Origin: a virus
Lineage: Duplodnaviria; Heunggongvirae; Uroviricota; Caudoviricetes
Length of the DNA stretch: 64,000 bases
Strand: one strand, 5' to 3'
Virus record (IMG/VR): IMGVR_UViG_3300047480_000504
The position numbers and the translations under genes were made by a program. Shown piece after piece: positions 1 through 64,000 of this stretch. How positions within the stretch are numbered: position 1 is the first letter of the stretch; every line of letters begins with the position of its first letter. A model generated the notes under the pieces. It was not told where the DNA came from, made no database searches, and saw nothing but the letters and a program-made list of their open reading frames with translations.

Positions 1-650
1 GCTTGCCATTGCTAACTGTAGCAAGTGGCACAACACATACTCTAAGACTAGAGCGTCAAGATGGCGGGCCGATTACTATTCGCGACATTCAAGGTTCGTT
101 CCTAAGTGACGTAGGTGTAATGAGTGGTCAAACTGGCCGCTATGCATTAGGCTTAAACATCGAACAAGGTCTACGTTCAAGCACAACCACTGTGGTTCCT
201 AACTTAGAAAGCCGCGAAGCATTGTATGCATTGGTAGGTGATCAAGCTCACGTATTAGATGACGGCAACGGCGAATGGGCACTGTTCTTATTCAATGGTA
301 CCAATTGGATCAAGATTGGTGGAGAACGAAGCGTTGCAGTTGATGCACGAACAATCAAGCAAGTAATTGACTTACCAGGCACTACTACAACCATTGGTAC
401 GGTAAGTGAAGATCGTCGTATCTTAAACGTGTCAGTAACTGTACTTGATGATATTACAAACGCAGGTGACTTTAGTATTCGTGTTGGTAACAATGTAGTT
501 TGGAGCTACAGCGCACACGGTGCAAACTCAATTGGTACATACTCAGTAGAAAGCAGTTTAATCACAACAGAGCGTTCTGATGTTGTAGTAGATTTAGCAA
601 CAGGACAACAACTTGGCGGAACAGTTAAAGTAGAGGTATCGTATGTCTAG
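1..650 (+). CDS. tail-fibre-like structural protein (5' end outside window)
   Basis: The frame is open from the window edge with no start codon inside. The product is beta-rich and sits next to fibre-repeat genes. A C-proximal LFLFNGTNW block resembles the C-terminal domain of the 18589/19340/19749 paralogs. Confidence 0.5.
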   Translation, partial: LPLLTVASGTTHTLRLERQDGGPITIRDIQGSFLSDVGVMSGQTGRYALGLNIEQGLRSSTTTVVPNLESREALYALVGDQAHVLDDGNGEWALFLFNGTNWIKIGGERSVAVDARTIKQVIDLPGTTTTIGTVSEDRRILNVSVTVLDDITNAGDFSIRVGNNVVWSYSAHGANSIGTYSVESSLITTERSDVVVDLATGQQLGGTVKVEVSYV

Positions 651-1257
651 ACCTAATCGTCGGCTATTACTAGATACCGTCTCTATTGGTCGGTATGCAA
701 GCGAAAGTACTGTTATTGACAATTACTCAGTTGCCATTGGGAGGAAAGCTGGTCAATACAACATGGGAGATTATGCGATTGCCATTGGAGAACATGCAGG
801 CGAAAGTAATCAAGGAATTGGTGCGATTGCCATTGGGAGAAAAGCTGGCCAAACAAGTCAGTTTGCTCGCAGTATTGTATTAAGCACAAGCGACATAGAA
901 ATTAAAGCCAACCACCAGGGTCTTTATATTGATCCTATTAGAAAGTTTAACAATAACCAGACCAGTAACATACTCTGCTACGAGCATGACACAAAAGAGG
1001 TATTGTTAGGATTTCCGAAATTACCAGTTTATGCATCAGACGATGAAGTAATTCTAGCATTTACTACTGCTGGTAAATCATTAAGTGACAATGATACTGG
1101 CACACTGTATCTAAACTCTACTGTAAAAAAAGTTAAAGTTTGGATTGGTAATGAATTTACTGAATTAGCTACATTGGCAACAGTAGCTACCCAATTAAAA
1201 GAGACGACAAATGACATTGAAATGCAGACTGGTCGTCTAATAAAGAGTCAGCCATGA
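643..1257 (+). CDS. tail fibre protein with tandem (S/A)IAIGxxAG repeats
   Basis: ATG at 643 overlaps the upstream stop. Three AIGRKAGQ / AIGEHAGE / AIGRKAGQ repeats are typical of phage fibre proteins. Confidence 0.55.
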   Translation: MSRPNRRLLLDTVSIGRYASESTVIDNYSVAIGRKAGQYNMGDYAIAIGEHAGESNQGIGAIAIGRKAGQTSQFARSIVLSTSDIEIKANHQGLYIDPIRKFNNNQTSNILCYEHDTKEVLLGFPKLPVYASDDEVILAFTTAGKSLSDNDTGTLYLNSTVKKVKVWIGNEFTELATLATVATQLKETTNDIEMQTGRLIKSQP

Positions 1258-1631
1258 AAACGTTTAATAACACAGCCGGAACTACCTCAAGTGATTTTGC
1301 TCTAGGTCAGGGTACTGGCAACGAAGTTCGTCAATTTGTACTAAGTCGCACAGACGCAGGTATTGCAACAGATAGAAGTAACAATAGCATTGAGATCAAC
1401 GGCGTAGAATTTTACGATGCTCGAGTACTTGCCAAAAGTGCAGGCGGCATTATTGCCAAGCAACTCCGCGGCATCATTAACGGAACAACAGTTACTCGTA
1501 TTGAGGATGTGTTTCAGGAAGATATTGTTGCTGATGTTGCACTAACATCCAACGGAACAACACTAAGCGTAAATTGTACAGGTACAGGAAACTTTACAAT
1601 TTACATAACACTAACAAGGGTAGCTGAATAA
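1254..1631 (+). CDS. tail-fibre-associated protein
   Basis: ATGA overlap with the upstream gene. It sits between two fibre genes. No specific motif recognised. Confidence 0.4.
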   Translation: MKTFNNTAGTTSSDFALGQGTGNEVRQFVLSRTDAGIATDRSNNSIEINGVEFYDARVLAKSAGGIIAKQLRGIINGTTVTRIEDVFQEDIVADVALTSNGTTLSVNCTGTGNFTIYITLTRVAE

Positions 1632-2365
1632 TGGCACACGAATACGTTAAGATATCCGAACTAGAACCAACCTCTAGCTTTGGTACCACAGATCAATTTG
1701 TAATTGTACAAAATGAAGAAACTGTAAAAATTGCAGGGGCAGCATTGGCTGAAAGTATTGCTACGTTAACAAACTTAGCAACACGATCATATGTTGATGC
1801 AGTTGTTGATTCGGCTCCTGGTACGCTTGACACGCTAAGAGAATTGGCCACTGCATTAAATGATGATGCCAACTTTGGTGCAAACATCACTGCACTGATC
1901 AATGAGAAGTTGCCTGCTGCCAATTTTGGTTTGGAGTTTTGGAATCAGCTTGCTACTGTAAACACTTACCATATCAGCGAAGGCAGTAACTTGTACTGGA
2001 CACAGGACAGATTTGATAGTGCGTTTGCATCCAAGAATACATATCACTTGGCAGAAGGCAGTAACTTGTACTTTACTGCTCAACGTGTGCTTGATGTTGT
2101 AACTCCGCTATTAGAAGAATTCTCCCCTGTTATTGGCGACAATCCAACATTTGCTTCTGTTACCGCTACACAATTAAATGTACAAAACGTGGCCTTTACT
2201 GGCACTGGTGCTGTTAACATTACCAGTGGTAATGACCTAAACTTTACAGCGGCTGGCGATATTACATTCAATGGCGAGTTAGCCATTACTAAAACTCAAC
2301 TAAAATCTATTGTTGCGGCATCTGCTGATTTTGCTGATTTCAAAGCCCGCATCGCGTCTCTTTAA
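1631..2365 (+). CDS. tail fibre protein with Phage_fiber_2-type repeats
   Basis: Two copies of NTYH(I/L)(S/A)EGSNLY(W/F)T, which is the T4 gp37/gp38-type fibre repeat. TAATG overlap with the upstream gene. Confidence 0.6.
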   Translation: MAHEYVKISELEPTSSFGTTDQFVIVQNEETVKIAGAALAESIATLTNLATRSYVDAVVDSAPGTLDTLRELATALNDDANFGANITALINEKLPAANFGLEFWNQLATVNTYHISEGSNLYWTQDRFDSAFASKNTYHLAEGSNLYFTAQRVLDVVTPLLEEFSPVIGDNPTFASVTATQLNVQNVAFTGTGAVNITSGNDLNFTAAGDITFNGELAITKTQLKSIVAASADFADFKARIASL

Positions 2366-2375
2366 GGAATAACAA

Positions 2376-3896
2376 ATGGAATACATTGTAACAGTAGCCG
2401 ACCCTACAGTATGGGACACACTATGGGACGAACTAACAGTTGACGGGCTAGGAGATAACTTTATTCCTGACCGTGCAGTGCCTGTACTCAATGAACGTCC
2501 ATTCAATGACTTCTCGGCGCATTTTGAATTAACCAATGAAGAAGCAGAACAGCTACGTCAAGATCCGCGAGTGGCCGCAGTAGAATTACAAGCTGATCAA
2601 CAGCCAGGTGTTGAAAAACGCTTTTATGGTCAACGAGTCGGCAACTACGATCGCAATCCATATTCAACAACAGCCTCAATGAAAAACTGGGGGTTGATCC
2701 GTTGCGCCCATAAAGATAATCCTTATGGAACACAAACAAGTCTTAATACTAGCTTTGACTATAACTTAGATGGTAGCGGTGTAGATATTATTTTACTTGA
2801 TTCTGGCATCGAAGCTGACCATCCTGAGTTTGCTGTTAACCCAGATGGCACTGGTGGCAGTCGTGTAGTTGATTTTGATTGGGCTAGTCTAGGTGTCCCG
2901 GGTGTGTATCCATCTGCTTCGTATGGTGGCTACTTAGGTGACAGTGACGGACACGGTTCAAACTGTGCAAGTATTGCGGCTGGCAACACATGCGGCTGGG
3001 CTCCGGGTGCTAAAATTTACTCTATTAGAATTTTTGCCGGTACAAGTATTCGCACAGGACAATACCTAAGTGCTATCAACTCAGACGTTGCGTTTGACTT
3101 GGTACGTGCGTTCCACTTAAAGAAACAGGCAGAGGGCAACACACGTCCAACGGTATGTTCTAACTCATGGGGTTATTACTCAAACTATTCGGGCATGAGC
3201 TCAACTACATATCGAGGTCAAACATATTCAACAAGTTACTATAACAGTGCTTATGGGCAAGTGGCATCTGTGCATGGCGCACGAGTAACATACGTTGATA
3301 CTGCTGTTGAAAACTGCGGCGCGGCTGGTGTTATCCTTGTCGGCGCGGCTGGCAACTATCGCCATAAAATTGATGTGCCCGGTGGCATTGACTATAACAA
3401 CTACTGGTCTGGTTGGTGGGGTCAAACTTTCTATCACCGCGGCTCAAGTCCAACAGCAACACCTTGTATGATTACAGTAGGTGCAACTGATAGCGTATTA
3501 ACAAATCCACCAATTGAACGCAAGGCATACTTTAGCGAAACTGGCCCACGAGTTGACGTGTATGCACCAGGCACAATGATCATGGGTGCGTATGCTAATG
3601 AGCCATATCAGACTTATGCTGTTCCGGATCCTCGACGAGCAGGCTACTATCTTAATAAAATTTCAGGCACAAGTCAAGCTACTCCTCAAGTGTCTGGCTA
3701 TATTGCATGTTTATTACAGCTACGCCCAACGTTGACTGTCAACGACATAAAGAAGTTTATTGCAGAAACAAGCAATAAAAACAAATTGGCCGAAGGTGTA
3801 TTAAGCTGGACTAACTTGTACAGTTTGCAAGGTGGTGCCAATAATTATCTGTACACGCCTTTTACTAGTCCCAGTCGCGGTAGTATAACCAGTTAA
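2376..3896 (+). CDS. subtilisin-like serine protease (peptidase S8)
   Basis: Catalytic triad motifs are in order: DSGIEADHPEF (Asp), HGSNCASIAAG (His), NSWG (oxyanion Asn) and GTSQATPQVSGY (Ser). RBS AAGGAATAACAAATG. Confidence 0.75.
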   Translation: MEYIVTVADPTVWDTLWDELTVDGLGDNFIPDRAVPVLNERPFNDFSAHFELTNEEAEQLRQDPRVAAVELQADQQPGVEKRFYGQRVGNYDRNPYSTTASMKNWGLIRCAHKDNPYGTQTSLNTSFDYNLDGSGVDIILLDSGIEADHPEFAVNPDGTGGSRVVDFDWASLGVPGVYPSASYGGYLGDSDGHGSNCASIAAGNTCGWAPGAKIYSIRIFAGTSIRTGQYLSAINSDVAFDLVRAFHLKKQAEGNTRPTVCSNSWGYYSNYSGMSSTTYRGQTYSTSYYNSAYGQVASVHGARVTYVDTAVENCGAAGVILVGAAGNYRHKIDVPGGIDYNNYWSGWWGQTFYHRGSSPTATPCMITVGATDSVLTNPPIERKAYFSETGPRVDVYAPGTMIMGAYANEPYQTYAVPDPRRAGYYLNKISGTSQATPQVSGYIACLLQLRPTLTVNDIKKFIAETSNKNKLAEGVLSWTNLYSLQGGANNYLYTPFTSPSRGSITS

Positions 3897-3900
3897 TACT

Positions 3901-4743
3901 ATGACACCTTACCAAAAACGATATGGTGGTCAAGTTCCAGATTCTGGAGTCGAGCCAAATGAGTTTATTCGTAATGTACTTGGGCGAAGTTCTCAACGAA
4001 AATTCAACGGCCAGCCTCTTGAGCCAGGTGTATTAGAACTACTAGTAGCGGCTGCTCAAAGTGCCCCATCAAGTGGCATGCTTCAAACTTGGAGTGTAAT
4101 TGCACTTACAACACCTGAAGAAAAGGCCAAACTTTTTGCAAAGAATTACTATTCGCCAAACAATATTCAGATAATCGGGGGCATCGATAGTCACAATGTA
4201 ACTGCAATCAACACTTCAGCAGTGGTGTTAATTTGGCTCGCCGACTTATCTAGATTAGAAATTGCACTTGATGACATCGAAGTAGATGATCGCACACGAT
4301 CACAGCCTACCTTTGCCGAATATCATTTAAAAGCAATTATTGATGCAACTATTGCCGCACAAACCTTGTGTCTGGCCGCAGAGTCCATGGGCATCGAAGG
4401 TACATACTGTGGAGCAATACGACAATTGCACATTGGATTTTTTGAAACTGAGTTTAACTTGCCCAAACTTACCTTTCCTGTTTTTGGTACTATACACGGC
4501 TATTGCGATACAGCAACCAATCTTGTAAAACCGAGACTACCTGCTGAACTAGTATTGCATCGTGGTTCTTATAACAAAATGCAATCAGCGGCAGAGTTTG
4601 AAAAATATAACGAAGTACATATTCGAAACACATCAAGAAATGTTTCAAGTTATCAATCTCGGGTAGTTGAACGATTAAAACCAACTTACACTAAAGAACG
4701 AACGGGCTATTCATTACGACATATGGGATTTGACTTCAAATAA
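3901..4743 (+). CDS. nitroreductase-family flavoprotein (NfsA-like)
   Basis: N-terminal RSSQRKFNGQPLEPGVLELLVAAAQSAPSSGMLQTWSV matches the NfsA / nitroreductase FMN-binding N-terminus. Confidence 0.55.
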   Translation: MTPYQKRYGGQVPDSGVEPNEFIRNVLGRSSQRKFNGQPLEPGVLELLVAAAQSAPSSGMLQTWSVIALTTPEEKAKLFAKNYYSPNNIQIIGGIDSHNVTAINTSAVVLIWLADLSRLEIALDDIEVDDRTRSQPTFAEYHLKAIIDATIAAQTLCLAAESMGIEGTYCGAIRQLHIGFFETEFNLPKLTFPVFGTIHGYCDTATNLVKPRLPAELVLHRGSYNKMQSAAEFEKYNEVHIRNTSRNVSSYQSRVVERLKPTYTKERTGYSLRHMGFDFK

Positions 4744-4751
4744 GGAACAAC

Positions 4752-5117
4752 ATGGAAACACAAGAACCAAAACACTTTATTCGCTTTTGCGTAGAGCGAG
4801 AATTAACTGACGATGAATTTGAAGACATGGCTGAAATTGTTGACGAAGAAATCGGTGACTTGGTTGCGTCAGACGAAGTATTTGAACACCCGGGTCCGGA
4901 CGGTACTATTTGCTATATGTTCCAACTTGTACGAGACATTGAAATGGCCGACGGTGATATCATCAGCTACGAAATTTCAACAGCCTGGACTGAAGCACTA
5001 GAATGGGAATTGGAAGCCAGCCACTCTGACCTGGATTTAGACGTTGCTGATGACGCAACACCTGAGCAAGTTGAAGAAGCCGCTGTCAATTACTTTCGCA
5101 ATATCCTAAAGGGATAA
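4752..5117 (+). CDS. hypothetical acidic protein
   Basis: ORF with an RBS (AAGGAACAACATG). The product is very acidic. Confidence 0.4.
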   Translation: METQEPKHFIRFCVERELTDDEFEDMAEIVDEEIGDLVASDEVFEHPGPDGTICYMFQLVRDIEMADGDIISYEISTAWTEALEWELEASHSDLDLDVADDATPEQVEEAAVNYFRNILKG

Positions 5118-5575
5118 TGAAATATACGCCGGCATCCTTGCGCTTGCTAGGCTACACTCGTCGTGGCACACACTGGCAGGACTTTGTAACCAAAACTATG
5201 GCAACATGGTATCGGTTTAGTCCTGACCATTCAGTTAGCCATTTTGCATGGGTAAACAATCAACACCATCGTAATACACAAGGTACCACACACGGCGGGG
5301 CATTGATGACATACATGGACTACTGCATGGGTGCTCATATATGGGACTTGAGTGGCGGTAAGTCTGCTTACACAATAGAGCTAAACAACAGGTTTATTCG
5401 CCCAGCACGTATTACCCGTTGGCTCTTTGCGGAAGTTAGGCACGTTATAACAGGAGAAGTAATCGAACTAGCAGGAACTGTTAGAGCCAATGATCCTACT
5501 GGCATGCTAGTCCTAGAAAGTTTTGGGCGTTTTACTTTGCCAAAACCATTAAAAATCATTGACGACGACGAATAA
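5117..5575 (+). CDS. hotdog-fold thioesterase (PaaI/4HBT-like)
   Basis: HGGALMTYMDYCMG followed by TIELNNRFIRPAR and DPTGMLVLESFGRFTLP matches the PaaI-type thioesterase core. TAATG overlap with the upstream gene. Confidence 0.5.
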   Translation: MKYTPASLRLLGYTRRGTHWQDFVTKTMATWYRFSPDHSVSHFAWVNNQHHRNTQGTTHGGALMTYMDYCMGAHIWDLSGGKSAYTIELNNRFIRPARITRWLFAEVRHVITGEVIELAGTVRANDPTGMLVLESFGRFTLPKPLKIIDDDE

Positions 5576-5624
5576 GTTTGCTATAATTGTCACATACGCT
5601 AAAGCAACTTAACAAAGGAAACAA

Positions 5625-6203
5625 ATGAAAATTAATTTACGCAAGGCCAGTGTGGTCCAACAAACAATCACAGACGAAATCAAGCGTCTGGGCACTGAGA
5701 GCACCACTCTCAAAGTAAGTCTGTTTGAAACAGACATCCAAGCTCGACTTGATGAGCAAATGGAAAAGGTTCGTGAGAACCACGCACATGCAGGGCGATT
5801 GATGCATGCCAACCGCTTCTTGCGAGCCATTGTAGCTAAAAAGAACGCCGAAGTTGGTATCACTGACTACTTGGCAGAAGAAGCCATGTTGGCATCTGCC
5901 GAAGCACGAGTAAAGTCGTTCAGCGAAGCTACCGTGCGCCAAGACTTGGAAGCCCTTAAGGCTGAAATTGAAAGCCGTAAGGCCTCTAGTGCCAACGAAC
6001 GAGCCAGCATTTACGGTGTGCAATACACTGTGGATGTAAATGTGGTTCCGGTTGCGGCCCTTGCTGAAGCCAAGAAAGAGCTTGAAAGCATCCGCAAGCG
6101 TCGACGCAAGATCAAGGACGAGATGGTTAGCATCAACGTTCGAACAGAGTTTGAAGTACCTGAACAGGTAGCACTTGTGCTAACCGAGCTCGGGCTAGAC
6201 TAA
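5625..6203 (+). CDS. hypothetical coiled-coil protein
   Basis: ORF with an RBS (AAAGGAAACAAATG). Charged, helical composition. Confidence 0.4.
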   Translation: MKINLRKASVVQQTITDEIKRLGTESTTLKVSLFETDIQARLDEQMEKVRENHAHAGRLMHANRFLRAIVAKKNAEVGITDYLAEEAMLASAEARVKSFSEATVRQDLEALKAEIESRKASSANERASIYGVQYTVDVNVVPVAALAEAKKELESIRKRRRKIKDEMVSINVRTEFEVPEQVALVLTELGLD

Positions 6204-6427
6204 GTCTGCCACACTTGGTCCAGGGGACTAAAACGAAAATACGTTTCGCATTATGCGAAATAACAATACTGAATTAGTCTTGAAAACTAACTCAACCAGC
6301 TTTGCTTAGGTATTACAATATATCTTGATGTTTGATGATATACCTAAGCAAAAAGCGTATGTTTGATTCTAGATATTTGACTTTTGCTGTTTGACTATTT
6401 TCGTTCCCCTGCTTCGTGGCACTTTTT

Positions 6428-6586
6428 ATGAAGAAATTTTGGCGATTGTGGGCCAAGGCCCTTGGAGAAAAAGCAGGCAATACTGATCAAGAATCAGATC
6501 GTATTGCTTGCATTCGTACGTGTATTGTGTTATCATACATCATTACAAACTGTTTTATTGTCGCTGGCGTGGTCCGGCATTGGTAG
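6428..6586 (+). CDS. small (52 aa) protein with hydrophobic C-terminus
   Basis: ATG at 6428 to TAG at 6584-6586. The C-terminal segment IVLSYIITNCFIVAGVV looks like a TM helix. It lies inside the long intergenic region. Confidence 0.3.
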   Translation: MKKFWRLWAKALGEKAGNTDQESDRIACIRTCIVLSYIITNCFIVAGVVRHW

Positions 6587-6615
6587 TTGACATCGTCGCA
6601 ATATAGTGTTATAAT
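6587..6615 (+). promoter_or_regulatory. sigma70-type promoter
   Basis: -35 TTGACA at 6587-6592, a 17-nt spacer, and -10 TATAAT at 6610-6615, upstream of the ATG at 6646. Confidence 0.6.
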
Positions 6616-6645
6616 ATGCTATATCAACCAACATAGGAGTTTACA

Positions 6646-7089
6646 ATGGCTACAAAATCTAAACAACCAAGACAACCTTTTGGGGGACTGGCGTGGGCAC
6701 CACATGGCAACTTTCTTGGTGCTGGATCATTCAGTAGCCAACAACCAAAACCAAAACCAAAAAAGAAAACTACTCCTAAAAATGTAGTCAGTGTTGAGCC
6801 TAACGAGCACCACCAGGATATGATGTGCCGTCCAATTAATCAAGGTGACTATGTCTTGGCTGTACAAAACAATAGACCTTTTCCCTTTAAGGTAGTAAAA
6901 TTAAATGAAACAACGATAACTATTGTTCCTGCTATCAAAACTGGTGACCTCAGTCGTAAATCTCTTATTGCTGTTAGAGCTACCGGTGGATCAATTCCTG
7001 CTTATAAAAATTATAGGCGCGAAGGTTGGAATGTGTATGTTATTCCAAAAGAAGAAATTTTTATGTATCACTTAATGGGTAATGTATGA
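6646..7089 (+). CDS. hypothetical protein
   Basis: RBS ATAGGAGTTTACAATG. Lys/Pro-rich N-terminus (QQPKPKPKKK). Confidence 0.4.
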   Translation: MATKSKQPRQPFGGLAWAPHGNFLGAGSFSSQQPKPKPKKKTTPKNVVSVEPNEHHQDMMCRPINQGDYVLAVQNNRPFPFKVVKLNETTITIVPAIKTGDLSRKSLIAVRATGGSIPAYKNYRREGWNVYVIPKEEIFMYHLMGNV

Positions 7090-8102
7090 CTGGTCGAGTA
7101 GGTTTTTGTTGTAAGTATGTTGCACCGCATCCTAAAAAGATCTTTGAATCTGTAGATGGATTTAATACTGGTACAACTACTATCAGTTGGCTCAAACGAC
7201 AGTCACGCGATGTTGCAGAACAACGTCTATGGGACTTGTCTGTTCAAAACATTGAAGCAACTCGACGACTTGTAGAAAAAGTAGGAGAACAAAATGAACA
7301 GCTCCGTATGGTCCGTCTTGGCAGTGATATCTTACCTGCTTATACCCATGCTGATTGGTCTGCTTTTTATAAGCGAGCGGATGTGCTTGGATTACTTGAA
7401 CGAGGATTCGCGCAAATCGGCGAAGTGGCTCGCAATAAACAAGTACGCCTTTCTTTTCATCCTGGCCAGTTCACTGTTCTTGCTTCTGAGAATCCTGGCA
7501 TTGTTAATAACTCAATAGAGGAATTTGAATATCATGCGGATATGGCTCGCTGGATGGGATACGGAAAGTCGTTCCAGGACTTTAAGATTAATGTACATAT
7601 CTCCGGAAAACGTGGGCCAGCAGGCATTAGGGAGGCTTATCAACGTCTTAGCGTAGAAGCCCGCAATTGCATTACTATTGAAAATGAAGAAAACTCGTGG
7701 GGTCTAGATGATTGTTTATCCATTGCTGATATTGTTCCTATTGTGCTTGACGTACATCATAATTGGATACGTGAAGGGGTATACATTGACCCAAACAGTA
7801 ACAGCGTTAAACGAGTGGTGGATAGTTGGCGGGGTGTACGGCCTGCTATGCACTATAGCGTCAGCCGCGAAGATTATCTAGTAGGACACGATACTACAGT
7901 ATTGCCTGACATGGCCAGTTTGTTAGCGCAAGGCTACAAAAAGCAAAAGCTACGAGCCCATTCAGATTTTTACTGGAATTCAGCTGTAAATGATTGGGCC
8001 GCAGGCTTTAGTAAAGACTTTGATATTCAATGCGAGGCCAAATGTAAAAACTTGGCCAGTCTTGAATTTTCAAAAATTATAAATCAAGAAACTTGCGTGT
8101 AA
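7086..8102 (+). CDS. uvdE: UV-damage endonuclease (UvdE/UvsE family)
   Basis: Motifs RLSFHPGQFTVLASENP, INVHISG, ITIENEE and VLDVHHNW are colinear with B. subtilis UvsE (TSFHPNQFTLF, INIHIGG, MTLENDD, VFDFHH). Confidence 0.7.
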   Translation: MTGRVGFCCKYVAPHPKKIFESVDGFNTGTTTISWLKRQSRDVAEQRLWDLSVQNIEATRRLVEKVGEQNEQLRMVRLGSDILPAYTHADWSAFYKRADVLGLLERGFAQIGEVARNKQVRLSFHPGQFTVLASENPGIVNNSIEEFEYHADMARWMGYGKSFQDFKINVHISGKRGPAGIREAYQRLSVEARNCITIENEENSWGLDDCLSIADIVPIVLDVHHNWIREGVYIDPNSNSVKRVVDSWRGVRPAMHYSVSREDYLVGHDTTVLPDMASLLAQGYKKQKLRAHSDFYWNSAVNDWAAGFSKDFDIQCEAKCKNLASLEFSKIINQETCV

Positions 8103-8343
8103 CAATGCCATTGGCTTGGTTATACGCTTCGCGCAGTTGACGATGCTCAATTACAACTGGATCTGATTCAAATTGTAAACGAGTCGCGTCATCAGCAAAC
8201 GTAATGCTACTGCTTTGGCTTGAACCATTTTCTGATTTATTAAACTGAATCTTGTCGCCGTATGTGTCTATTAAGTGGGCAATATACGATTCTGGCACAC
8301 TGTAAAATCCAGCGCCATTTGGATCTTCTTGAACTAATCTCAT
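8077..8343 (-). CDS. hypothetical protein
   Basis: Minus-strand ORF with a good SD (AGGAAACAAAATG) in an otherwise gene-free gap. It is convergent with uvdE. Confidence 0.35.
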   Translation of the reverse strand: MRLVQEDPNGAGFYSVPESYIAHLIDTYGDKIQFNKSENGSSQSSSITFADDATRLQFESDPVVIEHRQLREAYNQANGIVTRKFLDL

Positions 8344-8466
8344 TTTGTTTCCTTTGGGTTTGACTGGTTAACCAGCATAACATATTTATACCATTTGGCA
8401 ACTTACACAATATTAGTGAGCTGATACTAATCTCCTTAAAAACCGTTAAAACGGGTTACATTGATG

Positions 8467-8495
8467 TTGCACCGCAACATATATAATGTTATACT
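8467..8495 (+). promoter_or_regulatory. sigma70-type promoter
   Basis: -35 TTGCAC at 8467-8472, a 17-nt spacer, and -10 TATACT at 8490-8495. An overlapping TATAAT lies at 8482-8487. Confidence 0.4.
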
Positions 8496-8582
8496 AGTGA
8501 AAACACTGATAGTGTTTCTACTAGTGGTAGTGCTCATTAGAGGCTACCAAACAACTCGCTTAACATTAAAGGAGAAATAAGC

Positions 8583-8807
8583 ATGTTCACAGAAATCACA
8601 AAAACTTTCGAATCAAACCAAAAATTGGCCAAGGAATTGGTTGCACAATTGACAAGTGCATCAACTGAATTCACCAAGACAGTAGTAGACGTTAACACAC
8701 GTTTAGCAGAGTCTTTCAAAACACAAGCCGCAGAAGCTTACAAGAACTTAGAAGCATTTAAAGTTCCTGGTTTTGACGCATACACTGCAAAGTCAAGCAA
8801 GAAGTAA
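8583..8807 (+). CDS. hypothetical protein
   Basis: Strong RBS AAAGGAGAAATAAGCATG. Confidence 0.45.
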   Translation: MFTEITKTFESNQKLAKELVAQLTSASTEFTKTVVDVNTRLAESFKTQAAEAYKNLEAFKVPGFDAYTAKSSKK

Positions 8808-8810
8808 TAT

Positions 8811-8971
8811 ATGTGGGCTAGAATTAAACAATTCTTTGCCTCCATGTTCCACCAGCCCTCTATGGACTGGTGGGATGAGCAATATCTAAACGCCGCACAA
8901 AATGCCGCTGATTTAGAACACCGTCAAAGACAGCTCTTACAAGGGCTAGCAAGAACAAGGGGTTATCGATG
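8811..8971 (+). CDS. small hypothetical protein (53 aa)
   Basis: ATG at 8811 to TGA at 8969-8971. ATGA overlap with a further 29-aa ORF at 8969-9059. Confidence 0.25.
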
Positions 8972-9061
8972 AAATCATTTTTCTTATCAATTTACGAAGC
9001 TATTGTGGCAGTTAAAGCGCACAAGGCCAAGCGATACGTCAACCGTTTAGGCAGTTAAATC

Positions 9062-9610
9062 ATGCCAGCTGTTCGCAGAGTTTTAGTCAGCGAATATCCA
9101 AAATATCGCAAACATTTAAAATCACTTGACGCAGACAGCAAGTACCTGCGTTTTGGTTATCCCATACGTGATGAAATGATTGATCAGCTATGCGATCAAT
9201 TTGAAGCAGATTCGTCTAAGAATATACTATTCTGCGTAGAAAACGACGAACTAGATTTTGTAGCAGTGGGACACATTGCACTACAAGATGAAATGGAATT
9301 GGCGTTTAGCGTATTAAAAGAATACCAAGGGCAAGGACTTGGCAATCAATTATTCAAGCGTGTTATACAGTGGTGCCGCACTCATAACCGACTAAAAGGC
9401 AATATGGTTTGTTTAAGTAGCAACAAGGTTATACGTCACTTGTGCTCTAAATATGGCATACACATGGTAAACGATCAAGGCGAAACCCTTGCAAGTATTG
9501 AACTAGATCATCCTGATATTACCACTTACTTTACAGAAGCCGCAGACAGTAATCTAGCAGTTATGGACTACATGGGCAAGCGGTTTATACATAAACTTAA
9601 ACAACGTTAA
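9062..9610 (+). CDS. GNAT-family N-acetyltransferase
   Basis: Acetyl-CoA motif A: VLKEYQGQGLGNQLFKRVIQWC (Q/RxxGxG/A). Confidence 0.55.
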   Translation: MPAVRRVLVSEYPKYRKHLKSLDADSKYLRFGYPIRDEMIDQLCDQFEADSSKNILFCVENDELDFVAVGHIALQDEMELAFSVLKEYQGQGLGNQLFKRVIQWCRTHNRLKGNMVCLSSNKVIRHLCSKYGIHMVNDQGETLASIELDHPDITTYFTEAADSNLAVMDYMGKRFIHKLKQR

Positions 9611-9645
9611 TCAAAGCCTTCGCTAAATATAGTGAGGGCTTTTTC

Positions 9646-9840
9646 ATGAAGATTAGAGAATTAACTGAAGCGTCGGGATATATTGCTAAAAATGCTAAGG
9701 AAGCGGCAGATCCACGATACAGTGCCAGTTTAACAGTTGATGTTAAAATGGACACAATGCGTAAGCAATTAAACGCATTCTTTCCTACATCTGCACCACA
9801 GGATGGCCAAGTACAAATTAAAGAGAGCAAAACAAAATGA
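9646..9840 (+). CDS. small protein with MKIREL N-terminal leader
   Basis: RBS GAGGGCTTTTTCATG. Its N-terminus belongs to the MK[LI]RE[LV] leader family. Confidence 0.4.
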   Translation: MKIRELTEASGYIAKNAKEAADPRYSASLTVDVKMDTMRKQLNAFFPTSAPQDGQVQIKESKTK

Positions 9841-10241
9841 GCAAACAATTAAACGAAGGTATGGGAAGTGTCAACGTAGAAGAACAATATGATGTTAGCC
9901 GTATCCAACAGTTGGCTGGTATCGCCAATGCTTCTACCGTAGCAGGTACTCCTGTTGCTGAAGATATTAATGACAATATCAGTTCCGAAGAAGCACAACA
10001 GCTCGCTGGTCAATTGGAAACACTTGTTCATTCGCTAGGCACTACATTAGAAGATATTGAACACCTGATCCGTACCAAACTCCCAAGAGAATATCGCTCA
10101 ATGGAACATTATACATTGGCACACATTAAGGCCGCAGTAGGTGGACATGGTTATGCTGAAAACCGCATGTCAAAAAGCCTGTGGAGCCTGGTAGAGGATT
10201 TAATTGAATACGCTGAAGGCGGCGACGAAGATACGCTATGA
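9837..10241 (+). CDS. hypothetical protein
   Basis: ATGA overlap with the upstream gene. Confidence 0.45.
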   Translation: MSKQLNEGMGSVNVEEQYDVSRIQQLAGIANASTVAGTPVAEDINDNISSEEAQQLAGQLETLVHSLGTTLEDIEHLIRTKLPREYRSMEHYTLAHIKAAVGGHGYAENRMSKSLWSLVEDLIEYAEGGDEDTL

Positions 10242-10498
10242 AACAGTATCGTGTAACTGCTAGCATGTTTAATCCTAAAGGAAACAATCCTGGGGTTCCT
10301 GATGCGTATGTTGATCCTGCTGATTTAAAAGCCGCTGGAGTTTATACTACAGTTGCACAACCTGTTTCTGCACCAAGCCCGCAATTGCCTAACTTGGGCC
10401 GGTATCAAGCAGATCACAATGTGAAGCCGGGCACAGACGCTTGGTTTAAATTATGGTTCAGCCGCCCAACACTAACTGGGGAAAAGCCACATGAATGA
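10238..10498 (+). CDS. hypothetical protein
   Basis: ATGA overlap with the upstream gene. Confidence 0.4.
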   Translation: MKQYRVTASMFNPKGNNPGVPDAYVDPADLKAAGVYTTVAQPVSAPSPQLPNLGRYQADHNVKPGTDAWFKLWFSRPTLTGEKPHE

Positions 10499-10606
10499 CG
10501 AAGACTTAGAGCCGCTACAAGAACCTGTTCCTAGTCCAGATATCTATCCAGTGTATCCCCAAGATGACGGATACGATACACCTAAAAATCCTTACAGCCA
10601 ACACTG

Positions 10607-11245
10607 ATGTTAAAGTTGTGCGAAAATCAATTTGACCCAAATGGTTATTGGCATAAGCCCATTGCCAAATTGACCTTTATCCCAACAACAGAAGACATTG
10701 ACTTGTTTGATCAAAATGGCTACGATTTAACACACATCGAACAACACTATGCCAGTAGTAATGAAGCAGACTTTGCCGCTCATAGAAAGCATATAGTTGC
10801 ACTTAAAAAGCCTTGGTTTGTACAAGATAAGTCTTACATAGAAGGTGCTGTATTAAATCACAGTTTGCTATTTGAACGCAAGGCTTACGCCGGCCCAGCT
10901 CTTGAACAATTACAATACTGGTCGCAAAAACTTCCATTGCTACACAAAATTATTGCTATGCGTCCAAAGTGGGGACTAGACTTTTCTATGGACTATGCTG
11001 ATCGTGAAGGCAATGCACTTGAACTGTTACACTGGGAATGGGACAGTTTCAACTACGATGAAATACAAAACGTCAAGAGTCAAGTAGAACCTATACTACT
11101 AAACATAGATTGGGCAGACGCGGCACGGGGATTGCTTGCTCGTAAAAATGAATGGTTTGGACTTGATTTCTTTGCACAAAGCGATTGGAAGTGTAAATAC
11201 TTTGGTATAATTAAAGAACGTTTCAAAATGGTAATTTGGAACTAA
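10607..11245 (+). CDS. hypothetical protein
   Basis: TGATG overlap with a 38-aa ORF upstream. No motif recognised. Confidence 0.45.
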   Translation: MLKLCENQFDPNGYWHKPIAKLTFIPTTEDIDLFDQNGYDLTHIEQHYASSNEADFAAHRKHIVALKKPWFVQDKSYIEGAVLNHSLLFERKAYAGPALEQLQYWSQKLPLLHKIIAMRPKWGLDFSMDYADREGNALELLHWEWDSFNYDEIQNVKSQVEPILLNIDWADAARGLLARKNEWFGLDFFAQSDWKCKYFGIIKERFKMVIWN

Positions 11246-11293
11246 AGAACCCACCTTAATAGATGAATTTAAACCCACCTTGCTAAATAGCTG

Positions 11294-11911
11294 ATGTACT
11301 ACATTTACAAATATATTGATCCAAGGACAAATTTACCGTTCTACATAGGGAAAGGTAAAGACACTCGCAAGTACGATCACATTCGTACTAAACAATCAAG
11401 ACTTGAAAATCCCAGTAAAGCTAACATTATCAAAGACATATTAGAAGCAGGATTATCTCCTATCATTGAAGAAATCGAAAGCAACATTATTAACGAAAAT
11501 ATTGCGTATGAAAGAGAAGATCACTATATATTGCAGTATGGCAGGATTGGAATTGACGAAAACGGAATCTTAGCCAACAGAACATTACATGGCAAACCAC
11601 CTACACCAGTCTGGGATGATATACGTAAGAAAAAACATAGCGAATTTAATGCTGGTTATTGGACCGTTGAACAACGATTAAAACATAGCACTCACGCAAG
11701 CATAAACGCTGTTAAAGGTGGATTAGCATCCATTGGCACAGTTTCTGTAATTGACTTAAATAACAAAACGAAAAGAATTCCGAAAGAAGTTTACCTATTA
11801 GTTGATAGAAGTAAGCCAGTTACAGAGCAAGAATTTGTCTCAACTGCCTCTAAAGAAGGCAAGAGGAGACTTACCCTCCCCACCTTAGGGCCGTTTGACG
11901 TAAACGGTTGA
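11294..11911 (+). CDS. GIY-YIG homing endonuclease
   Basis: N-terminal YIYKYIDPRTNLPFYIGKGKDTRKYDH is a canonical GIY-YIG motif with the conserved Arg. The gene is free-standing between unrelated genes, typical of T4-like homing endonucleases. Confidence 0.7.
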   Translation: MYYIYKYIDPRTNLPFYIGKGKDTRKYDHIRTKQSRLENPSKANIIKDILEAGLSPIIEEIESNIINENIAYEREDHYILQYGRIGIDENGILANRTLHGKPPTPVWDDIRKKKHSEFNAGYWTVEQRLKHSTHASINAVKGGLASIGTVSVIDLNNKTKRIPKEVYLLVDRSKPVTEQEFVSTASKEGKRRLTLPTLGPFDVNG

Positions 11912-12042
11912 GTGATGAAGCGTAAGCTAGATTCACTAGGCGTCCGCGCAATTGAACTGCACCGCGTAGTGTGCGCCGTATAAAGTAAGCGGCACTAATA
12001 ATATTAGGCTACTCTTGCCTTTTTAGGTGCATAAATATTTGT

Positions 12043-12882
12043 ATGAAAATACACAATATACACGAATCCTGGTGCACAGAATATCACACTTCATACGACG
12101 AGTTTATGGACGAGTCTTCGTCAGTATGGCGAGATAGGCTTGTCAATCGAGGCTTGATTATTCTCAAAGGTTTTGGCCCCGACTTAACTGACAAACAGTT
12201 TCACAATATCGCTAGCAAGTTTGGTACATTATGGACTGTTGAAGATTACCGTCATGGTTCAGGTAAATTTGATGTTACATTAAACAAAGAAAACTTAGCT
12301 ACGCCTACTAGCTATTTTAAAACAACAAACAATCATTGGCGCGACACTGAGATGTTTTATCATGCAGATATGGCACACATTGGAGAAAAGAGTTTCCCAG
12401 CTCGATCTCTATACATGGTACGTACTGCAAATGACAACAGCGGTCAAACTGAATGGTTAAATTTAGAAGTTGCATACGATCAATTTACAGAAGAAGAACG
12501 TGCATATTACAGCGATGTTAAGATTTTCCAACACTTTATGTACGCACCTGGAACCGGCATTACTGAGTATCCATTCTTAAAAACTAATCCATACTCAGGA
12601 CGAGTTAGTCCTAGAATGAACTGCTACGGTAAGGGCAAGACTTGGATTCATCATGTCACAAAAGGTGGCGAGGAAGTTATCCAGTTCCGCGAGTTTATGG
12701 AAAAGATCTTTAGACTATGCAAAAGCAAGCCCAATTCATTATACAAGCATAAATGGGAAAATGGCGACATGTTGATTTACGATAACTGGAATAGTGTACA
12801 TCGCCGTGATGTTGTAACGTTTCAACCTGGTGAGCCAGATCGACTGTTAAAGCGACTATCTTTCAACATTTTTAAGGCTTGA
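12043..12882 (+). CDS. TauD/TfdA-like Fe(II)/2-oxoglutarate dioxygenase
   Basis: YHADMAH (HxD) followed by YDNWNSVHRRD (distal His/Arg) matches the facial-triad spacing of TauD-family enzymes. Confidence 0.45.
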   Translation: MKIHNIHESWCTEYHTSYDEFMDESSSVWRDRLVNRGLIILKGFGPDLTDKQFHNIASKFGTLWTVEDYRHGSGKFDVTLNKENLATPTSYFKTTNNHWRDTEMFYHADMAHIGEKSFPARSLYMVRTANDNSGQTEWLNLEVAYDQFTEEERAYYSDVKIFQHFMYAPGTGITEYPFLKTNPYSGRVSPRMNCYGKGKTWIHHVTKGGEEVIQFREFMEKIFRLCKSKPNSLYKHKWENGDMLIYDNWNSVHRRDVVTFQPGEPDRLLKRLSFNIFKA

Positions 12883-12907
12883 CAAGTGCCCAAAAAGGTG
12901 CTATACT
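12879..12907 (+). promoter_or_regulatory. sigma70-type promoter
   Basis: -35 TTGACA at 12879-12884, a 17-nt spacer, and -10 TATACT at 12902-12907. Confidence 0.55.
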
Positions 12908-12938
12908 ATGGCTATCAACGTAACACTCAAGGTTCAAA

Positions 12939-13328
12939 ATGAGTATGCATTTAGAAGGTCCATGGCTTAGTACCACTGGCAAGCGCAAGGGTAAGAAAAA
13001 GTTTGCATCTGCAGAGCAAGCAAGAAAAGCTCGTGAGCTAGATGCTGAATGGAAAGAGCTTCAAAAGCGTTGGGGTGTCGAAGCAGAAGATAAAAAGCGC
13101 AAACGTGCTCTTGCCGCAGAGCCTTATGTTGCCCCAAAACAAATGCACCGCGGAGCCAATGAGCCACGTATTCCAAGTTTGAATAGCGGACTTGGTGTTG
13201 CAACAGTCGCACCTCCTAAGGTATATACTGGTACAAAAGTAAAAGGTATTGCAACAATGCATAAATCAAATGCTGTTCCGGTATTCAGTGACGAACAAGC
13301 TGTTGATATTTCACGGATGCGTCGATAA
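12939..13328 (+). CDS. hypothetical basic protein
   Basis: Lys/Arg-rich (KRKGKKK, KKRKR). Possibly nucleic-acid binding. Confidence 0.4.
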   Translation: MSMHLEGPWLSTTGKRKGKKKFASAEQARKARELDAEWKELQKRWGVEAEDKKRKRALAAEPYVAPKQMHRGANEPRIPSLNSGLGVATVAPPKVYTGTKVKGIATMHKSNAVPVFSDEQAVDISRMRR

Positions 13329-13469
13329 TGCGTGACATGGTAATTCGTGAATGTCATCGTTTAGCAGAATTACTAGGCGAGGAACTTGATTCAAATTGGA
13401 ATAATATCAGTAATCGAGAGTTATTGATAATCTACGGTGATTTACGAATTGATTTAGAAACTGAGGAGT

Positions 13470-13763
13470 ATGACAATGAAGACTAAACTTGTAATTGGTA
13501 TTATTGCATTATTGGCATTAAGTGGTTGTGCCACTCGAACTGGAACTGCTATTGTAGCAGGTACTGCTGGTATGGTTATTGGTAATGCAATGGCCCAACC
13601 TAGAACGGTAGTTGTTTATGATGCTCCAGTTATTCATTATAATTGCACTCATTTTTATACTCGCAGTGAAAGAGTAGCATGCGAGCGTGGGGTGCGACAG
13701 CGTTATTATGAAGAACAACGCCGCAGAGATAATGATGCTTATAGACAAGGTTATGGCCGATAA
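13470..13763 (+). CDS. small lipoprotein
   Basis: Signal peptide plus lipobox LALSGC. ATGA overlap with a 50-aa upstream ORF (13328-13478). Confidence 0.5.
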   Translation: MTMKTKLVIGIIALLALSGCATRTGTAIVAGTAGMVIGNAMAQPRTVVVYDAPVIHYNCTHFYTRSERVACERGVRQRYYEEQRRRDNDAYRQGYGR

Positions 13764-13884
13764 TCATTGATTATCGATAATATAGGGCAATTTAATTGTA
13801 GCTAAAATACAACAAAAGTATACAAAAAATAGCTGGTTTTAGCCCAAAAAACCCAAAAATCTGGCTCAAAATGCTTAAAAACGG

Positions 13885-13913
13885 TTGACTTCTGGTCCAG
13901 ATCGCCGTATAAT
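13885..13913 (+). promoter_or_regulatory. sigma70-type promoter (perfect consensus)
   Basis: TTGACT at 13885-13890, a 17-nt spacer, and TATAAT at 13908-13913. The ATG at 13920 lies about 7 nt downstream, implying a leaderless or near-leaderless mRNA. Confidence 0.65.
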
Positions 13914-13919
13914 ACATAC

Positions 13920-14252
13920 ATGAACAGCAAAAACACTCCAACACAACGCAAGCGCCGTACAGATCGTAACCATGCAATTTACGAACTGTTTTGCGAAGTT
14001 ACTAGTGAAAGCTACATTGGTATCACTGTAGTTGATGGTACCGCATTGGGTTCTGTGCGTGGACGTTTTAACCGTCACCTGAGCCGTGCTAACACTGAAA
14101 GCAAGAACTGGAATCTGTGTACAGCACTTCGCGCATATGGCCGTGAAGGCTTCACTCCGTACTTGCTGGAAGTGGTGCGCGGCAAGACAGCGGCTCATGC
14201 TCGTGAACGTGAATTGATTGCAGAATTGCAACCAGCTCTTAACACACTGTAA
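13920..14252 (+). CDS. small GIY-YIG domain nuclease
   Basis: NHAIYELFCEVTSESYIGIT followed by GRFNRH matches a short GIY-YIG module (110 aa). Confidence 0.45.
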   Translation: MNSKNTPTQRKRRTDRNHAIYELFCEVTSESYIGITVVDGTALGSVRGRFNRHLSRANTESKNWNLCTALRAYGREGFTPYLLEVVRGKTAAHARERELIAELQPALNTL

Positions 14253-14400
14253 GGAAAACATTATGCAACGAGAAATTGGTTTTTGCGAAGGCTATCGTAT
14301 GATGCGCTCAGTAGGTGCAGATCAGCTGAGCTCGGTGTTTATGGCCTTTGTTTGGGTCATGCGGGGCGATAAAATCACAGTCGACGAATAAGGAGATACT

Positions 14401-14619
14401 ATGAGTCAAGATTATGCAATGTACACCGAAGCTGGCAATGATGCAGTTGATGCTATTGTCAGGACTGCTCGAATCCTCAAGCTAGACTGGCCCAAAGTTT
14501 ATAATGAACTTGCCAGCTTAGCCGAACGTTTCCCCGAAGATTTTGGTGAAGCAACTGACACCGCAGTTCGCGAATGTGTTTACGATGCTTGCGGCTTTAA
14601 CTCTCCCTTTTACATTTAA
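14401..14619 (+). CDS. hypothetical protein
   Basis: RBS AAGGAGATACTATG. Confidence 0.4.
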   Translation: MSQDYAMYTEAGNDAVDAIVRTARILKLDWPKVYNELASLAERFPEDFGEATDTAVRECVYDACGFNSPFYI

Positions 14620-14629
14620 GGCGTTGACA

Positions 14630-14803
14630 ATGAATCTTTTTAAAAAGATCAAAGACTTTTTCAATCAACCAGATCCAATGGATTTGATTGAAGAAAGATT
14701 CTATCAACGACTTGAGGATATGAAACAGCATCCAGAAAAGTATCAGCATATTCTCAAAAGAGATTCTAATGGATCAAAAATCCCGCCCGTGTCATTGTTT
14801 TGA
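14630..14803 (+). CDS. hypothetical small protein
   Basis: ATG at 14630 follows the upstream stop. The longer listed ORF (14543) would overlap the upstream gene by 77 nt. Confidence 0.35.
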   Translation: MNLFKKIKDFFNQPDPMDLIEERFYQRLEDMKQHPEKYQHILKRDSNGSKIPPVSLF

Positions 14804-14818
14804 AGGTTGAATAACAGC

Positions 14819-14980
14819 ATGATCCGCGAATACCGCGTTGTAAATGCCACGCATGATGCGTTCCATCAAATGGTCCAGGAGCTACTGGCAGATGGGTGGC
14901 AACCTCAGGGCGGAGTTGCCATTGTGCGTGAGTATTTGACTCAACCCACTACCTACTACTTTCAAGCATTTGTACGCTGA
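14819..14980 (+). CDS. small DUF1737-like protein (53 aa)
   Basis: MIREYRVVNATHDAFHQMVQELLADGWQPQGG resembles the YxVVxxxxxxxFxxxVxxxLxxGWQPxGG pattern of small phage proteins. It is below the ORF-track length cut-off. Confidence 0.3.
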   Translation: MIREYRVVNATHDAFHQMVQELLADGWQPQGGVAIVREYLTQPTTYYFQAFVR

Positions 14981-15046
14981 TTGTTGTAAAAATAACAATA
15001 GTACTGTCCAAAATTGTAAATGTTTGTAGACAATTGTTGTAAAAAT
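14980..15046. promoter_or_regulatory. direct-repeat operator-like element
   Basis: ATTGTTGTAAAAAT occurs at 14980-14993 and again at 15033-15046, with a partial copy at 15011-15022. Each contains TTGT...ACAA dyad symmetry. The element sits upstream of the LuxR-family gene. Confidence 0.4.
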
Positions 15047-15189
15047 TGTTACAATCAACTCAGTACTAAATTTTGTGCATGGGGCATCAAAGTTAGTACT
15101 AGCGGTTTATACTACTGAAGTGCTTGTTAGTACATGAGCAGGTCTAAATGTGTTATTGGCCGCGTTAAGTACTATTGGAGGGCACTTAA

Positions 15190-15879
15190 ATGAAACGGAC
15201 AATTTATTTTGACAGCACAAATAAACAATTTAGCGTAGATGCGTTAATTGCAATCGGGGAAGTCACCAATGGCTCAATCAACATTGTTGATTCTTGGCCG
15301 GGACTTATGAGTTTACTTTGTCAAGAGTTATGTATTGATACAGATTCTGCAAATGATATCATATTGGTAATTTTTGACAAAGATGCACTGCTATTCCCAG
15401 GTACTACTATAAATGAAATCGTTGATGCACTAACAACAATTTCCACTGTAGCAGGATCAAAAAAAGTTAGTGTAGGTATTTTAGTAAACGATAAATGTGA
15501 ACAAAAGTTCATTCAGGATTTAAAGAAAAGTAATATAAGCGGCATTGTTCCAAACTACAAGAGTTTCGGCAATGCCGATTTCTTTGACTCATTAAATGTA
15601 CTTCTATCGGGCGCAACACATTGGCCCGAGGAATATATTGTACCTAAAGTTAAAGTATCTACACGAGCCACAGTGGAATACGGTATTCGACTTACTAATC
15701 GTCAACGAGAAATTATGGCGTTAGTTTCGAATCGAGGACTAAGCAATAAAAAAATAGCTCAGATTTTAAACATCAGCGAAAGTACTGTAAAAGTACACAT
15801 CAGTTCTATTTTACGAGCATATGGAGTCCGCAACAGAACACAGTTGGCATTGTCAGGACAAAAAGGATTGCGAGCGTAG
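15190..15879 (+). CDS. LuxR/FixJ-family transcriptional regulator with atypical receiver-like N-domain (CsgD-like architecture)
   Basis: C-terminal LTNRQREIMALVSNRGLSNKKIAQILNISESTVKVHISSILRAYGVRNRTQ is a LuxR-type HTH. The 160-aa N-domain has no obvious phospho-acceptor context. Confidence 0.65.
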   Translation: MKRTIYFDSTNKQFSVDALIAIGEVTNGSINIVDSWPGLMSLLCQELCIDTDSANDIILVIFDKDALLFPGTTINEIVDALTTISTVAGSKKVSVGILVNDKCEQKFIQDLKKSNISGIVPNYKSFGNADFFDSLNVLLSGATHWPEEYIVPKVKVSTRATVEYGIRLTNRQREIMALVSNRGLSNKKIAQILNISESTVKVHISSILRAYGVRNRTQLALSGQKGLRA

Positions 15880-15896
15880 GCAACACTTTATCATTT

Positions 15897-15934
15897 ATAA
15901 CCTATAGTTGTAATGGCTATAGGTTATCTTTTGG
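15897..15934 (+). terminator. rho-independent terminator-like hairpin
   Basis: 11-bp perfect stem ATAACCTATAG / CTATAGGTTAT with a 9-nt loop, followed by CTTTTGG. Confidence 0.4.
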
Positions 15935-16093
15935 CCGTACTTTATACCACTGACGCACACTATACTACTTTTGCCGCGGGGCAATAGCCTGTTTTTCCTT
16001 TAACTAATTTTGTACAGCAACAGAAATCGAATCTGCTGTTGAACAATCCTAGGCGCTCATACAGCCTAGAATTTTACTTTAAAGGAAAATAAA

Positions 16094-16648
16094 ATGGCTG
16101 ATATGCTAACAACTGATCCCTTCTTCGCTTTGACAAACCAGGTAGCTGGTGTACGTGAAAAGGTTTCTGATTCAATTTTTGAAAACTACAAACTACAAGT
16201 CGCTCAAACAAACGACATTAACAATCGTGCTATGCAAGTTGCGCTACACGACTCTACAGAACTAGCAAACATCAAGCAAGAAATTGCCAACAGTACGCTA
16301 CAAACAATGTTGGCCGCGGCTCGTACAGATGCCGCAATCGGTGCCACAAGTGCCGCTCAACAACGTTTGATTATGGAACAAGCCGAAGCTACTCGTCGTT
16401 TAGTTGTAGACCTGAACACACAAAACTTGAACACAGCATTGATCAACACCAACACAGCATTGACTGGTTTGGGCGTTCAATTCGGTGGCTTGGGTCTTGC
16501 TTACGGTGGTGCAGTTTCTGCTTACCAAAGTGCTAACCAATTAAGCGCAGTAAACGCATTACAAAGCGCAATTTCTAGCCAGGGTCTAGTTAACACAGGT
16601 ACTATGACAGGTACTACACAAACTTCTACACCTACTAGCATCAATTAA
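16094..16648 (+). CDS. hypothetical Ala/Gln/Thr-rich protein
   Basis: RBS AAAGGAAAATAAAATG. Confidence 0.45.
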   Translation: MADMLTTDPFFALTNQVAGVREKVSDSIFENYKLQVAQTNDINNRAMQVALHDSTELANIKQEIANSTLQTMLAAARTDAAIGATSAAQQRLIMEQAEATRRLVVDLNTQNLNTALINTNTALTGLGVQFGGLGLAYGGAVSAYQSANQLSAVNALQSAISSQGLVNTGTMTGTTQTSTPTSIN

Positions 16649-16664
16649 TTAGGAGGATACTATT

Positions 16665-16880
16665 ATGTATAGATCCGGTATTGTTGGTCTGGGCTTTGGG
16701 GCACGAAGAGGTTACTTGGGCGCTGGCATTGGCTATCCATACGGCGTCCTAGGTGGCTACGGTTATCCCGGTTATGGCTATGGTTTTGGTTACGGTTATC
16801 CCGGCTACGGTTTGGGATTTGGTTATCCAGGTTATGGCTATGGTGGCTACTACGGTGGCATCTCAGGCGGCTTGTTATAA
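16665..16880 (+). CDS. Gly/Tyr-rich low-complexity protein
   Basis: RBS AGGAGGATACTATTATG. Two thirds of the protein is GYGYPGYGYGFGYGYPGYGLGFGYPGYGYGGYYGG. Confidence 0.45.
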   Translation: MYRSGIVGLGFGARRGYLGAGIGYPYGVLGGYGYPGYGYGFGYGYPGYGLGFGYPGYGYGGYYGGISGGLL

Positions 16881-16888
16881 AATGAGCT

Positions 16889-16921
16889 AATGGGTTGGCT
16901 CACAAGGTCAACCCATTTTTT
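16889..16921 (+). terminator. rho-independent terminator
   Basis: Stem AATGGGTTG / CAACCCATT with an 11-nt loop, followed by TTTTTT at 16916-16921. Confidence 0.55.
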
Positions 16922-16932
16922 AAGGAGTAAAA

Positions 16933-17112
16933 ATGTTTTCAGGTTATTATTATCCATACTATAGAAGTTTTGTTTATCCAATGCCAATGCCCATGCCATG
17001 GAGCTACAACACTAGCAATGTCATTGGCAGTGCTATCTCTAATCAAGACTTTGTAAACACAGGAACCGCCATTGGAGTAAACCAAATTTCAACTCCTACG
17101 GTTATATGGTGA
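16933..17112 (+). CDS. small Tyr/Pro/Met-rich protein (59 aa)
   Basis: RBS TAAGGAGTAAAAATG. Sequence YYYPYYRSFVYPMPMPMPW. It is just below the ORF-track cut-off. Confidence 0.3.
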   Translation: MFSGYYYPYYRSFVYPMPMPMPWSYNTSNVIGSAISNQDFVNTGTAIGVNQISTPTVIW

Positions 17113-17116
17113 TCAG

Positions 17117-17785
17117 ATGTACACAGTAACACATACTATCACAAAAGAACAATATGTTAATGGCAAGCTGGTTAAGCCGATGGCAAGCGAATCGTTGCCA
17201 ACAGTTGTCATTAACGAAAAAACTATGACGTTTCGCATGGACAATCGTACGCTATGGACACGTTATAGCTTAGGCATGATCAACTTTTCAGTTGCATTGT
17301 ACGGCAACATGGGCAGTGAAAATGTTTTAGAAAATTTAAAAAAAGCGGCGGCAGCATGTGGCAACTACTTTACACCATACTATGGTTTCAATGCCGCAAA
17401 AAAGATCAGCAGCCTGCTGGTTGTTATTGCAGTCAATGGCAGTAAAGTTGCCGAAGCACTAGAAGCCAACAGAGACATTGCGGCGTATGAAACTATTTGG
17501 GATAAGCAGATCAATGAACTTGCAACATATCTAAATGAACTCAATCCCAGTTACTGGCCAAAGGATACGCTTGACGAAATGTTTATCAACTTAACAGCAC
17601 TGTGGGTTGACGACTTTAGAGCCAGGTTAGACAAAGACTTTGTAGGCGATTCAATTGCACTTGATAATATTGTCAAGGTCGCTGTCTCAGGTATTCCCAA
17701 TCATATCAACAAAGGTTATACCAGTATTGCTGATACTATTAGCCGAGGCATCATTGCACAGTCACCATTGGAATTTGCGAACTAA
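17117..17785 (+). CDS. hypothetical protein
   Basis: ATGA-type overlap with the upstream mini-ORF. Confidence 0.45.
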   Translation: MYTVTHTITKEQYVNGKLVKPMASESLPTVVINEKTMTFRMDNRTLWTRYSLGMINFSVALYGNMGSENVLENLKKAAAACGNYFTPYYGFNAAKKISSLLVVIAVNGSKVAEALEANRDIAAYETIWDKQINELATYLNELNPSYWPKDTLDEMFINLTALWVDDFRARLDKDFVGDSIALDNIVKVAVSGIPNHINKGYTSIADTISRGIIAQSPLEFAN

Positions 17786-17789
17786 TATT

Positions 17790-18032
17790 ATGGCAGTAAT
17801 AAGCTCAAGCAAAGATGTAGAATTAACTGACTTAGAAACGCATGTTGCGTTATGTGCTCAGCGCCGTATAGCAACTGACTTGCGAATTGAACGATTAGAA
17901 AACAAACTTGCACTAGCAGATGAACGCAACGAACGTGTTCGTAATATTCTACTAGGCGGGTTTATTTCATTGGCTGCTGGTATTGCTGGTACAATATTTG
18001 CCGTACTATTAAAACACGGATTGCTATCATGA
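17790..18032 (+). CDS. small protein with C-terminal TM helix
   Basis: ATG at 17790, just after the upstream stop. Coiled-coil region followed by GGFISLAAGIAGTIFAVLL. Confidence 0.35.
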   Translation: MAVISSSKDVELTDLETHVALCAQRRIATDLRIERLENKLALADERNERVRNILLGGFISLAAGIAGTIFAVLLKHGLLS

Positions 18033-18580
18033 CTAATGAACAATTAGCAGAACAGCAACGTTTGTCAGAAATATTAAAGCTGGCTCGTATGCAACTTAAC
18101 GAAGAATACATGAAACAGCATTCCATTGCACACACTGCTTGGATCACTGGCGCACGAACAGCATGGACTACTACTGGTACATTGCTTCCATTCACTACTA
18201 AATTTGTCTATCCCACAGAAGAGGAAGTTGTTGCTCGTGGTGTTAAAATTTACAACAGATTAACACAAAAGCCTGTTGCACCTATTGCGGCACCAGCACC
18301 TGCAACTATACCAGTTATAACAGCAGAGCCAATTGATGTGGTTGAAACTGTTGAAGCTAAAGTAACAACTGAACTGTTACAAGCTGGTGGTGACTTTGTT
18401 ATTGCTGAAGTACCAGAAGAAACTGTACCTGTAGAAGAACCAAATGACGAAGTAACAGACGTAGTAGCAAAAGAAGATTTACCAGTTGAGGAAGAGCCGC
18501 AGCCATCGATAACTGATTCACTATTAGAAAACAAATTTAAAAGCCTGTTCACCAAGTGGGGCGGCAAGGGAACGTTTTAA
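18029..18580 (+). CDS. acidic Pro/Glu/Val/Ala-rich protein
   Basis: ATGA overlap with the upstream gene. Low-complexity acidic C-terminal half. Confidence 0.4.
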   Translation: MTNEQLAEQQRLSEILKLARMQLNEEYMKQHSIAHTAWITGARTAWTTTGTLLPFTTKFVYPTEEEVVARGVKIYNRLTQKPVAPIAAPAPATIPVITAEPIDVVETVEAKVTTELLQAGGDFVIAEVPEETVPVEEPNDEVTDVVAKEDLPVEEEPQPSITDSLLENKFKSLFTKWGGKGTF

Positions 18581-18588
18581 GGAACTAT

Positions 18589-19056
18589 ATGATATTCAAT
18601 AATTTAGGATTTTTAGTCCGGCCGCCAGTACGCAGAAGAGGTTACCCTGTTCGCAGATACCGTCCAATCATTCAGCAATTTGGTGGTAGTGGTCAAGACT
18701 TCTTTATCAACGGAGGCATGGGACCTCCGGGACCTCCTGGGCCACCGGGCCCGCCAGGGCCTCCGGGCAATCCTAGTCCAGTGGCTGTCACTACTGTTAC
18801 AACAACACCATACAATGTGTTGTTTACAGATTATATGTTAGCAGTTGATGTTGGTACGCCTGCTAGCATCGTATTACCAATTTCACCCATTGGGACAGTA
18901 TTTGTGGTCAAGGACATTGACGGCGATGCTGCCACAAACCCAATTACTGTAGCAGGTTTAGGATCAACCATCGATGGTTCGCCTACTGCTACAATCAATA
19001 CCAACTATGGTAGTTTGACTTTTATATTCAACGGAACAGAATGGAGCATAGTATAA
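18589..19056 (+). CDS. collagen-like repeat protein with C-terminal knob domain
   Basis: RBS AAGGAACTATATG. G-P-P x5 collagen triplets (GPPGPPGPPGPPGPPGNP) are followed by a beta-rich domain shared with 19340..19744 and 19749..20213. Confidence 0.55.
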   Translation: MIFNNLGFLVRPPVRRRGYPVRRYRPIIQQFGGSGQDFFINGGMGPPGPPGPPGPPGPPGNPSPVAVTTVTTTPYNVLFTDYMLAVDVGTPASIVLPISPIGTVFVVKDIDGDAATNPITVAGLGSTIDGSPTATINTNYGSLTFIFNGTEWSIV

Positions 19057-19283
19057 TGGCCTACATAAGACAAAATGTTTATCCCGACGGAGACTTGATC
19101 CCAAGCAATTTACCTGACAGTTATATGCCAGCCGCATATGGGGCACCAGCAGGGCAGAACTGCTTTACATGTGCCCACTTTAGATTGACTACTTCAGAAC
19201 GTCACTGCACTAAGTGGGATGCTCCTGTAAAACCTAAATGGTGGTGCCGGGCATGGACTACTATTTGGCCAACAAAGATATAG
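19056..19283 (+). CDS. small Cys/Trp-rich protein
   Basis: TAATG overlap with the upstream gene. Contains CFTCAHF ... HCTKW ... WWCRAW. Confidence 0.35.
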   Translation: MAYIRQNVYPDGDLIPSNLPDSYMPAAYGAPAGQNCFTCAHFRLTTSERHCTKWDAPVKPKWWCRAWTTIWPTKI

Positions 19284-19339
19284 GCCATTGGTAATAGTGT
19301 AAAGATTACGCTAACCAAAATTATTTAAAGGAGACTTAA

Positions 19340-19744
19340 ATGTCATATACAAATAACCCAACATCAATACTCGCTGGAGCAGGTATTACAGTTACACCAA
19401 CAACAGGCACTGGTGCTAACATTGTTACTATTAGTTCTAGCGGTGTTAGTCCAGTTGCCGTTCGTGTTGCAGTTGCTACACCTATTGCAGTCAGTGCAAC
19501 AACTGACGAAGTAATCAGTGTACAAGTACCAGGGCCAGTTGCTGTAGCGGTAAACTTGCCAGCAGGTGTTGCAGGACAAGTTTTTACTATCAAAGACGGC
19601 TTGGGTCTTGCTACTGTATTAACACCAATTACCATCAACCCAGCTGGTGCTGACACTATTGACGGCGCAGCCAGTGCTACAATCAACGCTCCATTTGGTT
19701 CATTGACATTAGTCTTTGATGGCGCACAGTGGATCTTAGTCTAA
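19340..19744 (+). CDS. fibrous/structural protein, knob-domain paralog
   Basis: RBS AAAGGAGACTTAAATG. C-terminal VFTIKDGLG...ITINPAGADTIDGAASATINAPFGSLTLVFDGAQWILV is colinear with the C-terminus of 18589..19056. Confidence 0.5.
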   Translation: MSYTNNPTSILAGAGITVTPTTGTGANIVTISSSGVSPVAVRVAVATPIAVSATTDEVISVQVPGPVAVAVNLPAGVAGQVFTIKDGLGLATVLTPITINPAGADTIDGAASATINAPFGSLTLVFDGAQWILV

Positions 19745-19748
19745 TACT

Positions 19749-20213
19749 ATGGCTTATACCAGACCGCCTGTTCAGCCAGGACGAGCACTAAGAAGAAATC
19801 CGCCTATACCAGCTGAAACTACGGCTGGTGTACTTGATTTTAAACTTGACGCTGATATTGCTACTACTGAATACCTGGGTGTAGTGCAGGTTGGCAGTGG
19901 ATTGTCTATTACACCTGCAGGTGTATTGTCTGCTACCAACAGCGGGAATGATTTTATCAATGTAAAGCTCACCAGCACAGACTACACTGCAACTGCCACT
20001 GATTACTATATTGGTGCTACTAAAAAGGACATAGAAATAACTTTGCCGTTGGGACAACTAGGTAAAGTTTATGTTGTTAAAAATCAAGTCTCAGGCAATA
20101 TCAAAGTCAAAACTTCAGGTAGCCAAAAGATAGATACTTCTTCAGATAAAACACTAGGCACCGATGTCAGTGTTATAGTTGTATTTGACGGTACACGATG
20201 GAACGTCATTTAA
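19749..20213 (+). CDS. fibrous/structural protein, knob-domain paralog
   Basis: C-terminal VYVVKNQVSGNIKV...IDTSSDKTLGTDVSVIVVFDGTRWNVI is the same domain. Confidence 0.5.
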   Translation: MAYTRPPVQPGRALRRNPPIPAETTAGVLDFKLDADIATTEYLGVVQVGSGLSITPAGVLSATNSGNDFINVKLTSTDYTATATDYYIGATKKDIEITLPLGQLGKVYVVKNQVSGNIKVKTSGSQKIDTSSDKTLGTDVSVIVVFDGTRWNVI

Positions 20214-20225
20214 TAAGGAAAAATC

Positions 20226-20873
20226 ATGTATAAAAAAATTACACATACGATCGTTGAAGAGCACTTCGATCACCCAATGGGAGTTGGTATTGCGGCTAAC
20301 GTAGGTAAGCCAAAATTTGCTCGTAGTACCCTTGCTGAAATTATGCCAAGCAGTCAGTTTAAAGCGTTTGTAGACAACTACTGCATGGAGCTCGAGGACA
20401 AACTGGTCAATTTGGCAAATGCAACATTTGACCAAACTTTAGATTTCCAAGCGGCAATTGCCAATGCAATGGATTATGAAGTGCTAGGCAATACTCTTGG
20501 CAAGTACTATGACATCGAATTCCAAGAACGTTTTAATCAACAAATTGGAAATCTAATTATGCAGTTCTTGTTCTATTGGAGAAATTCTATTCGCAAGTTT
20601 GATAACAAATCAACAGCCGATAGAATTAAACAAAATAATTGGGCTCTTTCGCAAGTTGCAAATCAGTACAACAACTACTGGGACAGAGATATTCTAAGAT
20701 TGTTGTTAGATGACTTTTCTAACGAATTGATCAATTTGGGCAACGCTAAGTTAGCTAAAAACAAAGCCAACGAAACTGCCGCATTAGACAAACTTGCAGC
20801 CGCTGGTTCAAAATTATCAAACTATATGTCCAATGGCGTGCTTCAACAGTTTCCTGAATTGTTTACTGCCTGA
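20226..20873 (+). CDS. hypothetical protein
   Basis: RBS AAGGAAAAATCATG. Confidence 0.45.
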   Translation: MYKKITHTIVEEHFDHPMGVGIAANVGKPKFARSTLAEIMPSSQFKAFVDNYCMELEDKLVNLANATFDQTLDFQAAIANAMDYEVLGNTLGKYYDIEFQERFNQQIGNLIMQFLFYWRNSIRKFDNKSTADRIKQNNWALSQVANQYNNYWDRDILRLLLDDFSNELINLGNAKLAKNKANETAALDKLAAAGSKLSNYMSNGVLQQFPELFTA

Positions 20874-21547
20874 TGCCCACAAGGCAAGTTGATCTAAGAG
20901 AATGGGCCAGTCCCGTTGAGGAGCAATGGCAACTGGGTAGTTGCACTGCACAGGCAGTAGTTGGTGCTTACGAACTGCTGACTCGCATGCACTACCCAGA
21001 TCAGTTAGTTGATCTAAGCAGATTGTTTTTGTACTACAATGCTCGACGACTCACCGGAGATATCGATGAGGACATAGGTGCTTATATTTCAACTGCCATT
21101 GACGCAGTCAAAACCTACGGCCTGTGCCGCGAAGATTTATGGCCTTACGATCCTGACAAGTTTGATGTAGAGCCCGGGTATATTTGCTATCGTGATGCTC
21201 GAAAGAGAACAATAAACAAAGTGTATGAAATAACTTCACATGAAGAAATTGTCGATATGCTTGATCGTCGGCACCCTGTAGTAGTCGGTGTTGCAGTATA
21301 TTCAGACTTTAACCGAATCAACAACCAATCCACAATATTAAAGATGCCCACTGCAACCGAAGAGCCCATTGGAAGCCATGCCATGTGCATAGTTGGGTAC
21401 GATGATTCAAAACAACAGTTCCTACTACGAAATAGTTTTGGGGACGATTGGGGCGAAGGCGGGTACTTTTGGATTCCGTACGAGTACGCAGATGCAAATT
21501 TTTCAGATATGTGGACGTTTGATGTACTGCTAAAAAGTAGCATTTAG
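20873..21547 (+). CDS. papain-like cysteine peptidase (C1 family)
   Basis: QWQLGSCTAQAVVGAYE (Gln oxyanion plus catalytic Cys), GSHAMCIVGYDD (His) and NSFGDDWGEGGYFWI (Asn-Ser-Trp). Confidence 0.65.
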   Translation: MPTRQVDLREWASPVEEQWQLGSCTAQAVVGAYELLTRMHYPDQLVDLSRLFLYYNARRLTGDIDEDIGAYISTAIDAVKTYGLCREDLWPYDPDKFDVEPGYICYRDARKRTINKVYEITSHEEIVDMLDRRHPVVVGVAVYSDFNRINNQSTILKMPTATEEPIGSHAMCIVGYDDSKQQFLLRNSFGDDWGEGGYFWIPYEYADANFSDMWTFDVLLKSSI

Positions 21548-21616
21548 TATTACCTTTTTGTTGCAAAAATACAACACTTTTTCACCACTTTTTTGAAGAT
21601 TTTTACCAAAAAAAGG

Positions 21617-21645
21617 TTGACCATTTGGCCCCGGACCTGTATAAT
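21617..21645 (+). promoter_or_regulatory. sigma70-type promoter (perfect consensus)
   Basis: TTGACC at 21617-21622, a 17-nt spacer, and TATAAT at 21640-21645. Confidence 0.6.
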
Positions 21646-21677
21646 ATACACATAGCAAAGCAAAACAGGAGTTGATT

Positions 21678-21953
21678 ATGGATATGATAGAAGCAACCAA
21701 ACTTATTCAAGAACAAGCAACTGCAAACGGCCGGCCGTTTGCTGAAGAACTGATTTATATTTCCGAGACTCTGAAAGCACCATCTGACATTTACGATGCG
21801 TTCATTGTGTACCAAAATGTTGTAAACATTTATTTTAGTTATGGTGCTAGAAAAGCACGAATCGAGCAGTTTGCCCGCGATTTCAAGTGGTTGTCCCAGG
21901 ATTTCAAAGATCAAATGTACAATGACACCTTCGTAGACGCCAAGACTTATTAA
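21678..21953 (+). CDS. hypothetical protein
   Basis: RBS ACAGGAGTTGATTATG. Confidence 0.4.
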   Translation: MDMIEATKLIQEQATANGRPFAEELIYISETLKAPSDIYDAFIVYQNVVNIYFSYGARKARIEQFARDFKWLSQDFKDQMYNDTFVDAKTY

Positions 21954-22012
21954 TTGACTGAAATTGGTTTTGGTAGTATAATAACACATACAGCAACAAA
22001 CAGGAGCCGAAG

Positions 22013-22297
22013 ATGAAACAAGATCACACCATGTACATCTACAAAGCAGACAAGCGTACCAAAAGCGGTGAGCGTCTTGTTAGCACTACAGTTTGGCGCA
22101 ATCGTGATGCGGCAGAAATGAAACGTGAAGTTCGTGAACTGCAATACGAGCTGTATCCTACACGCCTGGGCTTTCGCATTGAATTCTTTCCTACAATGAA
22201 AACTGTTAAGAACTTGATGACCGGCAAAGACGTGCAAATTGACCGTGACACTCCGTGGGCTTGCAACCCTGCTAGCGAAACTTACTGGAGCATGTAA
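22013..22297 (+). CDS. hypothetical protein
   Basis: RBS CAGGAGCCGAAGATG. Confidence 0.4.
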   Translation: MKQDHTMYIYKADKRTKSGERLVSTTVWRNRDAAEMKREVRELQYELYPTRLGFRIEFFPTMKTVKNLMTGKDVQIDRDTPWACNPASETYWSM

Positions 22298-22299
22298 TT

Positions 22300-22530
22300 G
22301 TGAACGAACGATTTAAAGAATTTGAACTAGAGGCCATTGCCTATGCTGACAGTAAAGTGCCAGCCAACGACCGATATAACGACATTTACCACAGTATCGT
22401 CCGTGGTAAGTTCGCCGAGTTGATTGTTCGGGAATGTGTTACTATTTGTAATGATACAAACGATGCCAGTTATTTGAACGGTGTGATTGCTGGTAGAAAG
22501 ATTAAACAACATTTCGGAGTTGAAGAATGA
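22300..22530 (+). CDS. hypothetical protein
   Basis: GTG start immediately after the upstream stop. Confidence 0.35.
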   Translation: MNERFKEFELEAIAYADSKVPANDRYNDIYHSIVRGKFAELIVRECVTICNDTNDASYLNGVIAGRKIKQHFGVEE

Positions 22531-22703
22531 TACGAATAATTTTCTTTTGGTTGATACTATTTGCCCTGTTCTTTTTTGGCATAAAATTTCTTAGAAGTTT
22601 GTCCGGAAGTGAAGCCTGGGCATTGACAAAGCTGGTAAGCTATGCTATACTATGTTCACTGCTAACAACAGCATTTTTGGTTCTTATTGTAATTCTTTTT
22701 TAA
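22527..22703 (+). CDS. small two-TM membrane protein (58 aa)
   Basis: ATGA overlap with the upstream gene. Two hydrophobic segments (IFFWLILFALFFFGI and LCSLLTTAFLVLIVILF). It contains the promoter for the next gene. Confidence 0.3.
   Translation: MIRIIFFWLILFALFFFGIKFLRSLSGSEAWALTKLVSYAILCSLLTTAFLVLIVILF
22623..22651 (+). promoter_or_regulatory. sigma70-type promoter
   Basis: TTGACA at 22623-22628, a 17-nt spacer, and TATACT at 22646-22651. Confidence 0.55.
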
Positions 22704-22712
22704 AGGTGTATC

Positions 22713-23507
22713 ATGAAACGTGTTTTGACTCTCTCTATTCTGGCCGCGGCAGTTCTTGCTACTGGTTGTACTCGTATTGAAACTGGTGAAGTTGGCGTTC
22801 GCGTCGGCTTTGACAAACAAGTTCAAAGCGGCGAACTGCTTCCGGGTTCTTTCAATCAAACCTTGGTTGGTAGTGTGCTGACATTCCCTATTAAGGATGT
22901 CAACGTGACCTTGGATAACATGACTCCAGTGGCCAGTGACAACTCCACCATGAAAGACTTTGATGCTGTGGTTGTTTACAACATCAATCCGCAAAGCGTT
23001 GCTGAACTGTACTCAACCAAGAACAAGAGCTTTCACGCTGAGTTCAAAGGCGACACTTATGTGATGTACAACTACATTGTTCAAACTGCACGTAACGCTA
23101 TCTACAAAGCCGCACGCAAGCACGAAGCCTTGGACATGGCTGACAAGCGCAGTGAAATGGAAAAGGCTATCCAAGACGAGATTGTTCGTAACTTGGCAGA
23201 AGAAAAACTGGATGGTAGTATTGTTATCAGTCAAGTGATGATTCGTAACGTTGTACCTAGCGACACAGTAGTTGAAAGTGCCAACGCCTTGGTTCGTAGC
23301 AAAAACGAACTCAAGCAGAAAGAAGTTGAAGTCAAGACTGCTGAAGCTGAATCGCGTCGTATGGCAGCTCTGGCCAACAACTCGGGTAGCTCAATTGCAT
23401 TCATGCAAGCACAGGCCATGTTGAACATCTCAGAAGGTATCAAAGCTGGCAAGGTGCAGACCATTGTTGTGCCCTCTAACTTCAACGCACTCATGATGCC
23501 CAAGTAA
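22713..23507 (+). CDS. SPFH/band-7 domain lipoprotein
   Basis: Signal peptide plus lipobox LATGC. RIETGEVGVRVGFDKQ ... FPIKDVNVTLDN ... VVVYNI resembles the HflC/QmcA core. Confidence 0.55.
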   Translation: MKRVLTLSILAAAVLATGCTRIETGEVGVRVGFDKQVQSGELLPGSFNQTLVGSVLTFPIKDVNVTLDNMTPVASDNSTMKDFDAVVVYNINPQSVAELYSTKNKSFHAEFKGDTYVMYNYIVQTARNAIYKAARKHEALDMADKRSEMEKAIQDEIVRNLAEEKLDGSIVISQVMIRNVVPSDTVVESANALVRSKNELKQKEVEVKTAEAESRRMAALANNSGSSIAFMQAQAMLNISEGIKAGKVQTIVVPSNFNALMMPK

Positions 23508-23508
23508 T

Positions 23509-23772
23509 ATGAAACAGCGCGGATTTACCCTTATTGAATTGATGATTGTTGTTGTAATGGTAGGCATTGTGGCAACACTAATTGCAGGTGTTGCAGGCTT
23601 TGCTTCAGGCAACAGTTCAGTTAGTTACGGAGTCAATGGCATGACTGAAAGTCGTTGTATCGAAAACTACAAGTTCATCATCGATCAAAAGGGTAATAGC
23701 CGCCAAATCCTTGACGAGTTCGGTAAAGGTGTACGTTGCGAACGAGCAAGTGTGCCCGGAGGTATGCAATGA
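23509..23772 (+). CDS. type IV pilin / pseudopilin-like protein
   Basis: Class-III prepilin signal MKQRGFTLIELMIVVVMVGIVATLIAG (G at -1, F at +1, E at +5). Confidence 0.5.
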   Translation: MKQRGFTLIELMIVVVMVGIVATLIAGVAGFASGNSSVSYGVNGMTESRCIENYKFIIDQKGNSRQILDEFGKGVRCERASVPGGMQ

Positions 23773-24035
23773 CCGTGGTTAAGAAGCCTATCAAAAGTGT
23801 GACACCAACTGAGCTACACTATGACTTAATGGGACGAGAGTTCAAAGAAGGCCAGTATGTAGCAGTTGCCGACAATGGTTTATACATTGCTCAAGTTCTT
23901 CGCTTTACTCCCAAGATGGTGGAAGTAGAAAAGGTTGGAGGCAAGTACCGAAGCAAGCGACTCAAGTATGCTAGCGACATGGTTATCCTGGATGGCCCTG
24001 ATGTGTTTATGTGGGTGCTGACCAATGGACTTTAA
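23769..24035 (+). CDS. hypothetical protein
   Basis: ATGA overlap with the upstream gene. Confidence 0.4.
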   Translation: MTVVKKPIKSVTPTELHYDLMGREFKEGQYVAVADNGLYIAQVLRFTPKMVEVEKVGGKYRSKRLKYASDMVILDGPDVFMWVLTNGL

Positions 24036-24276
24036 AACCATGACCAAAGAAGAAGCATATGACTTCTTGGTTCGTGCTGGTATTGTTCGCCCCAAGGAGC
24101 GAGCATTAGAAGGTCAAGAGAAAGAGGAGATGATGCTTATACTAAAGCTTCTGACTCCCACCGACAGTTCAAACAATCAGCGTTTCTGGACTGACCATTA
24201 CCAATACGGCGACAACAAGTATTCAGTGACATATTTTGATGAAAATGAATATGAAATCACTGAAATCAAACCCTAA
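24025..24276 (+). CDS. hypothetical protein
   Basis: ORF present, but the start is uncertain (24025 or 24040). Confidence 0.35.
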   Translation: MDFKTMTKEEAYDFLVRAGIVRPKERALEGQEKEEMMLILKLLTPTDSSNNQRFWTDHYQYGDNKYSVTYFDENEYEITEIKP

Positions 24277-24308
24277 CTCATAATTACATATAGTTTTAAG
24301 GAAACCAC

Positions 24309-24509
24309 ATGGCAGACATTATCGATGACGCACAAGAAGCAATGGAAGCTCAGGAAGAGCTTCGCAGAGCAACAGCAAAAGAATTCAAGCCTATTCGAAC
24401 AGGCTTTTGTATTGAGTGTGAAGAACCAACAGAGTTCACATTCTGTTGCGTTGACTGTAGAGACACTCATGAAAAACGTGAGCGAATGAAAAGTATCAAC
24501 GGAAAATAA
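24309..24509 (+). CDS. C4 zinc-finger protein (TraR/DksA-like)
   Basis: CIEC ... 10 residues ... CCVDC. Confidence 0.45.
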   Translation: MADIIDDAQEAMEAQEELRRATAKEFKPIRTGFCIECEEPTEFTFCCVDCRDTHEKRERMKSINGK

Positions 24510-24545
24510 TCAAGATGGGTAGTTACCGTATCAGCTAAATATCTG

Positions 24546-25769
24546 ATGCGTTTACGTGAACTATTATCAGAAGTTAAAATCGACAATCACAAAGGTGCTG
24601 GTGCAGTTCCTTATAACCAAGACGTAGACTACTTTGGCCTACAGGTTATGATGAAGCCCAGCACATTCCTACGACTGGCTGCACCGCTGGGTCAAGAGCA
24701 CAGTGCCGAACTAGAAAAATACATTGCCGACGGTGGTGCAATTGGTGCTCCGTTTTTAGAAATTAAAATCCCGCCAGAATGGGATGACGGTGACTTCTCT
24801 AAGCCTGCACAAGTTGCAGGTCACGAAGGTCGCAATCGTATGACAGCTATTCAAAAGCTGGAAGGTGATACACCTATTGAAGTGCATATCTTCCCTCGTG
24901 GTGGATACCGTGCTCGAGACATTACTCCAGAGTTTAGGTCTGCAATTGCTCGTGGCTTACAAGCTGAAAAGGCTACAAACATTATTGCAGGTCCGTTATT
25001 TGAAGATGACTTAGAAGAAGGTTGGCGAGATACACTTACTAACCTGGCCATTGCAGGTGGTGTTGCCGCAGGTGGCATGGGCGGTATGATGGCCAAGCAA
25101 GGAGCCGAAAACTACTTCAAAGAGCCCACTGCCGTAGTTGCACAGGCCCCACAATCTAAGCAAGCAGAAGCACCAAAGACATTTGCACAAGCCAAGTCAG
25201 CTCCAAGTGCGCCAGCCGCTGTCAAAGCCGAACCAAAAGCTGCCGCTAAAAAGATTGATGTTAAACCAATTACTGGAAATCCTCTTGAAAGCGTATTGTT
25301 ACAAGTTGCAAAATCATCTGGCCTACAAGGTACAGAACTTGCGGCATTTATGGCCCAGTGTGCTCACGAAACCCTGGACTTCAAGCGTCTAACAGAATTT
25401 GGTGGCAGCTTGGACTTCCGCAAATATGATCCAAAATATGCTCCAGGAAAAGCCAAGGCTCTGGGCAACAAGCATGTAGGCGATGGTGCAAGATATAAGG
25501 GTCGTGGATTCATTCAAATTACAGGACGTTGGAATTACAAGCAGGCCGGACAAGAATTAGGCTTACCACTGGAAAAACATCCCGAGCTACTTGAAAAGCC
25601 AGAAATTGCTGCCAAGGTATCAGTTTGGTTCTGGAAGCATCGTGTGCAACCAAACGTAGATAACTTTAAAGATACTACCAGTGTTACAAAACAAGTGAAC
25701 CCGGGCCTGCGTGGACTAGAACAGCGTAAGGATAACTTTGCTGATTACATGCAAGTTGCCATGAGATAA
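24546..25769 (+). CDS. two-domain protein: N-terminal domain with MRLRELL leader, Ala/Pro linker, C-terminal GH19 lysozyme-like domain
   Basis: C-terminal region MAQCAHETLDF ... YKGRGFIQITGRWNY ... VWFW matches the GH19 (chitinase-like phage lysin) catalytic region. The linker is AAVKAEPKAAAKK. Confidence 0.65.
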   Translation: MRLRELLSEVKIDNHKGAGAVPYNQDVDYFGLQVMMKPSTFLRLAAPLGQEHSAELEKYIADGGAIGAPFLEIKIPPEWDDGDFSKPAQVAGHEGRNRMTAIQKLEGDTPIEVHIFPRGGYRARDITPEFRSAIARGLQAEKATNIIAGPLFEDDLEEGWRDTLTNLAIAGGVAAGGMGGMMAKQGAENYFKEPTAVVAQAPQSKQAEAPKTFAQAKSAPSAPAAVKAEPKAAAKKIDVKPITGNPLESVLLQVAKSSGLQGTELAAFMAQCAHETLDFKRLTEFGGSLDFRKYDPKYAPGKAKALGNKHVGDGARYKGRGFIQITGRWNYKQAGQELGLPLEKHPELLEKPEIAAKVSVWFWKHRVQPNVDNFKDTTSVTKQVNPGLRGLEQRKDNFADYMQVAMR

Positions 25770-25826
25770 TGTCTTTTTGAACTGCCACAAGTTCAGCCAA
25801 AAAACTAAATATAATACACGGTTTAG

Positions 25827-26123
25827 ATGATTCTAGCCATTAATAAAGGAAAAGAAATGTTATCATTTTTAAAGAAGCTATTTGGATTTGGCCCTGCGCC
25901 AGTTGCAGAAGCACCATACAAAGTAGAAGCTCCAGCACCAGTTATCGTAACTGATGCAACTGAGTCTGTAGCAGTTCCAGTTGCGGCAGCTGATGAAGCT
26001 CCTATCGAAATTGTTCCAGTTGCAGAAGCAGTTGCCCCAGTAGTTGCAGCCAAGAAGCCACGTGCTAAAAAGCCGGCCGCTGAAAAGAAGCCACGTGCTA
26101 AAAAAGCTCCTAAGGCCAAATAA
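25827..26123 (+). CDS. histone H1/AlgP-like basic-tail protein
   Basis: Ala/Pro/Val-rich, ending KKPRAKKPAAEKKPRAKKAPKAK. Confidence 0.4.
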   Translation: MILAINKGKEMLSFLKKLFGFGPAPVAEAPYKVEAPAPVIVTDATESVAVPVAAADEAPIEIVPVAEAVAPVVAAKKPRAKKPAAEKKPRAKKAPKAK

Positions 26124-26938
26124 TGTTCTTGTCTGATATTACTCCACGAGTTACTGTATATGAATCCCTGCGTCAAGTAAACGGACGTTGGGCCCGTGTT
26201 AACACGGAAACAAATACAGTCGTGGAGTTTTATCACGGTGACAACACTGTTATCGTTGAAGGCGGTAATGTTTTCAAGAGTGCAGAAGGCGAAGAACTAA
26301 CACAGCGTATTAACCAAGCTGATGTAGAACCAACTATCCGCTTTCTTGAAAAAATTACAGGCATTCCACACTTTGAACATGCACTAGGTACTACTGGCAA
26401 GACTCCAACAAGCGGAGACTTAGATATTGGTATGCCGCCTGGTGTTACCAAAGAGGAATTGGTTGCCAAGCTAAGTGCCTGGTGTTCACAGCATGGCGAA
26501 GATTCAAAAGCATTTATTAGAAAGTCTGGTATTAGCGTACACTTTAAAACACCAATTGGTGGTAGTCCCGAGCGTGGTTATGTACAAACTGACTTTATGT
26601 TTGTTCCTAACCTAGACTTTGCAAAATTTGCAATGGCTGCTGATCCACACAGCAAGTACCGCGGTGCCCACAAACAAATTCTACTAAGTAGCATTGCTAA
26701 AGTAAAAGGCTTTACATGGAATCCAACCACTGGTTTAATTGATCGTGCAACAAAGAAGTTAGTTGACAACGGCGACGACCCAGATTACATTGCTACACTG
26801 CTATTTGGTCATGGCTTTGATCGTACTAGTTTAACCAGTGTAGAAGCAGTTCTTAAAGCACTAGAAAATAATCCTGAGCGTGAAGCGTTATTAGCAGATG
26901 CTAGAGAAACTTTAGGCCGCGAAGGAGTTGAAATTTAA
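26123..26938 (+). CDS. hypothetical protein
   Basis: ATAATG overlap with the upstream gene. Confidence 0.45.
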   Translation: MFLSDITPRVTVYESLRQVNGRWARVNTETNTVVEFYHGDNTVIVEGGNVFKSAEGEELTQRINQADVEPTIRFLEKITGIPHFEHALGTTGKTPTSGDLDIGMPPGVTKEELVAKLSAWCSQHGEDSKAFIRKSGISVHFKTPIGGSPERGYVQTDFMFVPNLDFAKFAMAADPHSKYRGAHKQILLSSIAKVKGFTWNPTTGLIDRATKKLVDNGDDPDYIATLLFGHGFDRTSLTSVEAVLKALENNPEREALLADARETLGREGVEI

Positions 26939-26939
26939 A

Positions 26940-28436
26940 ATGTTATTACGTCAATTATTAACTGAAGCACAAACTTTAGACCCAAGCGCAATTAAAAAAC
27001 GAGAAGGTCGATTTGAGCAATTTTTGCAATACATCAAAGACAAAAATCCTTTCTACACTGTAGACGGCGAGGCAGTTGTTATTGCACAAAGCGAAATCAA
27101 ACGTCTACAAACTCTAAATGACACTGGCGAGTTTTCAGGACAAGTTATGTTAAAAGATGCTGATGGAAAAAATTGGCCGTTGAGCAAGTTCTTAAAGACT
27201 CCTCCTTTTGGCCAAGCAGTTGTCCCTGGCGGCGATGGCAGCGAAGGTGACAGTGAAAACGCAGGTAAAGAAGCACTAATAGTAAAACCCAAACAAATTG
27301 GTATCACTGACAAAAACTTTAAAGCAACTGACTTGGGCAAAATGATTGTTTCTAATTCTGCGTTAAAGTCTACAGAATACGGAAAAGTAGTTATTGAAAT
27401 GGCCAATCAGATCATGAGAGGCCAGCCTGCTGTTATACCCGAACAGTTCAGACGCAACAAGGCAATACGAGCAGCTATCATTGATTATGCTGGCGAGTAT
27501 CTAGGCGTGTTGGCGTTAATTTACGGGCAATCTGAATTTCCAAAGCAAGCCGAGTTCTTAAAGTGGTTAGGTGGAAGTTTAACTGATTTAACTTTGAATT
27601 TTCCCGGCAAAACCAATAACCCATTGGCTGATAGCTTTGCAACTGTAACTAACCCAGAATCACAGCGCCAGATTAATATTTCTAGCAAAGGTCAAAAAGG
27701 TGGGGCGGCCCCTAGCATTGGTGCATCAATTACAGTACCCAACGAAATGCGAGGTAAAAAGAAATTCCAATTTGCAATCGACTTTATTGACCTACTTCAG
27801 AACAAGTCTTTACCAAAACCAGCCAGTGTAAGTCAGATATTTCAGGCCATGAATCTACTACACTCAAATAAGCCAAACTTGATTCCTGACGAATTTAAAA
27901 AATATGTTCCTTGGAAGCCAAGTATTATGGACGAAGTCATGAGTAGTATCCGTGGCAAGACACCAATGGCCAAATATCAAGAAATTATCAGCAAGGAAGA
28001 AGGCAACGGAACCGACGGCGGCAAGTTGGCATACGCAGCCAAGAAAGCTGTAATCAATGCATTCAACAGTGGGGAAGTTCCTGAATTTCAGGCCGCAATC
28101 TTAGAAATTTTAGATATGAACTTTGTTCAGCAGTATGCAGATATTGAAAGTCTAAGAACTGGCGTAGTTAAATTCTACACCCAATGGCCTGCCAAGTTAG
28201 ATGGTGTTGTCACAGTTGAAACCAAATCAGGTGCAACAGACCCTACCAAAGGAGCATTTAGCTTTAAACTAAAGCCGCCAGGATCAAAAGCTGATCCAAT
28301 GCCCGACTTGGACCCAGATGATAACGTAGTCGCTAAGCCTAGCTCAATCTCAACAAATCGCCAAACAGTCAAGAAGATTGTGCCCAAGGACAAGCCTGCT
28401 ATGACTACAACCAGCACTACACGTCAACTAAAGTAA
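26940..28436 (+). CDS. hypothetical large protein with MLLRQLLTE leader
   Basis: ATG at 26940 immediately after the upstream TAA. 499 aa. Confidence 0.5.
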   Translation: MLLRQLLTEAQTLDPSAIKKREGRFEQFLQYIKDKNPFYTVDGEAVVIAQSEIKRLQTLNDTGEFSGQVMLKDADGKNWPLSKFLKTPPFGQAVVPGGDGSEGDSENAGKEALIVKPKQIGITDKNFKATDLGKMIVSNSALKSTEYGKVVIEMANQIMRGQPAVIPEQFRRNKAIRAAIIDYAGEYLGVLALIYGQSEFPKQAEFLKWLGGSLTDLTLNFPGKTNNPLADSFATVTNPESQRQINISSKGQKGGAAPSIGASITVPNEMRGKKKFQFAIDFIDLLQNKSLPKPASVSQIFQAMNLLHSNKPNLIPDEFKKYVPWKPSIMDEVMSSIRGKTPMAKYQEIISKEEGNGTDGGKLAYAAKKAVINAFNSGEVPEFQAAILEILDMNFVQQYADIESLRTGVVKFYTQWPAKLDGVVTVETKSGATDPTKGAFSFKLKPPGSKADPMPDLDPDDNVVAKPSSISTNRQTVKKIVPKDKPAMTTTSTTRQLK

Positions 28437-28475
28437 AATTAAGTAGCACTTTATTAATCTAGCGCAAACTTTTAA

Positions 28476-28511
28476 ATACTAAAGTAGGGAATTTAGGCCC
28501 CACTTTAGTAT
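28476..28511 (+). promoter_or_regulatory. hairpin abutting the csgF-like start codon
   Basis: 10-bp arms ATACTAAAGT (28476-28485) and ACTTTAGTAT (28502-28511) with a 16-nt loop. The right arm ends one nt before the ATG at 28512. Confidence 0.35.
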
Positions 28512-28991
28512 ATGAAAAAGATAACTTTAGCACTAGTTTCAAGCGTGGCATTAAGTGCAGGTGCCGCCGAACTACAACACAATTTTAATAGCCCAGCCTT
28601 TAGCGGTTTGGGCTATTCGTCGCATGTCTTAACTCTAAAGCAGTTAGAAGATCAACAAAAAGACAAAAACAAACAAGCCGCAGAAGCATTAAAAGCGGCC
28701 GCTGAGCGTGAGGCTGCAAATACACCACAGGCACGTTTTAAAGCCAGCATGGAAACTCGCATTTACAGTGAGTTGGCCAAGCGTATTAGCGATAGCTTGT
28801 TTGGTTCAAGTCCAAGCGCACCAACTTGCACACCTACCAGCAGTGGCGGCCCATGTGGTGACATTGACATTGGCGGACAAAACATTACTTGGACGATCCA
28901 AGGTACAAACATAATTGTTAGAATCGCTGAAATTGCAAATCCAAACAATTACACAGAATTAACAATGCCTTATGCGGCATTTAACATCTAA
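28512..28991 (+). CDS. CsgF-like curli assembly protein
   Basis: Signal peptide. The mature N-terminus ELQHNFNSPAFSGLGY matches the CsgF N-terminal FxFxNPxFGG motif. It is positioned directly upstream of the CsgG-like gene. Confidence 0.5.
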   Translation: MKKITLALVSSVALSAGAAELQHNFNSPAFSGLGYSSHVLTLKQLEDQQKDKNKQAAEALKAAAEREAANTPQARFKASMETRIYSELAKRISDSLFGSSPSAPTCTPTSSGGPCGDIDIGGQNITWTIQGTNIIVRIAEIANPNNYTELTMPYAAFNI

Positions 28992-29000
28992 GGAACAACT

Positions 29001-29858
29001 ATGAAAAGAACAACGTTATCCTTAGCAATATCAGCGGTACTTGTGCTGTCGGGTTGTGCTACAGGTTCTGCGATACGAGAAAAAGTCACTGGCAATCAAT
29101 TTGATGCACCAGTGGTTGAACAAAATGTATTTTTAAAAGATCAGTCGGCCAAGTTAATGCCGCCTGCAACTGGCCCAATCCCAGTGGCTGTTTATGGCTT
29201 TCAAGATAAAACTGGTCAGCGTAAAAGCATTCCTAACATTGCCAGCTTATCAAGTGCAGTTACACAAGGTGCAGAAAGCTACTTGATCAAAGCATTACAA
29301 GATGTTGGACAAGCTCGTTGGTTTACAGTATTAGAACGTGTTGGCTTAGAGAACTTAATCAAAGAGCGCCAAATGATTCGTCAAGCTCGCGAACAGTACC
29401 AAGGCAAAGATGCCAAGCCATTAACACCAATGATGTTTGCAGGTATTATTGTTGAAGGCGGTATTGTTGGTTATGACAGCAACACATTAACAGGCGGATC
29501 CGGTGTTCGTTTATTAGGCATTGGGGCAAGCACACAATATCAAAGCGATACTGTTACAGTTAATTTAAGAACAGTAAGCGTTTCTACAGGCGAAGTGCTA
29601 ACAAGCGTTACAGTGACCAAAACTGTATTAAGCTACATGGACAAATTTGGTGTGTTAAAATTTGTTGACAGCGGAACACAAAGTGTTGAAGCTGAAACTG
29701 GCGCTAGTATTAATGAAAGCATCAATAAAGCAGTTAATTTGGCTGTTCAGGCTGCTGTAGTCAATACTATTCACGAAGGTGCTCGTAAGGGGCACTGGAG
29801 TTTTAAGGAAGATAAGCCGGCGGCTGAAGAAGTAAAAGGCGGGGCAACTGCACAATAA
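29001..29858 (+). CDS. csgG: CsgG-family curli secretion channel lipoprotein
   Basis: Lipobox LVLSGC. Colinear with E. coli CsgG across the whole length: VAVYGFQDKTGQ vs VSVYNIQDETGQ, WFTVLERVGLENLIKERQMIRQA vs WFIPLERQGLQNLLNERKIIRAA, IIVEGGIVGYDSN..GGSGVRLLGIGASTQYQ vs IMVEGSIIGYESN..GGVGARYFGIGADTQYQ, LRTVSVSTGEVLTSV..KTVLSY vs LRVVNVSTGEILSSV..KTILSY. Confidence 0.8.
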   Translation: MKRTTLSLAISAVLVLSGCATGSAIREKVTGNQFDAPVVEQNVFLKDQSAKLMPPATGPIPVAVYGFQDKTGQRKSIPNIASLSSAVTQGAESYLIKALQDVGQARWFTVLERVGLENLIKERQMIRQAREQYQGKDAKPLTPMMFAGIIVEGGIVGYDSNTLTGGSGVRLLGIGASTQYQSDTVTVNLRTVSVSTGEVLTSVTVTKTVLSYMDKFGVLKFVDSGTQSVEAETGASINESINKAVNLAVQAAVVNTIHEGARKGHWSFKEDKPAAEEVKGGATAQ

Positions 29859-29952
29859 GTTTAAGAAAAACTGTGCATGGATCTTGCTTGTACAGTATGT
29901 AGGTCTTGGAAAAACTTACACTCTCTGGCAAGATCATAGAGAGTTAATTAAC

Positions 29953-29964
29953 GGGATATATCCC
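29953..29964. promoter_or_regulatory. 12-bp perfect palindrome GGGATATATCCC
   Basis: Lies between csgG-like and the curlin-repeat gene, 40 nt upstream of the ATG at 30006. Hairpins at 29877-29931 precede it. Confidence 0.35.
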
Positions 29965-30005
29965 AAGGAGCTAGGCAGAGAAAAGTAATCTGTTTAGGTT
30001 TTAAA

Positions 30006-30803
30006 ATGAATAGAAGTATAACAAAAGTTTGTTTGCTTACAGCGGCATTAATGGCTACTGGCACTGCATGGTCCCAAGCCGCAACTGGCCCAAACAAAGT
30101 ATACATTGAACAAATTGGCAATAGCAACACTGTTACCATTCAACAAGTTGGCGGAACAAACAACGTAGGTGGTATTGCGTTGAGTACACCTACTAGTGTT
30201 AGCGCAAGTGGCATCACAACACTAAGTCCTGCGGCACCAAGTTCGTCTAACTATGCTACAATTACAGGTAGTAGCAACACGGTTGCACTTACACAAACTG
30301 GTAACGGCAACAGTGCTCAGTATGACTTGCAAGGCAACAACAACGTTTACACTAGTACAGTAACTGGCCACAGTAACCAAACTAGTCTAACAATTGGCGA
30401 TGTTAACAATGCATCAAACTTGCGTAATACTGTTACTGAAACTATCACAGGTGACAGCAACTTGATTATTCAGCAATTGGTGGGCAGTGATATCACTAGC
30501 ACTACTGCAATCACTGGCAACTCAAACCAAATTACCAAAGAGTTAAAAAGCTCAAACGGTACAAGTGATATTGACATTAGTGGTAACAGCAACGTGTTGA
30601 ACATTCAACAAGTGGATGCGGCTGGTGCTAATGGTCACTACTTAAAGCAAGTTATTGCTGGTAGCTTTAACAGTATCACAACTCAACAACAAGGTACAAA
30701 CGATACCACAGTTGATATCCGCGCAACCGGCAGCAACAACACAATTACTGTAAGAACCAGCAGTAGTAGTATTGTTACTCCAGGTACAGCTATTGCGAGA
30801 TAA
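30006..30803 (+). CDS. curlin-repeat amyloid subunit-like protein
   Basis: Signal peptide followed by at least 7 imperfect repeats of the curlin type (e.g. VYIEQIGNSNTVTIQQVGGTNNV, VALTQTGNGNSAQYDLQGNNNV, LNIQQVDAAGANGHY). Composition is Gln/Asn/Gly/Ser/Thr. Confidence 0.6.
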   Translation: MNRSITKVCLLTAALMATGTAWSQAATGPNKVYIEQIGNSNTVTIQQVGGTNNVGGIALSTPTSVSASGITTLSPAAPSSSNYATITGSSNTVALTQTGNGNSAQYDLQGNNNVYTSTVTGHSNQTSLTIGDVNNASNLRNTVTETITGDSNLIIQQLVGSDITSTTAITGNSNQITKELKSSNGTSDIDISGNSNVLNIQQVDAAGANGHYLKQVIAGSFNSITTQQQGTNDTTVDIRATGSNNTITVRTSSSSIVTPGTAIAR

Positions 30804-30806
30804 TCA

Positions 30807-31913
30807 ATGTGGAAGGCGCTGTTTGCCACACTTCTAATCGCAAGCAATACTACCACTTTTGCCAGTGGTAGTATTGGTGTTGTGTCCGACAATAAAGGAA
30901 CACAATGTGAAGTACAACGTGGCAAAACAAAATCATCAGGCATAAAAGGTGCTAGCATTGAAAGCATGGATACCTACCTCACACAAGCCTGTGCCTCAAA
31001 CATTACATTTAAAGACGACACCAAAGTAAAGGTTACAGAAAACTCCAAGTTGGTAATCGATGACTTTGTGTTTGATCCAAAAAATTCAGATGCTGGCAAA
31101 CTAGCAATGAAAGTGACAATGGGCACTGTTCGTTATGCCAGCGGACAAATTGCTAAAAATAATCCACAACAGGTTGCAGTTAAAACACCAACTGCCAACA
31201 TTGCTGTTCGTGGTACAGACTTTTCAATGACTGTAGATGAAACAGGTCAAAGTTTAATTGTTCTATTGCCAAGTTGCAAAGAAGAAAGCGAACAAAAGAA
31301 ATATGAGTTAGAGGAAAATCGTTGCAGAGTTGGACAGATATCTGTATCTAATAGTGCTGGCACAGTGGTATTAGATAAGGCATTTGAAGCCACATACATT
31401 ACCAGTGCAGACATACGTCCAACTGCACCAACAGTTATTCATACTGTTGAAAGTAAGATCAACAACAATTTAATTATCGTACGTCCGCACGAAGTAGAAC
31501 GTGCTATCCGCGACAACACTGGTCGTACCAAACGCGAAGAATTAGAAGCTGAAATTGAAGCCGAGGCCGCCCGTCGTTTAGCGCAACGTGTTCGAGAGTC
31601 CAACGAAGAACTTGAACGTGCAAGATTATTAGCAATAGCAGAAGCTGCCGGTAAAACTGGTTGTAATGCAAGTACTAATATTTGCGTTACTTGGGCTAAT
31701 CCTGATGCACAGGAAATACAAAGCCGTGGCAAGGGCATAGCATTTAGAAGCAACGAAGATCATTATGCTGAAGTAAAGACACAAGGCTACAGTAGCAATA
31801 CTGCAATTACCATTGTACATAACGATGCCAGTGCCAGTGAACTAATTGGTGCAGGTGGCGGCGGGGGCAATACTGTTTATATCAAGCAGAACCTTGGGGT
31901 GCTACGCAGATGA
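30807..31913 (+). CDS. secreted FecR-domain-like protein with C-terminal curlin-like half-repeat
   Basis: Signal peptide. GTVRYASGQIAK ... ANIAVRGTDFSMTV has a FecR-like fold signature. Coiled-coil segment. The C-terminus is GAGGGGGNTVYIKQNLG. Confidence 0.4.
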   Translation: MWKALFATLLIASNTTTFASGSIGVVSDNKGTQCEVQRGKTKSSGIKGASIESMDTYLTQACASNITFKDDTKVKVTENSKLVIDDFVFDPKNSDAGKLAMKVTMGTVRYASGQIAKNNPQQVAVKTPTANIAVRGTDFSMTVDETGQSLIVLLPSCKEESEQKKYELEENRCRVGQISVSNSAGTVVLDKAFEATYITSADIRPTAPTVIHTVESKINNNLIIVRPHEVERAIRDNTGRTKREELEAEIEAEAARRLAQRVRESNEELERARLLAIAEAAGKTGCNASTNICVTWANPDAQEIQSRGKGIAFRSNEDHYAEVKTQGYSSNTAITIVHNDASASELIGAGGGGGNTVYIKQNLGVLRR

Positions 31914-32086
31914 TGTTTGAAAGCGAATTGCGTCACATGTACCAGGCCTGGCAGCAAGGACAAGACAATTACATACTTGATTCACACCGTTTTGTTGAAT
32001 GGGCAGCGGCATGGAACAAGGCATCAACAGATGTAATGCTAAAAGAGCTACAGCGTTATTCTTGGTTTAAAAGGTTAGAGGCATGA
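31910..32086 (+). CDS. small hypothetical protein (58 aa)
   Basis: ATGA overlaps at both ends (31910-31913 and 32083-32086). Below the ORF-track cut-off. Confidence 0.3.
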   Translation: MMFESELRHMYQAWQQGQDNYILDSHRFVEWAAAWNKASTDVMLKELQRYSWFKRLEA

Positions 32087-32646
32087 AAAAGATATTTTTA
32101 TTATTGTTGTTATTGTGTTTAAATGCGTTTGCCCAAACAAATAACAGCCGAGTTTACATTGACCAAATTGGAAATATGAGTAGCATAGCTGTAAACCAGT
32201 CTGGAACAAAGAACAACTACGCTGAATATATCAGCAGTGGATCATTGAACACTATAGCAATCACTCAAACTAGCAATTCTCTTACTGTGTCAAACTACGC
32301 AGTTGTAACAGTGCCTAGCGACAATAATACAGTAAATGTTATTCAGCAAAGCATTGGCGGAGACAAAGTAATCTTTGCCACCGTTAATAATGGCGGTAAT
32401 AGTTTACTAATTCAACAAAAGGATTCGGGAAGTCACTGGGCTGATATTACCCTTTCTGGCGGTAGTAAAAACGTTGATGTTACTCAGCAAGGCAGTGCCA
32501 GTCACATGGCTCGTATCAATCTAAGTGGTTTGGCACAAGATTTAAGCATAACTCAAAGTGGTAGCACTCAACAATACTATTCAATCACTAGCAATTGTGC
32601 TACAGCAGGTGGTTGTGCTAAGATCACTGTCAATCAAGGACAGTAA
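32083..32646 (+). CDS. curlin-repeat amyloid subunit-like protein (second paralog)
   Basis: Signal peptide MKKIFLLLLLLCLNAFA. Repeats VYIDQIGNMSSIAVNQSGTKNNYAEY, IAITQTSNSLTVSNYA, VNVIQQSIGGDKV, LLIQQKDSGSHWADI, VDVTQQGSASHMARI and LSITQSGSTQQY. Confidence 0.55.
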   Translation: MKKIFLLLLLLCLNAFAQTNNSRVYIDQIGNMSSIAVNQSGTKNNYAEYISSGSLNTIAITQTSNSLTVSNYAVVTVPSDNNTVNVIQQSIGGDKVIFATVNNGGNSLLIQQKDSGSHWADITLSGGSKNVDVTQQGSASHMARINLSGLAQDLSITQSGSTQQYYSITSNCATAGGCAKITVNQGQ

Positions 32647-32673
32647 GACTTAAAATAGTATAAATACGTTACT

Positions 32674-34683
32674 ATGAAATTACGTGACGTCAACCCCCAA
32701 CAACCAGTTTTAGCCGAACAACAGCTAGACGAAATTAACATGAGCCCATCTAGCTTAAAGCAGTTGGCCAGCCAAATCACAGCCCGCGCAGGTATGGAAT
32801 TTGAAATGATCGTTCCAAATGCCGAAAATAACGAAGGCGGCGATATGGAACCTGACTATGATCAAGATCAGCGTACTCGTAGCTTTGGGGACATTGAAGA
32901 ATTCTTTAACGATGGGGATTACAACGGTTCGCGTCAAGTGCGTGAATTAATAGCGGCACTACAAGAACGCTATTACGAGTGGGAAAGCGAAAAGATTGAC
33001 GAAGATTGGGCGTCAGACGGGGAAGACTATTTGCGTGATTGGATCCACAATAACGAATGGATCGAAGAAGATAAAATTCGCGAGCATTTAGAATCACAAG
33101 GTCTTGACGAAGAAGAAATTGATGCGGCCATGTCAGCTGGCAACAGTGCTCCACGTTATAGTAAACTGGATGTACAACAGGCCGCACGCGAATCAGATGA
33201 AAATTACGATCGCTACATGGAAGCTAAAAGTGCCGCAGATGAAGAATTTGATGAATTAGTAACGTCTGAGTGGGAAAGTCGTGGTAGCATGTATGACTCT
33301 GCACTGGACGAGTATCGCGAAGAAAATCAAGGCAATGCTGATGAAGAAGACTTTTTATCGTCTGAGGGTTTACGATACATGAGTGATGTTGCCAATGAGT
33401 TCAGTGGTGATATTACATGGCCCTATTGGACAACACCGTACGGTGGCGAAGTTAGTGCAGAAGAAGTTGCCAAGGACTTTGCTGAAGCAATTGGACGTAG
33501 TGTAAAAGCCAGTGGCTCTTATCACTCAGGTGGCGTACAGCGTCCCAATGCCGAAAACTTGCACTACATTGTAGAACCAGACGGTAGCTTAGAGGCTGAT
33601 GACAGCGGAGATGGAGGCTTGGAGTTTGTTAGCCCGGCACTGCCTATTGCTGAACTATTAAGTGACTTAGACAAAGTTGCCAAGTGGGCCAGCAGTTATG
33701 GCTGCTACACAAACAACTCAACTGGTTTGCACATCAACGTCAGCGTTGAAGGCTGGTCGGGCGATGTTGGCAAGTTAGACTATGTCAAGTTGGCATTGTT
33801 GTTAGGCGACAATTATATCTTAGACAAGTTTGGTCGTGCTGGCAATACCTATTGCAAAAGTGCCATGAACGAAATCAAATCTCGTGTAAGTCAACGTCCC
33901 GAAGATGCAGGTGTGCTACTGCAAAAGATGAAAAGTGGCCTAGACAGTTTGGCCAGTAAAGCAATCCACTCTGGTGTTACAAGCAAATACACAAGTATCA
34001 ATACTAAAAATGGTTACATTGAATTCCGTAGTCCTGGTGGCGACTGGTTAGGAGCGTATGCCGCTGATCCTGGTTCTATTACCAATACCTTGCTACGATT
34101 TGTTGTAGCATTAGATGCCGCAGTGGACCCAGAGAAGTACAAACAAGAGTACTTGAAAAAGTTATACGCAATCTTACAACCCAAGACACACAACGACACC
34201 ATGGCCTACTTTGCACAGTATGCCGCAGGACAAATGCCCAAGGCTGCATTAAAGAGTTTTATTCGTCAAGCACAGTTAGAGCGTCAAGGTAAAAAGCCTG
34301 AGCCCGAGCAAAAAGAACCAAATTACTATATTTCTGATCGCGACACTGGTCAAGTTTATCACAAGTATTATGCAGCCAACAACAACGATGCATTTGAATA
34401 CCTACAGCGTTGGAAAGCACAAAGCTCGGCCCATGCCGGTGGCGATCACTTACAGTATGGCAAGATAATGCCGGGACAAGAACCTGGACAAACTACACCT
34501 AGATCTAGCGGTGGCGAGTGGACTGGCCAGTGGCTAATTAAAGACGGCAGTGATAGAGTGTTACACTCGTTTGGTGGTATAGGAAATAATCAAAGTGATG
34601 CAAATAGATTTGCTATCCAATGGCTAACTAGAAACGGATATGGACACGGTACTGAAGTCAGTGTAGTTCCAGAAATGAGATAA
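32674..34683 (+). CDS. large acidic protein with MKLRDV leader
   Basis: 669 aa with a very acidic N-terminal third. Confidence 0.5.
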   Translation: MKLRDVNPQQPVLAEQQLDEINMSPSSLKQLASQITARAGMEFEMIVPNAENNEGGDMEPDYDQDQRTRSFGDIEEFFNDGDYNGSRQVRELIAALQERYYEWESEKIDEDWASDGEDYLRDWIHNNEWIEEDKIREHLESQGLDEEEIDAAMSAGNSAPRYSKLDVQQAARESDENYDRYMEAKSAADEEFDELVTSEWESRGSMYDSALDEYREENQGNADEEDFLSSEGLRYMSDVANEFSGDITWPYWTTPYGGEVSAEEVAKDFAEAIGRSVKASGSYHSGGVQRPNAENLHYIVEPDGSLEADDSGDGGLEFVSPALPIAELLSDLDKVAKWASSYGCYTNNSTGLHINVSVEGWSGDVGKLDYVKLALLLGDNYILDKFGRAGNTYCKSAMNEIKSRVSQRPEDAGVLLQKMKSGLDSLASKAIHSGVTSKYTSINTKNGYIEFRSPGGDWLGAYAADPGSITNTLLRFVVALDAAVDPEKYKQEYLKKLYAILQPKTHNDTMAYFAQYAAGQMPKAALKSFIRQAQLERQGKKPEPEQKEPNYYISDRDTGQVYHKYYAANNNDAFEYLQRWKAQSSAHAGGDHLQYGKIMPGQEPGQTTPRSSGGEWTGQWLIKDGSDRVLHSFGGIGNNQSDANRFAIQWLTRNGYGHGTEVSVVPEMR

Positions 34684-34684
34684 T

Positions 34685-35530
34685 ATGAAAATACAAGACG
34701 TCACAGAAGGCTACGGCCGATACTATTGTTCCACAGATAAAAAGTGGAAGACTCGTAAAGGTCCCAAGCAGACTAGAAAAGTAGCTGAAGGCTCATTTAA
34801 AGATGCTAGTCCGATGACTAAAGATACAGTAAAAACAGATCGTATCCGCAGCCTTAAGAATCTTATCTCTATTGCCAAAGAACAAGGACGACAACTGCGA
34901 GTTCAAGAACTTGAGTTAGAACTAAAGAAGTTGCAAGGTGTGGCGGAAGAAAAGCAACGTTTAGATGCCAAGTGCTGGGATGGTTATAAAAAAGACGGCA
35001 CTAAGATGAAAGGCGACACAAGAGTCAACAACTGCGTCAAAGAAGACTCGCTAGAAGAGTACGGCGATACAGCGCAAGGTCAAAAGATGTTGACCAAGGT
35101 ACAGAAACGTGCTGTAGATAGAGTAGTATCTAAGAAGGCAGATACAGACCCCAAGTATGCCAAGAAGAATTCAGACTCTGCCAAACGTGCCTGGGAAAGA
35201 ATGGCAGACTTAGAAGAAACTTACGACGGTGACGAGTTTTTTGAAGCCTACGGTGAGTTATGGTATAACGAAGATGAACAGCTAGATGAAGCTGAATACC
35301 AAGGCCGCTCAGTACCACTTGGCAAGCCCATGCAAGGCGATGTTAAAAAGTTCAAAGTGTACGTAAAAGATCCGTCAACTGGTAATGTTAAAAAAGTAAA
35401 CTTTGGCGATCCTGATATGAAGATTCGTAAGAGTAATCCAGCGGCTCGTCGTAGCTTCCGTGCTAGACACAACTGCGACAATCCAGGTCCACGTACAAAG
35501 GCACGTTACTGGTCTTGCCGCAAGTGGTAA
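34685..35530 (+). CDS. basic protein with MKIQDV leader
   Basis: ATAATATG junction. Lys-rich. Confidence 0.45.
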   Translation: MKIQDVTEGYGRYYCSTDKKWKTRKGPKQTRKVAEGSFKDASPMTKDTVKTDRIRSLKNLISIAKEQGRQLRVQELELELKKLQGVAEEKQRLDAKCWDGYKKDGTKMKGDTRVNNCVKEDSLEEYGDTAQGQKMLTKVQKRAVDRVVSKKADTDPKYAKKNSDSAKRAWERMADLEETYDGDEFFEAYGELWYNEDEQLDEAEYQGRSVPLGKPMQGDVKKFKVYVKDPSTGNVKKVNFGDPDMKIRKSNPAARRSFRARHNCDNPGPRTKARYWSCRKW

Positions 35531-35531
35531 T

Positions 35532-35948
35532 ATGCTGATACGTGAACTGTTTGAACCAAACAAACCGTGGCAATGGAGCTTCCGTGGCAGCGAGGAAGCA
35601 GTTGCAGTGTTTCATGTTGGCGAAATTCCTTACATGTTTCATGCTTACGGTACTGATGGCGTATGGGAAGTTGAATTTAAACGCCACGGAAGTAAACTTG
35701 ATCGTGCCAATAAGTTTGGCTTGACTGGTACTGGCAACTCAGCCGAAGTCATGAGCACAGTAGTTGACATCATGCGAGAGTTTTTAACCAAGTACAAAGA
35801 TCAAATTGAAACACTAACGTTCTCAGCCAAGGAAGACTCGCGACAAGGGTTGTATGCACGAATGGTCAAACGACTATTACCCTCATGGACCATGCATCAA
35901 TCTGGTGAAGAATTTGTATTGGCAGCTCCAAACGATCCTGTCCAATAA
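35532..35948 (+). CDS. hypothetical protein with MLIREL leader
   Basis: ATG at 35532, two nt after the upstream TAA. In frame with the listed 35460 ORF. Confidence 0.4.
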   Translation: MLIRELFEPNKPWQWSFRGSEEAVAVFHVGEIPYMFHAYGTDGVWEVEFKRHGSKLDRANKFGLTGTGNSAEVMSTVVDIMREFLTKYKDQIETLTFSAKEDSRQGLYARMVKRLLPSWTMHQSGEEFVLAAPNDPVQ

Positions 35949-36591
35949 CGTCATCTTCGAAGACTGGACCTGGTCTTGCAGTCGTAAGTAACACACATTA
36001 ATCAAGCGCAACAAAAGGTTAGCAGGCCGGTCAATATTCTGCTGGGTAAGCATCTAAGTGTGTGCCGATGCCCAATTCTGTGAGTGCGCCACGGACTTGT
36101 ATTCACTACCCGTCTTCGTACGGATGCCTTAAAACGGTGCCCCTTTGGGCTTCACGTTTGAATACCAGTATACAGGTTGAGTGCAGTGTAAACTGACTTA
36201 GATCCAATACGTTCATAGCAACACATGACACCGAGGTTGCTTTAAAAATCGTAGCAGGTAGGGTAAGGTACATAGCCCAGAAACGTGGAATCCCAAACAC
36301 CTGTTGTCTCAGTGTGGCGATACTACTCAGCAAACAACCACTCACGACGCCCGTTATCAGGGTGTCGTATGAGCTCACAATCTAGCAAAACTTTCATCTT
36401 GTAATCAAATTTTTCGTGTTAACCAAAAACACAATAAGAATAATTTTAACCCGCAAAAATATGGATGCACCGTAAAAATTATATGCCGCAAAATTATGGT
36501 TAACACGAAGACTATGACTTCGTCTATGGTCCTTAATGAATAGCTGTGATTGGACCGGGTCCTTTGTTTGACTTGACTTTCAGACAAAAGT
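35949..36591. ncRNA. candidate non-coding / structured RNA region (unassigned)
   Basis: About 640 bp with no credible ORF on either strand, in an otherwise gap-free genome. Locally GC-richer with multiple short stems. No tRNA T-loop motif was found. Confidence 0.2.
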
Positions 36592-38643
36592 ATGCTAAAT
36601 TATAGTATGAAAAACTTTATTCCTGGACCATGGAGTATTGCCTGGGTAGCTGTTACGGCAGTTGTACTTGTTGCATTAAAAATCTCCAACCCCAAGCCTG
36701 TTGAAAGCATTCAACTCAAAGGCTTTGACACATTACTTGCTACAGATACACCAGTTGATTCTGATCGTGTTGTTATCGTTGACATTGGCGAAGCCAGTAT
36801 CGAACGCTTGGGCCAATGGCCTTGGCCGCGCAAGGATCTAGCACGAGCCATTGATCGCATTCAAGAACTAGGTGCATCAGCAGTTGTTGTTCCTGTTATC
36901 ATGAGTGAAGCAGATCGACTAGGCGGTGACAAGGACTTAGTTAATACACTGGCACATACAAACAGTGTTATTGCACAAGCACCTACTACACAAAATAAAA
37001 AGCCTGACGCTGTTCGTCGTGGTGTTGCTGTTATTGGTGGTGATCCGCTAGAGTGGACTTACACATGGCCCGGCGCACTGAGTCCTTACAAGCCCCTGGC
37101 TGATGCAGCCGCTGGTGTTGGTACCAGTGTTGTTGCTCCTGAAGTAGACGGTGTTGTTAGACGCATGCCACTTATCGTAGGCGTAGGCGATCAAATATAT
37201 CCCAGCTTGCCAATCGAAGCACTTCGTGTTGCTACAGGACAAACCAGCTATCAAGTCAAAATGAGTTCAGCTGGTATTGAAAAAGTTCGTATTGCTGGAC
37301 AACCTGTTGTCACAACAGACGAACGAGCTAGAGTTTGGCTACGATGGAACAAGAACTTCACACGCTATGAATTATCTGAGCTGTCTAAGAAAAAAGTAGA
37401 TCTTCGAGGCAAAGTGGTAGTGCTGGGTCTAGCAGTAGAAGGCCTAGGTGGTATTATTGCTACACCACGTAGTGAAGCCTGGGCACACGATATTCAAGCA
37501 CAAACTGTGCAGACTTTGCTTGACGGTGATAGTCCTGTACGTCCTGCATTTGCCAATACTATTGAATTGATAACAATTGTGTTGATAGCGTTTCTACTAA
37601 TTTTCGCAATGCCTAGATTGCCGTTTTGGGCAGTAGGCACAGCATTACTTGCAACAGTGGGTGGTGTAGTGTGGGGTAGCTTCTTTGCTTGGACTAATTA
37701 CCTACAGCTATGGGACATTTACTTTTTAACTATCAGTGCAGTTGTATTATATGGTCATGCCTTGTTTGCTAGATTTGTAATTGAGTTCAAACAAAAGCAA
37801 CAAATCAAGAAACAGTTTGGTACGTACCTAAGTCCAGCACTGGTTGCCAAGCTACAAAAGAATCCCGAGATGTTGCAGTTGGGCGGTGACGAACGTGAAT
37901 TGAGTATTATGTTTACAGACGTTCGTGGCTTTACTACGATCTCTGAACACTATGGTCGAGATGTACAAGGACTTACTAAAATTATGAACCGTTATATGAC
38001 TGCAATGACTAAAAAGATCATTGACAATAACGGCACGTTAGACAAGTACATTGGCGATGCCCAAATGGCATTTTGGAACGCACCCGTTGACGAAGAACGT
38101 CATGCACACATGGCTGTTAAAACAGCATTAGAAATGATGGAGAGTTTGGATGAGTTTAATCGAGAAGTTACGGCAGAAGGTATCCCGCCTTTTGGTATGG
38201 GTCTTGGGATTAATAGTGCAGTTGTTGTGGTCGGTAACATGGGATCTGATCAGCGTTTTGACTATACTTGCCTGGGCGATGGCGTCAATCTTGCGTCCCG
38301 ACTTGAGGGACAAAGTAAGCCTTATGGCGTACGAATTATATTGGGACAGCGAACTGCTGAACTTGTTAAGGATGAATACCCGACGATAGAATTGGATTGT
38401 ATTGCAGTTAAAGGCAAGAATGTAGGTGTTAAAATCTACACGCTAGGCGCAACCAATACAACACTACACGACACATATCTAACTGCATACTATCGCGGTG
38501 ACTGGGACCGTGCCAAGAAACAATGCGAAAAGCTGATCAAGTTAGATAACGAACTACGACAGTACTATGAAAACATGTTAGAGCGCATGAATGAAGGCTT
38601 GCCTGCTAATTGGGATGGCACATACCGTGCCACAAGTAAATAA
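36592..38643 (+). CDS. CHASE2 sensor-domain class III adenylate/guanylate cyclase
   Basis: N-terminal TM helix, a CHASE2 region (GQWPWPRKDLARAIDRIQELGASAV) and three TM helices. Cyclase core motifs: MFTDVRGFTTISE, YIGDAQMAFWNAP and LGLGINSAVVVVGNMGS. Confidence 0.8.
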   Translation: MLNYSMKNFIPGPWSIAWVAVTAVVLVALKISNPKPVESIQLKGFDTLLATDTPVDSDRVVIVDIGEASIERLGQWPWPRKDLARAIDRIQELGASAVVVPVIMSEADRLGGDKDLVNTLAHTNSVIAQAPTTQNKKPDAVRRGVAVIGGDPLEWTYTWPGALSPYKPLADAAAGVGTSVVAPEVDGVVRRMPLIVGVGDQIYPSLPIEALRVATGQTSYQVKMSSAGIEKVRIAGQPVVTTDERARVWLRWNKNFTRYELSELSKKKVDLRGKVVVLGLAVEGLGGIIATPRSEAWAHDIQAQTVQTLLDGDSPVRPAFANTIELITIVLIAFLLIFAMPRLPFWAVGTALLATVGGVVWGSFFAWTNYLQLWDIYFLTISAVVLYGHALFARFVIEFKQKQQIKKQFGTYLSPALVAKLQKNPEMLQLGGDERELSIMFTDVRGFTTISEHYGRDVQGLTKIMNRYMTAMTKKIIDNNGTLDKYIGDAQMAFWNAPVDEERHAHMAVKTALEMMESLDEFNREVTAEGIPPFGMGLGINSAVVVVGNMGSDQRFDYTCLGDGVNLASRLEGQSKPYGVRIILGQRTAELVKDEYPTIELDCIAVKGKNVGVKIYTLGATNTTLHDTYLTAYYRGDWDRAKKQCEKLIKLDNELRQYYENMLERMNEGLPANWDGTYRATSK

Positions 38644-38646
38644 CTG

Positions 38647-39357
38647 ATGACACAACAATTATACTTTGATTTTTCTCAACCAGCACTTGGGCATCCAGAA
38701 TTTTTCTACCCGCTTGATCTAAGACTAGATCCTGAGGAAAAAGAAAACTTTATTAAAACAGCACTAGTGCCGCACAGAGACAAAATAGAAGGGTCAGGCT
38801 ATGGATTATCAAACGTAGGCAATGCTGACGCAAGTTTTCCTAAAACCATTGCCGCTACCAACGAGTTTTTAAAGCCGTTAGGAGTTGTGTGCCGTAAGCT
38901 AACATTATTTCTAAGTGCCAAAAGTCAAACAAGTTGGGTTGTACATTGTGACGGTGTACGGGCGCCAACAGGTCCAGCAATGCTCGAGGCAAGATTAAGT
39001 TATTATGAAATTGCCGAGGAGCCTGGGGCAATACGTTGGTGGAAGCAGTTGCCAAATAAAGGCATTGAAGTTTTTCCAGCCAACAAAGAATTAGGTACTC
39101 AGGAGAGAATTAGTTGCTTTGCAGATTGCGCTGAACAACTCAAAGACGATAAGATTACCTGGGATGATATTCCTCCCCCAGATTTTAGTACAGTGTCGTC
39201 TGCACCAAGTGCTATATTAAGAACTAATAGATTTCATCATGTTATACAAGGTCCTGGATTACGTGTTACAGTTAGTTGTCAATTGGTATTTCCCGACGGT
39301 AGTCCAGAAGGTGTGTGGGAACACATCGAACACAATATTCACAAATTAGGAATTTAA
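38647..39357 (+). CDS. hypothetical protein
   Basis: Starts 4 nt after the cyclase stop, so it is probably co-transcribed. Confidence 0.45.
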   Translation: MTQQLYFDFSQPALGHPEFFYPLDLRLDPEEKENFIKTALVPHRDKIEGSGYGLSNVGNADASFPKTIAATNEFLKPLGVVCRKLTLFLSAKSQTSWVVHCDGVRAPTGPAMLEARLSYYEIAEEPGAIRWWKQLPNKGIEVFPANKELGTQERISCFADCAEQLKDDKITWDDIPPPDFSTVSSAPSAILRTNRFHHVIQGPGLRVTVSCQLVFPDGSPEGVWEHIEHNIHKLGI

Positions 39358-39358
39358 G

Positions 39359-39742
39359 TTGTTATATTTTGCATATGGTATGAATACCAACAATAATGCT
39401 ATGTCCAAGACTAGCAAGCGTTTAGGCCCAGCAGTGCTATTAGATTACAAGTGGGAAATGCTACAGTTTGCCAATGTATTTGAAATGAGGGGTGTCACTT
39501 CAATTGGTATTCTATGGGAAATTGATGAAAATGAATTAAAAGAGTTGGATATGCGCGAAGGTTATCCAACATTTTATAATCGAGTTATTGCAGAAGTAGA
39601 ACACAACGGAGAGCTGGTTCAAGCCTGGGTATATTATATGACCCCAGAATATAGAACAAAACTAGCCAATGAAAAACCGAGTCAACAATATTATGACTCG
39701 GTTGTTGAGGGCTTCGCGCAAGACGGAATTGTTATTTCTTAA
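39359..39742 (+). CDS. gamma-glutamylcyclotransferase (AIG2/GGCT-like)
   Basis: N-terminal LYFAYGMNTN (the YFAYGSNM motif) plus a catalytic Glu context EGYP. TTG start. Confidence 0.55.
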   Translation: MLYFAYGMNTNNNAMSKTSKRLGPAVLLDYKWEMLQFANVFEMRGVTSIGILWEIDENELKELDMREGYPTFYNRVIAEVEHNGELVQAWVYYMTPEYRTKLANEKPSQQYYDSVVEGFAQDGIVIS

Positions 39743-40061
39743 CTGGTTTGTCAATGTTGACAGCATCGCGGAACTTTTCATCAGCTTCGCGATCTACTTT
39801 TTGCTGTTCAACCACACGCTCACCGTCAATAATCTTGCCACGCAAGTGTAGTACAACATCTACCTTTTGATTCAAGCGAATCAAATCGTTGTCAAGCATA
39901 CGCACACGATCGATCAAGGCAATAAGTGTATTACTGGCAGCGCCTAGTACTGGCTTGATATCCTGTGTTGCCCATTGCCATACGTAGAAAATCAGGTATC
40001 CCATGCCACCTGCGGCCACAATCGGAAAGCCGTATTTGTTGATTAGTGTTGCAATATCCAT
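39732..40061 (-). CDS. membrane protein, paralog A (N-terminal TM plus coiled coil)
   Basis: FPIVAAGGMGYLIFYVW TM segment, then IDRVRMLDNDLIRLNQKVDVVL. Paralogous to 40261..40542. Confidence 0.45.
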   Translation of the reverse strand: MDIATLINKYGFPIVAAGGMGYLIFYVWQWATQDIKPVLGAASNTLIALIDRVRMLDNDLIRLNQKVDVVLHLRGKIIDGERVVEQQKVDREADEKFRDAVNIDKPVKK

Positions 40062-40261
40062 TATTCTTTCCCTGCCAATTCTGCGCCACCGTCACGTACA
40101 AATGCTGTAAGTGGATCCACTTTGACCAACATTGCACGTCCATTGATGTTAGTGACCCTAAAATAATCACCAGCTTTCCAACCTAAACGATCGATGTTTA
40201 GCTCTTCGTCTAAAATAATTCTATCTGGGTGAAGATCCCAGTTGTAGTCAAAATGCAACAT
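40061..40261 (-). CDS. small hypothetical protein
   Basis: ATGA overlaps on both sides within the minus-strand trio. Confidence 0.35.
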   Translation of the reverse strand: MLHFDYNWDLHPDRIILDEELNIDRLGWKAGDYFRVTNINGRAMLVKVDPLTAFVRDGGAELAGKE

Positions 40262-40542
40262 TAATCGCGCCTCGCATCATTTTTACCGTCTGCTCGAGCA
40301 ATACGTGATGTATCTGGCTTTAAGCCTAATGCATTTGATACAACAGCATCAATGCGTATAACATCGTGATTCATTGTTTTAACACGGTTATCAAGAGCTT
40401 CAATGATACCTTTAAGGCCCGACACACTTGAAGTAACGCCTGCTAAAATGAACTTTAGTGTCAAAAACACAAAGTACCCTGCGGCAATAGCGGCTGCAAT
40501 TGGGAAGCCTACTTCTGCTACTAATTTGAAAAACTCACCCAT
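40261..40542 (-). CDS. membrane protein, paralog B
   Basis: FPIAAAIAAGYFVFLTL TM segment, then LDNRVKTMNHDVIRIDAVV. RBS AGGATTGCCAAGATG on the minus strand. Confidence 0.45.
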   Translation of the reverse strand: MGEFFKLVAEVGFPIAAAIAAGYFVFLTLKFILAGVTSSVSGLKGIIEALDNRVKTMNHDVIRIDAVVSNALGLKPDTSRIARADGKNDARRD

Positions 40543-40654
40543 CTTGGCAATCCTTTATCTATAGTTGTATTTATTAAAACGGACCAAAAACAGGACCACT
40601 TTTGTGTTTGGTAAATAGAGCGAAGGTTAATGTGCAAAAACAATAAATATATCT

Positions 40655-41530
40655 ATGAAACTACGTGAATTAATTGTAATGGAGGATGGGGAAGCCGCGG
40701 TGGCAACCACGTCTAGCGACATCGCTACAGTGGCTTATCCTCTATTTGTACGTGGTAAAAGCAAAAAAGAAAAACGCAAGAACGCTAGAGCCGCAGTAGG
40801 CCAAAAGTACGTACCGGGTCCTAAAGGAATTGGTCAAGGTGTATTTGAAAACGTAGAAGAAGCACACGTATTAAATCACGATAACGTTATCTATAGACTA
40901 GACCGTGACAACCCCATGAGCGATACTGAAGTACTAGTACTAGGTGGTGCTGGTCGTTATAGCTTAAAAGCACTCCGTGATAAAGCACGTAGAGAAGCGG
41001 CGGCATTGGCACAAGATCTCAGTATTGAACATGGCGGTGCATTTAGACGCAGTGCTGAAAACATTAAGCAATTAACAAACACAATCAATACTATTGTTGC
41101 GGCCTACAATGAGCTAGCAAGATTAAGACGCAAGGGTGGTCGTGGTAGCCGTGGTATTACGGATGAAGATGCTAACTTTATTCGCGAATGTATTCGTGTA
41201 GTAGAGCAAGCCACACAGAATTATAGATTAATGGAAGGTCTTACGCAGGAGCCCGATCCTGCAGGATATGCCAAAGACACACTAACAACACCCAAGTATA
41301 CCATTGTAGTAAATACACCTGGTGACTTAGATTGGTACAAGGTTGGTACGTATTGGAACAATAAAGTCATTGATCCCCATGAATTTGGGCAAGACGACAG
41401 CGACACTGTGTTAGTAGCACAAGGCGTAGAAGAATATAAAGAAATGTTGGCCAAAATTAAACAAATGGGCCTGACATACAAAACAATTGGCGGCACGACT
41501 GATCAGCCAGAAATTCACGATAAACCATAA
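40655..41530 (+). CDS. hypothetical protein with MKLRELI leader
   Basis: N-terminal leader family member. Confidence 0.45.
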   Translation: MKLRELIVMEDGEAAVATTSSDIATVAYPLFVRGKSKKEKRKNARAAVGQKYVPGPKGIGQGVFENVEEAHVLNHDNVIYRLDRDNPMSDTEVLVLGGAGRYSLKALRDKARREAAALAQDLSIEHGGAFRRSAENIKQLTNTINTIVAAYNELARLRRKGGRGSRGITDEDANFIRECIRVVEQATQNYRLMEGLTQEPDPAGYAKDTLTTPKYTIVVNTPGDLDWYKVGTYWNNKVIDPHEFGQDDSDTVLVAQGVEEYKEMLAKIKQMGLTYKTIGGTTDQPEIHDKP

Positions 41531-41541
41531 AAGGGACAAAA

Positions 41542-44415
41542 ATGATTCGCATTAGACTAATCAACGAAGGCCGTGTAGTTAAACAAATTACCAGCCGCTT
41601 ACACGAAGGTGTTGTACTTGAGCAAATTAAAAAGTACAAGGATCCGTACGACACTGTTCAAATCGTCGAAGGCGAATTGAGTGAAGGTGCAAAAGATATG
41701 TTGCATCACGTTGCTAAAAAGATTGTACCAGCCGCGCTGGCCGCAGGTATGGCAATGAGTGGCGCAAGTAATGCACAAGCACAAGGCGGGGCAAATCCAC
41801 ATTATCCAGGTTTGAATCATTCAGTTGGCCAACAGTTGTCTGACATTTTTAGCCCTAACTATAAAGAATTAAGACGCCAGCGTGACCACCAACGCTCCAC
41901 TGAACGTCAAGTATGGGACGCAGAACAAAACGAAATTCGTAAGCAACGAGTAAATGCCGCTCGAGCTGCCGCAGGTGGCGGCAACCAACCGGTAATTTAC
42001 GATCAAAGTCGATTAAGCCAAGATGGTAAGTCTTATATCATTTACGGCATTGACAACAAAGTACGCCGTATCCCAGTTGCAGGTACAGAATATATGCACG
42101 GTGACAGCCAACGCTTGCCACACTATATTACAAGTGGTGGCAATGTGTTGTATGTTCGTCACCCACATGCAGTGACCGAAAGTGTAGCGGAGGGCACAGA
42201 TCCAAATAAACAATCACACGCAGAAGCATTCAAAAGCGAAACTGACACTATGAAGCCAGATACTAAAAAGTATGTGGGTAGAAAAGGTGGCAAGGAAGTT
42301 CATGCTAAAAAAGATGCACAGGGCAATGTCAAGTTCTATCACAGAGATGGTATCAAAGGTCCATTAAAAGCAGTAAATGAAGGTGTAGCTGAAGGCTATA
42401 CAGTAACTCGTGGCATTGATCGTGAACGTTATCAAGAGCGTCCAGGCTTAGAAGGCCCATTCTCTACTCGCAGTGGTAAGGTTGTGTATTACGATCCCCA
42501 AGAAGGCAAGTATTACGATCCCGAAACTGACTTTTACATTGGCCACGAAGATTACGCCAAGATGGACGAGGATGCACCAGCTCTAGTAAAAGGTGCCGCA
42601 GGACTGGCATTAGGCGGCTTAGCTGCCGCAGGTGCTCCTGCTATTGTTGCTATCTTGGGCCCATTGTTAGGTATCCCAATGGCTGCATACGGTGCTTATA
42701 GTGCCGCTAAGTTAGGCATGAAGGGTGTAGAAAAGCTATGGGACATGGCTTCAGATAAATTAGGCGGCGATGATAAAGTTGCACAATACACTAATGCCAA
42801 GTTGGCCACACTGCCACCAGAGCAGGCTAAAGCAGGTGCGGCAGTAGTTAAAAAGATTGGCGAAAGCAAGCAAGGCGTAGTCGAAAGCGATCCAAATGCT
42901 ACAGTAGGTACTATTCCTTCAACAGGTACAAGTGGTGGTACAGGTCGCACACAATTTGCCCCAACAGGTAAAACAACTAACGCTAAGTTTAACAAGAACG
43001 GCCAAATTGAATTAGACACAGAACAAGAAGACGACGGCAGTGTCAACTTAGATCCAGATGCAGTAAAACAATTACAACAAGCTGGCGTAAAAATTAAAGA
43101 GACTGATGATGACGGCAGAGATAAATTCTATTATCAACGCAACAACATCTGGAGAGTCATGGACGGTGACGATCTAGTTGACGAATACAAAGCCCAACGT
43201 AACGAAATTGTTGGCGCTAAAAAGTTGCTGGCTCGATATGACGATGAAGGTTATGATGTAGACCGTGTAATTAGCCCAATGGGATTTGTTACATACTTGT
43301 ATGGCAAACCAGTGGATGAAGCTACAATAAGCGAAAGTGACAGTCCAGTGGCTAGTGCTATTGCTCGTCGTATTATGAGTCAGCGTCTTGACCTGCTACA
43401 AAAATATGGTCCCGTAAAAGTAACAGCCGCCATTGACGAAGTTGCTGACTTTGTAGGTGATGTAGAAGAAATTGGTAGTAGCGATGTAAGCGGTTGGGTC
43501 AAGCACGTTGAACAAATGTTACGTGACAATCCAACAGCGGCATTTGGCGAAGCGTCTGACACATTAGAAGGTATCCTAAGCAAGTACAGTGCTGACTATG
43601 CCAAGTTCAAAGCAGGTGGCGACATTGATGAAAACCAAGACTTCTTTGACGCATTGTACGCATACTATTCTGAATCGGGTGAAATGCCATACGGCGTACA
43701 AAAAGCCCGCGATGGCGATCCGTATGAGTGGATTACACAACGTTTAGATCACGAATCCGGTGTATCACCAGTTATTGAAGCAGATGGTGACGAAGCAAGT
43801 GCAGATCAAAACATTATTATGCAAATCCGCAAAGCAAGTGATTACGAAAAGCCAACTAAGATCGAACTAGCCGACGGTACTGAAAGCGTTATTGCTCCAA
43901 ACATTGCCAAGCAATTATTGGCCAAGTTTGATAAAATGAAGCCGGAGAGCAAGGAGCTATTGCAAAATACACTAAACACAGAAGAAGGCTTTAAAGAAAT
44001 CATTGCTTATTTTGGTGGTGGTGTACGTGAACAAGCGGCTGCTCGTGTTGGCAATATCATGCAAAGTGCAATGGCCGAAGCAGGTTATGGACGCTATGAT
44101 CGTCGCGATGCTTACCAACGTGATTATGATAGCAGTGTAGCAGGGATGGGCAAGCGACAATCGTATGCTTATCAAATGGACGGTGGCGCCAATGATGAAG
44201 GTTGGGACAAGCCAGAACAAGAACGAGCCTACTATAAAAAGTCACCGGTCCCAGCTAAAAAAGGCTATTACTTCTACAATGTACCAGCTGATCAAACTGC
44301 TAAAGCAGAAGAACTTGGCTTGTTCAAAACAAAAAGCGGCAAATGGTACAGTCCATTTGAAAACACACGTGCCAACATGTTCTTTGGCGCAGGCAGATAT
44401 TGGGAGCCAAAATAA
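41542..44415 (+). CDS. very large (957 aa) protein with central Gly/Ala-rich hydrophobic segment
   Basis: RBS AAAGGGACAAAAATG. Central segment GAAGLALGGLAAAGAPAIVAILGPLLGIPMAAYGAY looks membrane-active. Confidence 0.55.
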   Translation: MIRIRLINEGRVVKQITSRLHEGVVLEQIKKYKDPYDTVQIVEGELSEGAKDMLHHVAKKIVPAALAAGMAMSGASNAQAQGGANPHYPGLNHSVGQQLSDIFSPNYKELRRQRDHQRSTERQVWDAEQNEIRKQRVNAARAAAGGGNQPVIYDQSRLSQDGKSYIIYGIDNKVRRIPVAGTEYMHGDSQRLPHYITSGGNVLYVRHPHAVTESVAEGTDPNKQSHAEAFKSETDTMKPDTKKYVGRKGGKEVHAKKDAQGNVKFYHRDGIKGPLKAVNEGVAEGYTVTRGIDRERYQERPGLEGPFSTRSGKVVYYDPQEGKYYDPETDFYIGHEDYAKMDEDAPALVKGAAGLALGGLAAAGAPAIVAILGPLLGIPMAAYGAYSAAKLGMKGVEKLWDMASDKLGGDDKVAQYTNAKLATLPPEQAKAGAAVVKKIGESKQGVVESDPNATVGTIPSTGTSGGTGRTQFAPTGKTTNAKFNKNGQIELDTEQEDDGSVNLDPDAVKQLQQAGVKIKETDDDGRDKFYYQRNNIWRVMDGDDLVDEYKAQRNEIVGAKKLLARYDDEGYDVDRVISPMGFVTYLYGKPVDEATISESDSPVASAIARRIMSQRLDLLQKYGPVKVTAAIDEVADFVGDVEEIGSSDVSGWVKHVEQMLRDNPTAAFGEASDTLEGILSKYSADYAKFKAGGDIDENQDFFDALYAYYSESGEMPYGVQKARDGDPYEWITQRLDHESGVSPVIEADGDEASADQNIIMQIRKASDYEKPTKIELADGTESVIAPNIAKQLLAKFDKMKPESKELLQNTLNTEEGFKEIIAYFGGGVREQAAARVGNIMQSAMAEAGYGRYDRRDAYQRDYDSSVAGMGKRQSYAYQMDGGANDEGWDKPEQERAYYKKSPVPAKKGYYFYNVPADQTAKAEELGLFKTKSGKWYSPFENTRANMFFGAGRYWEPK

Positions 44416-45269
44416 TGAAATTCACAGACTTAGGCGATAAAGGACCAGAATTCAAACTGCAAAGTGTAGCAGAAGGCGGATTTAAAAATAAATTTGCAGA
44501 ATTCTCTGGCTATGGCAACTACATGCGAAGCCGTGCTCCTAATGTATTCAAGCATTTTGGTCTACAGGTTATTAGCAAAGAATATACCGAAGACGAGGAC
44601 ATCCAAACCTATACAGTACAAGGCGACAGAGACTCGATTGACCAGGCCCGCGCTTATTTGGAGCGCAGTGATCAATTTGGCGGGGTTATCTACAAGCAAG
44701 GTGTAGGCGAAGGCTTTAAGAACACATACAACGTAGGCGATCGCATAGATGGACCACTTGGTACTGGCACTATTGTTGCTGTATCTCCAAACATCAATAT
44801 GGATGGCAAAATCAAAGTCAAACTAGACGATCCAGCTCGTGCAGGTGAAGATGGCAAAGAACGTGACACATTTGTTCTTAATACAACACAAGTAAAGCAT
44901 ATTGCCGACGAAGCCAGTTTAGCACAAATGCGTGACTACTTTAATCAAGCTGACACTGATTCAGTACAAGTAGATCGCAATTATGATGCGCCAGGCCGGA
45001 AACAGAATCCCGCAGGTGTGCCACCAGAGATTCAAGCCTTGGTGAATAAAATGTACCACGCTGGTAAAATCAGCCCGCAAGAGTTTGAAGTACTAAGAAA
45101 GTTTCAGCAGAAGACTAAAATCAATGTAGGTATTCGCGAAGCTGATAAAAATCCTTATGCAATTGGCATGGCACAAGCAATGAAAAGCACCGGTGACCGA
45201 CCACCACTAAAGAAAAGCACTATTAACAAGGCGCACGAAATCGCCCGTGCTATTAAAAAAGATCAATAA
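44415..45269 (+). CDS. hypothetical protein
   Basis: TAATG overlap with the upstream gene. Confidence 0.45.
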   Translation: MKFTDLGDKGPEFKLQSVAEGGFKNKFAEFSGYGNYMRSRAPNVFKHFGLQVISKEYTEDEDIQTYTVQGDRDSIDQARAYLERSDQFGGVIYKQGVGEGFKNTYNVGDRIDGPLGTGTIVAVSPNINMDGKIKVKLDDPARAGEDGKERDTFVLNTTQVKHIADEASLAQMRDYFNQADTDSVQVDRNYDAPGRKQNPAGVPPEIQALVNKMYHAGKISPQEFEVLRKFQQKTKINVGIREADKNPYAIGMAQAMKSTGDRPPLKKSTINKAHEIARAIKKDQ

Positions 45270-45281
45270 CAGGAGATTGAT

Positions 45282-45917
45282 ATGATTGAATTAACAATTG
45301 ATATCTTAGAAGCATGCTTGCCCGAAGCCAAGCGAAGTAACTTAGAAAAGTTTGTAGAAGGTTTAAACGAAACGTTTGAACACTTTGAAATTGACACGCC
45401 AAAGCGTATGGCCATGTTTATTGCACAAACTGCTCACGAGTCTGGCAACTTTGCCGCAACCCAAGAAAACTTAAACTACAGTGCCAAGGGCTTAACTGGT
45501 ACATTTAAAAAGTATTTCCCTACAGAAGAGTCAGCTGTACCATATTCTCGCAAGCCCGAAAAGATTGCCAACAAGGTATATGGCGGACGTATGGGCAATG
45601 GTCCAGAAAGTTCTGGTGACGGTTATAAGTATCGTGGTCGTGGCGTTATTCAATTAACTGGCAAAGACAACTACACTGCCTGCGGTAAAGCATTAGATTT
45701 AGATTTATTAACTGATCCAGATTGTGTAGCTGAAAACCCAGTTGCAGTATTAAGTGCAGGTTGGTTCTGGAACACACGCCGATTAAATGATTGGGCCGAC
45801 AAAGGTGATATCACTACGGTTACTAAAAAGATCAACGGTGGTACAATTGGTTTAGCCGATCGTAAAAAGCATTATGAGCATATTTTAGAAGTACTCGAAG
45901 AGCTAGACAGCAAATAA
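45282..45917 (+). CDS. GH19-family lysozyme-like endolysin
   Basis: RBS AACAGGAGATTGATATG. MFIAQTAHESGNF ... YKYRGRGVIQLTGKDNY ... AGWFW. Confidence 0.65.
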   Translation: MIELTIDILEACLPEAKRSNLEKFVEGLNETFEHFEIDTPKRMAMFIAQTAHESGNFAATQENLNYSAKGLTGTFKKYFPTEESAVPYSRKPEKIANKVYGGRMGNGPESSGDGYKYRGRGVIQLTGKDNYTACGKALDLDLLTDPDCVAENPVAVLSAGWFWNTRRLNDWADKGDITTVTKKINGGTIGLADRKKHYEHILEVLEELDSK

Positions 45918-45983
45918 ATAAACTCGACACGGCCCTAATCGCTTGCTTATTATGAGAAGTGCATTGGGGTTTTTCTTGACCAT

Positions 45984-47276
45984 TTGCTTTATAAGTATCA
46001 CATGCGAGAAATGATATGGTACTGTGATCACAAAAATGACAATCCTTTTGAATTGCACAGCTACCTACAGCAGTTCATTACTAATAACACTGACAACATA
46101 GATCATTTTACAGTACAACCTGCGATTGATTTAACTATACTGCCTGAATTTGAATCTGCAATAACAGTAAAAACATTTCCCGATTATAAAATCAATTCAA
46201 ATGGTGTTGTGGTAATTGGACTGCACGGTGGCTGGGACAAAATTAAACTCAAACTAATCACAGAATGGTTCATGTCAGACTCTAATAGATCACGTGCCTG
46301 GCAAGATGACTCTTGTCGTATCGTACTTGATTACAGCATGGAGGGCTTTGGCGAAGAAGCGTTTGGAGACTTGTATAATTGGAGCAGGGAGCATGGTCTC
46401 GAAGATAGACTTGTTTATGTAAGCGGTGACTTAAACATACAAGACAACTATAGAACTTGGTGCGCACACTATCGTGTTCGACCTGCAATGACAGTTTCAT
46501 ATTACGGATACTTTGCAGTATGGGCCAGCAGGCAACTACGAGCTACCCAACAAACAACAAGACGTCGTCGTTATATGAGTTTAAATCGACGTCCGCATTA
46601 TCATCGCATTATGATGATGACTATACTAGAACGCCGGGGCTTAATCGAACATGGTACTATTAGCATGCCCCGAGACTTTGAGGAACCTGATATTGGATGG
46701 GCAAAAGACCAATGGGATTTACGCAGACTATGGGACGAGTTAAAAGATTTACAAATTGGCTTTTTAGATCGTTATGAAAGTGCATTTCAATCCATGTATA
46801 ACAAACTGCCGCTAATAGCCGATAGAACAGACTTTGAAACCAATCATGCACTGGACTTTAACACAGACTTGTACAGTGAACACCCGGTCAACTTGGTTAC
46901 AGAAACTTTATGCTTTACCACCAGTGCATTTGCATCAGAGAAAATCTGGAAGCCAATGGCAGCAGGACAGATATTTTTAGTACTAAGTGGTCCTTACTAT
47001 CTGCGTGGTTTAAAGCGCATTGGCTTTCGTACGTTTGCTCCGTACATTAACGAAGAATACGATGAAGAACCAGAACCAATTGCTCGGGCTAATCTGGTAG
47101 CTCGCGAGTTAAAACGTCTGATAAGTATGACTGACGAGGAATTTGATGCAATGCTGGCCCAATGCCAGACAGTAATTGAACATAATCAACAATTGGTTAC
47201 AGATCAAATTAAAATGAAAGCAACAGTTGCTCGTGACATAGTACGCACATTAGAAGGTAAACGTGGAACCAATTAA
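45984..47276 (+). CDS. putative glycosyltransferase-like protein (GT paralog 1)
   Basis: C-terminal block TETLCFTTSAFASEKIWKPMAAGQIFLVLSGPYYLRGLKRIGFRTFAPYINEEYD is shared with 48726 (C-terminus) and 51068. Its EK/G motif spacing is GT10-like. Confidence 0.35.
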   Translation: MLYKYHMREMIWYCDHKNDNPFELHSYLQQFITNNTDNIDHFTVQPAIDLTILPEFESAITVKTFPDYKINSNGVVVIGLHGGWDKIKLKLITEWFMSDSNRSRAWQDDSCRIVLDYSMEGFGEEAFGDLYNWSREHGLEDRLVYVSGDLNIQDNYRTWCAHYRVRPAMTVSYYGYFAVWASRQLRATQQTTRRRRYMSLNRRPHYHRIMMMTILERRGLIEHGTISMPRDFEEPDIGWAKDQWDLRRLWDELKDLQIGFLDRYESAFQSMYNKLPLIADRTDFETNHALDFNTDLYSEHPVNLVTETLCFTTSAFASEKIWKPMAAGQIFLVLSGPYYLRGLKRIGFRTFAPYINEEYDEEPEPIARANLVARELKRLISMTDEEFDAMLAQCQTVIEHNQQLVTDQIKMKATVARDIVRTLEGKRGTN

Positions 47277-48723
47277 AATTCATTTAAATCGAGTAAAGCA
47301 ACAATTGGACGCTGTCAGCAGTAGCTATTGCGTGGCCAAATGGCAGCAAGTAACTATTCATCTTGCAACGGGACAAACACATTCGTGTCACCACCCAGCA
47401 ACACATCATATTCCTGTAGAGGAAATTGCAGTAAATCCTAGTGCGCTACACAACACTAAATTCAAAAAACAACAACGTAAGAAGATGCTGGAAGGCGAAC
47501 GTCCTCCAGAATGTGACTACTGCTGGAAGGCAGAAGATAGTCCAGGACACCACTTCTCGGACCGTGTGCATAAAAGTGCTGACCCATTATGGGGACAACC
47601 ATTTTTAAAGCTGTCGTCACAAATGCCTTGGGACGCTGATGTTACCCCTGCTTATGTAGAAGTATCGTTTTCTAATGTATGTAACTTTGGTTGTGCATAT
47701 TGTTCGCCAGACATTAGTTCTACAATCATGCAAGAAGCCAAACGGTACGGTCCCGTTAAACTTGACGGTGGACGACTTGATCGTGACATTATCAAGCTAG
47801 AACAACAAGGCCGCATGCCAATTCCTAATAGGGAACACAATCCGTACATTGAAGCATTTTGGAAGTGGTGGCCTACGCTGTATCCCAAGCTAAAAGTATT
47901 CCGCATCACTGGTGGGGAACCCCTGCTGGCCAAGGACACATTTAAAGTACTTGACTGGATCATTGAGCATCCAAATCCAGAACTTGACCTGGCTATTAAC
48001 AGTAACTTGGGTGTAGATGAAAAGCTATTAAATGAGTTTTTAGAAAAAGCCAATTATATTCAAGAAAACAATTTGGTAAAGAGTTTAAAGATCTTTACAA
48101 GTTGCGACACCTGGGGCAAACAAGCTGAATATATTCGTACGGGCTTAAACTATAAACAATGGTATCGCACATTGTGGGACATTACACTACGCTATCCAGC
48201 ACTGAGTATTACAGTAATGGTCACATTCAACTTGTTAAGTATTCCACGCTTTGAATCATTCTTGCGTGATATGTTGGCATTACGTCAAGCGCCAAGTGTT
48301 AGCATCAACAACTCGGGCACCCGAGGAGTTGGATTGGACTTTCCGTACCTGCGCCATCCACGTTATCTAAGTTCGCTATTAGCAGATCCTTACATGCTAG
48401 TATTACTAGATCGCTCTATTCAGTTTATGCGTCACAATACTGCAACATATCAATACGTTGATTATCACGATGGCTTTTATCCACATGAAGTAGAAAACTT
48501 GCAACGTGTGTACAACATTGCATCAGCAGAGTGGCAAGGCAGTTTAGACAATCAGGTAAGTAGACGTGACTTTTATTTGTATATCGTTGAACACGATCGC
48601 CGTAATAACACCAACTTTAAAACAGTGTTTCCAGAAATTGGTTATTTCTACGATCAATGTAAGCGAGAATACGAAGAATCGCAGGCTGTACGAGAAGCAG
48701 TTGAAAATAAAGACAAAGAATAA
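47263..48723 (+). CDS. radical SAM enzyme
   Basis: CNFGCAYC (CxxxCxxC) within VSFSNVCNFGCAYCSPD. GTG start. Confidence 0.65.
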   Translation: MEPIKIHLNRVKQQLDAVSSSYCVAKWQQVTIHLATGQTHSCHHPATHHIPVEEIAVNPSALHNTKFKKQQRKKMLEGERPPECDYCWKAEDSPGHHFSDRVHKSADPLWGQPFLKLSSQMPWDADVTPAYVEVSFSNVCNFGCAYCSPDISSTIMQEAKRYGPVKLDGGRLDRDIIKLEQQGRMPIPNREHNPYIEAFWKWWPTLYPKLKVFRITGGEPLLAKDTFKVLDWIIEHPNPELDLAINSNLGVDEKLLNEFLEKANYIQENNLVKSLKIFTSCDTWGKQAEYIRTGLNYKQWYRTLWDITLRYPALSITVMVTFNLLSIPRFESFLRDMLALRQAPSVSINNSGTRGVGLDFPYLRHPRYLSSLLADPYMLVLLDRSIQFMRHNTATYQYVDYHDGFYPHEVENLQRVYNIASAEWQGSLDNQVSRRDFYLYIVEHDRRNNTNFKTVFPEIGYFYDQCKREYEESQAVREAVENKDKE

Positions 48724-48725
48724 TT

Positions 48726-51071
48726 ATGAAACGTGTGGCAATGATTGGATTAGGTAAGCTAGGCTTGCCATGTGCAGAAGTAATGGCCGAACATTACGAA
48801 GTATGCGGATATGATATCAACACAGTTGATCCCACTATGACTGTGGCTATTAAAAGCTCCATTGAAGAAGCTGTTAAAGGCGCTGACATTATCTTTGTTG
48901 CAGTACCTACACCGCACAATCCACAATACGGTGGCGAAACTCCTATCTCCAACATGACACCATGTGACTTTGATTATGGTCCTGTTATTCGAGTATTTGA
49001 ACAAATCAATCCACACGTTACACAAGATCAATTGGTAGTGTTGATCAGTACAGTACTACCCGGCACTGTACGTGATCAACTGATTGGTTATCTGACCAAT
49101 GCACGTTTCATTTACAATCCATATCTTATTGCCATGGGATCTGTCAAATGGGACATGGTTAATCCAGAGTGTTTGATCATTGGTACAGAAGATGGTAGTA
49201 CCACTGGTGATGCACAAGAGCTAATTGAATTTTACAAGCCCTTAATGAAGAACGAGCCCCGTGTTAATGTGGGTACATGGGACGAAGCAGAAGCTATCAA
49301 GATCTTTTACAATACATTTATTTCAGCCAAGATTGGTCTTGTTAACATGATTCAAGACGTTGCTGAAAAGAATGGCAACATCAACGTAGATGTGGTAACA
49401 GATGCGCTTAAAGCTGCCACACAACGTATCACTGGACCACGCTATTTGACAGCAGGCTTGGGTGATGCAGGTGCTTGCCATCCCCGCGACAACATTGCCC
49501 TGCGTTGGTTAAGTGGCAAGTTAGATCTGGGCTATGACATGTTCCATGCTATCATGAGTGCTCGTGACAGTCAGGCACAGGCCATGGCCAGTAAGTTAGT
49601 ACGACTTGCACAAGAAAACAATCTTCCTGTTGTTATTCACGGAAAGGCATACAAGCCGTATGTTCCTTATACAATTGGCAGCTATAGCTTATTAGTAGGA
49701 CACTTTGTTGAGCATTCTGGCGTAGAGTTATTTTACGTTGACCCGTTAACCGGAGATGATACTGCGCCAGAAAGTCCAGCTGTAGTGTTAATGGCACACA
49801 ATCCAGCTATTACGTATGCAGGAACTGGCGTTGAAGTAAAAGCAGATGAGTTTTATTATGATATTGCGCCAGGTAGCATCTTAGTTGACCCATGGCGCAC
49901 AATTAAAGAGTTTCCAGGTTGCAAGGTAGTACATTACGGCAATCCTAAATTTAGTTTACCAACGCTTAATGGCCGTATTTTAAATCCAGTTAACAGTTGT
50001 GATATCTTTGTTGAATTGTATTCACAGTTTAAATTTACTTCTAAGCGTGAAGAGCCAATGACATACTTTGCACTAGCACCAATCGAAGCAGTTAACAAAG
50101 ACAGTACGGCACAACAATATATTAAATTATTGCACACTCGTATTGGTGAATTTAAACCCAATGACCGCATTGTGTTTATTACACCGCACGAAGGTATGAT
50201 TGCACATGCGTTTATGTGGCAAGATAGGTTAAACAAATTTTGGCCTGAATTGACCAAAGACCAATGGTATTATGCCAATGAGTTACAAAGTCCCAACCAA
50301 GCACTTGCGGTATTACAAAAAACAAAAGATGATATTAACTTGTTAAATTTTGTTTCAATCAATAATTGGGTAGATAGAAATATTGTAGTTAATCACGCTT
50401 ACGAAAACAAAACTGCAAACTTTTTAAGTTACAATCGTGTTATCAAAGCACATCGTTGTCATTTGGTAGGCGAAATGCGACTACATAATTTAATTGATGG
50501 CAATATGGTTAGCTTTGTCCCAAGCGGCGAACTGTACCCAGGGGTAGTTAAAACTGCAACTGAAGTTGCTGAAAACTCACTGTACTTGCACCCCGACGTA
50601 AAAGCAAGAATCTTACCTGTATTAGATAAGCCATTGACCATTGACGAATACGATGTAACACAAAATGGTCCGCAAGTAAGCAATCATTATGAGCAAGCAT
50701 TGCTAAGTGTAATTGCCGAAACCACTTACGAAAACGGTGATGTGTTTATCAGCGAAAAGACATTCCGTGCTATTGCACACGGGCATCCGTTTATTATTGT
50801 AGGACCAGCCGAGTCTTTGCGTGTATTACGAAGCATGGGATTTGAAACATTCGACGGCGTCATTGACGAGTCTTACGATCAAGAATATGACGCAAATACT
50901 CGCATGTGGAAGATTATCACAGAATTAAATCGCATCAACTCATTGCCAGATCAAGAACGTTTTGACTTGTTCCATAAGTTAATGAACATTGCCAACCGCA
51001 ACAAAGAAAAGTTTGATTCTACCCCGTCATATAACAACGGCACATTTTGGAAATTTGTCAGCGAAATATGA
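48726..51071 (+). CDS. nucleotide-sugar dehydrogenase-like N-terminal domain fused to a glycosyltransferase-like C-terminal domain (GT paralog 2)
   Basis: N-terminus VAMIGLGKLGLPCAE...GYDIN (Rossmann) and GDAGACHPRDN (the GGxCxPKD-like catalytic Cys). C-terminal block FISEKTFRAIAHGHPFIIVGPAESLRVLRSMGFETFDGVIDESYD. Confidence 0.5.
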   Translation: MKRVAMIGLGKLGLPCAEVMAEHYEVCGYDINTVDPTMTVAIKSSIEEAVKGADIIFVAVPTPHNPQYGGETPISNMTPCDFDYGPVIRVFEQINPHVTQDQLVVLISTVLPGTVRDQLIGYLTNARFIYNPYLIAMGSVKWDMVNPECLIIGTEDGSTTGDAQELIEFYKPLMKNEPRVNVGTWDEAEAIKIFYNTFISAKIGLVNMIQDVAEKNGNINVDVVTDALKAATQRITGPRYLTAGLGDAGACHPRDNIALRWLSGKLDLGYDMFHAIMSARDSQAQAMASKLVRLAQENNLPVVIHGKAYKPYVPYTIGSYSLLVGHFVEHSGVELFYVDPLTGDDTAPESPAVVLMAHNPAITYAGTGVEVKADEFYYDIAPGSILVDPWRTIKEFPGCKVVHYGNPKFSLPTLNGRILNPVNSCDIFVELYSQFKFTSKREEPMTYFALAPIEAVNKDSTAQQYIKLLHTRIGEFKPNDRIVFITPHEGMIAHAFMWQDRLNKFWPELTKDQWYYANELQSPNQALAVLQKTKDDINLLNFVSINNWVDRNIVVNHAYENKTANFLSYNRVIKAHRCHLVGEMRLHNLIDGNMVSFVPSGELYPGVVKTATEVAENSLYLHPDVKARILPVLDKPLTIDEYDVTQNGPQVSNHYEQALLSVIAETTYENGDVFISEKTFRAIAHGHPFIIVGPAESLRVLRSMGFETFDGVIDESYDQEYDANTRMWKIITELNRINSLPDQERFDLFHKLMNIANRNKEKFDSTPSYNNGTFWKFVSEI

Positions 51072-52198
51072 TACAATTTGTTAGTACAGAAAACTATCAG
51101 TTTCCGTATGAGAACGTACTCAACGAATTTCCAGATTTGAATATTATATTGTGTTTATTACGCCATGAAGCTACTGATGATTTTAGAAAAGATCTATACG
51201 AGTCTGTGGTTAAACGATTGGCGGGAGTTACTGCAATAGATCGCTTGATCATTGACGATATAACCGAAGCTGTTAACCTTGACAAGGTCGACGAAGTTTT
51301 TGATCATGTTGTTGATAGATTGGGTGTCCCACGTCAAAATATAATATTCATAAATGGCGGCGAGGAGCGTAGAAACTATGTTGTCCCGTACCCAACATTT
51401 TATCATGTAGACTCTTTAAGACTAGAAGGCTATAGCAAGGAAACAGTAGTACCTTGGCACGCTCGTACAAACTTGTTAATTAGTTTGTGCCGCAGGCCAA
51501 ATTGGTTCAGGGTAGCGTTAACTGAAGAACTAATTAAACGCAATTTATTAGAACATTCAATCGTAAGCTGTGGGTCCGATAAAGCGGCAATTGACGACGG
51601 CTGGATTGATTTATTTGTAACGCCCGAACTACAGCATTATTTTCCATTGACAGTTGACGGCTTTATTTCTCGAGAAGATGAATATACTTCAAATGGAACA
51701 GAGTTTACAAACGCATACGTTAACATTGTGTCAGAAACAAGTCATGACGTTCGACCCAATGTAGCCATAATGGTTCATGATTGGGTAATACGAACAAAGC
51801 AAGCCACTGGCTATCAATGCCCCGATGGTTTACATCACTGGGAACGACTGTTTGTAACTGAAAAAACAATTAAGCCTTTTGCAATGAGGCAAATCCCAAT
51901 TTTTAATACTGTCAAGCATCATGTTAAATTTTTACGTACATTGGGCTTGGATTTATTTGACGATGTAATTGATCAAAGTTATGATAACATTGACGATCCT
52001 TTACAAAGAGTGCAGGCTGTTGCAGTGCAGGCTGAAATAGCATACAAACGTGGTTTTGAATATTTTCGAAACATACCAAATATAGAAGCACGATTGGAGC
52101 ATAACGTTGAGTGTATTCGTCGCCAACGAAAAGTAAAAATGCATGAAGCAGAACAACAACTTAGGGAATTTTTAAATCATGGGAATGGTACCATATAA
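51068..52198 (+). CDS. putative glycosyltransferase-like protein (GT paralog 3)
   Basis: ATGA overlap with the upstream gene. Block VTEKTIKPFAMRQIPIFNTVKHHVKFLRTLGLDLFDDVIDQSYD. Confidence 0.35.
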   Translation: MIQFVSTENYQFPYENVLNEFPDLNIILCLLRHEATDDFRKDLYESVVKRLAGVTAIDRLIIDDITEAVNLDKVDEVFDHVVDRLGVPRQNIIFINGGEERRNYVVPYPTFYHVDSLRLEGYSKETVVPWHARTNLLISLCRRPNWFRVALTEELIKRNLLEHSIVSCGSDKAAIDDGWIDLFVTPELQHYFPLTVDGFISREDEYTSNGTEFTNAYVNIVSETSHDVRPNVAIMVHDWVIRTKQATGYQCPDGLHHWERLFVTEKTIKPFAMRQIPIFNTVKHHVKFLRTLGLDLFDDVIDQSYDNIDDPLQRVQAVAVQAEIAYKRGFEYFRNIPNIEARLEHNVECIRRQRKVKMHEAEQQLREFLNHGNGTI

Positions 52199-52796
52199 AA
52201 TATTAGACAATCGCTTTCGTGAATTGCAAGTAGACACTTCAAAATGTGTTGTAGAAATTGGAAGCGAACGCGGCGAAGGAAGCACGGCTTACTTTAGAGA
52301 CTGGGTATCAGTTCATGGTGTAGATTTCCACACTGTGGACGTTACAGATGATGCACTACAACATTTTACCAAGCATTATGGCGGTGCAGGTGATATCAAA
52401 TTTCATATTACTGAAACAGGACACGCATGGTGTCGCGATGTATTGCCAACTTTGGGCAAGCAAATTTCTGTGCTGTATCTAGACAACTTTGATTGGATTG
52501 ACCCTGTTAATTTACAGTACCAATGGCTACACGATCAAATTGCGGCTTACGCGGCCCATGGCGTTGTTATGAATAATGAAAACAGCCAAGAAGAACATAG
52601 ACTACAAACGCTATATTGCTTGCCGCACATGGCGCCACGAAGTATCATTATCATAGACGACTCGTGGCCCGACACTACTAGTCCAACAGGATGGGGAGGT
52701 AAGTGCGGTACTGCTATTCCAATGATGTTAGACGCTGGATATCAAATACTAATAGATGAAGGAAAAATGGTGTTATATAGAGGTTTAGAGCTTTAA
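52179..52796 (+). CDS. class I SAM-dependent methyltransferase-like protein
   Basis: Motif I-like VVEIGSERGEGSTAYF. Confidence 0.4.
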   Translation: MGMVPYKILDNRFRELQVDTSKCVVEIGSERGEGSTAYFRDWVSVHGVDFHTVDVTDDALQHFTKHYGGAGDIKFHITETGHAWCRDVLPTLGKQISVLYLDNFDWIDPVNLQYQWLHDQIAAYAAHGVVMNNENSQEEHRLQTLYCLPHMAPRSIIIIDDSWPDTTSPTGWGGKCGTAIPMMLDAGYQILIDEGKMVLYRGLEL

Positions 52797-52810
52797 GAGA
52801 ATAGGTATCA

Positions 52811-53422
52811 TTAAATTATATTCAAATGGTAACCAAACTTTATGCTGTAACGTAGCTCGTTAGAATAGTTGCCGCCGCTGTGCCAACTAAAAGGATTATT
52901 AGCCGAATACCATCCTTGCCCAAATGCACAAGGCATCATGATTGGGGAATTGCCAGAATGATCACTGTAAAAAGTAGTACTTTTTTCTTCTATCACATTG
53001 TGATTAAAGAATACCATCCCAGCAGTAACGGTTTGGCGGCAATCTAAGTGTATACCGGTATCAAATCCTGGTAAGTCTTTGCATAACTCGCAATAGGGTG
53101 AAGTATTTGATTTCAATTGATCATACGTATATCCGCCCCACTCAGACTTAAAAAATGGATGTTGCCATAAGCGTTCTAATAGAGTGCTTTGTTGCTCTTG
53201 TATATTTTTACAAAACTCAGATAGTACAGGCAAATGATTAAATTCACTACATGTTTGTCTCAGATAGAATTTGGTCTTACTATCTGCACTAACAATAATA
53301 CTCTTCCAATCTACTTGTTCAAATTCCAGACGGTCTGGTATGTCAAGACTTAGTTGATACAGTAATGGACGTGGCTCTGACAGTAAGGTAAACATACGGC
53401 TTTCTAATCCCAAATAAATCAA
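52811..53422 (-). CDS. hypothetical protein (minus strand)
   Basis: ORF convergent with the methyltransferase gene and co-oriented with the NMO-like gene. Confidence 0.4.
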   Translation of the reverse strand: MIYLGLESRMFTLLSEPRPLLYQLSLDIPDRLEFEQVDWKSIIVSADSKTKFYLRQTCSEFNHLPVLSEFCKNIQEQQSTLLERLWQHPFFKSEWGGYTYDQLKSNTSPYCELCKDLPGFDTGIHLDCRQTVTAGMVFFNHNVIEEKSTTFYSDHSGNSPIMMPCAFGQGWYSANNPFSWHSGGNYSNELRYSIKFGYHLNII

Positions 53423-53520
53423 CTTCTCTACTACTTTTGTATAGGTAGCTGAAAGTATTATGAACTATTTATAGATTTAGATAGCTTTAAGAGCCTGGCT
53501 TAAAGTCAGCCGGATAAATT

Positions 53521-54444
53521 TTAAAGGTCTTTAACTAAACGTTGAACAATTTCTTCGCAAGTGAGAATTTCATTTGCGTGTTCAATGCCTTTGCCAATGA
53601 ATACGTGCCCGCTTTCTGGATTTTGTATTCCTACCATTAGCCCACGTGTGTTATTTTGATTGTCTACTGGTGTATGACTAAAAATAATAGCGTTTTGGCT
53701 GTCGCTATCGGTTTTACCATTTTCTAAACGTTTAACATCACTGCCACTTGATGCAACTAGCTTGAGTTTTGTTTCTGTGGAAATTTTACTTTCAACAGAC
53801 ACTGCAAACATAGTACCAATGCCCACACCAAACGCACCGCGATCCATGTAGTATTTTAACTGCTCGCTTGTTCCTACTCCGCCTGATGTAATAACTCGGT
53901 GTGTTTTGTTTTTTGTTGTAAAACGTTCAAATAGCTGTTCTAATGTTTCACCAGTTAGATTACCACGACCAGCACCGTCAGGTCCTTTAAGGATAATACC
54001 GTCGGCCCCAACCAACGTATCTCCAGGTAGTAGAGTCTTGGTAAACACCATTGTTCCATTTTTCCTAAGTTGAGAAATTATTTTTGGCAAAGTGACCCTG
54101 CGTCTATTAACAGAATCTGGATGCTGATCTTCTAAAATGATTTCAACGGCTTTGACTTGATAAGTTAGCAATAATTCTAATAGGCCCGGCAGGTCTAATA
54201 GGTTGCCAACGTCAGTGCTTAGTAAAATAGAAGTATCACCTACAGCATTTTTATATCCGTCAATATCGCGTTTGAGTGCATCTACCCCAATGACGCCAAC
54301 TCCGGTAAAGTAATTAAAGATGCTTAGGCTTGGCAAGCAACCTGCTTTACGCACTGCTACTGCTAAATTTAAATCTGATACTTTGTTCATTGCCATACAA
54401 GCAATAGGATACTTGGTATTGAAAAATTCGGTAAATGTTTGCAT
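53521..54444 (-). CDS. nitronate monooxygenase / NPD-family FMN TIM-barrel oxidoreductase-like
   Basis: Start trimmed to MQTFTEF. YPIACMAMNKVSDLNLAVAVRKAGCLPSL (PIIQAPMAGVS...AGGLG-like) and ITSGGVGTSEQLKYYMDRGAFGVGIGTMF. Confidence 0.5.
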   Translation of the reverse strand: MQTFTEFFNTKYPIACMAMNKVSDLNLAVAVRKAGCLPSLSIFNYFTGVGVIGVDALKRDIDGYKNAVGDTSILLSTDVGNLLDLPGLLELLLTYQVKAVEIILEDQHPDSVNRRRVTLPKIISQLRKNGTMVFTKTLLPGDTLVGADGIILKGPDGAGRGNLTGETLEQLFERFTTKNKTHRVITSGGVGTSEQLKYYMDRGAFGVGIGTMFAVSVESKISTETKLKLVASSGSDVKRLENGKTDSDSQNAIIFSHTPVDNQNNTRGLMVGIQNPESGHVFIGKGIEHANEILTCEEIVQRLVKDL

Positions 54445-54494
54445 ACAGTACTTATTATGAAAACTCACAGGTGTATGTGCCAATAAATATCTAC

Positions 54495-55253
54495 ATGAAA
54501 ATAGTAATTGCAACCGGTGGTTTTGATCCTGTTCATTCAGGACACATAAAATATTTACAAGAGGCTCGCGAGTATGGCGACAAGTTAGTTGTTGGCCTAA
54601 ACTCTGATGCTTGGCTTGAACGCAAAAAGGGACGTCCATTTATGCCCTTTGCTGAACGACAAGCTGTACTAGAAGGATTACGCTGTGTTGATGAAGTTGT
54701 GGCGTTTGATGACAGCGACGGTAGTGCAGTTAAGCTATTAGAAAGTTTCCAATCAAGTTACTCATACGCTGAAATTATCTTTGTAAATGGTGGAGATCGT
54801 ACTGCGGCAAACATCCCCGAAATGTCAGTCAAGAACGTACTGTTTAAGTTTGGTGTAGGTGGCGACAACAAAGTCAATTCCAGTTCCTGGATCTTAGAAG
54901 AATGGCGAGCACCTAAAACAGAACGACCATGGGGTTACTATCGTGTACTACATGAAGTACCGGGAATGAAAGTTAAAGAGCTTACAGTCAATCCAGGCAA
55001 AAGTTTGAGTATGCAACGTCATCAACACCGTTCTGAATATTGGATTGTAAGCGAAGGTAGGGCTAATGTTAATAGTATGATGGCCGGAGGATACGCCTTA
55101 CCAAGTAGAGAACTGTCACGCCATGAGGAATACAAAGTCCCAGTTGGGGAATGGCACCAACTTACTAATCCTTATAGTGAGCCAGTTAGGATCATTGAGA
55201 TCCAGTACGGATCAAGTTGCGTAGAAGAAGATATTGAGCGTAAAGACACTTGA
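54495..55253 (+). CDS. cytidylyltransferase (nucleotidyltransferase) fused to a cupin domain
   Basis: MKIVIATGGFDPVHSGHIKYL has the (T/H)xGH nucleotidyltransferase signature. The C-terminus VNPGKSLSMQRHQHRSEYWIVSEGRANV is cupin-like. Confidence 0.6.
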   Translation: MKIVIATGGFDPVHSGHIKYLQEAREYGDKLVVGLNSDAWLERKKGRPFMPFAERQAVLEGLRCVDEVVAFDDSDGSAVKLLESFQSSYSYAEIIFVNGGDRTAANIPEMSVKNVLFKFGVGGDNKVNSSSWILEEWRAPKTERPWGYYRVLHEVPGMKVKELTVNPGKSLSMQRHQHRSEYWIVSEGRANVNSMMAGGYALPSRELSRHEEYKVPVGEWHQLTNPYSEPVRIIEIQYGSSCVEEDIERKDT

Positions 55254-55278
55254 CTTCCTGCTACAGCTCGTGTATACT
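55250..55278 (+). promoter_or_regulatory. sigma70-type promoter
   Basis: TTGACT at 55250-55255, a 17-nt spacer, and TATACT at 55273-55278. Confidence 0.55.
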
Positions 55279-55312
55279 TACTAGGTAAGCCTTTAACTAA
55301 CCGGAGATATAC

Positions 55313-55564
55313 ATGAGCTTTTCACCTGAACAAATTGCAAAACTGAAACGAGTGATCCAAGAGGGAGTCCAAGTCAAACGTGAGATTGATGACCTTAATG
55401 TGGGCCTTAAGGAAACTGTAGCGGCTATTGCTGAAGAAATGGAAATCAAAGCCGCAGTACTAAACAAAGCTATTACCAAAGCATTCAAGGGCGACTTTGA
55501 CAAGGACCAATCGGACCTGGAAGCTGTTGAGGAAATCCTTGACGTAACTGGTAACAAAGTATAA
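55313..55564 (+). CDS. hypothetical protein
   Basis: RBS CCGGAGATATACATG. Confidence 0.45.
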   Translation: MSFSPEQIAKLKRVIQEGVQVKREIDDLNVGLKETVAAIAEEMEIKAAVLNKAITKAFKGDFDKDQSDLEAVEEILDVTGNKV

Positions 55565-55854
55565 TGCTGAGCCTACTTTCAAGTGTAGGCAATTATATTC
55601 GAAATGACTGGCAAGAAAATCCAGTGCGCTGTGTGCTGGAAATTCTTGCTTGGTTCTTAAGCATTGGCTGTAGCTTCACTATGATGCTAACAGTTCCTAC
55701 ACCACCGTTCCTAATATTGTATCCGCTGTTTATTTTACAATGTGGTATCTTTGCTTGGGCGGCACGTACTCGTGGTAGCGTTGGTATGCTAGCCAACTAC
55801 CTACTACTAGTCACCATTGATACTATTGCATTGGTAAAAATGTGGATGCAGTAA
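55564..55854 (+). CDS. small membrane protein
   Basis: ATAATG overlap with the upstream gene. Three hydrophobic segments. Confidence 0.4.
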   Translation: MLSLLSSVGNYIRNDWQENPVRCVLEILAWFLSIGCSFTMMLTVPTPPFLILYPLFILQCGIFAWAARTRGSVGMLANYLLLVTIDTIALVKMWMQ

Positions 55855-56142
55855 ATGGAACAGCACGTTTCAGTTCATCATTGGCGCTATGAAGATGGTT
55901 GGCACAATGTGCCTGCTGTCTTACGTAAGAAAGGTGACGTTGCCCGAGAGTTTATTAAAGAAATCGTAGGATGGCATTGCTGGGTTTATTGCAACAACCA
56001 CTATGAATTCATTGAATGGATGATGGAACATTGTCCCCAAGCCGATTGTACTCCACGATTTAACTCCGGCGACCCAATGATCACTGTACATATTAAAGAC
56101 AAAGACGAGGCGGCATACTTTATGCTGAACTTTAATGTCTAA
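55855..56142 (+). CDS. WS-array family member (divergent C-terminus)
   Basis: FIEWMMEHC mid-motif, with C-terminal DKDEAAYFMLNFNV. Confidence 0.45.
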   Translation: MEQHVSVHHWRYEDGWHNVPAVLRKKGDVAREFIKEIVGWHCWVYCNNHYEFIEWMMEHCPQADCTPRFNSGDPMITVHIKDKDEAAYFMLNFNV

Positions 56143-56413
56143 GTGGTTAAACTATAACTTGTATCTTGGCGATGCAGTCGAAGAAGAAGTTTACGAGTGG
56201 CTAGCTGAAAACATCGCTCCTGTGCTAATGACAACTCAAGCCGAATACGATTACTTTAAAATGTATCACGGCGATCACGATTTGTGGATCATGCACTCAG
56301 CAGACGTAAGTGATGTAAGCAGTAGTTCTTGGGATACTATAACGCAAATTAGCTTTAAGAATAAAGAAGATGCGCTACTGGCCAAGCTACGATTTGGAGG
56401 CTCAATCCAATGA
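56135..56413 (+). CDS. WS-array family member (divergent)
   Basis: VYEWLAENIAPV mid-motif, with C-terminal NKEDALLAKLRFGG. Confidence 0.45.
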   Translation: MSKWLNYNLYLGDAVEEEVYEWLAENIAPVLMTTQAEYDYFKMYHGDHDLWIMHSADVSDVSSSSWDTITQISFKNKEDALLAKLRFGGSIQ

Positions 56414-56655
56414 GCTGGTTAGTACCAAAGTACACATTAAAAAAGGGATGGGGCCATACAGTCCGCCTGGTTGATCCTTATGCTGACTCAAATGAATTTG
56501 GTAGTATAGTCGATTACGAAGCAGTGGACCGTATCCTGGAATGGTCCACTGAAAACTCGTGCGGGACCAGAATTGGATACGACATGTGGAAATTTAGGTC
56601 GCAAGAAGAAGCAGAAGAGTTTATAATGGTGTTTACGTTAAGATACGGAAAGTAG
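56410..56655 (+). CDS. WS-array family member (divergent)
   Basis: ILEWSTENSCG mid-motif, with C-terminal SQEEAEEFIMVFTLRYGK. ATGA overlap. Confidence 0.45.
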   Translation: MSWLVPKYTLKKGWGHTVRLVDPYADSNEFGSIVDYEAVDRILEWSTENSCGTRIGYDMWKFRSQEEAEEFIMVFTLRYGK

Positions 56656-56656
56656 T

Positions 56657-56851
56657 ATGAGAGTTCTAAACAAACGCCATTGGCCCATCCAGTTTGATTT
56701 GCCCGTCAAGGACATGCACACAACTGATGATCGTATCATTTGGCTAAGGGAAAACTTTTCCAATGATGTGTGGCGTTTTAACGAACATAATTCTACATTT
56801 TGTTTTGCCAACAAAGATGATGCTGTAATGTTTAAGCTGGCCTGCTCATGA
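56657..56851 (+). CDS. WS-array family member
   Basis: IIWLRENFSND mid-motif, with C-terminal NKDDAVMFKLACS-stop. Confidence 0.5.
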   Translation: MRVLNKRHWPIQFDLPVKDMHTTDDRIIWLRENFSNDVWRFNEHNSTFCFANKDDAVMFKLACS

Positions 56852-57036
56852 CAACTTACGTGACATTGCCATTTAGGCCGTATCGAGAACCACTTGACTG
56901 GGCTAAAGAAAATTGCCCCAGTTATATCAGCAATGATGTACACATGGACGGATATAACAGCTACGACAATACTCGAATTGACTACTTCTTTGGCAACGAA
57001 GAAGATGCTATGTTGTTTAGGTTAGCGTGGTCATGA
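56848..57036 (+). CDS. WS-array family member
   Basis: LDWAKENCPSY mid-motif, with C-terminal NEEDAMLFRLAWS-stop. ATGA overlap. Confidence 0.5.
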   Translation: MTTYVTLPFRPYREPLDWAKENCPSYISNDVHMDGYNSYDNTRIDYFFGNEEDAMLFRLAWS

Positions 57037-57308
57037 GTTATAACGGCGCCGCAAAGTTTTTACCAGATAATTGGAGTCCTGTGGAATACACTATTATTAC
57101 AGATGGATGCGATTGCTATTCATGGCGTGAAGTTTATGCCTGGTGGCCAGTTAAAACCATCTACGGAGAACGTGTGTGGGGTGAACGAGTTTTTAAACGT
57201 AAGGTCTGGATAGCTTGGGGATCTATGTTTCATATGGAACCACATGTACAGTATGCAACTGCTTTTGATTTGATTACATATGACCCTAATAAATGCTATA
57301 ACATCTAA
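57033..57308 (+). CDS. small protein, second paralog family (WPVKTxxGERxWG)
   Basis: YAWWPVKTIYGERVWGERVFKR is shared with 61495..61707. ATGA overlap. Confidence 0.45.
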   Translation: MSYNGAAKFLPDNWSPVEYTIITDGCDCYSWREVYAWWPVKTIYGERVWGERVFKRKVWIAWGSMFHMEPHVQYATAFDLITYDPNKCYNI

Positions 57309-57714
57309 GTATCGTACTTGGCAAGAAAATCGTTTCTTAAAGAAGCATGGATGTGAGACTCGTGAGCAATATGATTATCGCTATGATCCAGACCGTGTGC
57401 CCTGTGCTACACAAATAAGAAACTATTACCAGGGCTATCAGCATGTACATTGTTTTGAGAACCGAGAAAACTTTGTTTACAAAACCATTTACGATTATGG
57501 CCCTGGTGGCTACAGAGACGGCTTTGATGAAATTTACGAATGGTGCGAAGAAAACTTGTTAGGCAAATGGCGCTATGATATGCTTCGTGTCATGAAGTGG
57601 CCAAGCACCGGTAATCAATGGGAAATAAACGAACTGGGTGGTGGAGACCATTGGTTCTTTGCTTTTCAAAACGACGAAGACTATTTTATTTTTAAACTGC
57701 AATGGGGTCAATGA
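57280..57714 (+). CDS. WS-array family member
   Basis: IYEWCEENLLGKWRYD mid-motif, with C-terminal QNDEDYFIFKLQWGQ-stop. Confidence 0.45.
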   Translation: MTLINAITSKYRTWQENRFLKKHGCETREQYDYRYDPDRVPCATQIRNYYQGYQHVHCFENRENFVYKTIYDYGPGGYRDGFDEIYEWCEENLLGKWRYDMLRVMKWPSTGNQWEINELGGGDHWFFAFQNDEDYFIFKLQWGQ

Positions 57715-58154
57715 TGAACACCACTTATTTTACAGATGAAGAACTGATCAACTACACCATCAAGTTCAGCAATGATCCTGAGAAGATTCGACTTGCAACT
57801 GCAATGGAACGTATTCGTGGTGCCATTTGGGATGACTTGGTAGATGTTGGCATCAACGAAACCTATTGCACGTTTACATCTGAATGGGGCTCTGAAATGC
57901 ATGTGGGTCGTTATATCTCTCACTTACGTGAAGAAATTGATATCCGCGACGAAGAATTACAACAACTACGAGACGAAGTTAAAGAGCTACGGGCACGTAC
58001 CATTATGGACTTTATCCAAGAGGTCAATCAAGAGCTCGAAACTGCCAAGTACCTTGTTAAAGAAGCAGAGGCAGCACGTGATCGAGAACATCAAGCCCGC
58101 CGCAAAGCCGAACGTGAACTTGAAATGTGGGACGTATTGACACACGGCAAGTGA
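57711..58154 (+). CDS. coiled-coil protein interrupting the array
   Basis: ATGA overlap. Charged, heptad-rich C-terminal half. No WS motif. Confidence 0.45.
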   Translation: MMNTTYFTDEELINYTIKFSNDPEKIRLATAMERIRGAIWDDLVDVGINETYCTFTSEWGSEMHVGRYISHLREEIDIRDEELQQLRDEVKELRARTIMDFIQEVNQELETAKYLVKEAEAARDREHQARRKAERELEMWDVLTHGK

Positions 58155-58411
58155 TGACACAGCGACATATCGTACAAGAGCCAGGTAGGCACCACGGTGC
58201 TCGCTATCACACACTGAAACCAGAAGGGTATACCCCTAACTGGGAAAATCAAACCTGGCTTGAAATGGTAGAGTGGTCAGTAGAGCAGTATGGGGTCGCC
58301 GGTGATGTATGGGGCGAACCAGGTGTTTGCCATCGTTGGTACGTGAATAACGCAAAGTTTTGGTTTCGTGATGAAGAAGATGCTGTAATGTTTATATTGA
58401 GGTGGTCATAA
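58154..58411 (+). CDS. WS-array family member
   Basis: TGATG overlap. EMVEWSVEQYG mid-motif, with C-terminal RDEEDAVMFILRWS-stop. Confidence 0.5.
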   Translation: MTQRHIVQEPGRHHGARYHTLKPEGYTPNWENQTWLEMVEWSVEQYGVAGDVWGEPGVCHRWYVNNAKFWFRDEEDAVMFILRWS

Positions 58412-58653
58412 TGAACGTGGAAAATTTAAGATCAATGGCATGGCGTTGGGGCATCGAAGTGGCACCTACTATAACATCTTGTCCGCCTGAAGCCAGATTC
58501 ATTACAGGTGATCAATCAACTGATGGGAAGCTTCACTACTTTGAACAAGACAGCGGGCTACAGTTGACCTTGTCGGCAGATTCTACAATGATTACAGATT
58601 ACCAGGTAGTTGACAAAGAAAAGTTTGTAATGTTTATATTGAGGTGGTCATGA
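58411..58653 (+). CDS. WS-array family member
   Basis: TAATG overlap. C-terminus KFVMFILRWS-stop. The last 25 nt are identical to the end of the upstream gene. Confidence 0.45.
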   Translation: MNVENLRSMAWRWGIEVAPTITSCPPEARFITGDQSTDGKLHYFEQDSGLQLTLSADSTMITDYQVVDKEKFVMFILRWS

Positions 58654-58961
58654 TAACAGATGAAATGAAACAACGTATTATGAATACCAATCTTTGCAAA
58701 GAGATCATAATGATGCCAAGCAAAATACGTGGTGCCTTGGGCACAGGTTTTACTATGCATTATGACGACTGGTTCTTTCCAGGGTATAATAAAACGTACT
58801 GGCCTTATCAGCACACTCCGTCAAGGTTGATTCCGGTCCGTGACCTAGAACGCTGGTGCTGGGATAATATCTCGCATGGCTGCTACTGGCGAAACTATCA
58901 AACGCACTTTGCATTCAAACGCAAAGAAGATGCAGCCTTGTTTATGTTGACCTGGTCATGA
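58650..58961 (+). CDS. WS-array family member
   Basis: ATGA overlap. LERWCWDNISHG mid-motif, with C-terminal KRKEDAALFMLTWS-stop. Confidence 0.5.
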   Translation: MITDEMKQRIMNTNLCKEIIMMPSKIRGALGTGFTMHYDDWFFPGYNKTYWPYQHTPSRLIPVRDLERWCWDNISHGCYWRNYQTHFAFKRKEDAALFMLTWS

Positions 58962-59158
58962 AATATTATAACAAGAAAAAGATTGAAAGAAGTCTATGGA
59001 CTCGCGTCACAGTATCTTCTAATGACTACAACAAAGAAAGATTTTTATGGTGCCAGCGTCAAGAAAGTACTGGAAGGTTTTACAGATACTACGGAAACTT
59101 CAGCTGGTGGTTTGAACATAAAGAAGATGCCGCACTTTTTATATTGACTTGGTCATGA
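58958..59158 (+). CDS. WS-array family member
   Basis: ATGA overlap. C-terminus EHKEDAALFILTWS-stop. Confidence 0.5.
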   Translation: MKYYNKKKIERSLWTRVTVSSNDYNKERFLWCQRQESTGRFYRYYGNFSWWFEHKEDAALFILTWS

Positions 59159-59418
59159 AAGATAATATTCACGAATTCATTGATGCGTGGAAAGTGTACG
59201 ATCACCAGCACAAAGGTGATGTTGACTGGAATAGTCGTTTTCGATGTGGCGGCTATTATTCTGCCAACGTTAGTAGAGACAGCATAATGCACAAATGGAA
59301 TCAAATGCACAAGTGGTGCGAAGAACACATTGGCCAGCAAAGGTATGCCTGGACAGGTTCGACCTTTTGGTTTGAAACCAAAGATGACATGGCATTTTTT
59401 ATATTGACCTGGTCATGA
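59155..59418 (+). CDS. WS-array family member
   Basis: ATGA overlap. MHKWCEEHIGQQRYAW mid-motif, with C-terminal ETKDDMAFFILTWS-stop. Confidence 0.5.
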   Translation: MKDNIHEFIDAWKVYDHQHKGDVDWNSRFRCGGYYSANVSRDSIMHKWNQMHKWCEEHIGQQRYAWTGSTFWFETKDDMAFFILTWS

Positions 59419-59669
59419 CAGTAACTTATACTACAAACGATGCATGGCCGGGAGTAAAGTTTCCAGTGTTGCACAAAGTCACGTATGCTAAAACTGTAGA
59501 TAATATGCAAGCACAGTATCAACGAAGTTATAAAGATTGCTTAGTAGATGAATGGCTCAAGACAAACTGTCGTAGCCCCTACTACCGCAGTCCAGGATAT
59601 CTCACTGAAAAGTTTATACAATTTGAATGCAATGAGGAGGCAGCGTTGTTTGCGCTGACATGGGCATGA
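59415..59669 (+). CDS. WS-array family member
   Basis: ATGA overlap. C-terminus CNEEAALFALTWA-stop. Confidence 0.5.
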   Translation: MTVTYTTNDAWPGVKFPVLHKVTYAKTVDNMQAQYQRSYKDCLVDEWLKTNCRSPYYRSPGYLTEKFIQFECNEEAALFALTWA

Positions 59670-60046
59670 AGACAGACGATGTTATTAGAATGATTGAAGA
59701 GATGAAAGCTGGATTAGCAAAGCACCAGCCTGTACTGGCCGCGCCCGACATGCACGGACACTGTACAGTGGATGCAGGCGTATTCTACGCACCTCGCTTT
59801 CCAAAAACTCTTGCGGCTCTTGGCAGGCTACCTGTGAACAAACATAAATTCAGCCGTGCCAAATGGTATGTGGCAGAGTATGATTGGGTCCATTACGGAG
59901 AAGTCCTGGCATGGTGTAAGGAACAGTTTGGACCACATCCTGCTCGACCTGATGCATGGTCGCGTTGGTGGGACAGGTACGAAGGCAAGATATTCTTACG
60001 TGATCCAGAAGATTACATTATGTTCAAGCTACGGTGGGGCGAATGA
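59666..60046 (+). CDS. WS-array family member
   Basis: ATGA overlap. VLAWCKEQFGPH mid-motif, with C-terminal RDPEDYIMFKLRWGE-stop. Confidence 0.5.
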   Translation: MKTDDVIRMIEEMKAGLAKHQPVLAAPDMHGHCTVDAGVFYAPRFPKTLAALGRLPVNKHKFSRAKWYVAEYDWVHYGEVLAWCKEQFGPHPARPDAWSRWWDRYEGKIFLRDPEDYIMFKLRWGE

Positions 60047-60399
60047 GCAAGTTAGAAATAAGAAAGCTGTTCACACTACCCAATGGTATTCATTTTCCTT
60101 GTGGACTAAACTTTAGAGAAAAACTTTGGTGGAGATTCATGCCCGGGGTGATCATCAATGTGCGGTGGCCCAAGGGTTGGGTGACTCTATATGAAGACTC
60201 TGACGGATCAAAAGTGTCTGCCGAATCAGCAGATCCAAACGACCATTACAGGCCCTGGATGGAAGCCAATGTGGGTAGACAAAAATGGGACTGGGACTGG
60301 GGCATGGCGGACCGAGACGCAACGGACAACCGTCTTACAATAAAGATTAGGCAAAAGCACCAAGACTGTGCTATAATTGCAAAACTAATGTGGAGCTGA
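60043..60399 (+). CDS. WS-array family member (divergent)
   Basis: ATGA overlap. C-terminus HQDCAIIAKLMWS-stop. Confidence 0.45.
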   Translation: MSKLEIRKLFTLPNGIHFPCGLNFREKLWWRFMPGVIINVRWPKGWVTLYEDSDGSKVSAESADPNDHYRPWMEANVGRQKWDWDWGMADRDATDNRLTIKIRQKHQDCAIIAKLMWS

Positions 60400-60401
60400 C
60401 T

Positions 60402-60767
60402 ATGAATGAAACACTGATCCTGATTACCTTGCTTTTTACCAAGCATTTTGTAGTAGATTTTCCACTACAAAAACCATACCAGTATCTAAACAAAGGCACT
60501 TATGGGCACCCAGGAGGCATCCTACATTCGGGCCTGCATGGTATTTTTACTGCACTTTGCTTTTGGTGGTGGGCACCTATGGCATGTTTGGCATTAGGCG
60601 TGATTGACATGGTTATACATTATCACATTGATTGGGCCAAGATGAACATCAACAAAAAGTACGGTTGGGGTGCAAACACACACGAAGAATTTTGGTGGTT
60701 GTTGGGCTTGGATCAATTCCTGCACGCCTTAACCTACGTTGCTCTTGTGGCCTTGGTGACAGTATGA
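60402..60767 (+). CDS. small multi-TM membrane protein (DUF3307-like)
   Basis: Three or four hydrophobic helices with an HYHIDW motif. Confidence 0.4.
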   Translation: MNETLILITLLFTKHFVVDFPLQKPYQYLNKGTYGHPGGILHSGLHGIFTALCFWWWAPMACLALGVIDMVIHYHIDWAKMNINKKYGWGANTHEEFWWLLGLDQFLHALTYVALVALVTV

Positions 60768-61096
60768 TGCCCGCAGTTGATTTTTTTAAAACTGGTGGCT
60801 TCCGTCCCGGCGAAGTTATTGTTTATGCAGGCGGCTTTGGTGTAGGCAAGAGCAAGTATTACGCCATGGCTGATTCAGCAAAACCTGTAGCAGAAGTCAT
60901 TGACCAAGCCACTGTTGATGGAGCAACATGGTACACTGTTAGTTGCCGCAAGGATGTATCCGTATGGGTACGCGAACACGGGATTGAAAACAAAGAGTGG
61001 TACGAGCATATCGACGGTAAGTGGATGGTGCATAAAAACGTGTTTGACATGCACGAAGAACTGTACGCATATCTTAAACTATCATGGGGTGAATAA
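60764..61096 (+). CDS. WS-array family member (divergent)
   Basis: ATGA overlap. C-terminus HEELYAYLKLSWGE-stop. Confidence 0.45.
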   Translation: MMPAVDFFKTGGFRPGEVIVYAGGFGVGKSKYYAMADSAKPVAEVIDQATVDGATWYTVSCRKDVSVWVREHGIENKEWYEHIDGKWMVHKNVFDMHEELYAYLKLSWGE

Positions 61097-61263
61097 TGAC
61101 CTGGCGAGCAATGAACTGCAACGAAAACTGTAAAAAAGAGTACTCGGAAGAGTACGATGCATACTACTGCGAAACTTGCAATGCATGGTTAGAAGATACC
61201 TGCGATGATGCCAACTGTGAGTATTGCACAAAGCGACCAGAATACCCTGTCACACATGGCTGA
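61096..61263 (+). CDS. small Cys-rich zinc-ribbon-like protein (55 aa)
   Basis: TAATG overlap. Cysteine pattern CNENC ... CETC ... CDDANC ... EYC. Confidence 0.3.
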   Translation: MTWRAMNCNENCKKEYSEEYDAYYCETCNAWLEDTCDDANCEYCTKRPEYPVTHG

Positions 61264-61492
61264 AGTTAAAATATTTGCAGAAAACGCCAAAGGACAGAAG
61301 CTAGTAGGCGATAGCCGCTATGTTATGACCGATCAAGAGCTGTACGACGATATTGTCACATGGTGCCATGAGAACAACATTAAGGCCAGGACCGTAAACA
61401 CCGAAGCATGGAGTCAAATGATTTTTAAGTCTCTGCTATGGCGTATCGACAACATTAATGATCGCGCATTGTTTGCATTAAGGTGGTCATAA
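61256..61492 (+). CDS. WS-array family member
   Basis: Overlaps the upstream stop (ATGGCTGA). IVTWCHENNIKART mid-motif, with C-terminal NDRALFALRWS-stop. Confidence 0.5.
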   Translation: MAEVKIFAENAKGQKLVGDSRYVMTDQELYDDIVTWCHENNIKARTVNTEAWSQMIFKSLLWRIDNINDRALFALRWS

Positions 61493-61494
61493 AG

Positions 61495-61707
61495 ATGAAT
61501 ATAGGACCACATGATACATTTATCGCCAGGAAGATAGAAATAAGTCCTTGGCGGCTTTGGTTTGCATGGTACCCTGTTAAAACCACTAACGGTGAACGAG
61601 CATGGGGTAGAAAAATATATCGACGTTGCATCAACACTTATGTTGATTACGATGATTGGCGGCATTATGAATACGCAGATATGTTTGACGTATTAGGTGA
61701 TGAGTAA
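61495..61707 (+). CDS. small protein, second paralog family (WPVKTxxGERxWG)
   Basis: FAWYPVKTTNGERAWGRKIYRR. Confidence 0.45.
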   Translation: MNIGPHDTFIARKIEISPWRLWFAWYPVKTTNGERAWGRKIYRRCINTYVDYDDWRHYEYADMFDVLGDE

Positions 61708-61952
61708 TGGAATATTTTTGGAGCGACGGTGGCAACAACGACCCTTACTTTAGTCATAGGATTAAGGTACCAAAGTGTACAGCAGACATGTATGACTGGT
61801 GTGCCGAGTTTGACGATGAGGGCAAATACTTTCGCCGTTGGCATGTTCAATGGCAAGCAAATCGTCCCCAACGAGATTATGACGTTGTGCAATTTGAATG
61901 GCGGGAAGCCGCAAATATGTTTTTGCTAACCTGGGGCGGACAATACCTATGA
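61707..61952 (+). CDS. WS-array family member
   Basis: TAATG overlap. MYDWCAEFDDEGKYFRRW mid-motif, with C-terminal WREAANMFLLTWGGQYL-stop. Confidence 0.5.
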   Translation: MEYFWSDGGNNDPYFSHRIKVPKCTADMYDWCAEFDDEGKYFRRWHVQWQANRPQRDYDVVQFEWREAANMFLLTWGGQYL

Positions 61953-62278
61953 ACAAAACTGCAATGCAAGTAATGCAAGATGCCCATGAGGCAAGGTTAA
62001 AGCATCACGATGCAAAAATAAAGAGATTGGAAGAAAAGTATGCCGAAGAGGCTGCAAAGATCTTACAAGAAGAAATTGACTGGGAACTTATCGCTGACAT
62101 GATGGTTGCAGTTGGTTGGACAAAGGTCGAACTTCCAAAGTTCTTTGCTTCTGGCATTACACTTGATATGAACAATTGGCTACACAATGAATGCAAGCAT
62201 CATTGGAAGCATCGTGCTAATACATGGGTCTTTGAAAACAAAAACGAAGCGGCCCTTTTTAAACTAACTTGGAGTTGA
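61949..62278 (+). CDS. WS-array family member
   Basis: ATGA overlap. WLHNECKHHWKHRANTW mid-motif, with C-terminal ENKNEAALFKLTWS-stop. Confidence 0.5.
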   Translation: MNKTAMQVMQDAHEARLKHHDAKIKRLEEKYAEEAAKILQEEIDWELIADMMVAVGWTKVELPKFFASGITLDMNNWLHNECKHHWKHRANTWVFENKNEAALFKLTWS

Positions 62279-62279
62279 T

Positions 62280-62501
62280 ATGTACGACGAATTTACCTGG
62301 GACAATGCCAAAGACGATCCTATGTGCGTTGAGATTAAACATCATGGGCGTACTGTAATGAGATTTGCCATTGGCGAAGCAATGGAAGGCGCCGGACGTA
62401 AGCGTGTGATGGCTCATGTACGAGAATGTGATCACTCACCGTGGCTCAAAGAATGGCACCAACAGGCTCAAGACGAAATGCTTGACAATCTCAAACAATA
62501 G
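62280..62501 (+). CDS. hypothetical protein
   Basis: Starts 2 nt after the last WS gene. Contains the promoter for the next gene in its 3' end. Confidence 0.4.
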   Translation: MYDEFTWDNAKDDPMCVEIKHHGRTVMRFAIGEAMEGAGRKRVMAHVRECDHSPWLKEWHQQAQDEMLDNLKQ

Positions 62502-62510
62502 TGCTATACT
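62482..62510 (+). promoter_or_regulatory. sigma70-type promoter
   Basis: TTGACA at 62482-62487, a 17-nt spacer, and TATACT at 62505-62510. Confidence 0.55.
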
Positions 62511-62515
62511 GATAT

Positions 62516-62911
62516 ATGACTGAAGAAATCAAAAAACAAGAAGTAATGGATGCATTACATGAGTCGGGCAGACAATTTGCCAAGTTAGCCGACGACTGGC
62601 AACAAATGGCAAACTCATATTACTCAAGCCTTGAACCAGAAGAACAACTATGGGCCTTTTGTGCAGTAGTTGAAAAGTTATGCAAAGGCGAACTCGACGA
62701 GAATCGTAGCTACAGGGGCATCTTATACGATACATTTGGTTGGGGTCCGGAAGCGTATGCAGTTGCACAACATGCTGGCTTTTTAGGGCTACACAATTCC
62801 ATCTACCGTTTTGAAGACCTTGAGCATGTGTTGGCCAATACCCTAAAAGAACTTGAAATTGAAGTAGAACCGGACAAGTTGTCCCAAGCCTTGGCAAGAC
62901 ACTTCTATTAA
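62516..62911 (+). CDS. hypothetical protein
   Basis: ORF directly upstream of the DNA polymerase gene. Not RegA-like. Confidence 0.45.
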   Translation: MTEEIKKQEVMDALHESGRQFAKLADDWQQMANSYYSSLEPEEQLWAFCAVVEKLCKGELDENRSYRGILYDTFGWGPEAYAVAQHAGFLGLHNSIYRFEDLEHVLANTLKELEIEVEPDKLSQALARHFY

Positions 62912-62928
62912 AGAGAAATACATAATAC

Positions 62929-64000
62929 ATGTTTATTGACGCACTACATGACAAAAAGAAAGAAATCATCCACGTTGTAGAACGTGTAGATGGTAAGAGG
63001 GTACTCAAACAGTATCCTGCCAAGTACATATTTTACTACCCAGACAGCAAGGGCAAGTTTACTAACATTGCCGGCGATCGTGTTAGCAGAGTTATCCTTG
63101 GCAATGCCGCGGCATTTGATAAAGAACGCAGAATCTATAGCAACAGAAAACTATGCGAAAGCGATTACAAGCCGCTTAACCGTTGCTTAGAAGAAGTGTA
63201 TGGCGGCCAGGATGCGCCTAACCTTCACGTTGCCTTTTTCGACATTGAGGTATCTTACGACAAGGTAAAGGGCTTTGCTCCACCTGAAGATCCATTCAAC
63301 TACATTACAGCCATCACTACATACTTGACATGGATGGATGTTAATATTACTCTATGTCTAAAGCCCGACAGCATGAGTATTGAAGTTGCTAAAGAAATTT
63401 GTGCCAAGTTTGACAACACCATCTTATGCAACAGCGAAAAGGAAATGCTCGACATGTGGCTCGAGCTAATTGAAGACGCTGACGTACTAAGTGGTTGGAA
63501 CTCAGAAGGCTTCGATATTCCGTACACTACTAACCGCATTACTCGTGTGTTAGGCAAAGACCAAACTCGACGCATTTGCTTGTGGGATCAATATCCCAAA
63601 CGCCGCGAGTATGAAAAGTATGGCAAGACATTAGAAACATATGACCCTATCGGGCGTGTTCACCTTGACTATCTTGAATTGTATCGCAAGTACAACTATC
63701 ACGAACTGCCAAGCTATCGACTGGACTACGTAGGTGAAATTGAACTTGGAGAGAACAAGATCCACTACGAAGGTACGTTGGATCAACTATACAATAACGA
63801 CTTTGAAAAGTTTATTGCTTACAACAGACAAGACGTTGTATTGCTTAAGAAACTAGACGACAAGTTAAAGTTTATTGAACTTACCAATCTGATTAGTCAT
63901 GCAAACACTGTCACGCTTCGTGGCACGTTAGGTGCAGTTGCCGTGACTGATCAAGCCGTTATCAACGAAGCCCACCGCCTTAACATGGTGGTACCAGATC
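62929..64000 (+). CDS. 43: T4 gp43-type family-B DNA polymerase (N-terminal exonuclease part, 3' truncated at window end)
   Basis: The frame is open from the ATG at 62929 to the window end. LHVAFFDIEVSYDK (Exo I DxE), GWNSEGFDIPYTTNRITRVLG (Exo II) and YNRQDVVLLKKLD (Exo II Y...D) are colinear with the T4 gp43 N-terminus. It is absent from the ORF track because no stop lies within the window. Confidence 0.75.
   Translation, partial: MFIDALHDKKKEIIHVVERVDGKRVLKQYPAKYIFYYPDSKGKFTNIAGDRVSRVILGNAAAFDKERRIYSNRKLCESDYKPLNRCLEEVYGGQDAPNLHVAFFDIEVSYDKVKGFAPPEDPFNYITAITTYLTWMDVNITLCLKPDSMSIEVAKEICAKFDNTILCNSEKEMLDMWLELIEDADVLSGWNSEGFDIPYTTNRITRVLGKDQTRRICLWDQYPKRREYEKYGKTLETYDPIGRVHLDYLELYRKYNYHELPSYRLDYVGEIELGENKIHYEGTLDQLYNNDFEKFIAYNRQDVVLLKKLDDKLKFIELTNLISHANTVTLRGTLGAVAVTDQAVINEAHRLNMVVPD

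Follow-up and report, generated by a model that had tools for sequence, protein, structure and literature searches.

In phage T4, the internal proteins IPI-III carry the capsid-targeting sequence MKTYQEFIAE, in which the determinants of targeting and processing lie at residues 4, 7, 8 and 10, and both this sequence and the short N-terminal propeptides of Alt and gp24 are removed by the prohead protease gp21 (PMC8442874, PMC9026906, PMC3012670, PMC5694885). Similar N-termini are found on the T4 head proteins gp24 (MAKINELLRE) and gp22 (MLKEQLIAE). In phiKZ, 201phi2-1 and SPN3US, head and ejection proteins are processed by diverged gp21 homologues (PMC5694885, PMC10052503). The polyvalent proteins of phages and conjugative elements, which include the DarA and DdrB head proteins of phage P1, are large mosaics whose genes lie among those for late or virion proteins, and their injection along with the DNA is predicted; their domains include nucleotidyltransferases, zincin-type HExxH peptidases, an acetyltransferase-like segment, ParB-like and lysozyme domains and other effectors, and ParB-lysozyme fusions were explicitly noted (Iyer et al. 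2017, PMC5512222).

The window, the 64,000-nucleotide stretch of Caudoviricetes DNA analyzed here (IMG/VR record IMGVR_UViG_3300047480_000504), contains nine late genes, seven strong and two weak members, whose products share the N-terminus M-[KRL]-[LI]-[RQ]-[ED]-[LV]. The initial annotation had reported near-identical N-termini on proteins with differing bodies, and this is confirmed: the translations at all nine start sites are exact, independent gene calls on public contigs with identical proteins use the same start codons (products of 407, 498, 669, 138, 291, 957 and 284 aa), and an all-against-all BLASTP of the nine proteins found no similarity past the leader (best match E = 0.035). A six-frame scan of the window with M[KRL][LIF][RQT][EDQ][LVI] gave eight matches, each of them on the plus strand at the start of a gene in the 9.6-44.4 kb interval, with no internal matches. 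The expectation at the ~117 gene starts is 0.018, from a background of three occurrences of the five-residue pattern within the proteins encoded in the window (~20,000 internal residues); the pattern was defined post hoc from data already seen, which is immaterial because the excess is far too large. A more general pattern found no further members in the window. Of the two proteins previously listed as weaker relatives, that at 41542 (MIRIRLINE) falls outside the scanned pattern but has a 9-residue architecture ending in I-N-E, and that at 44415 fits the pattern and is the weakest member of the leader set. The similar codons, once offered as proof that the motif is not compositional, do not serve that purpose, being merely the genome's commonest (CGT, 36% of Arg; TTA/CTA; GAA, 79%; AAA, 58%); the nucleotide similarity between leaders follows from the peptide and codon usage.

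A T4-type late-promoter motif heads each of three clusters of leader genes (24546...26940; 32674-34685-35532; 40655-41542-44415). NTAAATA occurs 12 times on the plus strand of the window and four times on the minus strand, mostly just 5' of start codons; all features that follow are on the plus strand, and an arrow marks a predicted cut or module boundary. The first leader gene (9646..9840) encodes a 64-aa cargo module with the leader MKIRELTE (9646-9669; predicted cut L-T-E↓ASGYI), and the late-promoter-like CTAAATA at 9623..9629 lies 16 nt 5' of its start codon. This small ORF is shown to be coding by the presence of its module inside the 1000-1600-aa ORFs of the related loci L029-L032, straight after VNE↓ASGYIP. 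A second CTAAATA (24535..24541) stands 4 nt 5' of the ATG of the 407-aa cargo at 24546..25769, predicting a near-leaderless transcript; here the leader MRLRELLSE (24546-24572) is followed by a ParB/Srx-like domain, a Gly-rich hydrophobic segment, an Ala/Pro/Lys linker and a GH19 lysozyme domain. The 498-aa cargo at 26940..28436, of unknown fold, has the leader MLLRQLLTE (26940-26966) and a Shine-Dalgarno sequence upstream, with no adjacent promoter, and its divergent syntenic homologues (24-26% identity) retain MLFRQIFE or MLLRHIFE. Genes for CsgG-, CsgF- and FecR-like proteins and several signal-peptide proteins occupy 28512-32646, among the leader genes.

The second cluster opens with the exact T4 late-promoter consensus TATAAATA (32659..32666), the sole copy on the plus strand of the window, 7 nt 5' of the ATG of a 669-aa acidic protein (32674..34683) with an Amidoligase_2 domain (Pfam) and the leader MKLRDVNPQQPVLAE (32674-32718; predicted cut L-A-E↓QQLDEINMSP). 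One nucleotide past its stop codon, close-coupled, begins a 281-aa basic protein (34685..35530; leader MKIQDVTE, 34685-34708) with internal V-A-E-G and V-A-E-E sites, and then a 138-aa DUF6934 module (Pfam; 35532..35948) with the short leader MLIRE (35532-35546; predicted cut I-R-E↓LFEP). The third cluster has ATAAATA at 40643..40649, 5 nt 5' of the ATG at 40655 and kept in all orthologous loci, again predicting a near-leaderless transcript. Its genes encode a 291-aa cargo (40655..41530; leader MKLRELIVME, 40655-40684; predicted cut V-M-E↓DGEAAV), a 957-aa cargo (41542..44415; leader at 41542-41568) with two Gly/Ala-rich hydrophobic segments and internal V-A-E-G at residues 215 and 282, and a 284-aa protein (44415..45269; start MKFTDLGDKG), whose start codon overlaps the preceding stop (TAATG) and whose first [LIV]-x-E is V-A-E at residues 18-20 (44466-44474).

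Comparison with several hundred related sequences indicated that orthologues keep the leader, as the initial annotation had proposed to check: in two cargo families (~90 and 103 database homologues) a leader of 5 or 9 residues precedes the domain, and the consensus M-R-A-x-E-F-[ILV]-x-E is kept across ~200 homologues. Among 61 ParB/Srx-like homologues with short N-terminal extensions, Glu stands at P1 directly before the domain in 53 and L or I at P3 in 50; P4 is mostly F, I or L, P5 is E or D, and the modal length is 9. The DUF6934 family has Glu at P1 in 103/103 and a hydrophobic P3 in 102/103, in discrete leader lengths of 5 residues (23 cases) and 9 residues (62 cases; consensus M-R-A-[TQ]-E-F-[IVL]-T-E); of 17 junctions flagged as internal in this family, ~9-10 are genuine and the rest resemble upstream start-codon mis-calls. 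The leader tracks lineage, with M[KR]LREL in close relatives and MRAxEF in distant ones. Cargoes are exchanged behind it: at one syntenic locus, products of 138, ~262 and 444 aa all begin with MLIRE/D. In distant relatives the window's cargo modules are fused into 1000-1600-aa polyproteins with [LIVM]-x-E right before the module, and the motif is retained at each fusion junction examined. Thus fused relatives of the 40655 protein have the same boundary behind other upstream modules (AVME↓DGEAT in L016, NVME↓DEGGAS in L017), the 41542 protein is fused in frame to a 40655 homologue in L018 (KEIMIRIQLVHE↓GRVVKQ), and fused forms of the 32674 protein show ALAE↓ELQ at the boundary, while its distant orthologues have MRAIDFLIE↓ or MRARNFIAE↓ immediately ahead of the same block. 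Within the window, the leader proteins total 3.6 k residues and contain VAEG four times, against none in the remaining 16.5 k residues, and [LIV]xE[GAS] is 2.6-fold enriched in leader proteins.

These alignments place the predicted cut differently from the initial annotation. A gp21-type [LI]-x-E site is upheld by the family consensus and the fused-module boundaries, but the L-R-E at residues 3-5 is not favored as that site: in most leader proteins the cut probably falls after the second Glu (residues 8-20), the likely scissile bonds being LSE9, VME10, LTE8/9, VTE8, INE9, LAE15 and VAE20. Only for 35532 does the alignment of the family put it elsewhere, after I-R-E5. The invariance of the Glu may in part reflect the start of the conserved domain instead of a cleavage site.

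Evidence from cultured relatives also supports capsid targeting. A DNA polymerase gene lies just beyond the window's downstream end, and its product shares 42-48% identity with the polymerases of Atu_ph07, Phosso and Rak2-like jumbo phages. The genes of Atu_ph07 include those for a Gp23-family capsid protein and a Peptidase_S77 protease. Mass spectrometry identified Atu_ph07 gp196, a homologue of the 32674 amidoligase (32% identity, E = 9e-28), in virions. The Atu_ph07 gp53-63 family is also found in virions by mass spectrometry and every member starts M[KR]WxQL[TN]E, which is weak independent evidence because these proteins are paralogues. The only cultured homologue of the 24546 N-terminal domain, RsoM2USA ORF385 (start MQTFKQFLSE), is encoded within the head module, where ~700 bp separate it from the capsid gene and a gp21-type protease gene is close by. 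Taken with the consensus and the fused modules, the virion and head-module homologues support the initial proposal of capsid targeting with T4 gp21-type [LI]-x-E processing of packaged proteins, and we consider it likely that the shared N-terminus is a T4-type capsid-targeting sequence in a distant, uncultured jumbo phage of the T4 superfamily. The inner-body role proposed alongside it is a phiKZ concept that gained no support here, where no phiKZ-type inner-body genes were seen. Weighing against capsid targeting, neither the window, ~11 kb of upstream DNA in relatives nor any locus retrieved from the lineage, including ~10 kb beyond the window's downstream end, yielded a Peptidase_S77, scaffold or major capsid gene; the proteases that the window encodes are of the C1 and S8 families; and in the window L, I or V replaces the targeting-relevant Phe7 of T4.

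Under capsid targeting, the three clusters would be transcribed late from (T)ATAAATA promoters, each product bearing a leader of 5-20 residues, typically M-[KR]-hydrophobic-x-[ED]-hydrophobic-hydrophobic-x-E. The leader would bind the scaffolding core during prohead building, so enclosing the protein, and a gp21-type serine protease (Peptidase_S77), which we infer to be present in this genome, would then remove it by cutting after the Glu of [LIVM]-x-E. The same protease may also cut internal V-A-E↓G sites in some proteins and polyprotein junctions in relatives. The mature enzymes would remain in the head and be ejected with the DNA, a predicted set comprising the ParB/Srx-like-GH19 lysozyme fusion, the amidoligase, the DUF6934 module and the large proteins with Gly-rich hydrophobic segments, and a membrane role for this cargo may be envisaged. 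If this is true, injected proteins could be identified from sequence alone.

Papain-family proteases classically prefer a hydrophobic P2 and a basic P1, as do cathepsins, and M-K-[LI]-R puts Leu/Ile-Arg at P2-P1. The window encodes both a papain-family C1 peptidase (20873-21547) and a subtilase S8 (2376-3896), so the leader might be a processing or targeting signal for one of these, cut after L-R and unconnected with the capsid, a reading also favored by the lack of an S77 protease in the sequence available. We nevertheless regard it as very unlikely, since Arg is not conserved in the wider families (position 4 is T, Q, G or S in the 9-residue consensus), the conserved part is the downstream hydrophobic-x-Glu, and internal junctions retain [LIV]-x-E, not L-R. 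Equally little weight is given to a leader that targets the tail or baseplate, the cell envelope, or export via the phage CsgG/CsgF-like channel, which would suit the position of the CsgG-, CsgF-, FecR-like and signal-peptide genes between leader clusters, the lysozyme domain of one cargo and the hydrophobic Gly-rich segments of two. The leader lacks a hydrophobic core and a signal-peptidase site, whereas the neighboring secreted proteins have ordinary signal peptides; the motif fits the head-specific capsid-targeting sequence and gp21 site of T4, and the RsoM2USA homologue sits in a head module.

Gene shuffling via short conserved cassettes has reportedly been described in T4-type phages, and different cargoes do stand behind one leader at the syntenic locus noted above. 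A functionless N-terminus, whether a recombination scar from a promoter-plus-start cassette or a relic of common ancestry, is still highly improbable, as the peptide pattern rather than the DNA is conserved over hundreds of divergent homologues in many lineages, leader lengths are discrete, the P1 Glu is invariant, and the boundary is kept at internal junctions where promoter cassettes are absent; recombination may well spread the leader, but a scar leaves unexplained the selection that keeps it. Least probable is that the conserved start acts at the nucleotide or translation level, rather than as a peptide, in late genes whose promoter is 4-7 nt away from the ATG, for instance by enhancing initiation on near-leaderless mRNAs or by serving as an initially transcribed promoter element. 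In its favor, leader DNA is alike between genes, and (T)ATAAATA lies at that distance in three of the seven strong members and at 16 nt in a fourth (9646). Against it, genes 26940, 34685 and 35532 have no promoter next to them and show a Shine-Dalgarno sequence or translational coupling to the preceding gene, genes 11294, 12043 and 54495 have the same promoter spacing and no leader, synonymous codons differ (CTA/TTA/ATA/ATT; CGT/AGA) and are simply the commonest ones, and the peptide motif is retained within long ORFs, distant from start codons.

Like the phage studied here, phiKZ, 201phi2-1 and SPN3US are jumbo phages, and they have many packaged proteins cut C-terminal to the Glu of a three-residue motif at multiple sites per protein, as is predicted for the leader proteins; in those phages, however, the motif is A/S/G-x-E, propeptides are mostly >100 residues and a common short leader is absent, whereas here P3 is L, I or V as in T4 and leaders have 5-20 residues. 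The fused ORFs of L014, L018 and L029-L032 are like polyvalent proteins, their non-Pfam domain names being read from motifs, but in the window most modules are encoded individually behind a leader of their own, and the predicted processing is by a prohead protease at [LIVM]-x-E, whereas autoproteolysis by embedded metallopeptidases was proposed for polyvalent proteins, with no description of a shared N-terminal leader (PMC5512222). Analogous leaders (M[KR]WxQL[TN]E, MRWQD...KLTE, MQTFKQFLSE and MTTFKEYLTE) occur on Atu_ph07 gp53-63 and gp196 and RsoM2USA ORF385 and ORF403-405, and are unmentioned in the published papers on these phages. Leader function was shown by experiment in T4 and is read here from sequence comparison, in a distant jumbo relative with a polymerase nearest those of Atu_ph07 and Rak2-like phages. 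As in T4, a short N-terminal peptide (~10 residues in T4, mostly 5-10 here) stands on otherwise unrelated late proteins, the predicted cut follows a Glu with L, I or V at P3, cargoes vary widely, evolve fast and can be exchanged, and a Peptidase_S77 protease is encoded in the closest cultured relatives. The T4 P5-P1 residues E-F-I-A-E match the family consensus, with an identical E-F-I-x-E core, and the two align with F7, I8 and E10 of T4 opposite F6, I7 and E9; the window has E-L-[LI]-x-E, with L, I or V where T4 has the targeting-relevant Phe7. The leader departs from that of T4 in that its length takes two discrete values, 5 or 9-10 residues, and falls one residue short of T4; its cargoes are large enzymes or multidomain proteins instead of small basic internal proteins, and its motif also marks the internal junctions of polyproteins in relatives.

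Translation of the window reproduced every N-terminus that the initial annotation had listed for the nine leader-bearing genes, which are named here by start coordinate (9646, 24546, 26940, 32674, 34685, 35532 and 40655, with weaker leaders in 41542 and 44415). The same start codons appear in independent gene calls on public contigs that encode identical proteins. The pattern M[KRL][LIF][RQT][EDQ][LVI] matched eight times in the six frames of the window, each time at the start of a plus-strand gene; the same five-residue pattern occurred 3 times in ~20,000 internal residues, so that 0.018 matches would be expected at gene starts. A search for further members in the window returned none, and in BLASTP comparisons the leader was the only detectable similarity among the nine proteins, as it was among those of relatives. 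Shared codons had also been offered as evidence against a compositional origin; because the leader is built from the commonest codons of this genome, that argument adds nothing.

Among the modules carried behind these leaders are a C-terminal GH19 lysozyme domain, which follows a ParB/Srx-like N-domain in 24546, an Amidoligase_2 domain (32674) and the Pfam family DUF6934 (35532). Gly/Ala-rich hydrophobic stretches occur in 24546 and in the 957-aa product of 41542, and PHROG and Pfam searches returned no function for 40655, 26940, 44415 or 9646. Iyer et al. (PMC5512222) predicted that ParB-lysozyme fusions among the late genes of phages are injected. The window encodes another GH19 lysozyme as a stand-alone protein (45282-45917), probably the endolysin; next comes a sugar-nucleotide/radical-SAM cluster (45984-55253), whose members include a cytidylyltransferase/mannose-phosphate isomerase-like gene and one for a 781-aa UDP-glucose dehydrogenase fusion. 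A few kb from the amidoligase gene (32674-34683) lies a GGACT/AIG2-like gene of the gamma-glutamyl cyclotransferase family (39359-39742), and the two products may form a pair that makes and breaks peptide bonds. At 22713-23772 the window encodes an SPFH/Band_7 protein and, next to it, a small protein whose N-terminus carries the methylation motif of type IV pilins (MKQRGFTLIELMIV). A 683-aa CHASE2 sensor-adenylate/guanylate cyclase protein (36592-38643) has ~40% identity to proteins of two marine T4-like phages, Pelagibacter phage HTVC008M and Methylophilales phage Melnitz. At 55855-62278 more than 15 small genes (products of 60-150 aa) stand in tandem, the stop codon of one overlapping the start codon of the next, and their products have a common C-terminal motif, roughly (E/K)(E/D)DAxxFxL(T/R)WS.

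The 64-kb window has a G+C content of ~42%, with almost every gene on the plus strand. No close cultured relative was found among 50,697 phage genomes by megablast with 21 kb of the sequence, and tblastn with the 957-aa protein matched solely a 90-residue domain in Vibrio phages. Identical proteins on other contigs led to a family-B DNA polymerase gene directly downstream of the window and to tail-fibre-like genes upstream; the best matches of the polymerase (42-48% identity) are in Sinorhizobium phage Phosso, Agrobacterium phage Atu_ph07 and the Rak2-like jumbo phages CBB, GAP32 and XbC2, all of them remote members of the T4 superfamily. In Atu_ph07, homologues of 16 T4 core proteins have been reported (PMC6102473).

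Two scans of viral contigs supplied 27 loci from ~20 related contigs. Orthologues at 70-90% identity retain the leaders unchanged, and more distant relatives (41-52% identity) carry a different but related leader, MRAxEF[IL]xE. Behind the leader MLIRE[LD], one syntenic position encodes either the 138-aa DUF6934 protein or, in other contigs, an unrelated family of 261-444 aa, a swapping of cargo that resembles the plastic internal-protein loci of T-even phages. Leader-bearing proteins formed 17 sequence clusters across the loci, the largest of which is joined by shared modules alone. Low-GC phage contigs of an unrelated group (L142, L157 and L158; 35-36% G+C) encode 433-487-aa proteins with the N-terminus MKLREL[FY]E(D/H)G(G)RIVKGVNTT, and since the L157 protein has a C-terminal module in common with the window's distant relatives L028-L032, the leader system probably reaches beyond the window's lineage. 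An exact DNA search with ATGAAAYTACGTGAAYT gave 49 matches, many of them at implausible gene starts with short ORFs or long open upstream frames; none was informative singly, and the lineage has a C-terminal module in common with one family (MKLRELYEHGGRIVKG...).

In T4, the capsid-targeting sequence MKTYQEFIAE is removed by a single gp21 cut and is enough to load foreign proteins (PMC8442874; PMC10229621). Mutants assign targeting to residues 4 and 7 and processing to residues 8 and 10, and Asp at position 10 blocks cleavage and leaves targeting intact (PMC9026906). The initial annotation had proposed a signal of this type, with the cut directly after the E/D of the shared motif. Its general reading is the best supported by the family consensus and the match to T4, and the cleavage position required correction. 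At the sequence level the leaders of the window end in [LIV]-x-E at LSE9, VME10, LTE8, LTE9, VTE8, IRE5, INE9, LAE15 and VAE20. Three proteins have Asp at position 5 (MKLRD, MKIQD and MKFTD), where the T4 data lead one to expect no cut, in agreement with a scissile Glu further downstream. Within the window the tetrapeptide V-A-E-G is confined to leader proteins, which contain four copies, and [LIV]-x-E-[GAS] is 2.6-fold enriched in the same proteins, a distribution that suggests additional internal cleavage sites in 34685, 41542 and 44415.

The boundary was examined in two protein families that share these modules. Databases contain 92 homologues of the 24546 N-domain; most are free-standing and ~155 aa long, and some lie on 250-330-kb contigs. 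In 53 of the 61 with a short N-terminal extension, a P1 Glu lies directly before a conserved V-x-I-D-N; P3 is L or I in 50/61, P4 is mostly F, I or L, P5 is E or D, and the modal leader length is nine residues. In the DUF6934 family, P1 was Glu in all 103 usable homologues and P3 was hydrophobic in 102, and the leaders fall into discrete lengths of five (n = 23) or nine (n = 62) residues, the latter with the consensus M-R-A-[TQ]-E-F-[IVL]-T-E. The alignment puts the boundary of window gene 35532 after I-R-E5 (MLIRE|LFEP). Seventeen DUF6934 junctions were flagged as internal, of which ~9-10 are truly so and several look like upstream start-codon mis-calls. The invariant Glu could partly be a domain residue. 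Compared with the T4 sequence, the family consensus is one residue shorter, so that F6 corresponds to Phe7, [ILV]7 to Ile8 and E9 to Glu10. The equivalent of Phe7 is Phe in 54/62 DUF6934 leaders and in 26/61 of the ParB/Srx-like family, where the remainder are mostly I, L or Y; in the window's own leaders it is L, I or V. On a 294-kb ENA contig, genes for a 5'-nucleotidase (MRSIEFEAE), a GP88-family protein (MRFFEF...) and a ParB-like protein (MRARDFITE) stand side by side, the first with TATAAATA 4 nt upstream.

Analogous leaders occur in cultured relatives. Atu_ph07 encodes a Peptidase_S77 protein (gp204, E = 1.4e-21) and a Gp23-family capsid protein (gp215, E = 1.3e-92), and its virion proteome comprises 131 proteins, among them gp53-gp63 (Table S5 of PMC6102473), paralogues that all start M[KR]WxQL[TN]E. 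The Atu_ph07 homologue of the 32674 amidoligase, gp196 (32% identity, E = 9e-28), starts MRWQDISSKKLTE and was detected in purified virions by 14 unique peptides (Table S5). Also in the proteome, at 61.7% coverage, is gp113 (NC_042013, 84393-85148), whose ORF extends 29 codons upstream to MKTLQDYLTE. Among cultured phages, Ralstonia phage RsoM2USA alone has a protein homologous to the 24546 N-domain. This protein, ORF385, starts MQTFKQFLSE, nearly the T4 sequence; the gene for the major capsid protein (ORF383) is ~700 bp away and that for a gp21-type protease (ORF379) a few kb away. Its neighbours ORF403-405 start MTFKAFLQE, MTTFKEYLTE and MKLEDLFE if likely mis-annotated starts are allowed for. 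Better leader-like starts lie a few codons inside ORF403 and ORF405, and ORF379 is annotated in N-terminally truncated form; the deposited start codons of these three genes and of gp113 are probably wrong. The leader examples from the two phages have F or L at position 4 and F or Y at position 7.

The motif NTAAATA occurs 12 times on the plus strand and four times on the minus strand of the window, typically 4-16 nt 5' of a start codon, and one of these sites matches the T4 late-promoter consensus exactly (TATAAATA). In every leader cluster, the first gene has a (T)ATAAATA motif 4-16 nt upstream, as predicted if the leader genes are expressed late, along with the head genes. At six places (11283-11294, 12031-12043, 24535-24546, 32659-32674, 40643-40655 and 54483-54495) a (T)ATAAATA or CTAAATA motif and the ATG that follows are 4-7 nt apart and a Shine-Dalgarno sequence is absent, so that several late mRNAs would be leaderless or nearly so. 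The same promoter-ATG arrangement was seen in environmental T4-like loci (L078 and L174). In such phages, a gene between those for the portal and the gp21 protease, the position of T4 67/68, encodes an ~82-aa protein (L078:8023-8271, with equivalents in 12 other loci of L042-L121) that starts MILRELFYFD and has TATAAATA 4-5 nt upstream.

Other explanations fared less well. Processing by a protease of the phiKZ type would involve A/S/G-x-E sites and long propeptides (PMC5694885); here P3 is nearly always L, I, V, M or F and the leaders are 5-20 residues long. Sec, lipoprotein or Tat signal peptides are a poor fit to leaders that are charged and mostly 5-10 residues long, and genuine signal peptides are present on neighbouring genes of the window (e.g., MKKITLALVSSVAL and MKRTTLSLAISAVL); we give little weight to this reading, or to a translation signal or a recombination scar. 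Between the leader clusters, signal-peptide and lipoprotein genes at 28512-32646 include a weak CsgF-like match, a CsgG-like curli secretion channel and a FecR-like protein.

T4-type targeting with gp21-type processing is the probable function of the leader, a judgement drawn from sequence comparison. Peptidase_S77, scaffold and capsid genes were not found in the 64-kb window, in ~11 kb upstream in relatives, or in the fetched lineage loci, so the presence of an S77 protease in this phage's genome is presumed from relatedness. Local tblastn with six Atu_ph07 core proteins (gp21, capsid, portal, terminase, tail sheath and scaffold) gave no lineage match in the window, the related loci or 10 kb of upstream DNA, and a gp21-alignment scan of viral contigs recovered 80 loci, none from the lineage's contigs. 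Peptidases of other families are encoded in the window: a subtilase of 506 aa (S8; 2376-3896) and a papain-family (C1) cysteine peptidase (20873-21547; E = 4e-32 to PDB 3ois).

The most informative result is the fusion and fission of modules: separate genes of the window are joined in single long ORFs of distant relatives (1017-1630 aa in L014, L018 and L029-L032). A 1586-aa ORF in L014/L015, starting MKSLNEYLNE, contains the 24546 N-domain after '...GPMNE|VTIDNKDG' and two DUF6934 modules after 'LTELFE|PS' and 'ITELFE|PS'. Homologues of 40655 and 41542 are fused in L018 at 'KEIMIRIQLVHE|GRVVKQ', and the counterparts of the window's 'IVME|DGEAAV' in L016 ('AVME|DGEAT') and L017 ('NVME|DEGGAS') are preceded by other modules. 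The 1000-1600-aa ORFs of L029-L032, starting MNI[LT]ELDS, combine nucleotidyltransferase-like and HExxH segments with the 9646 module ('VNE|ASGYIP') and the 32674 amidoligase ('ALAE|ELQ'). [LIVM]-x-Glu precedes each module, N-terminal or internal alike. Because the same architectures recur in contigs of different metagenomes, the fused ORFs are not assembly artefacts, and they suggest phage polyproteins that would be processed by the prohead protease at the junction motif.

If the leader works as in T4, it provides a sequence-only label for head-packed, injected proteins of uncultured jumbo phages, which are the first to meet host defences and are otherwise unrecognizable among hypothetical genes. 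Labelled modules here and in relatives include nuclease-like, lysozyme, amidoligase, 5'-nucleotidase, acetyltransferase-like and nucleotidyltransferase-like ones, each a plausible anti-defence or takeover effector. Foreign proteins could also be loaded into the capsids of jumbo phages with the short leader as a portable tag. More tentatively, and with the balance somewhat against it, a single 'zip code', M-[KR]-x-x-[ED]-hydrophobic-hydrophobic-x-E, might across a large uncultured jumbo clade of the T4 superfamily both load dozens of interchangeable effector modules into the head and mark the sites at which the prohead protease divides polyproteins into separate injected enzymes. In that case the full injected effector repertoire could be read directly from sequence, and would evolve as genes split and fuse around the motif.

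The mechanism itself, capsid targeting with gp21 cleavage, is already known from T4. What sets this case apart is its probable occurrence in a distant jumbo-phage clade, the two discrete leader lengths, the large enzymatic cargo and the motif at polyprotein junctions; the literature searched contained no description of this leader system in the distant jumbo-phage clade and no relevant paper on leader strings of the MRAxEF and MKLREL type. The fused ORFs of relatives combine several unrelated effector domains, like polyvalent proteins (Iyer et al., 2017), whereas in the window 24546 (ParB/Srx-like plus GH19) and 41542 are the sole multidomain proteins and every other module has a gene of its own. 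An E-F-I-x-E core is common to the family consensus and the T4 targeting sequence, and the N-termini of T4 head proteins are of the same style (gp24, MAKINELLRE; gp22, MLKEQLIAE; gp67, MEGLIE; gp68, MLLIPE).

Follow-up and report, generated by a model that had tools for sequence, protein, structure and literature searches.

What is the biological role of a gene block resembling the bacterial curli system in a viral genome? The window analyzed here is a 64-kb stretch of DNA from a tailed virus (Caudoviricetes), in which an earlier note had described a potentially novel amyloid export system of six co-oriented genes, all with signal peptides, ending at position 32646. All six ORFs lie on the plus strand, and their coordinates hold exactly (Table 1). 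Inspection of the translations finds signal peptides on five of the ORFs but not on the 58-aa ORF. Moreover, the cassette is larger than reported and functionally runs on to approximately position 40573, adding a CHASE2 adenylate cyclase and a trio of small membrane proteins. Every part of the cassette has homologs, and the parts are co-conserved in a recurrent gene order that is contiguous with phage DNA. As a curli export cassette, the block looks complete. We propose that it is likely a mobile phage cassette by which an infected Gram-negative host acquires a type VIII (curli) secretion and fibre system of the kind known from pelagiphages. The export-system reading of the earlier note stands in that the phage carries a curli-type (T8SS) channel and fibre-subunit module, but its novelty does not.

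Table 1. Coordinates of the cassette and its neighbouring features in the window.
Feature	Position	Strand	Remarks
TAAATAC promoter-like motif	28473..28479	+	33 nt upstream of csgF
11-bp stem-loop	28479..28508	+	between TAAATAC motif and csgF start codon
CsgF-like secreted protein, 159 aa	28512..28991	+	PF10614, phrog_35372
CsgG outer-membrane lipoprotein channel, 285 aa	29001..29858	+	PF03783, LSGC lipobox
Cur1, curlin-repeat beta-solenoid subunit, 265 aa	30006..30803	+	length conserved among relatives
Secreted FecR-domain protein, 368 aa	30807..31913	+	signal peptide, FecR/PupR-like beta domain, long helix, C-terminal curlin-like strands
58-aa ORF without signal peptide	31910..32086	+	4-nt overlap with neighbour at each end
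Cur2, curlin-repeat subunit, 187 aa	32083..32646	+	minimal form; relatives have an additional N-terminal passenger
Lineage-specific insert between Cur2 and cyclase	32674..35948	+	Amidoligase_2 protein (32674-34683), 281-aa ORF, 162-aa DUF6934-like ORF; Pfam
CHASE2-sensor class III adenylate/guanylate cyclase, 683 aa	36592..38643	+	PF05226, PF00211, phrog_35576
Small-protein trio	39732..40542	-	66-aa ORF between two paralogs (93 and 109 aa) whose N-termini are hydrophobic

A CsgG nonamer capped by CsgF is the dedicated outer-membrane channel for the CsgA and CsgB amyloid subunits. The CsgG protein of the window matches PF03783 (E 2.8e-53), and its residues 11-270 align with residues 8-256 of the 277-residue E. 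coli CsgG (E 1e-50), which bears out the full-length alignment claimed for it. The protein does not reach the NCBIfam CsgG equivalog cutoff. Its constriction-loop residues are I/S/L instead of the Y/N/F of E. coli, a dissimilarity that we count against the proposed mechanism. The CsgF-like protein, first recognized by an N-terminus that is indeed found in the sequence, passes the PF10614 cutoff of 25.8 bits (E 5.7e-7, 30.2 bits), and all of 49 relatives share its residues F25, P28, F30, G32 and G34. The phage CsgF profile reaches E. coli CsgF at only E ~0.9, which also counts against the mechanism. In the proposed system, the CsgG lipoprotein would form the outer-membrane channel, and CsgF would plug and cap it via the conserved N-terminal F-x-S-P-x-F-x-G-x-G peptide. 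CsgE, CsgC and CsgD are absent from the cassette, and CsgE is not recognized among the ORFs scanned, as the earlier note had stated. The TAAATAC motif upstream of csgF is kept even in divergent relatives. The window contains five copies of the motif (13.9 expected), and three of them shortly precede csgF, the amidoligase gene and the small-protein operon; TAAATA is the top-enriched A/T hexamer upstream of starts. The stem-loop region (28437-28530) has a computed RNA folding energy of -19.8 kcal/mol (z -2.3), and eight close relatives preserve the stem, in which one pair varies between GC<->AU in a compensatory manner (4:4) and several G-U changes occur.

The fibre subunits are represented by Cur1 and Cur2. 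Q/N/G/S/T residues account for 58% and 54% of the mature parts of Cur1 and Cur2, respectively, and self-similarity is maximal at a lag of 22 residues in Cur1 (z 5.0) and 23 in Cur2 (z 4.8). Both match the curli subunit structure 8C50, Cur2 on its own (E 2.4e-7) and Cur1 through its family profile (E 6e-6), consistent with the two secreted repeat proteins first described. A search with the Curlin_rpt model is positive for Cur2 (21.9 bits, cutoff 20.7) but falls slightly short for Cur1 (18.3 bits), and both curlins lie far under the NCBIfam CsgB equivalog cutoff. Cur1 is predicted to fold as a beta-solenoid, and a Foldseek search of its model against the PDB gives no significant match. We count these scores and the Foldseek result against the mechanism. 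Homologs of the 58-aa ORF occur at 47-81% identity in five related loci (L009, L014, L015, L052/L053 and L069). The ORF is missing in most relatives, and neither a Pfam nor a PHROG family was found for it.

Cur1 and Cur2 would be exported by Sec, pass through the CsgG channel and polymerize into amyloid fibres on the cell surface. Relatives of Cur2 carry an N-terminal passenger of 190-570 aa, which in several of them is a PA14 or F5/8 type C (discoidin) domain. This lectin domain on the second curlin of relatives, from which the Cur2 of the window is free, is an observation new to the present study. Because the passengers are of the lectin type, the fibres are probably glycan-binding and adhesive, with the Cur2 of the window as a bare curlin domain. 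Clumping of Melnitz-infected cells was not seen by Buchholz et al. (2022, PMC9004378), which counts against the mechanism.

Could the curli genes instead be bacterial DNA, joined to the phage in a chimeric assembly? No point in favour of such an origin was found other than that some related contigs have been binned with bacteria, in MAGs from six or more groups unrelated to one another. These contigs are taxonomically scattered and keep the csgF-csgG-FecR-cyclase order of the phages, and we therefore regard them as mis-binned phage contigs. The identical gene set, gene order and flanking proteins occur in four independent assemblies, and homologous flanks are found in three near-identical IMG/VR contigs. 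GC content stays uniform throughout the window (0.41-0.43). Among the genes of the flanks are tail-fibre-like, endolysin and PHROG-only ones, and bacterial housekeeping genes were not seen there. As a further new observation, the cassette is present on at least 107 viral contigs of IMG/VR, the longest of 353 kb, and almost every one of 80 IMG/VR loci repeats the gene order of the window. A host origin is thus scarcely credible, and the contiguity of the module with phage genes holds. The T4-like nature that the earlier note gave the phage was not confirmed. None of the ORFs scanned over the 64 kb was recognized as a T4 core gene, the count of TATAAATA is at chance level, and cyanomyophages supply the best matches for no more than a few accessory or structural proteins of the window.

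What is the function of the FecR-like protein in a curli cassette? The protein matches PF04773 (E 2.2e-9). Its AF2 model (pLDDT 70) contains a beta domain (residues 24-200), a helix (241-281) and five strands (308-361), and its N-terminal domain resembles the PupR periplasmic signalling domain in fold (6OVK, Foldseek E 3.5e-5). The C-terminal G-G-N-x-V-x-I-x-Q strand is kept in 46 relatives, with Q361 invariant, in support of the curlin-like half-repeat that had been noticed at this end. The likeness of the C-terminus to the Cur1 repeats is statistically borderline (hhalign E 0.064) and is counted against the mechanism. The cyclase matches PF05226 (E 3.7e-42), PF00211 (E 3.2e-19) and phrog_35576 (E 4e-232), has a TM, CHASE2, three TM, cyclase topology and occurs together with the curli module in approximately 45 viral loci. 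In the window, it lies 3.9 kb from Cur2, behind unrelated genes, a distance that likewise counts against the mechanism. FecR/CHASE2 pairings have been published for bacteria (PMC5192318, PMC5498481). A new finding here is that bacterial FecR-domain proteins pair with CHASE2 cyclases in the absence of curli genes: a FecR-domain homolog lies within a few kb of a CHASE2-cyclase homolog, mostly adjacent to it, in 20 of 70 bacterial loci, and no csgG, csgF or curlin gene is found near these pairs.

These data favour the FecR-like protein as the partner of the co-conserved CHASE2 cyclase over a substitute for CsgE, although it possibly also takes the place of CsgE. As a CsgE/CsgC-type periplasmic accessory, it would bind curlins via its curlin-like C-terminus and either pass them on to CsgG or serve as the channel cap, with the cyclase functionally unlinked. 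The FecR-like gene always lies between the two curlin genes in the IMG/VR loci compared, and the conserved C-terminal strand and the unrecognized CsgE also suit such a role. Its fold is that of FecR/PupR-type domains, which bind periplasmic domains of outer-membrane proteins, as in the FecR-FecA pair. However, the bacterial kin of its N-terminal domain repeatedly adjoin CHASE2 cyclases without curli genes, and the cyclase accompanies the cassette across phage families. We consider this reading rather unlikely in its exclusive form; the accessory and cyclase-partner roles are mutually compatible. A CsgG pore left ungated could alternatively admit nutrients, cofactors or siderophores to the periplasm, with FecR acting in iron sensing, as raised previously (PMC7029224, PMC9599517). 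The FecR domain and the unrecognized CsgE are consistent with import, but the FecR-like protein starts with a signal peptide and has neither a cytoplasmic anti-sigma domain nor a transmembrane segment. Furthermore, Pfam scans of the window reveal no ECF sigma factor or TonB-dependent transducer, the sole sigma70_r4 match being a LuxR protein, and the curlins and CsgF are left unexplained. Import is accordingly very improbable. We instead propose that the curli cassette was fused with a second, originally independent bacterial module of a secreted FecR-domain protein and a CHASE2-sensor adenylate cyclase, and that the FecR-like protein gained C-terminal curlin-like strands. Most likely, it would dock on curlin subunits, on the fibres or on the channel from its periplasmic side and then report to the CHASE2 domain, so that fibre export may be coupled to cyclic-nucleotide signalling. 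Fibre formation, adhesion, the FecR-cyclase interaction and this direction of signalling are inferred.

The insert between Cur2 and the cyclase probably stands outside the cassette proper. It is found only in the nearest relatives of the window (L013, L015, L031, L046 and L052), and most relatives have the cyclase immediately after Cur2 or no more than approximately 2.5 kb away. The two paralogs of the small-protein trio match phrog_18771 (E 1e-33 and 6e-30), and a TAAATAC copy lies 25 nt upstream of the trio (40567-40573, minus strand). Given such neighbours, might CsgG, with or without CsgF, be repurposed as a gated pinholin- or secretin-like pore that times lysis, the curlin-like genes being incidental? 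This hypothesis has been published for Melnitz (Buchholz et al. 2022, PMC9004378). Consistent with it, phrog_18771 proteins flank the module in approximately 40 viral loci, a GH19 endolysin gene lies beside them or within ~1 kb in two (L044 and L026) and 2.7 kb upstream of the cassette in the window, and csgF and the small-protein operon share the TAAATAC motif. However, the retained lipobox of CsgG points to the outer membrane, whereas pinholins act in the inner one. Moreover, two curlin genes with invariant repeat motifs and the CsgF plug motif are kept across more than 80 loci, which is hard to explain without substrate secretion, and the lectin passengers of Cur2 relatives suggest an extracellular binding role. 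A pore that serves lysis alone is therefore improbable.

The phage of the window is a new carrier of an already described phage curli system, not a new system, because the same cassette is known from marine T4-like and podovirus pelagiphages. The order csgF-csgG-curlin-FecR-curlin-CHASE2 cyclase, for which the earlier note knew of no precedent in T4-like phages, is annotated in two T4-like Kyanoviridae, Pelagibacter phage HTVC008M and Methylophilales phage Melnitz, recurs in uncultured pelagimyophages and was treated in three papers from 2020-2022 (PMC7029224, PMC9004378, PMC9599517). In the third paper, CsgA/B, FecR and the cyclase are named explicitly for myo- and podoviruses alike, and the viral genes are reported to be expressed in metatranscriptomes and to co-occur across the ocean. 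HTVC008M and Melnitz share with the window the lack of CsgE, CsgC and CsgD, and their annotated CsgF (33-38% identity), CsgG (42-44%), FecR-like protein (45-46%) and the cyclase after the curli genes (40-41%) are homologous to those of the window. Both sides also have two small phrog_18771 proteins (48-64% identity), which in HTVC008M and Melnitz are hypothetical genes just upstream of csgF but in the window lie downstream on the opposite strand. The window differs further in its background of 42% GC without DNA-level similarity or common flanking genes, in relatives on contigs of up to 353 kb, in the 3.9-kb insert with the amidoligase gene and others, and in the additional 58-aa ORF. The Cur2 of HTVC008M has a PA14 passenger, unlike that of the window. 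HTVC023P-type pelagipodophages also encode CsgF, CsgG, a curlin, FecR and often a second curlin and an adenylate cyclase, in a region read as a transferable multigene module (Wittmers et al. 2022, PMC9599517). They belong to another virus family with another genome size, and one or two histidine kinases stand ahead of their regions, whereas none was detected among the scanned ORFs of the window.

The bacterial counterparts are more distant. The csgBAC-csgDEFG system of E. coli and Salmonella shares a full-length alignable CsgG and a member of the CsgF family with the window but differs in possessing CsgE, CsgC and CsgD. The subunits of the window are larger, with ~7-8 repeats and a linker, and the window adds the FecR-domain protein and cyclase. 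The best sequence and structure match of both phage curlins is the long multi-repeat CsgA of Pontibacter korlensis (8C50; Sleutel et al. 2023, PMC10192328), a Bacteroidota protein with a different repeat number and 24% identity over 195 aligned residues. For the FecR-cyclase part, signal-peptide FecR-domain genes adjoin CHASE2 receptor genes in the Burkholderia BiofilmReg LysM-FecR/CHASE2-HK locus (PMC5192318) and at S. meliloti SMc02177 of the CyaD1 cAMP pathway (PMC5498481). The match to such bacterial pairs, which lack curli genes, is confined to the FecR N-terminal domain (~residues 60-215), and in the 20 of 70 loci the partner is homologous to the window cyclase over its full length, mostly at 31-36% identity.

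The module adds a further member, from an undescribed large-phage lineage, to the viral type VIII (curli) secretion system (T8SS) cassettes that the literature already describes. Six closely packed ORFs lie on the plus strand, in the layout proposed by the earlier note, and the signal peptides that had been ascribed to all six genes are found on five of them; the 58-aa ORF has none. The expected relationship of the lipoprotein to CsgG is borne out by PF03783, which is matched with an E-value of 2.8e-53 (residues 54-268 against positions 4-208 of 210), and by an alignment against structure sequences, in which residues 11-270 pair with residues 8-256 of the solved E. coli CsgG (E 1e-50). A lipoprotein signal peptide (MKRTTLSLAISAVLVLSGC) forms the N-terminus, and its lipobox, LSGC, follows the L-[ST]-G-C pattern that is common to most CsgG relatives. 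Residues Y51, N55 and F56, which form the constriction of E. coli CsgG in the published structure, align with I, S and L in the window protein, and the E. coli-type constriction is absent. The F56-equivalent position varies between L, F and I among relatives, and it is doubtful that the constriction residues are a family-defining trait because the loop length and its flanks are conserved. Against the CsgG equivalog model of NCBIfam (NF011731), the window protein scores 189 bits, below the curated cutoff of 505, and by this measure it is a member of the family and not an ortholog of the enterobacterial CsgG. Many relatives (L016, L017, L022, L024, L032, L033, L036-L042 and others, all loci on other contigs) encode CsgG proteins of 370-443 aa in ORFs of 1.2-1.33 kb, and this extra length is missing in the 285-aa window CsgG.

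Coordinates of features in the window and of lectin-curlin fusions at related loci
Feature	Location	Strand	Remarks
Tail-fibre-type ORFs	1-2365		several ORFs
LuxR/GerE-family regulator	15190-15879		229 aa; 13 kb upstream of the cassette
Collagen-like (GPP)n ORF	18556-19056
Band_7/SPFH protein, then 87-aa protein	22713-23772
GH19-type endolysin-like gene	24546-25769		2.7 kb upstream of csgF
Neighbour of the 502-aa ORF	26123-26938
502-aa ORF	26928-28436		directly upstream of csgF
Hairpin	28479-28508		11 bp
Curli core	28512-32646	+	six ORFs
csgF	28512-28991	+
csgG	29001-29858	+
Cur1	30006-30803	+
FecR-like gene	30807-31913	+
Cur2	32083-32646	+
Insert	between Cur2 and cyclase		3.9 kb; Amidoligase_2 protein and two further ORFs; in window, L013, L015, L031, L046, L052
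Amidoligase_2 gene with TATAAATAC ahead of it	32659-34683		669 aa
CHASE2 cyclase	36592-38643
Small-TM operon	39732-40542	-	two paralogous small proteins with hydrophobic N-termini (phrog_18771) and a 66-aa ORF
Second GH19-type endolysin-like gene	45282-45917		phrog_181, E 1.9e-84; assigned to ORF by sequence inspection only
TAAATA, right upstream of start codons (examples)	11284, 12032, 24536, 25806, 28473, 32661, 38637, 40568, 40644	- for 40568
Lectin-curlin fusion (PA14 or F5/8 type C + curlin), L001	8543-9868
Lectin-curlin fusion (PA14 or F5/8 type C + curlin), L035	12701-13810
Lectin-curlin fusion (PA14 or F5/8 type C + curlin), L013	12936-14849
Lectin-curlin fusion (PA14 or F5/8 type C + curlin), L060	13374-15047

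CsgF, also named by the earlier note, is recognized by PF10614 over residues 5-100 at 30.2 bits (gathering score 25.8; E 5.7e-7). Its mature N-terminus, which carries F-N-S-P-A-F-S-G-L-G, is the best-conserved part of the protein, with F25, P28, F30, G32 and G34 invariant in 49 sequences. In published CsgG:CsgF structures the barrel of E. coli CsgG is plugged by the peptide FxNPxFGG (F-x-N-P-x-F-G-G), to which the N-terminal motif of the window CsgF would correspond. As a single sequence, CsgF has no significant match in the PDB, and its profile matches E. coli CsgF at positions 4-52 only with a non-significant E-value of 0.9. The invariant, plug-like N-terminus argues that the CsgG:CsgF complex is probably retained.

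The two curlins, Cur1 and Cur2, consist of tandem strand-turn-strand repeats of ~22 aa that are predicted to form a two-sheet beta-solenoid. Q, N, G, S and T make up 58% of mature Cur1 and 54% of mature Cur2, and self-similarity relative to shuffled sequences peaks at a lag of 22 (z 5.0) and 23 (z 4.8), respectively. The Curlin_rpt family (PF07012), anticipated for both proteins, is found in Cur2 (21.9 bits; cutoff 20.7), and Cur1 falls just under the cutoff with 18.3 bits. The solved cryo-EM curli subunit 8C50 is matched by Cur2 alone (E 2.4e-7) and by a Cur1 profile of 35 relatives (E 6e-6). An AlphaFold model of Cur1 built from a 49-sequence alignment (pLDDT 79.8, pTM 0.77) shows short strands stacked on one another, and Foldseek returned no significant match for this model. 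Against NF007506, the NCBIfam model of the CsgB nucleator ortholog, the curlins score 19.0 and 18.5 bits, below the cutoff of 165, and neither is callable as CsgB or CsgA by orthology. A role as virion proteins is ruled out for both curlins because they carry Sec signal peptides, visible by inspection of the translations. The observation of a curli-type module is confirmed, and its assignment to a functional family is sound.

The module could in principle be host DNA joined to phage DNA in a chimeric assembly. This explanation is ruled out because an identical CsgG occurs with an identical set and order of flanking proteins in four independent assemblies, because three IMG/VR contigs share the upstream genes and a 98-99% identical CsgG, and because the GC content is flat through the block (0.41-0.43). 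The window consists almost wholly of co-oriented small genes, including tail-fibre-like ORFs, two GH19 endolysin-like genes and many PHROG-only families, and no bacterial housekeeping gene was seen in it. Thus, the module is contiguous with phage genes.

To which phage lineage does the window belong? The description 'T4-like' in the earlier note is unproven: PHROGs and Pfam scans of ~70 of the ~100 window ORFs found no T4 core gene (gp43, gp32, gp23 and others), and the T4 late-promoter-type motif TATAAATA occurs at chance level (three copies, 3.8 expected). The window is part of a genome, so it may still belong to that family. The lineage has no detectable relative in the cultured-phage collection. 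Megablast of window 1-25000 gave no DNA match, blastn of the module gave only patches of 98-134 nt in the FecR gene, and protein-level matches were very few; tblastn with concatenated or large window proteins returned nearly nothing beyond tail-fibre fragments and a cyanomyophage-like subtilase. IMG/VR contains no exact copy of a 47-mer taken from the end of the window, and proteins encoded at that end led to short contigs at most. This subtilase-like protein is the best match outside the cassette and is ~34% identical to cyanomyophage proteins, one of which is annotated as virion/baseplate. Scans of the window for tRNA genes and Rfam families returned nothing. Cassette relatives with a CsgG 49-99% identical to that of the window lie on at least 107 IMG/VR contigs, and one relative bears the NCBI name 'Curlin associated [uncultured Caudovirales phage]'. 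The window thereby places a known cassette in another setting, namely an uncultured phage lineage whose related contigs reach 353 kb; contigs that carry relatives of the FecR-like protein and Cur1 reach 357-367 kb. We found no description of curli genes in jumbo or huge phages in the literature.

The suggestion that curli genes are new to T4-like phages does not stand. A tblastn search with CsgG against 50,697 phage records matched Pelagibacter phage HTVC008M and four genomes of Methylophilales phage Melnitz, and both phages are Kyanoviridae and hence T4-like. Their GenBank annotation gives the same order: CsgF, CsgG, curlin-associated, FecR-domain or hypothetical, curlin-associated or hypothetical, and adenylate cyclase. 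Three papers deal with the cluster. It was first reported by Zaragoza-Solas et al. 2020, who raised the idea of 'sibling capture' (PMC7029224), and Buchholz et al. 2022 proposed a pinholin/secretin function and saw no clumping (PMC9004378). Wittmers et al. 2022 described CsgA/B, FecR, cyclase and histidine kinases in myo- and podoviruses, detected the genes in metatranscriptomes and at each of the 65 GOV2.0 stations, and argued that the module as a whole has been transferred across families (PMC9599517). According to the same source, the cassettes are abundant in the ocean and account for ~0.1% of assembled viral proteins. The window shares the order csgF-csgG-curlin-FecR-(curlin)-(adenylate cyclase), without csgE, with the pelagiphage-type cassette, but its cyclase is displaced by an insert. 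The podovirus form has an upstream histidine kinase (PMC9599517), whereas no histidine kinase domain was found in the window ORFs scanned around the module.

The small paralogs on the far side of the cyclase are 48-64% identical to two hypothetical genes directly upstream of csgF in HTVC008M and Melnitz, and they flank the module, on either side, in ~40 viral loci. No window ORF matched the gp32, gp59 and gp33 flanks of the two cultured phages. Since the pelagimyophage flanks are otherwise not shared, the transferable unit comprises about eight genes. The amidoligase gene occurs between Cur2 and the cyclase in the sub-lineage of the window only; its product (domain E 6.8e-8) has a very acidic N-terminal third, and TATAAATAC stands 6 nt ahead of its ATG.

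What is the biological function of the FecR-like protein? It matches PF04773 (E 2.2e-9) and has no match in the PDB by sequence, and its model (pLDDT 70) comprises a beta domain (residues 24-200), a helix of 40 residues and, at the C-terminus, five strands that recur every ~12 residues. The beta domain resembles the periplasmic signalling domain of PupR (6OVK, E 3.5e-5) as a fold match. Its family name would point to an anti-sigma factor or iron-citrate regulator. This assignment is ruled out because the protein starts with a signal peptide, which runs straight into the beta domain with the N-terminal cytoplasmic anti-sigma domain and TM helix absent; moreover, window scans found neither an ECF sigma factor nor a TonB-dependent transducer. 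The CHASE2-sensor class III cyclase of the window shares 40-41% identity with the post-curli cyclase of Melnitz and HTVC008M in alignments that cover 88-95% of its length, and cyclase and module occur together in ~45 of the 80 IMG/VR loci retrieved.

A scan of the FecR-like alignment against 185,579 species genomes yielded two kinds of locus. At 70 loci, mostly in Alphaproteobacteria, the match is confined to the FecR domain, and 20 of these have a full-length CHASE2-cyclase homolog within a few kb, mostly adjacent, with no csgG, csgF or curlin gene. In published operons, too, a CHASE2 receptor is paired with a FecR-domain protein that is secreted (PMC5192318, PMC5498481). On MAG contigs, the csgF/csgG-FecR-cyclase order is repeated (L090-L095) or FecR and cyclase stand alone (L096). 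The contigs L090-L097 are labelled Luteolibacter, Flavobacteriaceae, Legionellales, Rhodobacteraceae, Bacteroidetes, Pirellulales and Alphaproteobacteria. Most of them carry this viral gene order although their bins represent at least six bacterial groups that are unrelated to one another, and they are most likely mis-binned phage contigs, which give no host information. From the FecR/CHASE2 pairing in the bacterial loci and the published operons, we conclude that the viral cassette represents a T8SS fused with a pre-existing bacterial sensor pair. By the same pairing, the FecR-like protein is more likely a co-sensor of the cyclase than a replacement for CsgE, and the two roles are not exclusive.

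Cur2 varies from 140 to 759 aa among relatives and has 187 aa in the window. In the family alignment, ~170 aa at the C-terminus form a conserved curlin domain, and a variable passenger precedes it; this passenger is wholly missing in the window. HTVC008M and L035 have a PA14 domain as passenger, and L013 and L060 have an F5/8 type C (discoidin) domain. The accessible parts of the published accounts of the viral curli cassette contain no mention that we found of such PA14- or discoidin-curlin fusions. Because Cur2 relatives are lectin-curlin fusions, their domain composition favours an extracellular adhesive-fibre role over a pore-only role.

The C-terminus of the FecR-like protein also bears a likeness to curlins. 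Its terminal G-G-N-x-V-x-I-x-Q strand is kept in 46 of 46 relatives, pelagimyophages included, and hhalign aligns the C-terminus with the last Cur1 repeats at a borderline E-value of 0.064. It is conceivable, though on balance improbable, that the FecR-like protein is an amyloid-coupled sensor. Its curlin-like C-terminal strands would be templated onto Cur1 and Cur2 subunits or fibres, a signal would pass from the FecR domain to the CHASE2 domain, which lies in the periplasm and belongs to the co-transferred cyclase, and the cAMP level of the infected cell would report, or control, the assembly of surface fibres. If so, the cassette, with the lectin-tipped curlins of relatives, would amount to a 'stick and sense' organelle that is delivered by phages and present in several phage families, including genomes of >300 kb.

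Close phage relatives carry divergent alleles of the curli core. Compared with window 22713-38643, L046 and L052 have flanks that are 90-97% identical (95-97% for the flanking gene up2_271 and 90-92% for the cyclase), but their CsgF and Cur1 are only ~51-61% identical and their CsgG 75-76%. This divergence suggests that the cassette has been replaced or that diversifying selection acts on a surface structure. The 502-aa ORF adjoining csgF has a bimodal identity in relatives, either 81-87% or ~24-27%, and its own neighbour is 88-99% identical in most near relatives. Neither a protein family nor a phage sequence (tblastn) is matched by the 502-aa ORF, which looks like a hypervariable gene.

Regulatory hints around csgF are weak. 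TAAATAC is rarer in the window than expected (5 copies against 13.9), and csgF, the amidoligase gene and the small-TM operon each have one of the five copies a short distance upstream. Among A/T hexamers, TAAATA shows the strongest concentration in the 45 nt ahead of start codons (10 of 21 occurrences), where it often takes the form (C/G)TAAATAnCTGATG ~10 nt before the ATG; it may act as a T4-late-like promoter or as a signal of start context. Only 19 of 68 window genes are preceded by an SD-like motif, and scans of the window for sigma-70 promoters and terminators gave chance-level results. A stem-loop lies between TAAATAC and the csgF start codon (fold of 28437-28530, z -2.3); the conserved hairpin ends 3 nt before this start, where the ribosome-binding site would lie, and its stem shows one compensatory pair among eight relatives. 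The LuxR/GerE-family regulator is about the size of CsgD and was considered as its analogue; it was rejected since it reaches 50 bits with the NCBIfam CsgD model (E 2.7e-13) against a cutoff of 250 and has a generic LuxR/FixJ-type HTH.

Upstream of the cassette, more envelope-directed genes are encoded, namely a Band_7/SPFH protein with a lipoprotein-like N-terminus (LATGC) and an 87-aa protein whose N-terminus carries a methylation motif of the prepilin type (PF07963, E 1.4e-8). One of the tail-fibre-type ORFs at the start of the window weakly matches a Pelagibacter phage tail fibre, and these ORFs, together with the collagen-like ORF, indicate that the window abuts a structural/fibre region.

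Follow-up and report, generated by a model that had tools for sequence, protein, structure and literature searches.

The gene at 36592..38643 (+ strand, 683 aa, ATG start) of the window, the whole 64,000-nucleotide stretch of viral DNA analyzed here, encodes a real and probably active membrane sensor adenylate cyclase, a CHASE2-sensor class IIIb enzyme whose activity we predict from its sequence. We think it fairly likely that this cyclase is the signalling output of a viral envelope cassette, in which a FecR-domain protein relays to CHASE2 and so raises cAMP. The cyclase gene is a typical representative of a family that has been described before, and the result is largely confirmatory.

Performing Pfam searches, we found CHASE2 (PF05226) at residues 24-336 (E=3.7e-42; 145.1 bits against a cut-off of 26.3) and Guanylate_cyc (PF00211) at residues 436-617 (E=3.2e-19; 69.7 bits against a cut-off of 21.9), both with E-values far beyond chance. 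The cyclase motifs FTDVRGFT, GDAQMAFW, and GLGINSAVVVVGNMGS lie at residues 441-448, 488-495, and 537-552, respectively. Hydropathy peaks mark a first transmembrane helix (TM1) at ~14-32 and three more at ~321-341, 345-367, and 376-397, and a Lys-rich stretch, EFKQKQQIKK, directly follows TM4. This pattern fits a periplasmic CHASE2 and a cytoplasmic cyclase domain, and it agrees with the general plan of CHASE2 sensors, namely an N-terminal TM helix, an extracytoplasmic domain, three TM helices, and a cytoplasmic output. The protein is thus laid out as TM1 (~14-32), periplasmic CHASE2 (~33-320), TM2-4 (~321-397), a linker (401-435), the catalytic domain (436-618), and a C-terminal extension (619-683), and both the linker and the extension are conserved. 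Pfam, motifs, and hydropathy therefore agree with the original prediction of a 683-aa membrane protein with CHASE2 between TM helices and a class III core, and the gene is indeed phage-borne. The second ATG, at 36607, which public gene callers and most homologues use, may be the true start and would give a protein of 678 aa.

The six catalytic residues can all be identified: the metal-binding pair D443/D489, the substrate pair K485/T559, and, for the transition state, N566 and R570. The metal Asp pair (D443 in FTDVRGFT and D489 in KYIGD) is invariant in 193/193 relatives, as are K485 and T559 among the same 193. The stretch GVNLASRLE holds R570, retained in 193/193 relatives, and N566, retained in 192/193 with an Asn-to-Asp change as the sole exception. 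Checking for mutated catalytic Asp, Asn, or Arg residues, we thus find the active site intact, and the class III assignment stands.

The catalytic domain gave PDB sequence matches down to E=1e-35, and the best of these comes from the Synechocystis guanylate cyclase Cya2. This match could point to a guanylate cyclase or a dual adenylate/guanylate cyclase, producing cGMP or both cAMP and cGMP; Pfam itself cannot tell the two classes apart. In addition, the S. meliloti enzymes carry the annotation AC/GC, and both nucleotides are bound by Clr (PMC10127613). We nevertheless consider cGMP production very unlikely, because Cya2 (2W01) carries Glu/Gly where the phage cyclase has K485/T559. The Lys/Thr pair is instead that of P. 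aeruginosa CyaB, a proven adenylate cyclase (3R5G), whose Lys aligns with K485 and whose Thr aligns with T559, and it also matches 6FHT, a Cya2 turned into an adenylate cyclase by an engineered E-to-K change. K485/T559 is the class IIIb, ATP-specifying pair, in which Thr replaces Asp, so the predicted product is cAMP; inspection of the substrate-specificity residues, which had been suggested earlier, in this way points to ATP. The enzyme probably works as a homodimer. Its catalytic domain aligns with that of CyaB at E=1.5e-29, sharing the Lys, Thr, Asn, Arg, and both metal Asp residues. CyaB has another membrane sensor, MASE2, in place of the CHASE2 of the phage protein, and it lacks the FecR or curli context of the phage cyclase.

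The cyclase had been treated as a stand-alone gene, and the cassette upstream of it had been missed. At 28.5-32.6 kb on the + strand, the window carries genes for CsgF, CsgG, a curlin-like protein, FecR, and a second curlin-like protein, and export signals are found on all cassette proteins. The CsgF-like secreted protein (28512..28991, +; Pfam CsgF, E=5.7e-07; signal peptide) is present in 39/40 viral loci. The CsgG-like outer-membrane lipoprotein channel (29001..29858, +; Pfam CsgG, E=2.8e-53) has the lipobox L-S-G-C and scores 189 bits with the NCBIfam CsgG model, under its equivalog cut-off. The first curlin-repeat-like secreted protein (30006..30803, +) gives a weak Curlin_rpt match (E=0.0022) under the Pfam cut-off, but it has a signal peptide followed by VYIEQIGNSN, and its position in the cassette is conserved. 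The second (32083..32646, +; Pfam Curlin_rpt, E=1.7e-4) has a signal peptide followed by VYIDQIGNMS, and in most relatives its gene lies directly 5′ of the cyclase. Between the two curlin genes lies the gene for an exported FecR-domain protein of 368 aa (30807..31913, +), with an N-terminal signal-like sequence and Pfam FecR at residues 56-150, which we predict to be the periplasmic partner of CHASE2. Its AF2 model (pLDDT 67) is confident within the N-terminal beta domain only; beyond it, the model has a long helix and a small domain at the C-terminus, and no beta-barrel is seen.

Two small membrane-anchored helical proteins of phrog_18771 also belong here. In the window they lie downstream of the cyclase on the - strand, one of 93 aa (40261..40542) and its paralogue of 109 aa (39732..40061). 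Their genes are cassette-linked in 24/24 loci with enough flank, and 17 of these 24 have them in the arrangement seen here. The 93-aa protein is 64% identical to Melnitz gp97, as against only 41% for the cyclase. Judging from where they lie in Melnitz and HTVC008M, these small genes appear to be the 'HK' genes before CsgF in the published module (PMC9599517). We rejected a histidine kinase identity, since proteins of 93 and 109 aa without a conserved His do not fit it; only G12, A18, L50, R53, and D60 are invariant. A profile search of the small membrane proteins against the PDB gave coiled-coil matches only, all insignificant.

The association of the cyclase with this cassette holds across viruses. 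FecR is upstream and co-directional in 48/50 viral cyclase loci, CsgG is found in 45/45 viral loci that have an upstream flank of 6 kb or more, and the same gene order recurs in HTVC008M, Melnitz, and the 332-kb contig LR797824.1. The linkage spans at least three viral lineages (>45 loci). Such near-absolute linkage of FecR, CsgG, and CsgF, together with the recurrent pairing of FecR and CHASE2 in bacteria, argues for a functional unit.

Megablast of the cyclase gene against deposited phages gave no match, and relatives emerged at the protein level. The family corresponds to phrog_35576, with at least 597 IMG/VR viral contigs and thousands of metagenome proteins. Two cultured T4-like phages of the Kyanoviridae, HTVC008M (AGE60353) and Melnitz (gp104, QZI94833.1), carry annotated full-length homologues that are ~40% identical (40-41% over 88-95% of the length) and share the CHASE2 and class III cyclase arrangement. 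Both phages carry the partners in the common order CsgF, CsgG, curlin-like, FecR, curlin-like, cyclase, and share the two small membrane genes. The window differs from them in that a 3.9-kb amidoligase island with an RNA-like element precedes the cyclase and in that the small membrane genes are inverted and moved downstream. A viral T8SS (curli)/FecR/adenylate-cyclase module was described in 2022 by Wittmers et al. and is expressed in metatranscriptomes (PMC9599517). With these homologues, its own PHROG, so many contigs, and a published module, the gene can no longer be called unusual cargo for a T4-like phage. In the literature on the viral module, in contrast to our assignment, the sensor is not identified as CHASE2 and the small genes are termed histidine kinases. 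The cyclase is frequent, not universal, in viral cassettes (PMC9599517), and the T8SS/FecR part can therefore function in its absence.

In the window, the second curlin gene and the cyclase are 3.9 kb apart, with the amidoligase, two ORFs, and the RNA-like element between them, and the cyclase has here lost its direct adjacency to FecR or curlin-2. This part of the island, which stands outside the module, covers 32674..35948 (+): Amidoligase_2 at 32674-34683, a 281-aa ORF at 34685-35530, and a DUF6934 ORF ending at 35948. The island is limited to the closest sub-clade. Given the 3.9-kb gap and the RNA-like element within it, co-transcription of the cyclase and FecR is unlikely in this window.

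This distance from the cassette, along with a conserved upstream region of its own, would suit a cyclase that acts as a stand-alone auxiliary enzyme. Such an enzyme, intact by sequence as the present one is, would flood the cell with cAMP and reprogram CRP-dependent physiology, while CHASE2 would sense an environmental cue directly; cAMP-CRP controls metabolism. We judge this reading rather unlikely. The separation is due to a recent insertion, since cyclase and cassette are still directly adjacent in the sister loci (L009, L011-L013; 76% identity). Moreover, the FecR/CsgG/CsgF linkage in >45 loci and at least three lineages (PMC9599517) and the recurrence of the FecR-CHASE2 pair in bacteria with different output domains (PMC5192318) speak for the cyclase as part of the cassette.

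The interrupted cassette could also be taken as a sign that the cyclase is dead or decaying, either a scaffold pseudo-enzyme or the remnant of a cassette broken by the amidoligase island, and some viral cassettes do dispense with the cyclase (PMC9599517). We find this hardly credible. The reading frame is full-length, the catalytic residues are all invariant apart from the single Asn-to-Asp change, and a 100% identical copy was recovered from independent samples. Mean identity to relatives is 0.89 in the linker and 0.86 (86%) in the strongly conserved catalytic domain, compared with 0.62 in CHASE2 and 0.45 in the TM region, and purifying selection is seen on the linker and the catalytic domain.

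Directly 5′ of the cyclase, and part of the amidoligase island, lies a conserved non-coding element of ~400 nt (35975..36400, +). It is probably a structured RNA and may represent a new structured phage RNA. The 643-nt gap upstream of the cyclase is not a missed gene, since its substitutions lack codon periodicity and its copies have stops and frameshifts at scattered places. Nor is the element a cyclase-specific leader, as it precedes the oxygenase in two loci (L178 and L184) that have no cyclase there. Searching the window for tRNA, tmRNA, and Rfam families, we found none; even with relaxed E-values, Rfam returned only noise for the upstream element, and a promoter/terminator scan around the cyclase showed no enrichment over shuffles.

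The remainder of the island lies 3′ of the cyclase (38647..39742, +) and consists of two ORFs, at 38647-39357 for a 236-aa 2OG/Fe(II)-oxygenase-like protein and at 39359-39742 for a gamma-glutamyl cyclotransferase (GGACT). The first of these ORFs does directly follow the cyclase, as claimed earlier, starting at 38647, 3 nt past the stop; at 236 aa, however, it is not really the small ORF it was said to be. It had no match in Pfam, PHROG, PDB-sequence, PADLOC, or NCBIfam searches, while its AF2 model (pLDDT 94) matches 2OG/Fe(II) oxygenases only, and H100-x-D102...H197 is invariant. On the strength of this model, the ORF is a divergent 2OG/Fe(II)-oxygenase-like protein. We rejected it as a cAMP effector because of its oxygenase fold and its limitation to the closest clade; being restricted to the closest sub-clade, it is not a conserved partner of the cyclase either.

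The cellular relatives of the cyclase, with 33-38% identity over the full length (residues ~20-683), are almost all alphaproteobacterial. A FecR-domain ORF occurs near the cyclase in 30/80 bacterial loci, mostly abutting upstream, by a count made with a viral-derived HMM whose sensitivity may be limited. CsgG/CsgF and curlin-repeat proteins are absent from 78/78 genuinely bacterial loci examined. On S. meliloti pSymB, a 1219-aa FecR+TPR ORF, which from its size and layout is presumably NsrA, precedes a CHASE2 cyclase whose catalytic domain is 46.8% identical to that of the phage enzyme, and an Ensifer plasmid carries the FecR and CHASE2-cyclase pairing too.

The S. meliloti pathways have been characterized. 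CyaD1 without its CHASE2 shows constitutive cAMP production, and a FecR-domain gene adjoins cyaD1 (PMC5498481). NsrA and the CHASE2 cyclases act through cAMP on Clr (PMC7529298, PMC13001267), and it is cAMP that the S. meliloti CHASE2 cyclases produce (PMC13001267). CyaD1, CyaD2, and CyaK combine CHASE2, a class III cyclase, and a C-terminal extension, as in the phage, and likewise have an adjacent gene for a FecR-domain envelope protein; their pathway signals outside-in to cAMP, with the CRP-like regulator Clr as output. NsrA has a beta-barrel at aa 600-1200, whereas the phage FecR protein, of 368 aa, lacks TPR and barrel, and the phage cassette adds CsgG/CsgF and the curlin-repeat proteins. 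A scan of ~50 window ORFs found no cNMP-binding/CRP-like receptor or phosphodiesterase; a receptor for cAMP could come from the host.

The FecR-CHASE2 pairing is found in different phyla and with different output domains (PMC5192318, PMC9239204). In the LysM-FecR (COG4254) operon of Burkholderia/Pseudomonas, a periplasmic FecR protein is next to a CHASE2 transducer, as here; the output in Burkholderia is a histidine kinase (PMC5192318). Campylobacterota have a FecR outer-membrane protein clustered with a CHASE2 cyclase (PMC9239204); this CHASE2-AC/FecR-OMP/TPR/PDE cluster shares the pairing but includes a dedicated phosphodiesterase, none being seen here. Unlike the phage, neither type of cluster contains curli genes.

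We propose that the phage protein is an inner-membrane receptor-type class IIIb cyclase, whose periplasmic CHASE2 would control a cytoplasmic domain converting ATP to cAMP. The complete cassette would combine an outer-membrane channel of CsgF and CsgG with the pair of small membrane proteins, both secreted curlin-repeat proteins, the exported FecR protein, and the cyclase, and its FecR and CHASE2-cyclase core was probably inherited from Alphaproteobacteria. The phage would place this cassette in the envelope of its host during infection. The FecR-domain protein would then relay the periplasmic or surface state, possibly that of the CsgG/F/curlin apparatus, to CHASE2, releasing cyclase activity so that cAMP would rise. 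We infer a FecR-CHASE2 interaction, as well as a downstream cAMP target and a benefit to the phage. The CHASE2 sensor, the constant FecR neighbour, and the homology to the S. meliloti NsrA/CyaK/CyaD1/CyaD2 pathways together give a testable model for the 'phage curli operon'. On this model, the cassette would be an envelope sensing and signalling device more than a pore or fibre factory.

What the cassette might sense is suggested by S. meliloti NsrA and CyaK, which respond to free ribosomal protein uL2, present in bacterial and yeast crude extracts; in effect, therefore, they detect lysed cells. By analogy, the cassette could be an outside-in sensor, its surface CsgG/F/curlin and FecR parts detecting lysis debris or superinfection, while cAMP from the cyclase would tune lysis timing or exclusion. 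We regard this extension as speculative and unlikely. If true, such control would have parallels in lysis inhibition and in population sensing of the arbitrium type.

A decoy or sponge role against cyclic-nucleotide defences had also been put forward. In its wider form, this reading has the cyclase make a cyclic nucleotide (perhaps, like PycC, a pyrimidine cNMP) that serves as decoy, premature trigger, or exclusion signal against immunity or competing phages. PADLOC PycC models do match the catalytic domain (best PDLC00734; E=3e-25, 87 bits), but the match, at residues 432-609, covers the generic class III fold only, and the purine/ATP pair K485/T559 is invariant. No Pycsar effector (PycTIR, PycTM) or other PADLOC match was found in the neighbours tested. 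The neighbours are oxygenase, GGACT, amidoligase, and curli/FecR genes, and the steady partners belong to envelope and secretion, not immunity. Among cells, the nearest relatives are CHASE2 cyclases of a housekeeping type, and those from S. meliloti make cAMP (PMC13001267). The decoy claim thus finds no support, and we give very little credence to an anti-defence or defence function.

The carrier of the cassette is not clearly a T4-like phage, as it had been called. The window shares the cassette with Melnitz and almost nothing else, and its DNA polymerase is nearest to those of the jumbo phages PA5oct, Atu_ph07, and Phosso (~49%). Relatives are found on ~332-kb contigs, and GC is ~42%. The genome looks like that of a PA5oct/Atu_ph07-type jumbo phage, of which the window is probably about one fifth (330 kb in all). 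The viral T8SS/FecR/AC module is known from pelagiphages (SAR11/OM43 myo- or podophages), whereas the carrier here belongs to another lineage; its presence in a phage of the PA5oct/Atu_ph07 type would extend the spread of the cassette to that lineage.

The cyclase gene lies exactly where the original prediction had placed it, at 36592..38643 on the plus strand, and its ORF starts with ATG and encodes 683 aa. A second ATG at 36607 (678 aa) is the start in most homologues and in the public gene calls. Pfam searches assigned residues 24-336 to CHASE2 (E=3.7e-42) and residues 436-617 to the class III cyclase domain (E=3.2e-19), both far over the curated cut-offs, and the three motifs quoted in the prediction were all found. 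By hydropathy, one TM helix is N-terminal (~14-32) and three more fall within ~321-397. Since the Lys-rich stretch EFKQKQQIKK follows the last TM, CHASE2 should be periplasmic and the cyclase domain cytoplasmic.

Searching solved structures by sequence, we obtained 2W01 (Synechocystis Cya2), 6FHT (Cya2 engineered into an adenylate cyclase), 3R5G (P. aeruginosa CyaB) and 1WC1 (Spirulina CyaC) as the best matches. From these alignments and the motif positions, we assigned the canonical class III residues: D443 and D489 for metal binding, K485 and T559 for substrate specificity, and N566 and R570 for the transition state. All six are present. The specificity pair is the one seen in CyaB, a proven adenylate cyclase (Lys/Thr); Cya2, a guanylate cyclase, carries Glu/Gly at these sites. 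Among class III cyclases, the K/T pair marks the subclass IIIb adenylate cyclases, and a guanylate cyclase reading of the phage enzyme is thus disfavoured. Across 193 sequences, which included 120 retrieved by a protein search without selection bias and 72 motif-selected ORFs from fetched loci, the latter biased towards intact sites, the six positions were invariant save one Asn-to-Asp change. Mean identity to the window protein was 0.89 in the linker (401-435), 0.86 in the catalytic domain, 0.62 in CHASE2 and 0.45 in the TM block. This gradient indicates that catalysis and signal transmission are under strong purifying selection. Together with the invariant residues, such selection leaves no sign of the mutated active site that the original prediction had named as counter-evidence, and on the conservation pattern a dead enzyme appears excluded.

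The prediction had regarded the gene as unusual cargo. On the contrary, it belongs to a described kind. A tblastn search of deposited phages gave full-length homologues of ~40% identity in HTVC008M, a Pelagibacter phage, and in four isolates of the Methylophilales phage Melnitz (all of them Kyanoviridae), where the gene is annotated as adenylate/guanylate cyclase; the family also has its own PHROG (phrog_35576; full-length match, E=4e-232). In HTVC008M and Melnitz, the order is CsgF, CsgG, curlin-repeat, FecR-domain, curlin-repeat and, last, the cyclase. We found the same genes in the window, where they had been missed: CsgF and CsgG (the latter with a lipobox) start at 28512 and 29001, followed by a curlin-like ORF (30006), FecR (30807) and a further curlin-repeat ORF (32083). 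All cassette proteins carry export signals. The curli cluster was described in pelagimyophages (Zaragoza-Solas et al. 2020, PMC7029224). A role for CsgGF as a lysis-timing pore was proposed by Buchholz et al. 2022 (PMC9004378), who leave the cyclase unmentioned. In podo- and myo-pelagiphages, Wittmers et al. 2022 (PMC9599517) described a viral T8SS cluster that includes FecR and an adenylate cyclase, inferred an alphaproteobacterial origin and reported metatranscriptome expression of the cluster. Our literature search turned up no experiment on a phage cyclase of this family.

We measured linkage in 82 viral loci, namely 80 IMG/VR loci (drawn from at least 597 matching contigs) and the two cultured phages, scoring genes upstream on the same strand where the flank sufficed. 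FecR was so placed in 48 of 50 loci, CsgG in 45 of 45 and CsgF in 39 of 40. These data speak against a stand-alone gene for host reprogramming, which is disfavoured. The proposed defence or anti-defence role also lost ground. Its support comes down to PycC profile matches, which span the generic catalytic domain only; no effector turned up among the neighbours tested, and the specificity residues, of purine type, do not vary.

Two small paralogous membrane proteins (phrog_18771; 39732-40061 and 40261-40542, minus strand) complete the cassette. They are membrane-anchored, helical and 93-109 aa long, and among cultured phages the family occurs only in the six cassette-carrying records (counterparts are Melnitz gp97/gp98 and HTVC008M 6900-7462). 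Their genes were present in all 24 loci with enough flank, directly before CsgF or, as in the window, directly after the cyclase on the opposite strand. They are the best conserved cassette genes (64% identity to Melnitz versus 41% for the cyclase), and also the most constantly linked. A PDB profile search gave no significant match for them. Wittmers et al. 2022 (PMC9599517) appear to name these small genes histidine kinases; we rejected this assignment given their length and the lack of any His conserved between the paralogues.

Cellular relatives align along their whole length, C-terminal extension included, at 33-38% identity, and almost all are alphaproteobacterial. Using the viral cassette genes as the source of profile HMMs, we detected a FecR-domain ORF close to the cyclase in 30 of 80 loci, mostly abutting upstream; CsgF, CsgG and the small membrane genes were in no genuinely bacterial locus. 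The two closest "MAG" relatives do have viral cassette genes beside the cyclase. A 'Bacteroidetes MAG' contig (RGCF01000015.1) holds the cassette complete, with the small membrane genes, CsgF, CsgG, curlin, FecR and cyclase, and a 3.3 kb ALOHA 'Saprospiraceae MAG' contig has a curlin-like gene directly 5' of the cyclase. Both are probably mis-binned phage contigs.

The FecR-CHASE2 pairing recurs in known systems. S. meliloti CyaD1, CyaD2 and CyaK are CHASE2 cyclases that raise cAMP on an extracellular protein signal perceived via the outer-membrane protein NsrA (PMC7529298, PMC13001267). Deletion of CHASE2 makes CyaD1 constitutive, and cyaD1 adjoins a FecR-domain gene (PMC5498481). On S. meliloti pSymB, we found a 1219-aa FecR+TPR ORF whose stop overlaps the start of a CHASE2 cyclase; NsrA has its barrel at aa 600-1200 (PMC7529298), with which this ORF, a candidate NsrA, agrees. 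FecR-domain partners are also described for CHASE2 adenylate cyclases in Campylobacterota (PMC9239204) and for CHASE2 histidine kinases in Burkholderia/Pseudomonas (PMC5192318). On an Ensifer plasmid, the FecR protein adjoins a peptide-export system. In Bradyrhizobium, giant ORFs (1,400-2,400 aa as stop-to-stop estimates) lie directly 5' of CHASE2 cyclases, at 3299-7852 in locus L092, at 539-7762 in L113 and in similar loci; in the L092 ORF, the sole one scanned, cadherin-like, Big_9 and RTX repeats accompany a FecR domain. These giant ORFs suggest that the sensor pair often has a secreted or surface repeat protein as its partner.

We infer that a FecR protein and a CHASE2 cyclase form an ancestral envelope-to-cAMP signalling pair, which phages would have joined to the CsgG/F/curlin secretion apparatus. 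Unlike NsrA with its outer-membrane barrel, the FecR protein of the phage has only 368 aa, and its AF2 model shows no barrel; it consists of a beta domain, a long helix and a small domain with Cys. Therefore, any outer-membrane component must be supplied from elsewhere, most plausibly by CsgG/F, and the signal would pass from the FecR protein to CHASE2 and on to cAMP. The most valuable outcome is this model of how the phage "curli" cassette works, which is concrete and can be tested.

In the window, the cassette is interrupted by an amidoligase-containing island. Between the second curlin gene and the cyclase lie Amidoligase_2, a 281-aa ORF and a DUF6934 ORF (32674-35948), then a non-coding stretch of 643 nt (35949-36591); downstream (38647-39742) are a 236-aa ORF and a GGACT gamma-glutamyl cyclotransferase. 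Amidoligase and GGACT co-occur only in the nearest relatives (L003-L008 and L010); in sisters of 76% identity both are absent, and the second curlin gene abuts the cyclase. Two cyclase-free loci, L178 and L184, carry amidoligase, non-coding element and oxygenase in order, and the longer contig, L184, has GGACT next, making the island a contiguous unit. Thus, the window cyclase is either embedded in or bordered by an unrelated island, which is mobile and here split around the gene. By appearance, the island encodes a system that modifies peptides or metabolites.

The original prediction had noted a small ORF just downstream of the cyclase. The close spacing held (it starts 3 nt past the stop), but the ORF is not small, at 236 aa. 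Its 83 homologues all fall within the window's clade, and we found no family assignment. The AF2 model (pLDDT 94) matched solely 2OG/Fe(II) oxygenases, and H100-x-D102...H197 is invariant among the homologues. The protein is thus a putative divergent 2OG/Fe(II)-oxygenase-like enzyme, and we rejected it as a cyclic-nucleotide effector.

The gap 5' of the cyclase holds a conserved element (~35975-36400, plus strand) with thirteen distinct copies of 77-94% identity and invariant blocks of 20-40 nt. Substitutions without codon periodicity, and scattered stops and frameshifts, led us to reject a coding role; Rfam gave no match. RNAalifold yields a consensus of 99 pairs, with 98% of cells paired, and six pairs show compensatory double changes, a count reached by 4 of 500 shuffles (the compensated-cell count by 0 of 500; slid controls gave 0-2 pairs). 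A GNRA-loop hairpin shows the clearest covariation. We consider the element probably a new, unclassified structured phage RNA. It belongs to the island because in L178 and L184 it precedes the oxygenase while the cyclase is absent.

The label "T4-like phage" applies in the loosest sense only. The window and Melnitz have essentially nothing but the cassette in common. A family-B DNA polymerase fragment (62926-63999, plus strand, running off the 3' end) is ~49% identical to those of the jumbo phages Sinorhizobium Phosso, Pseudomonas PA5oct, Agrobacterium Atu_ph07 and Vibrio 2.275.O versus 35% for Melnitz, and these identities would place the genome among jumbo myophages, outside Kyanoviridae. 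Close relatives of the cyclase lie on 285-332 kb contigs, e.g. LR797824.1. Overall, the original prediction was confirmed in what it observed and partly supported in how it read the gene. What is new is a cassette member in a new viral lineage, with the cassette disrupted; the kind itself was already known.

A LuxR/GerE-type regulator of 229 aa is encoded at 15190-15879 (plus strand). CsgD is the curli master regulator, and pelagiphage cassettes reportedly lack it; the LuxR/GerE-type regulator's second-best NCBIfam match is CsgD (E=2.7e-13, residues 97-220), well under the cut-off. The regions 1-27000 and 41500-56000 contain no tRNAs and are densely packed with accessory and metabolic genes, nearly all on the plus strand. 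They include subtilase S8, nitroreductase, thioesterase, UvdE endonuclease, GNAT, GIY-YIG, TauD dioxygenase, papain-like peptidase C1, an SPFH/Band 7 protein, two GH19 chitinase-like lysozymes, a radical-SAM-like protein, UDP-glucose dehydrogenase, nitronate monooxygenase and cytidylyltransferase/mannose-6-P isomerase.
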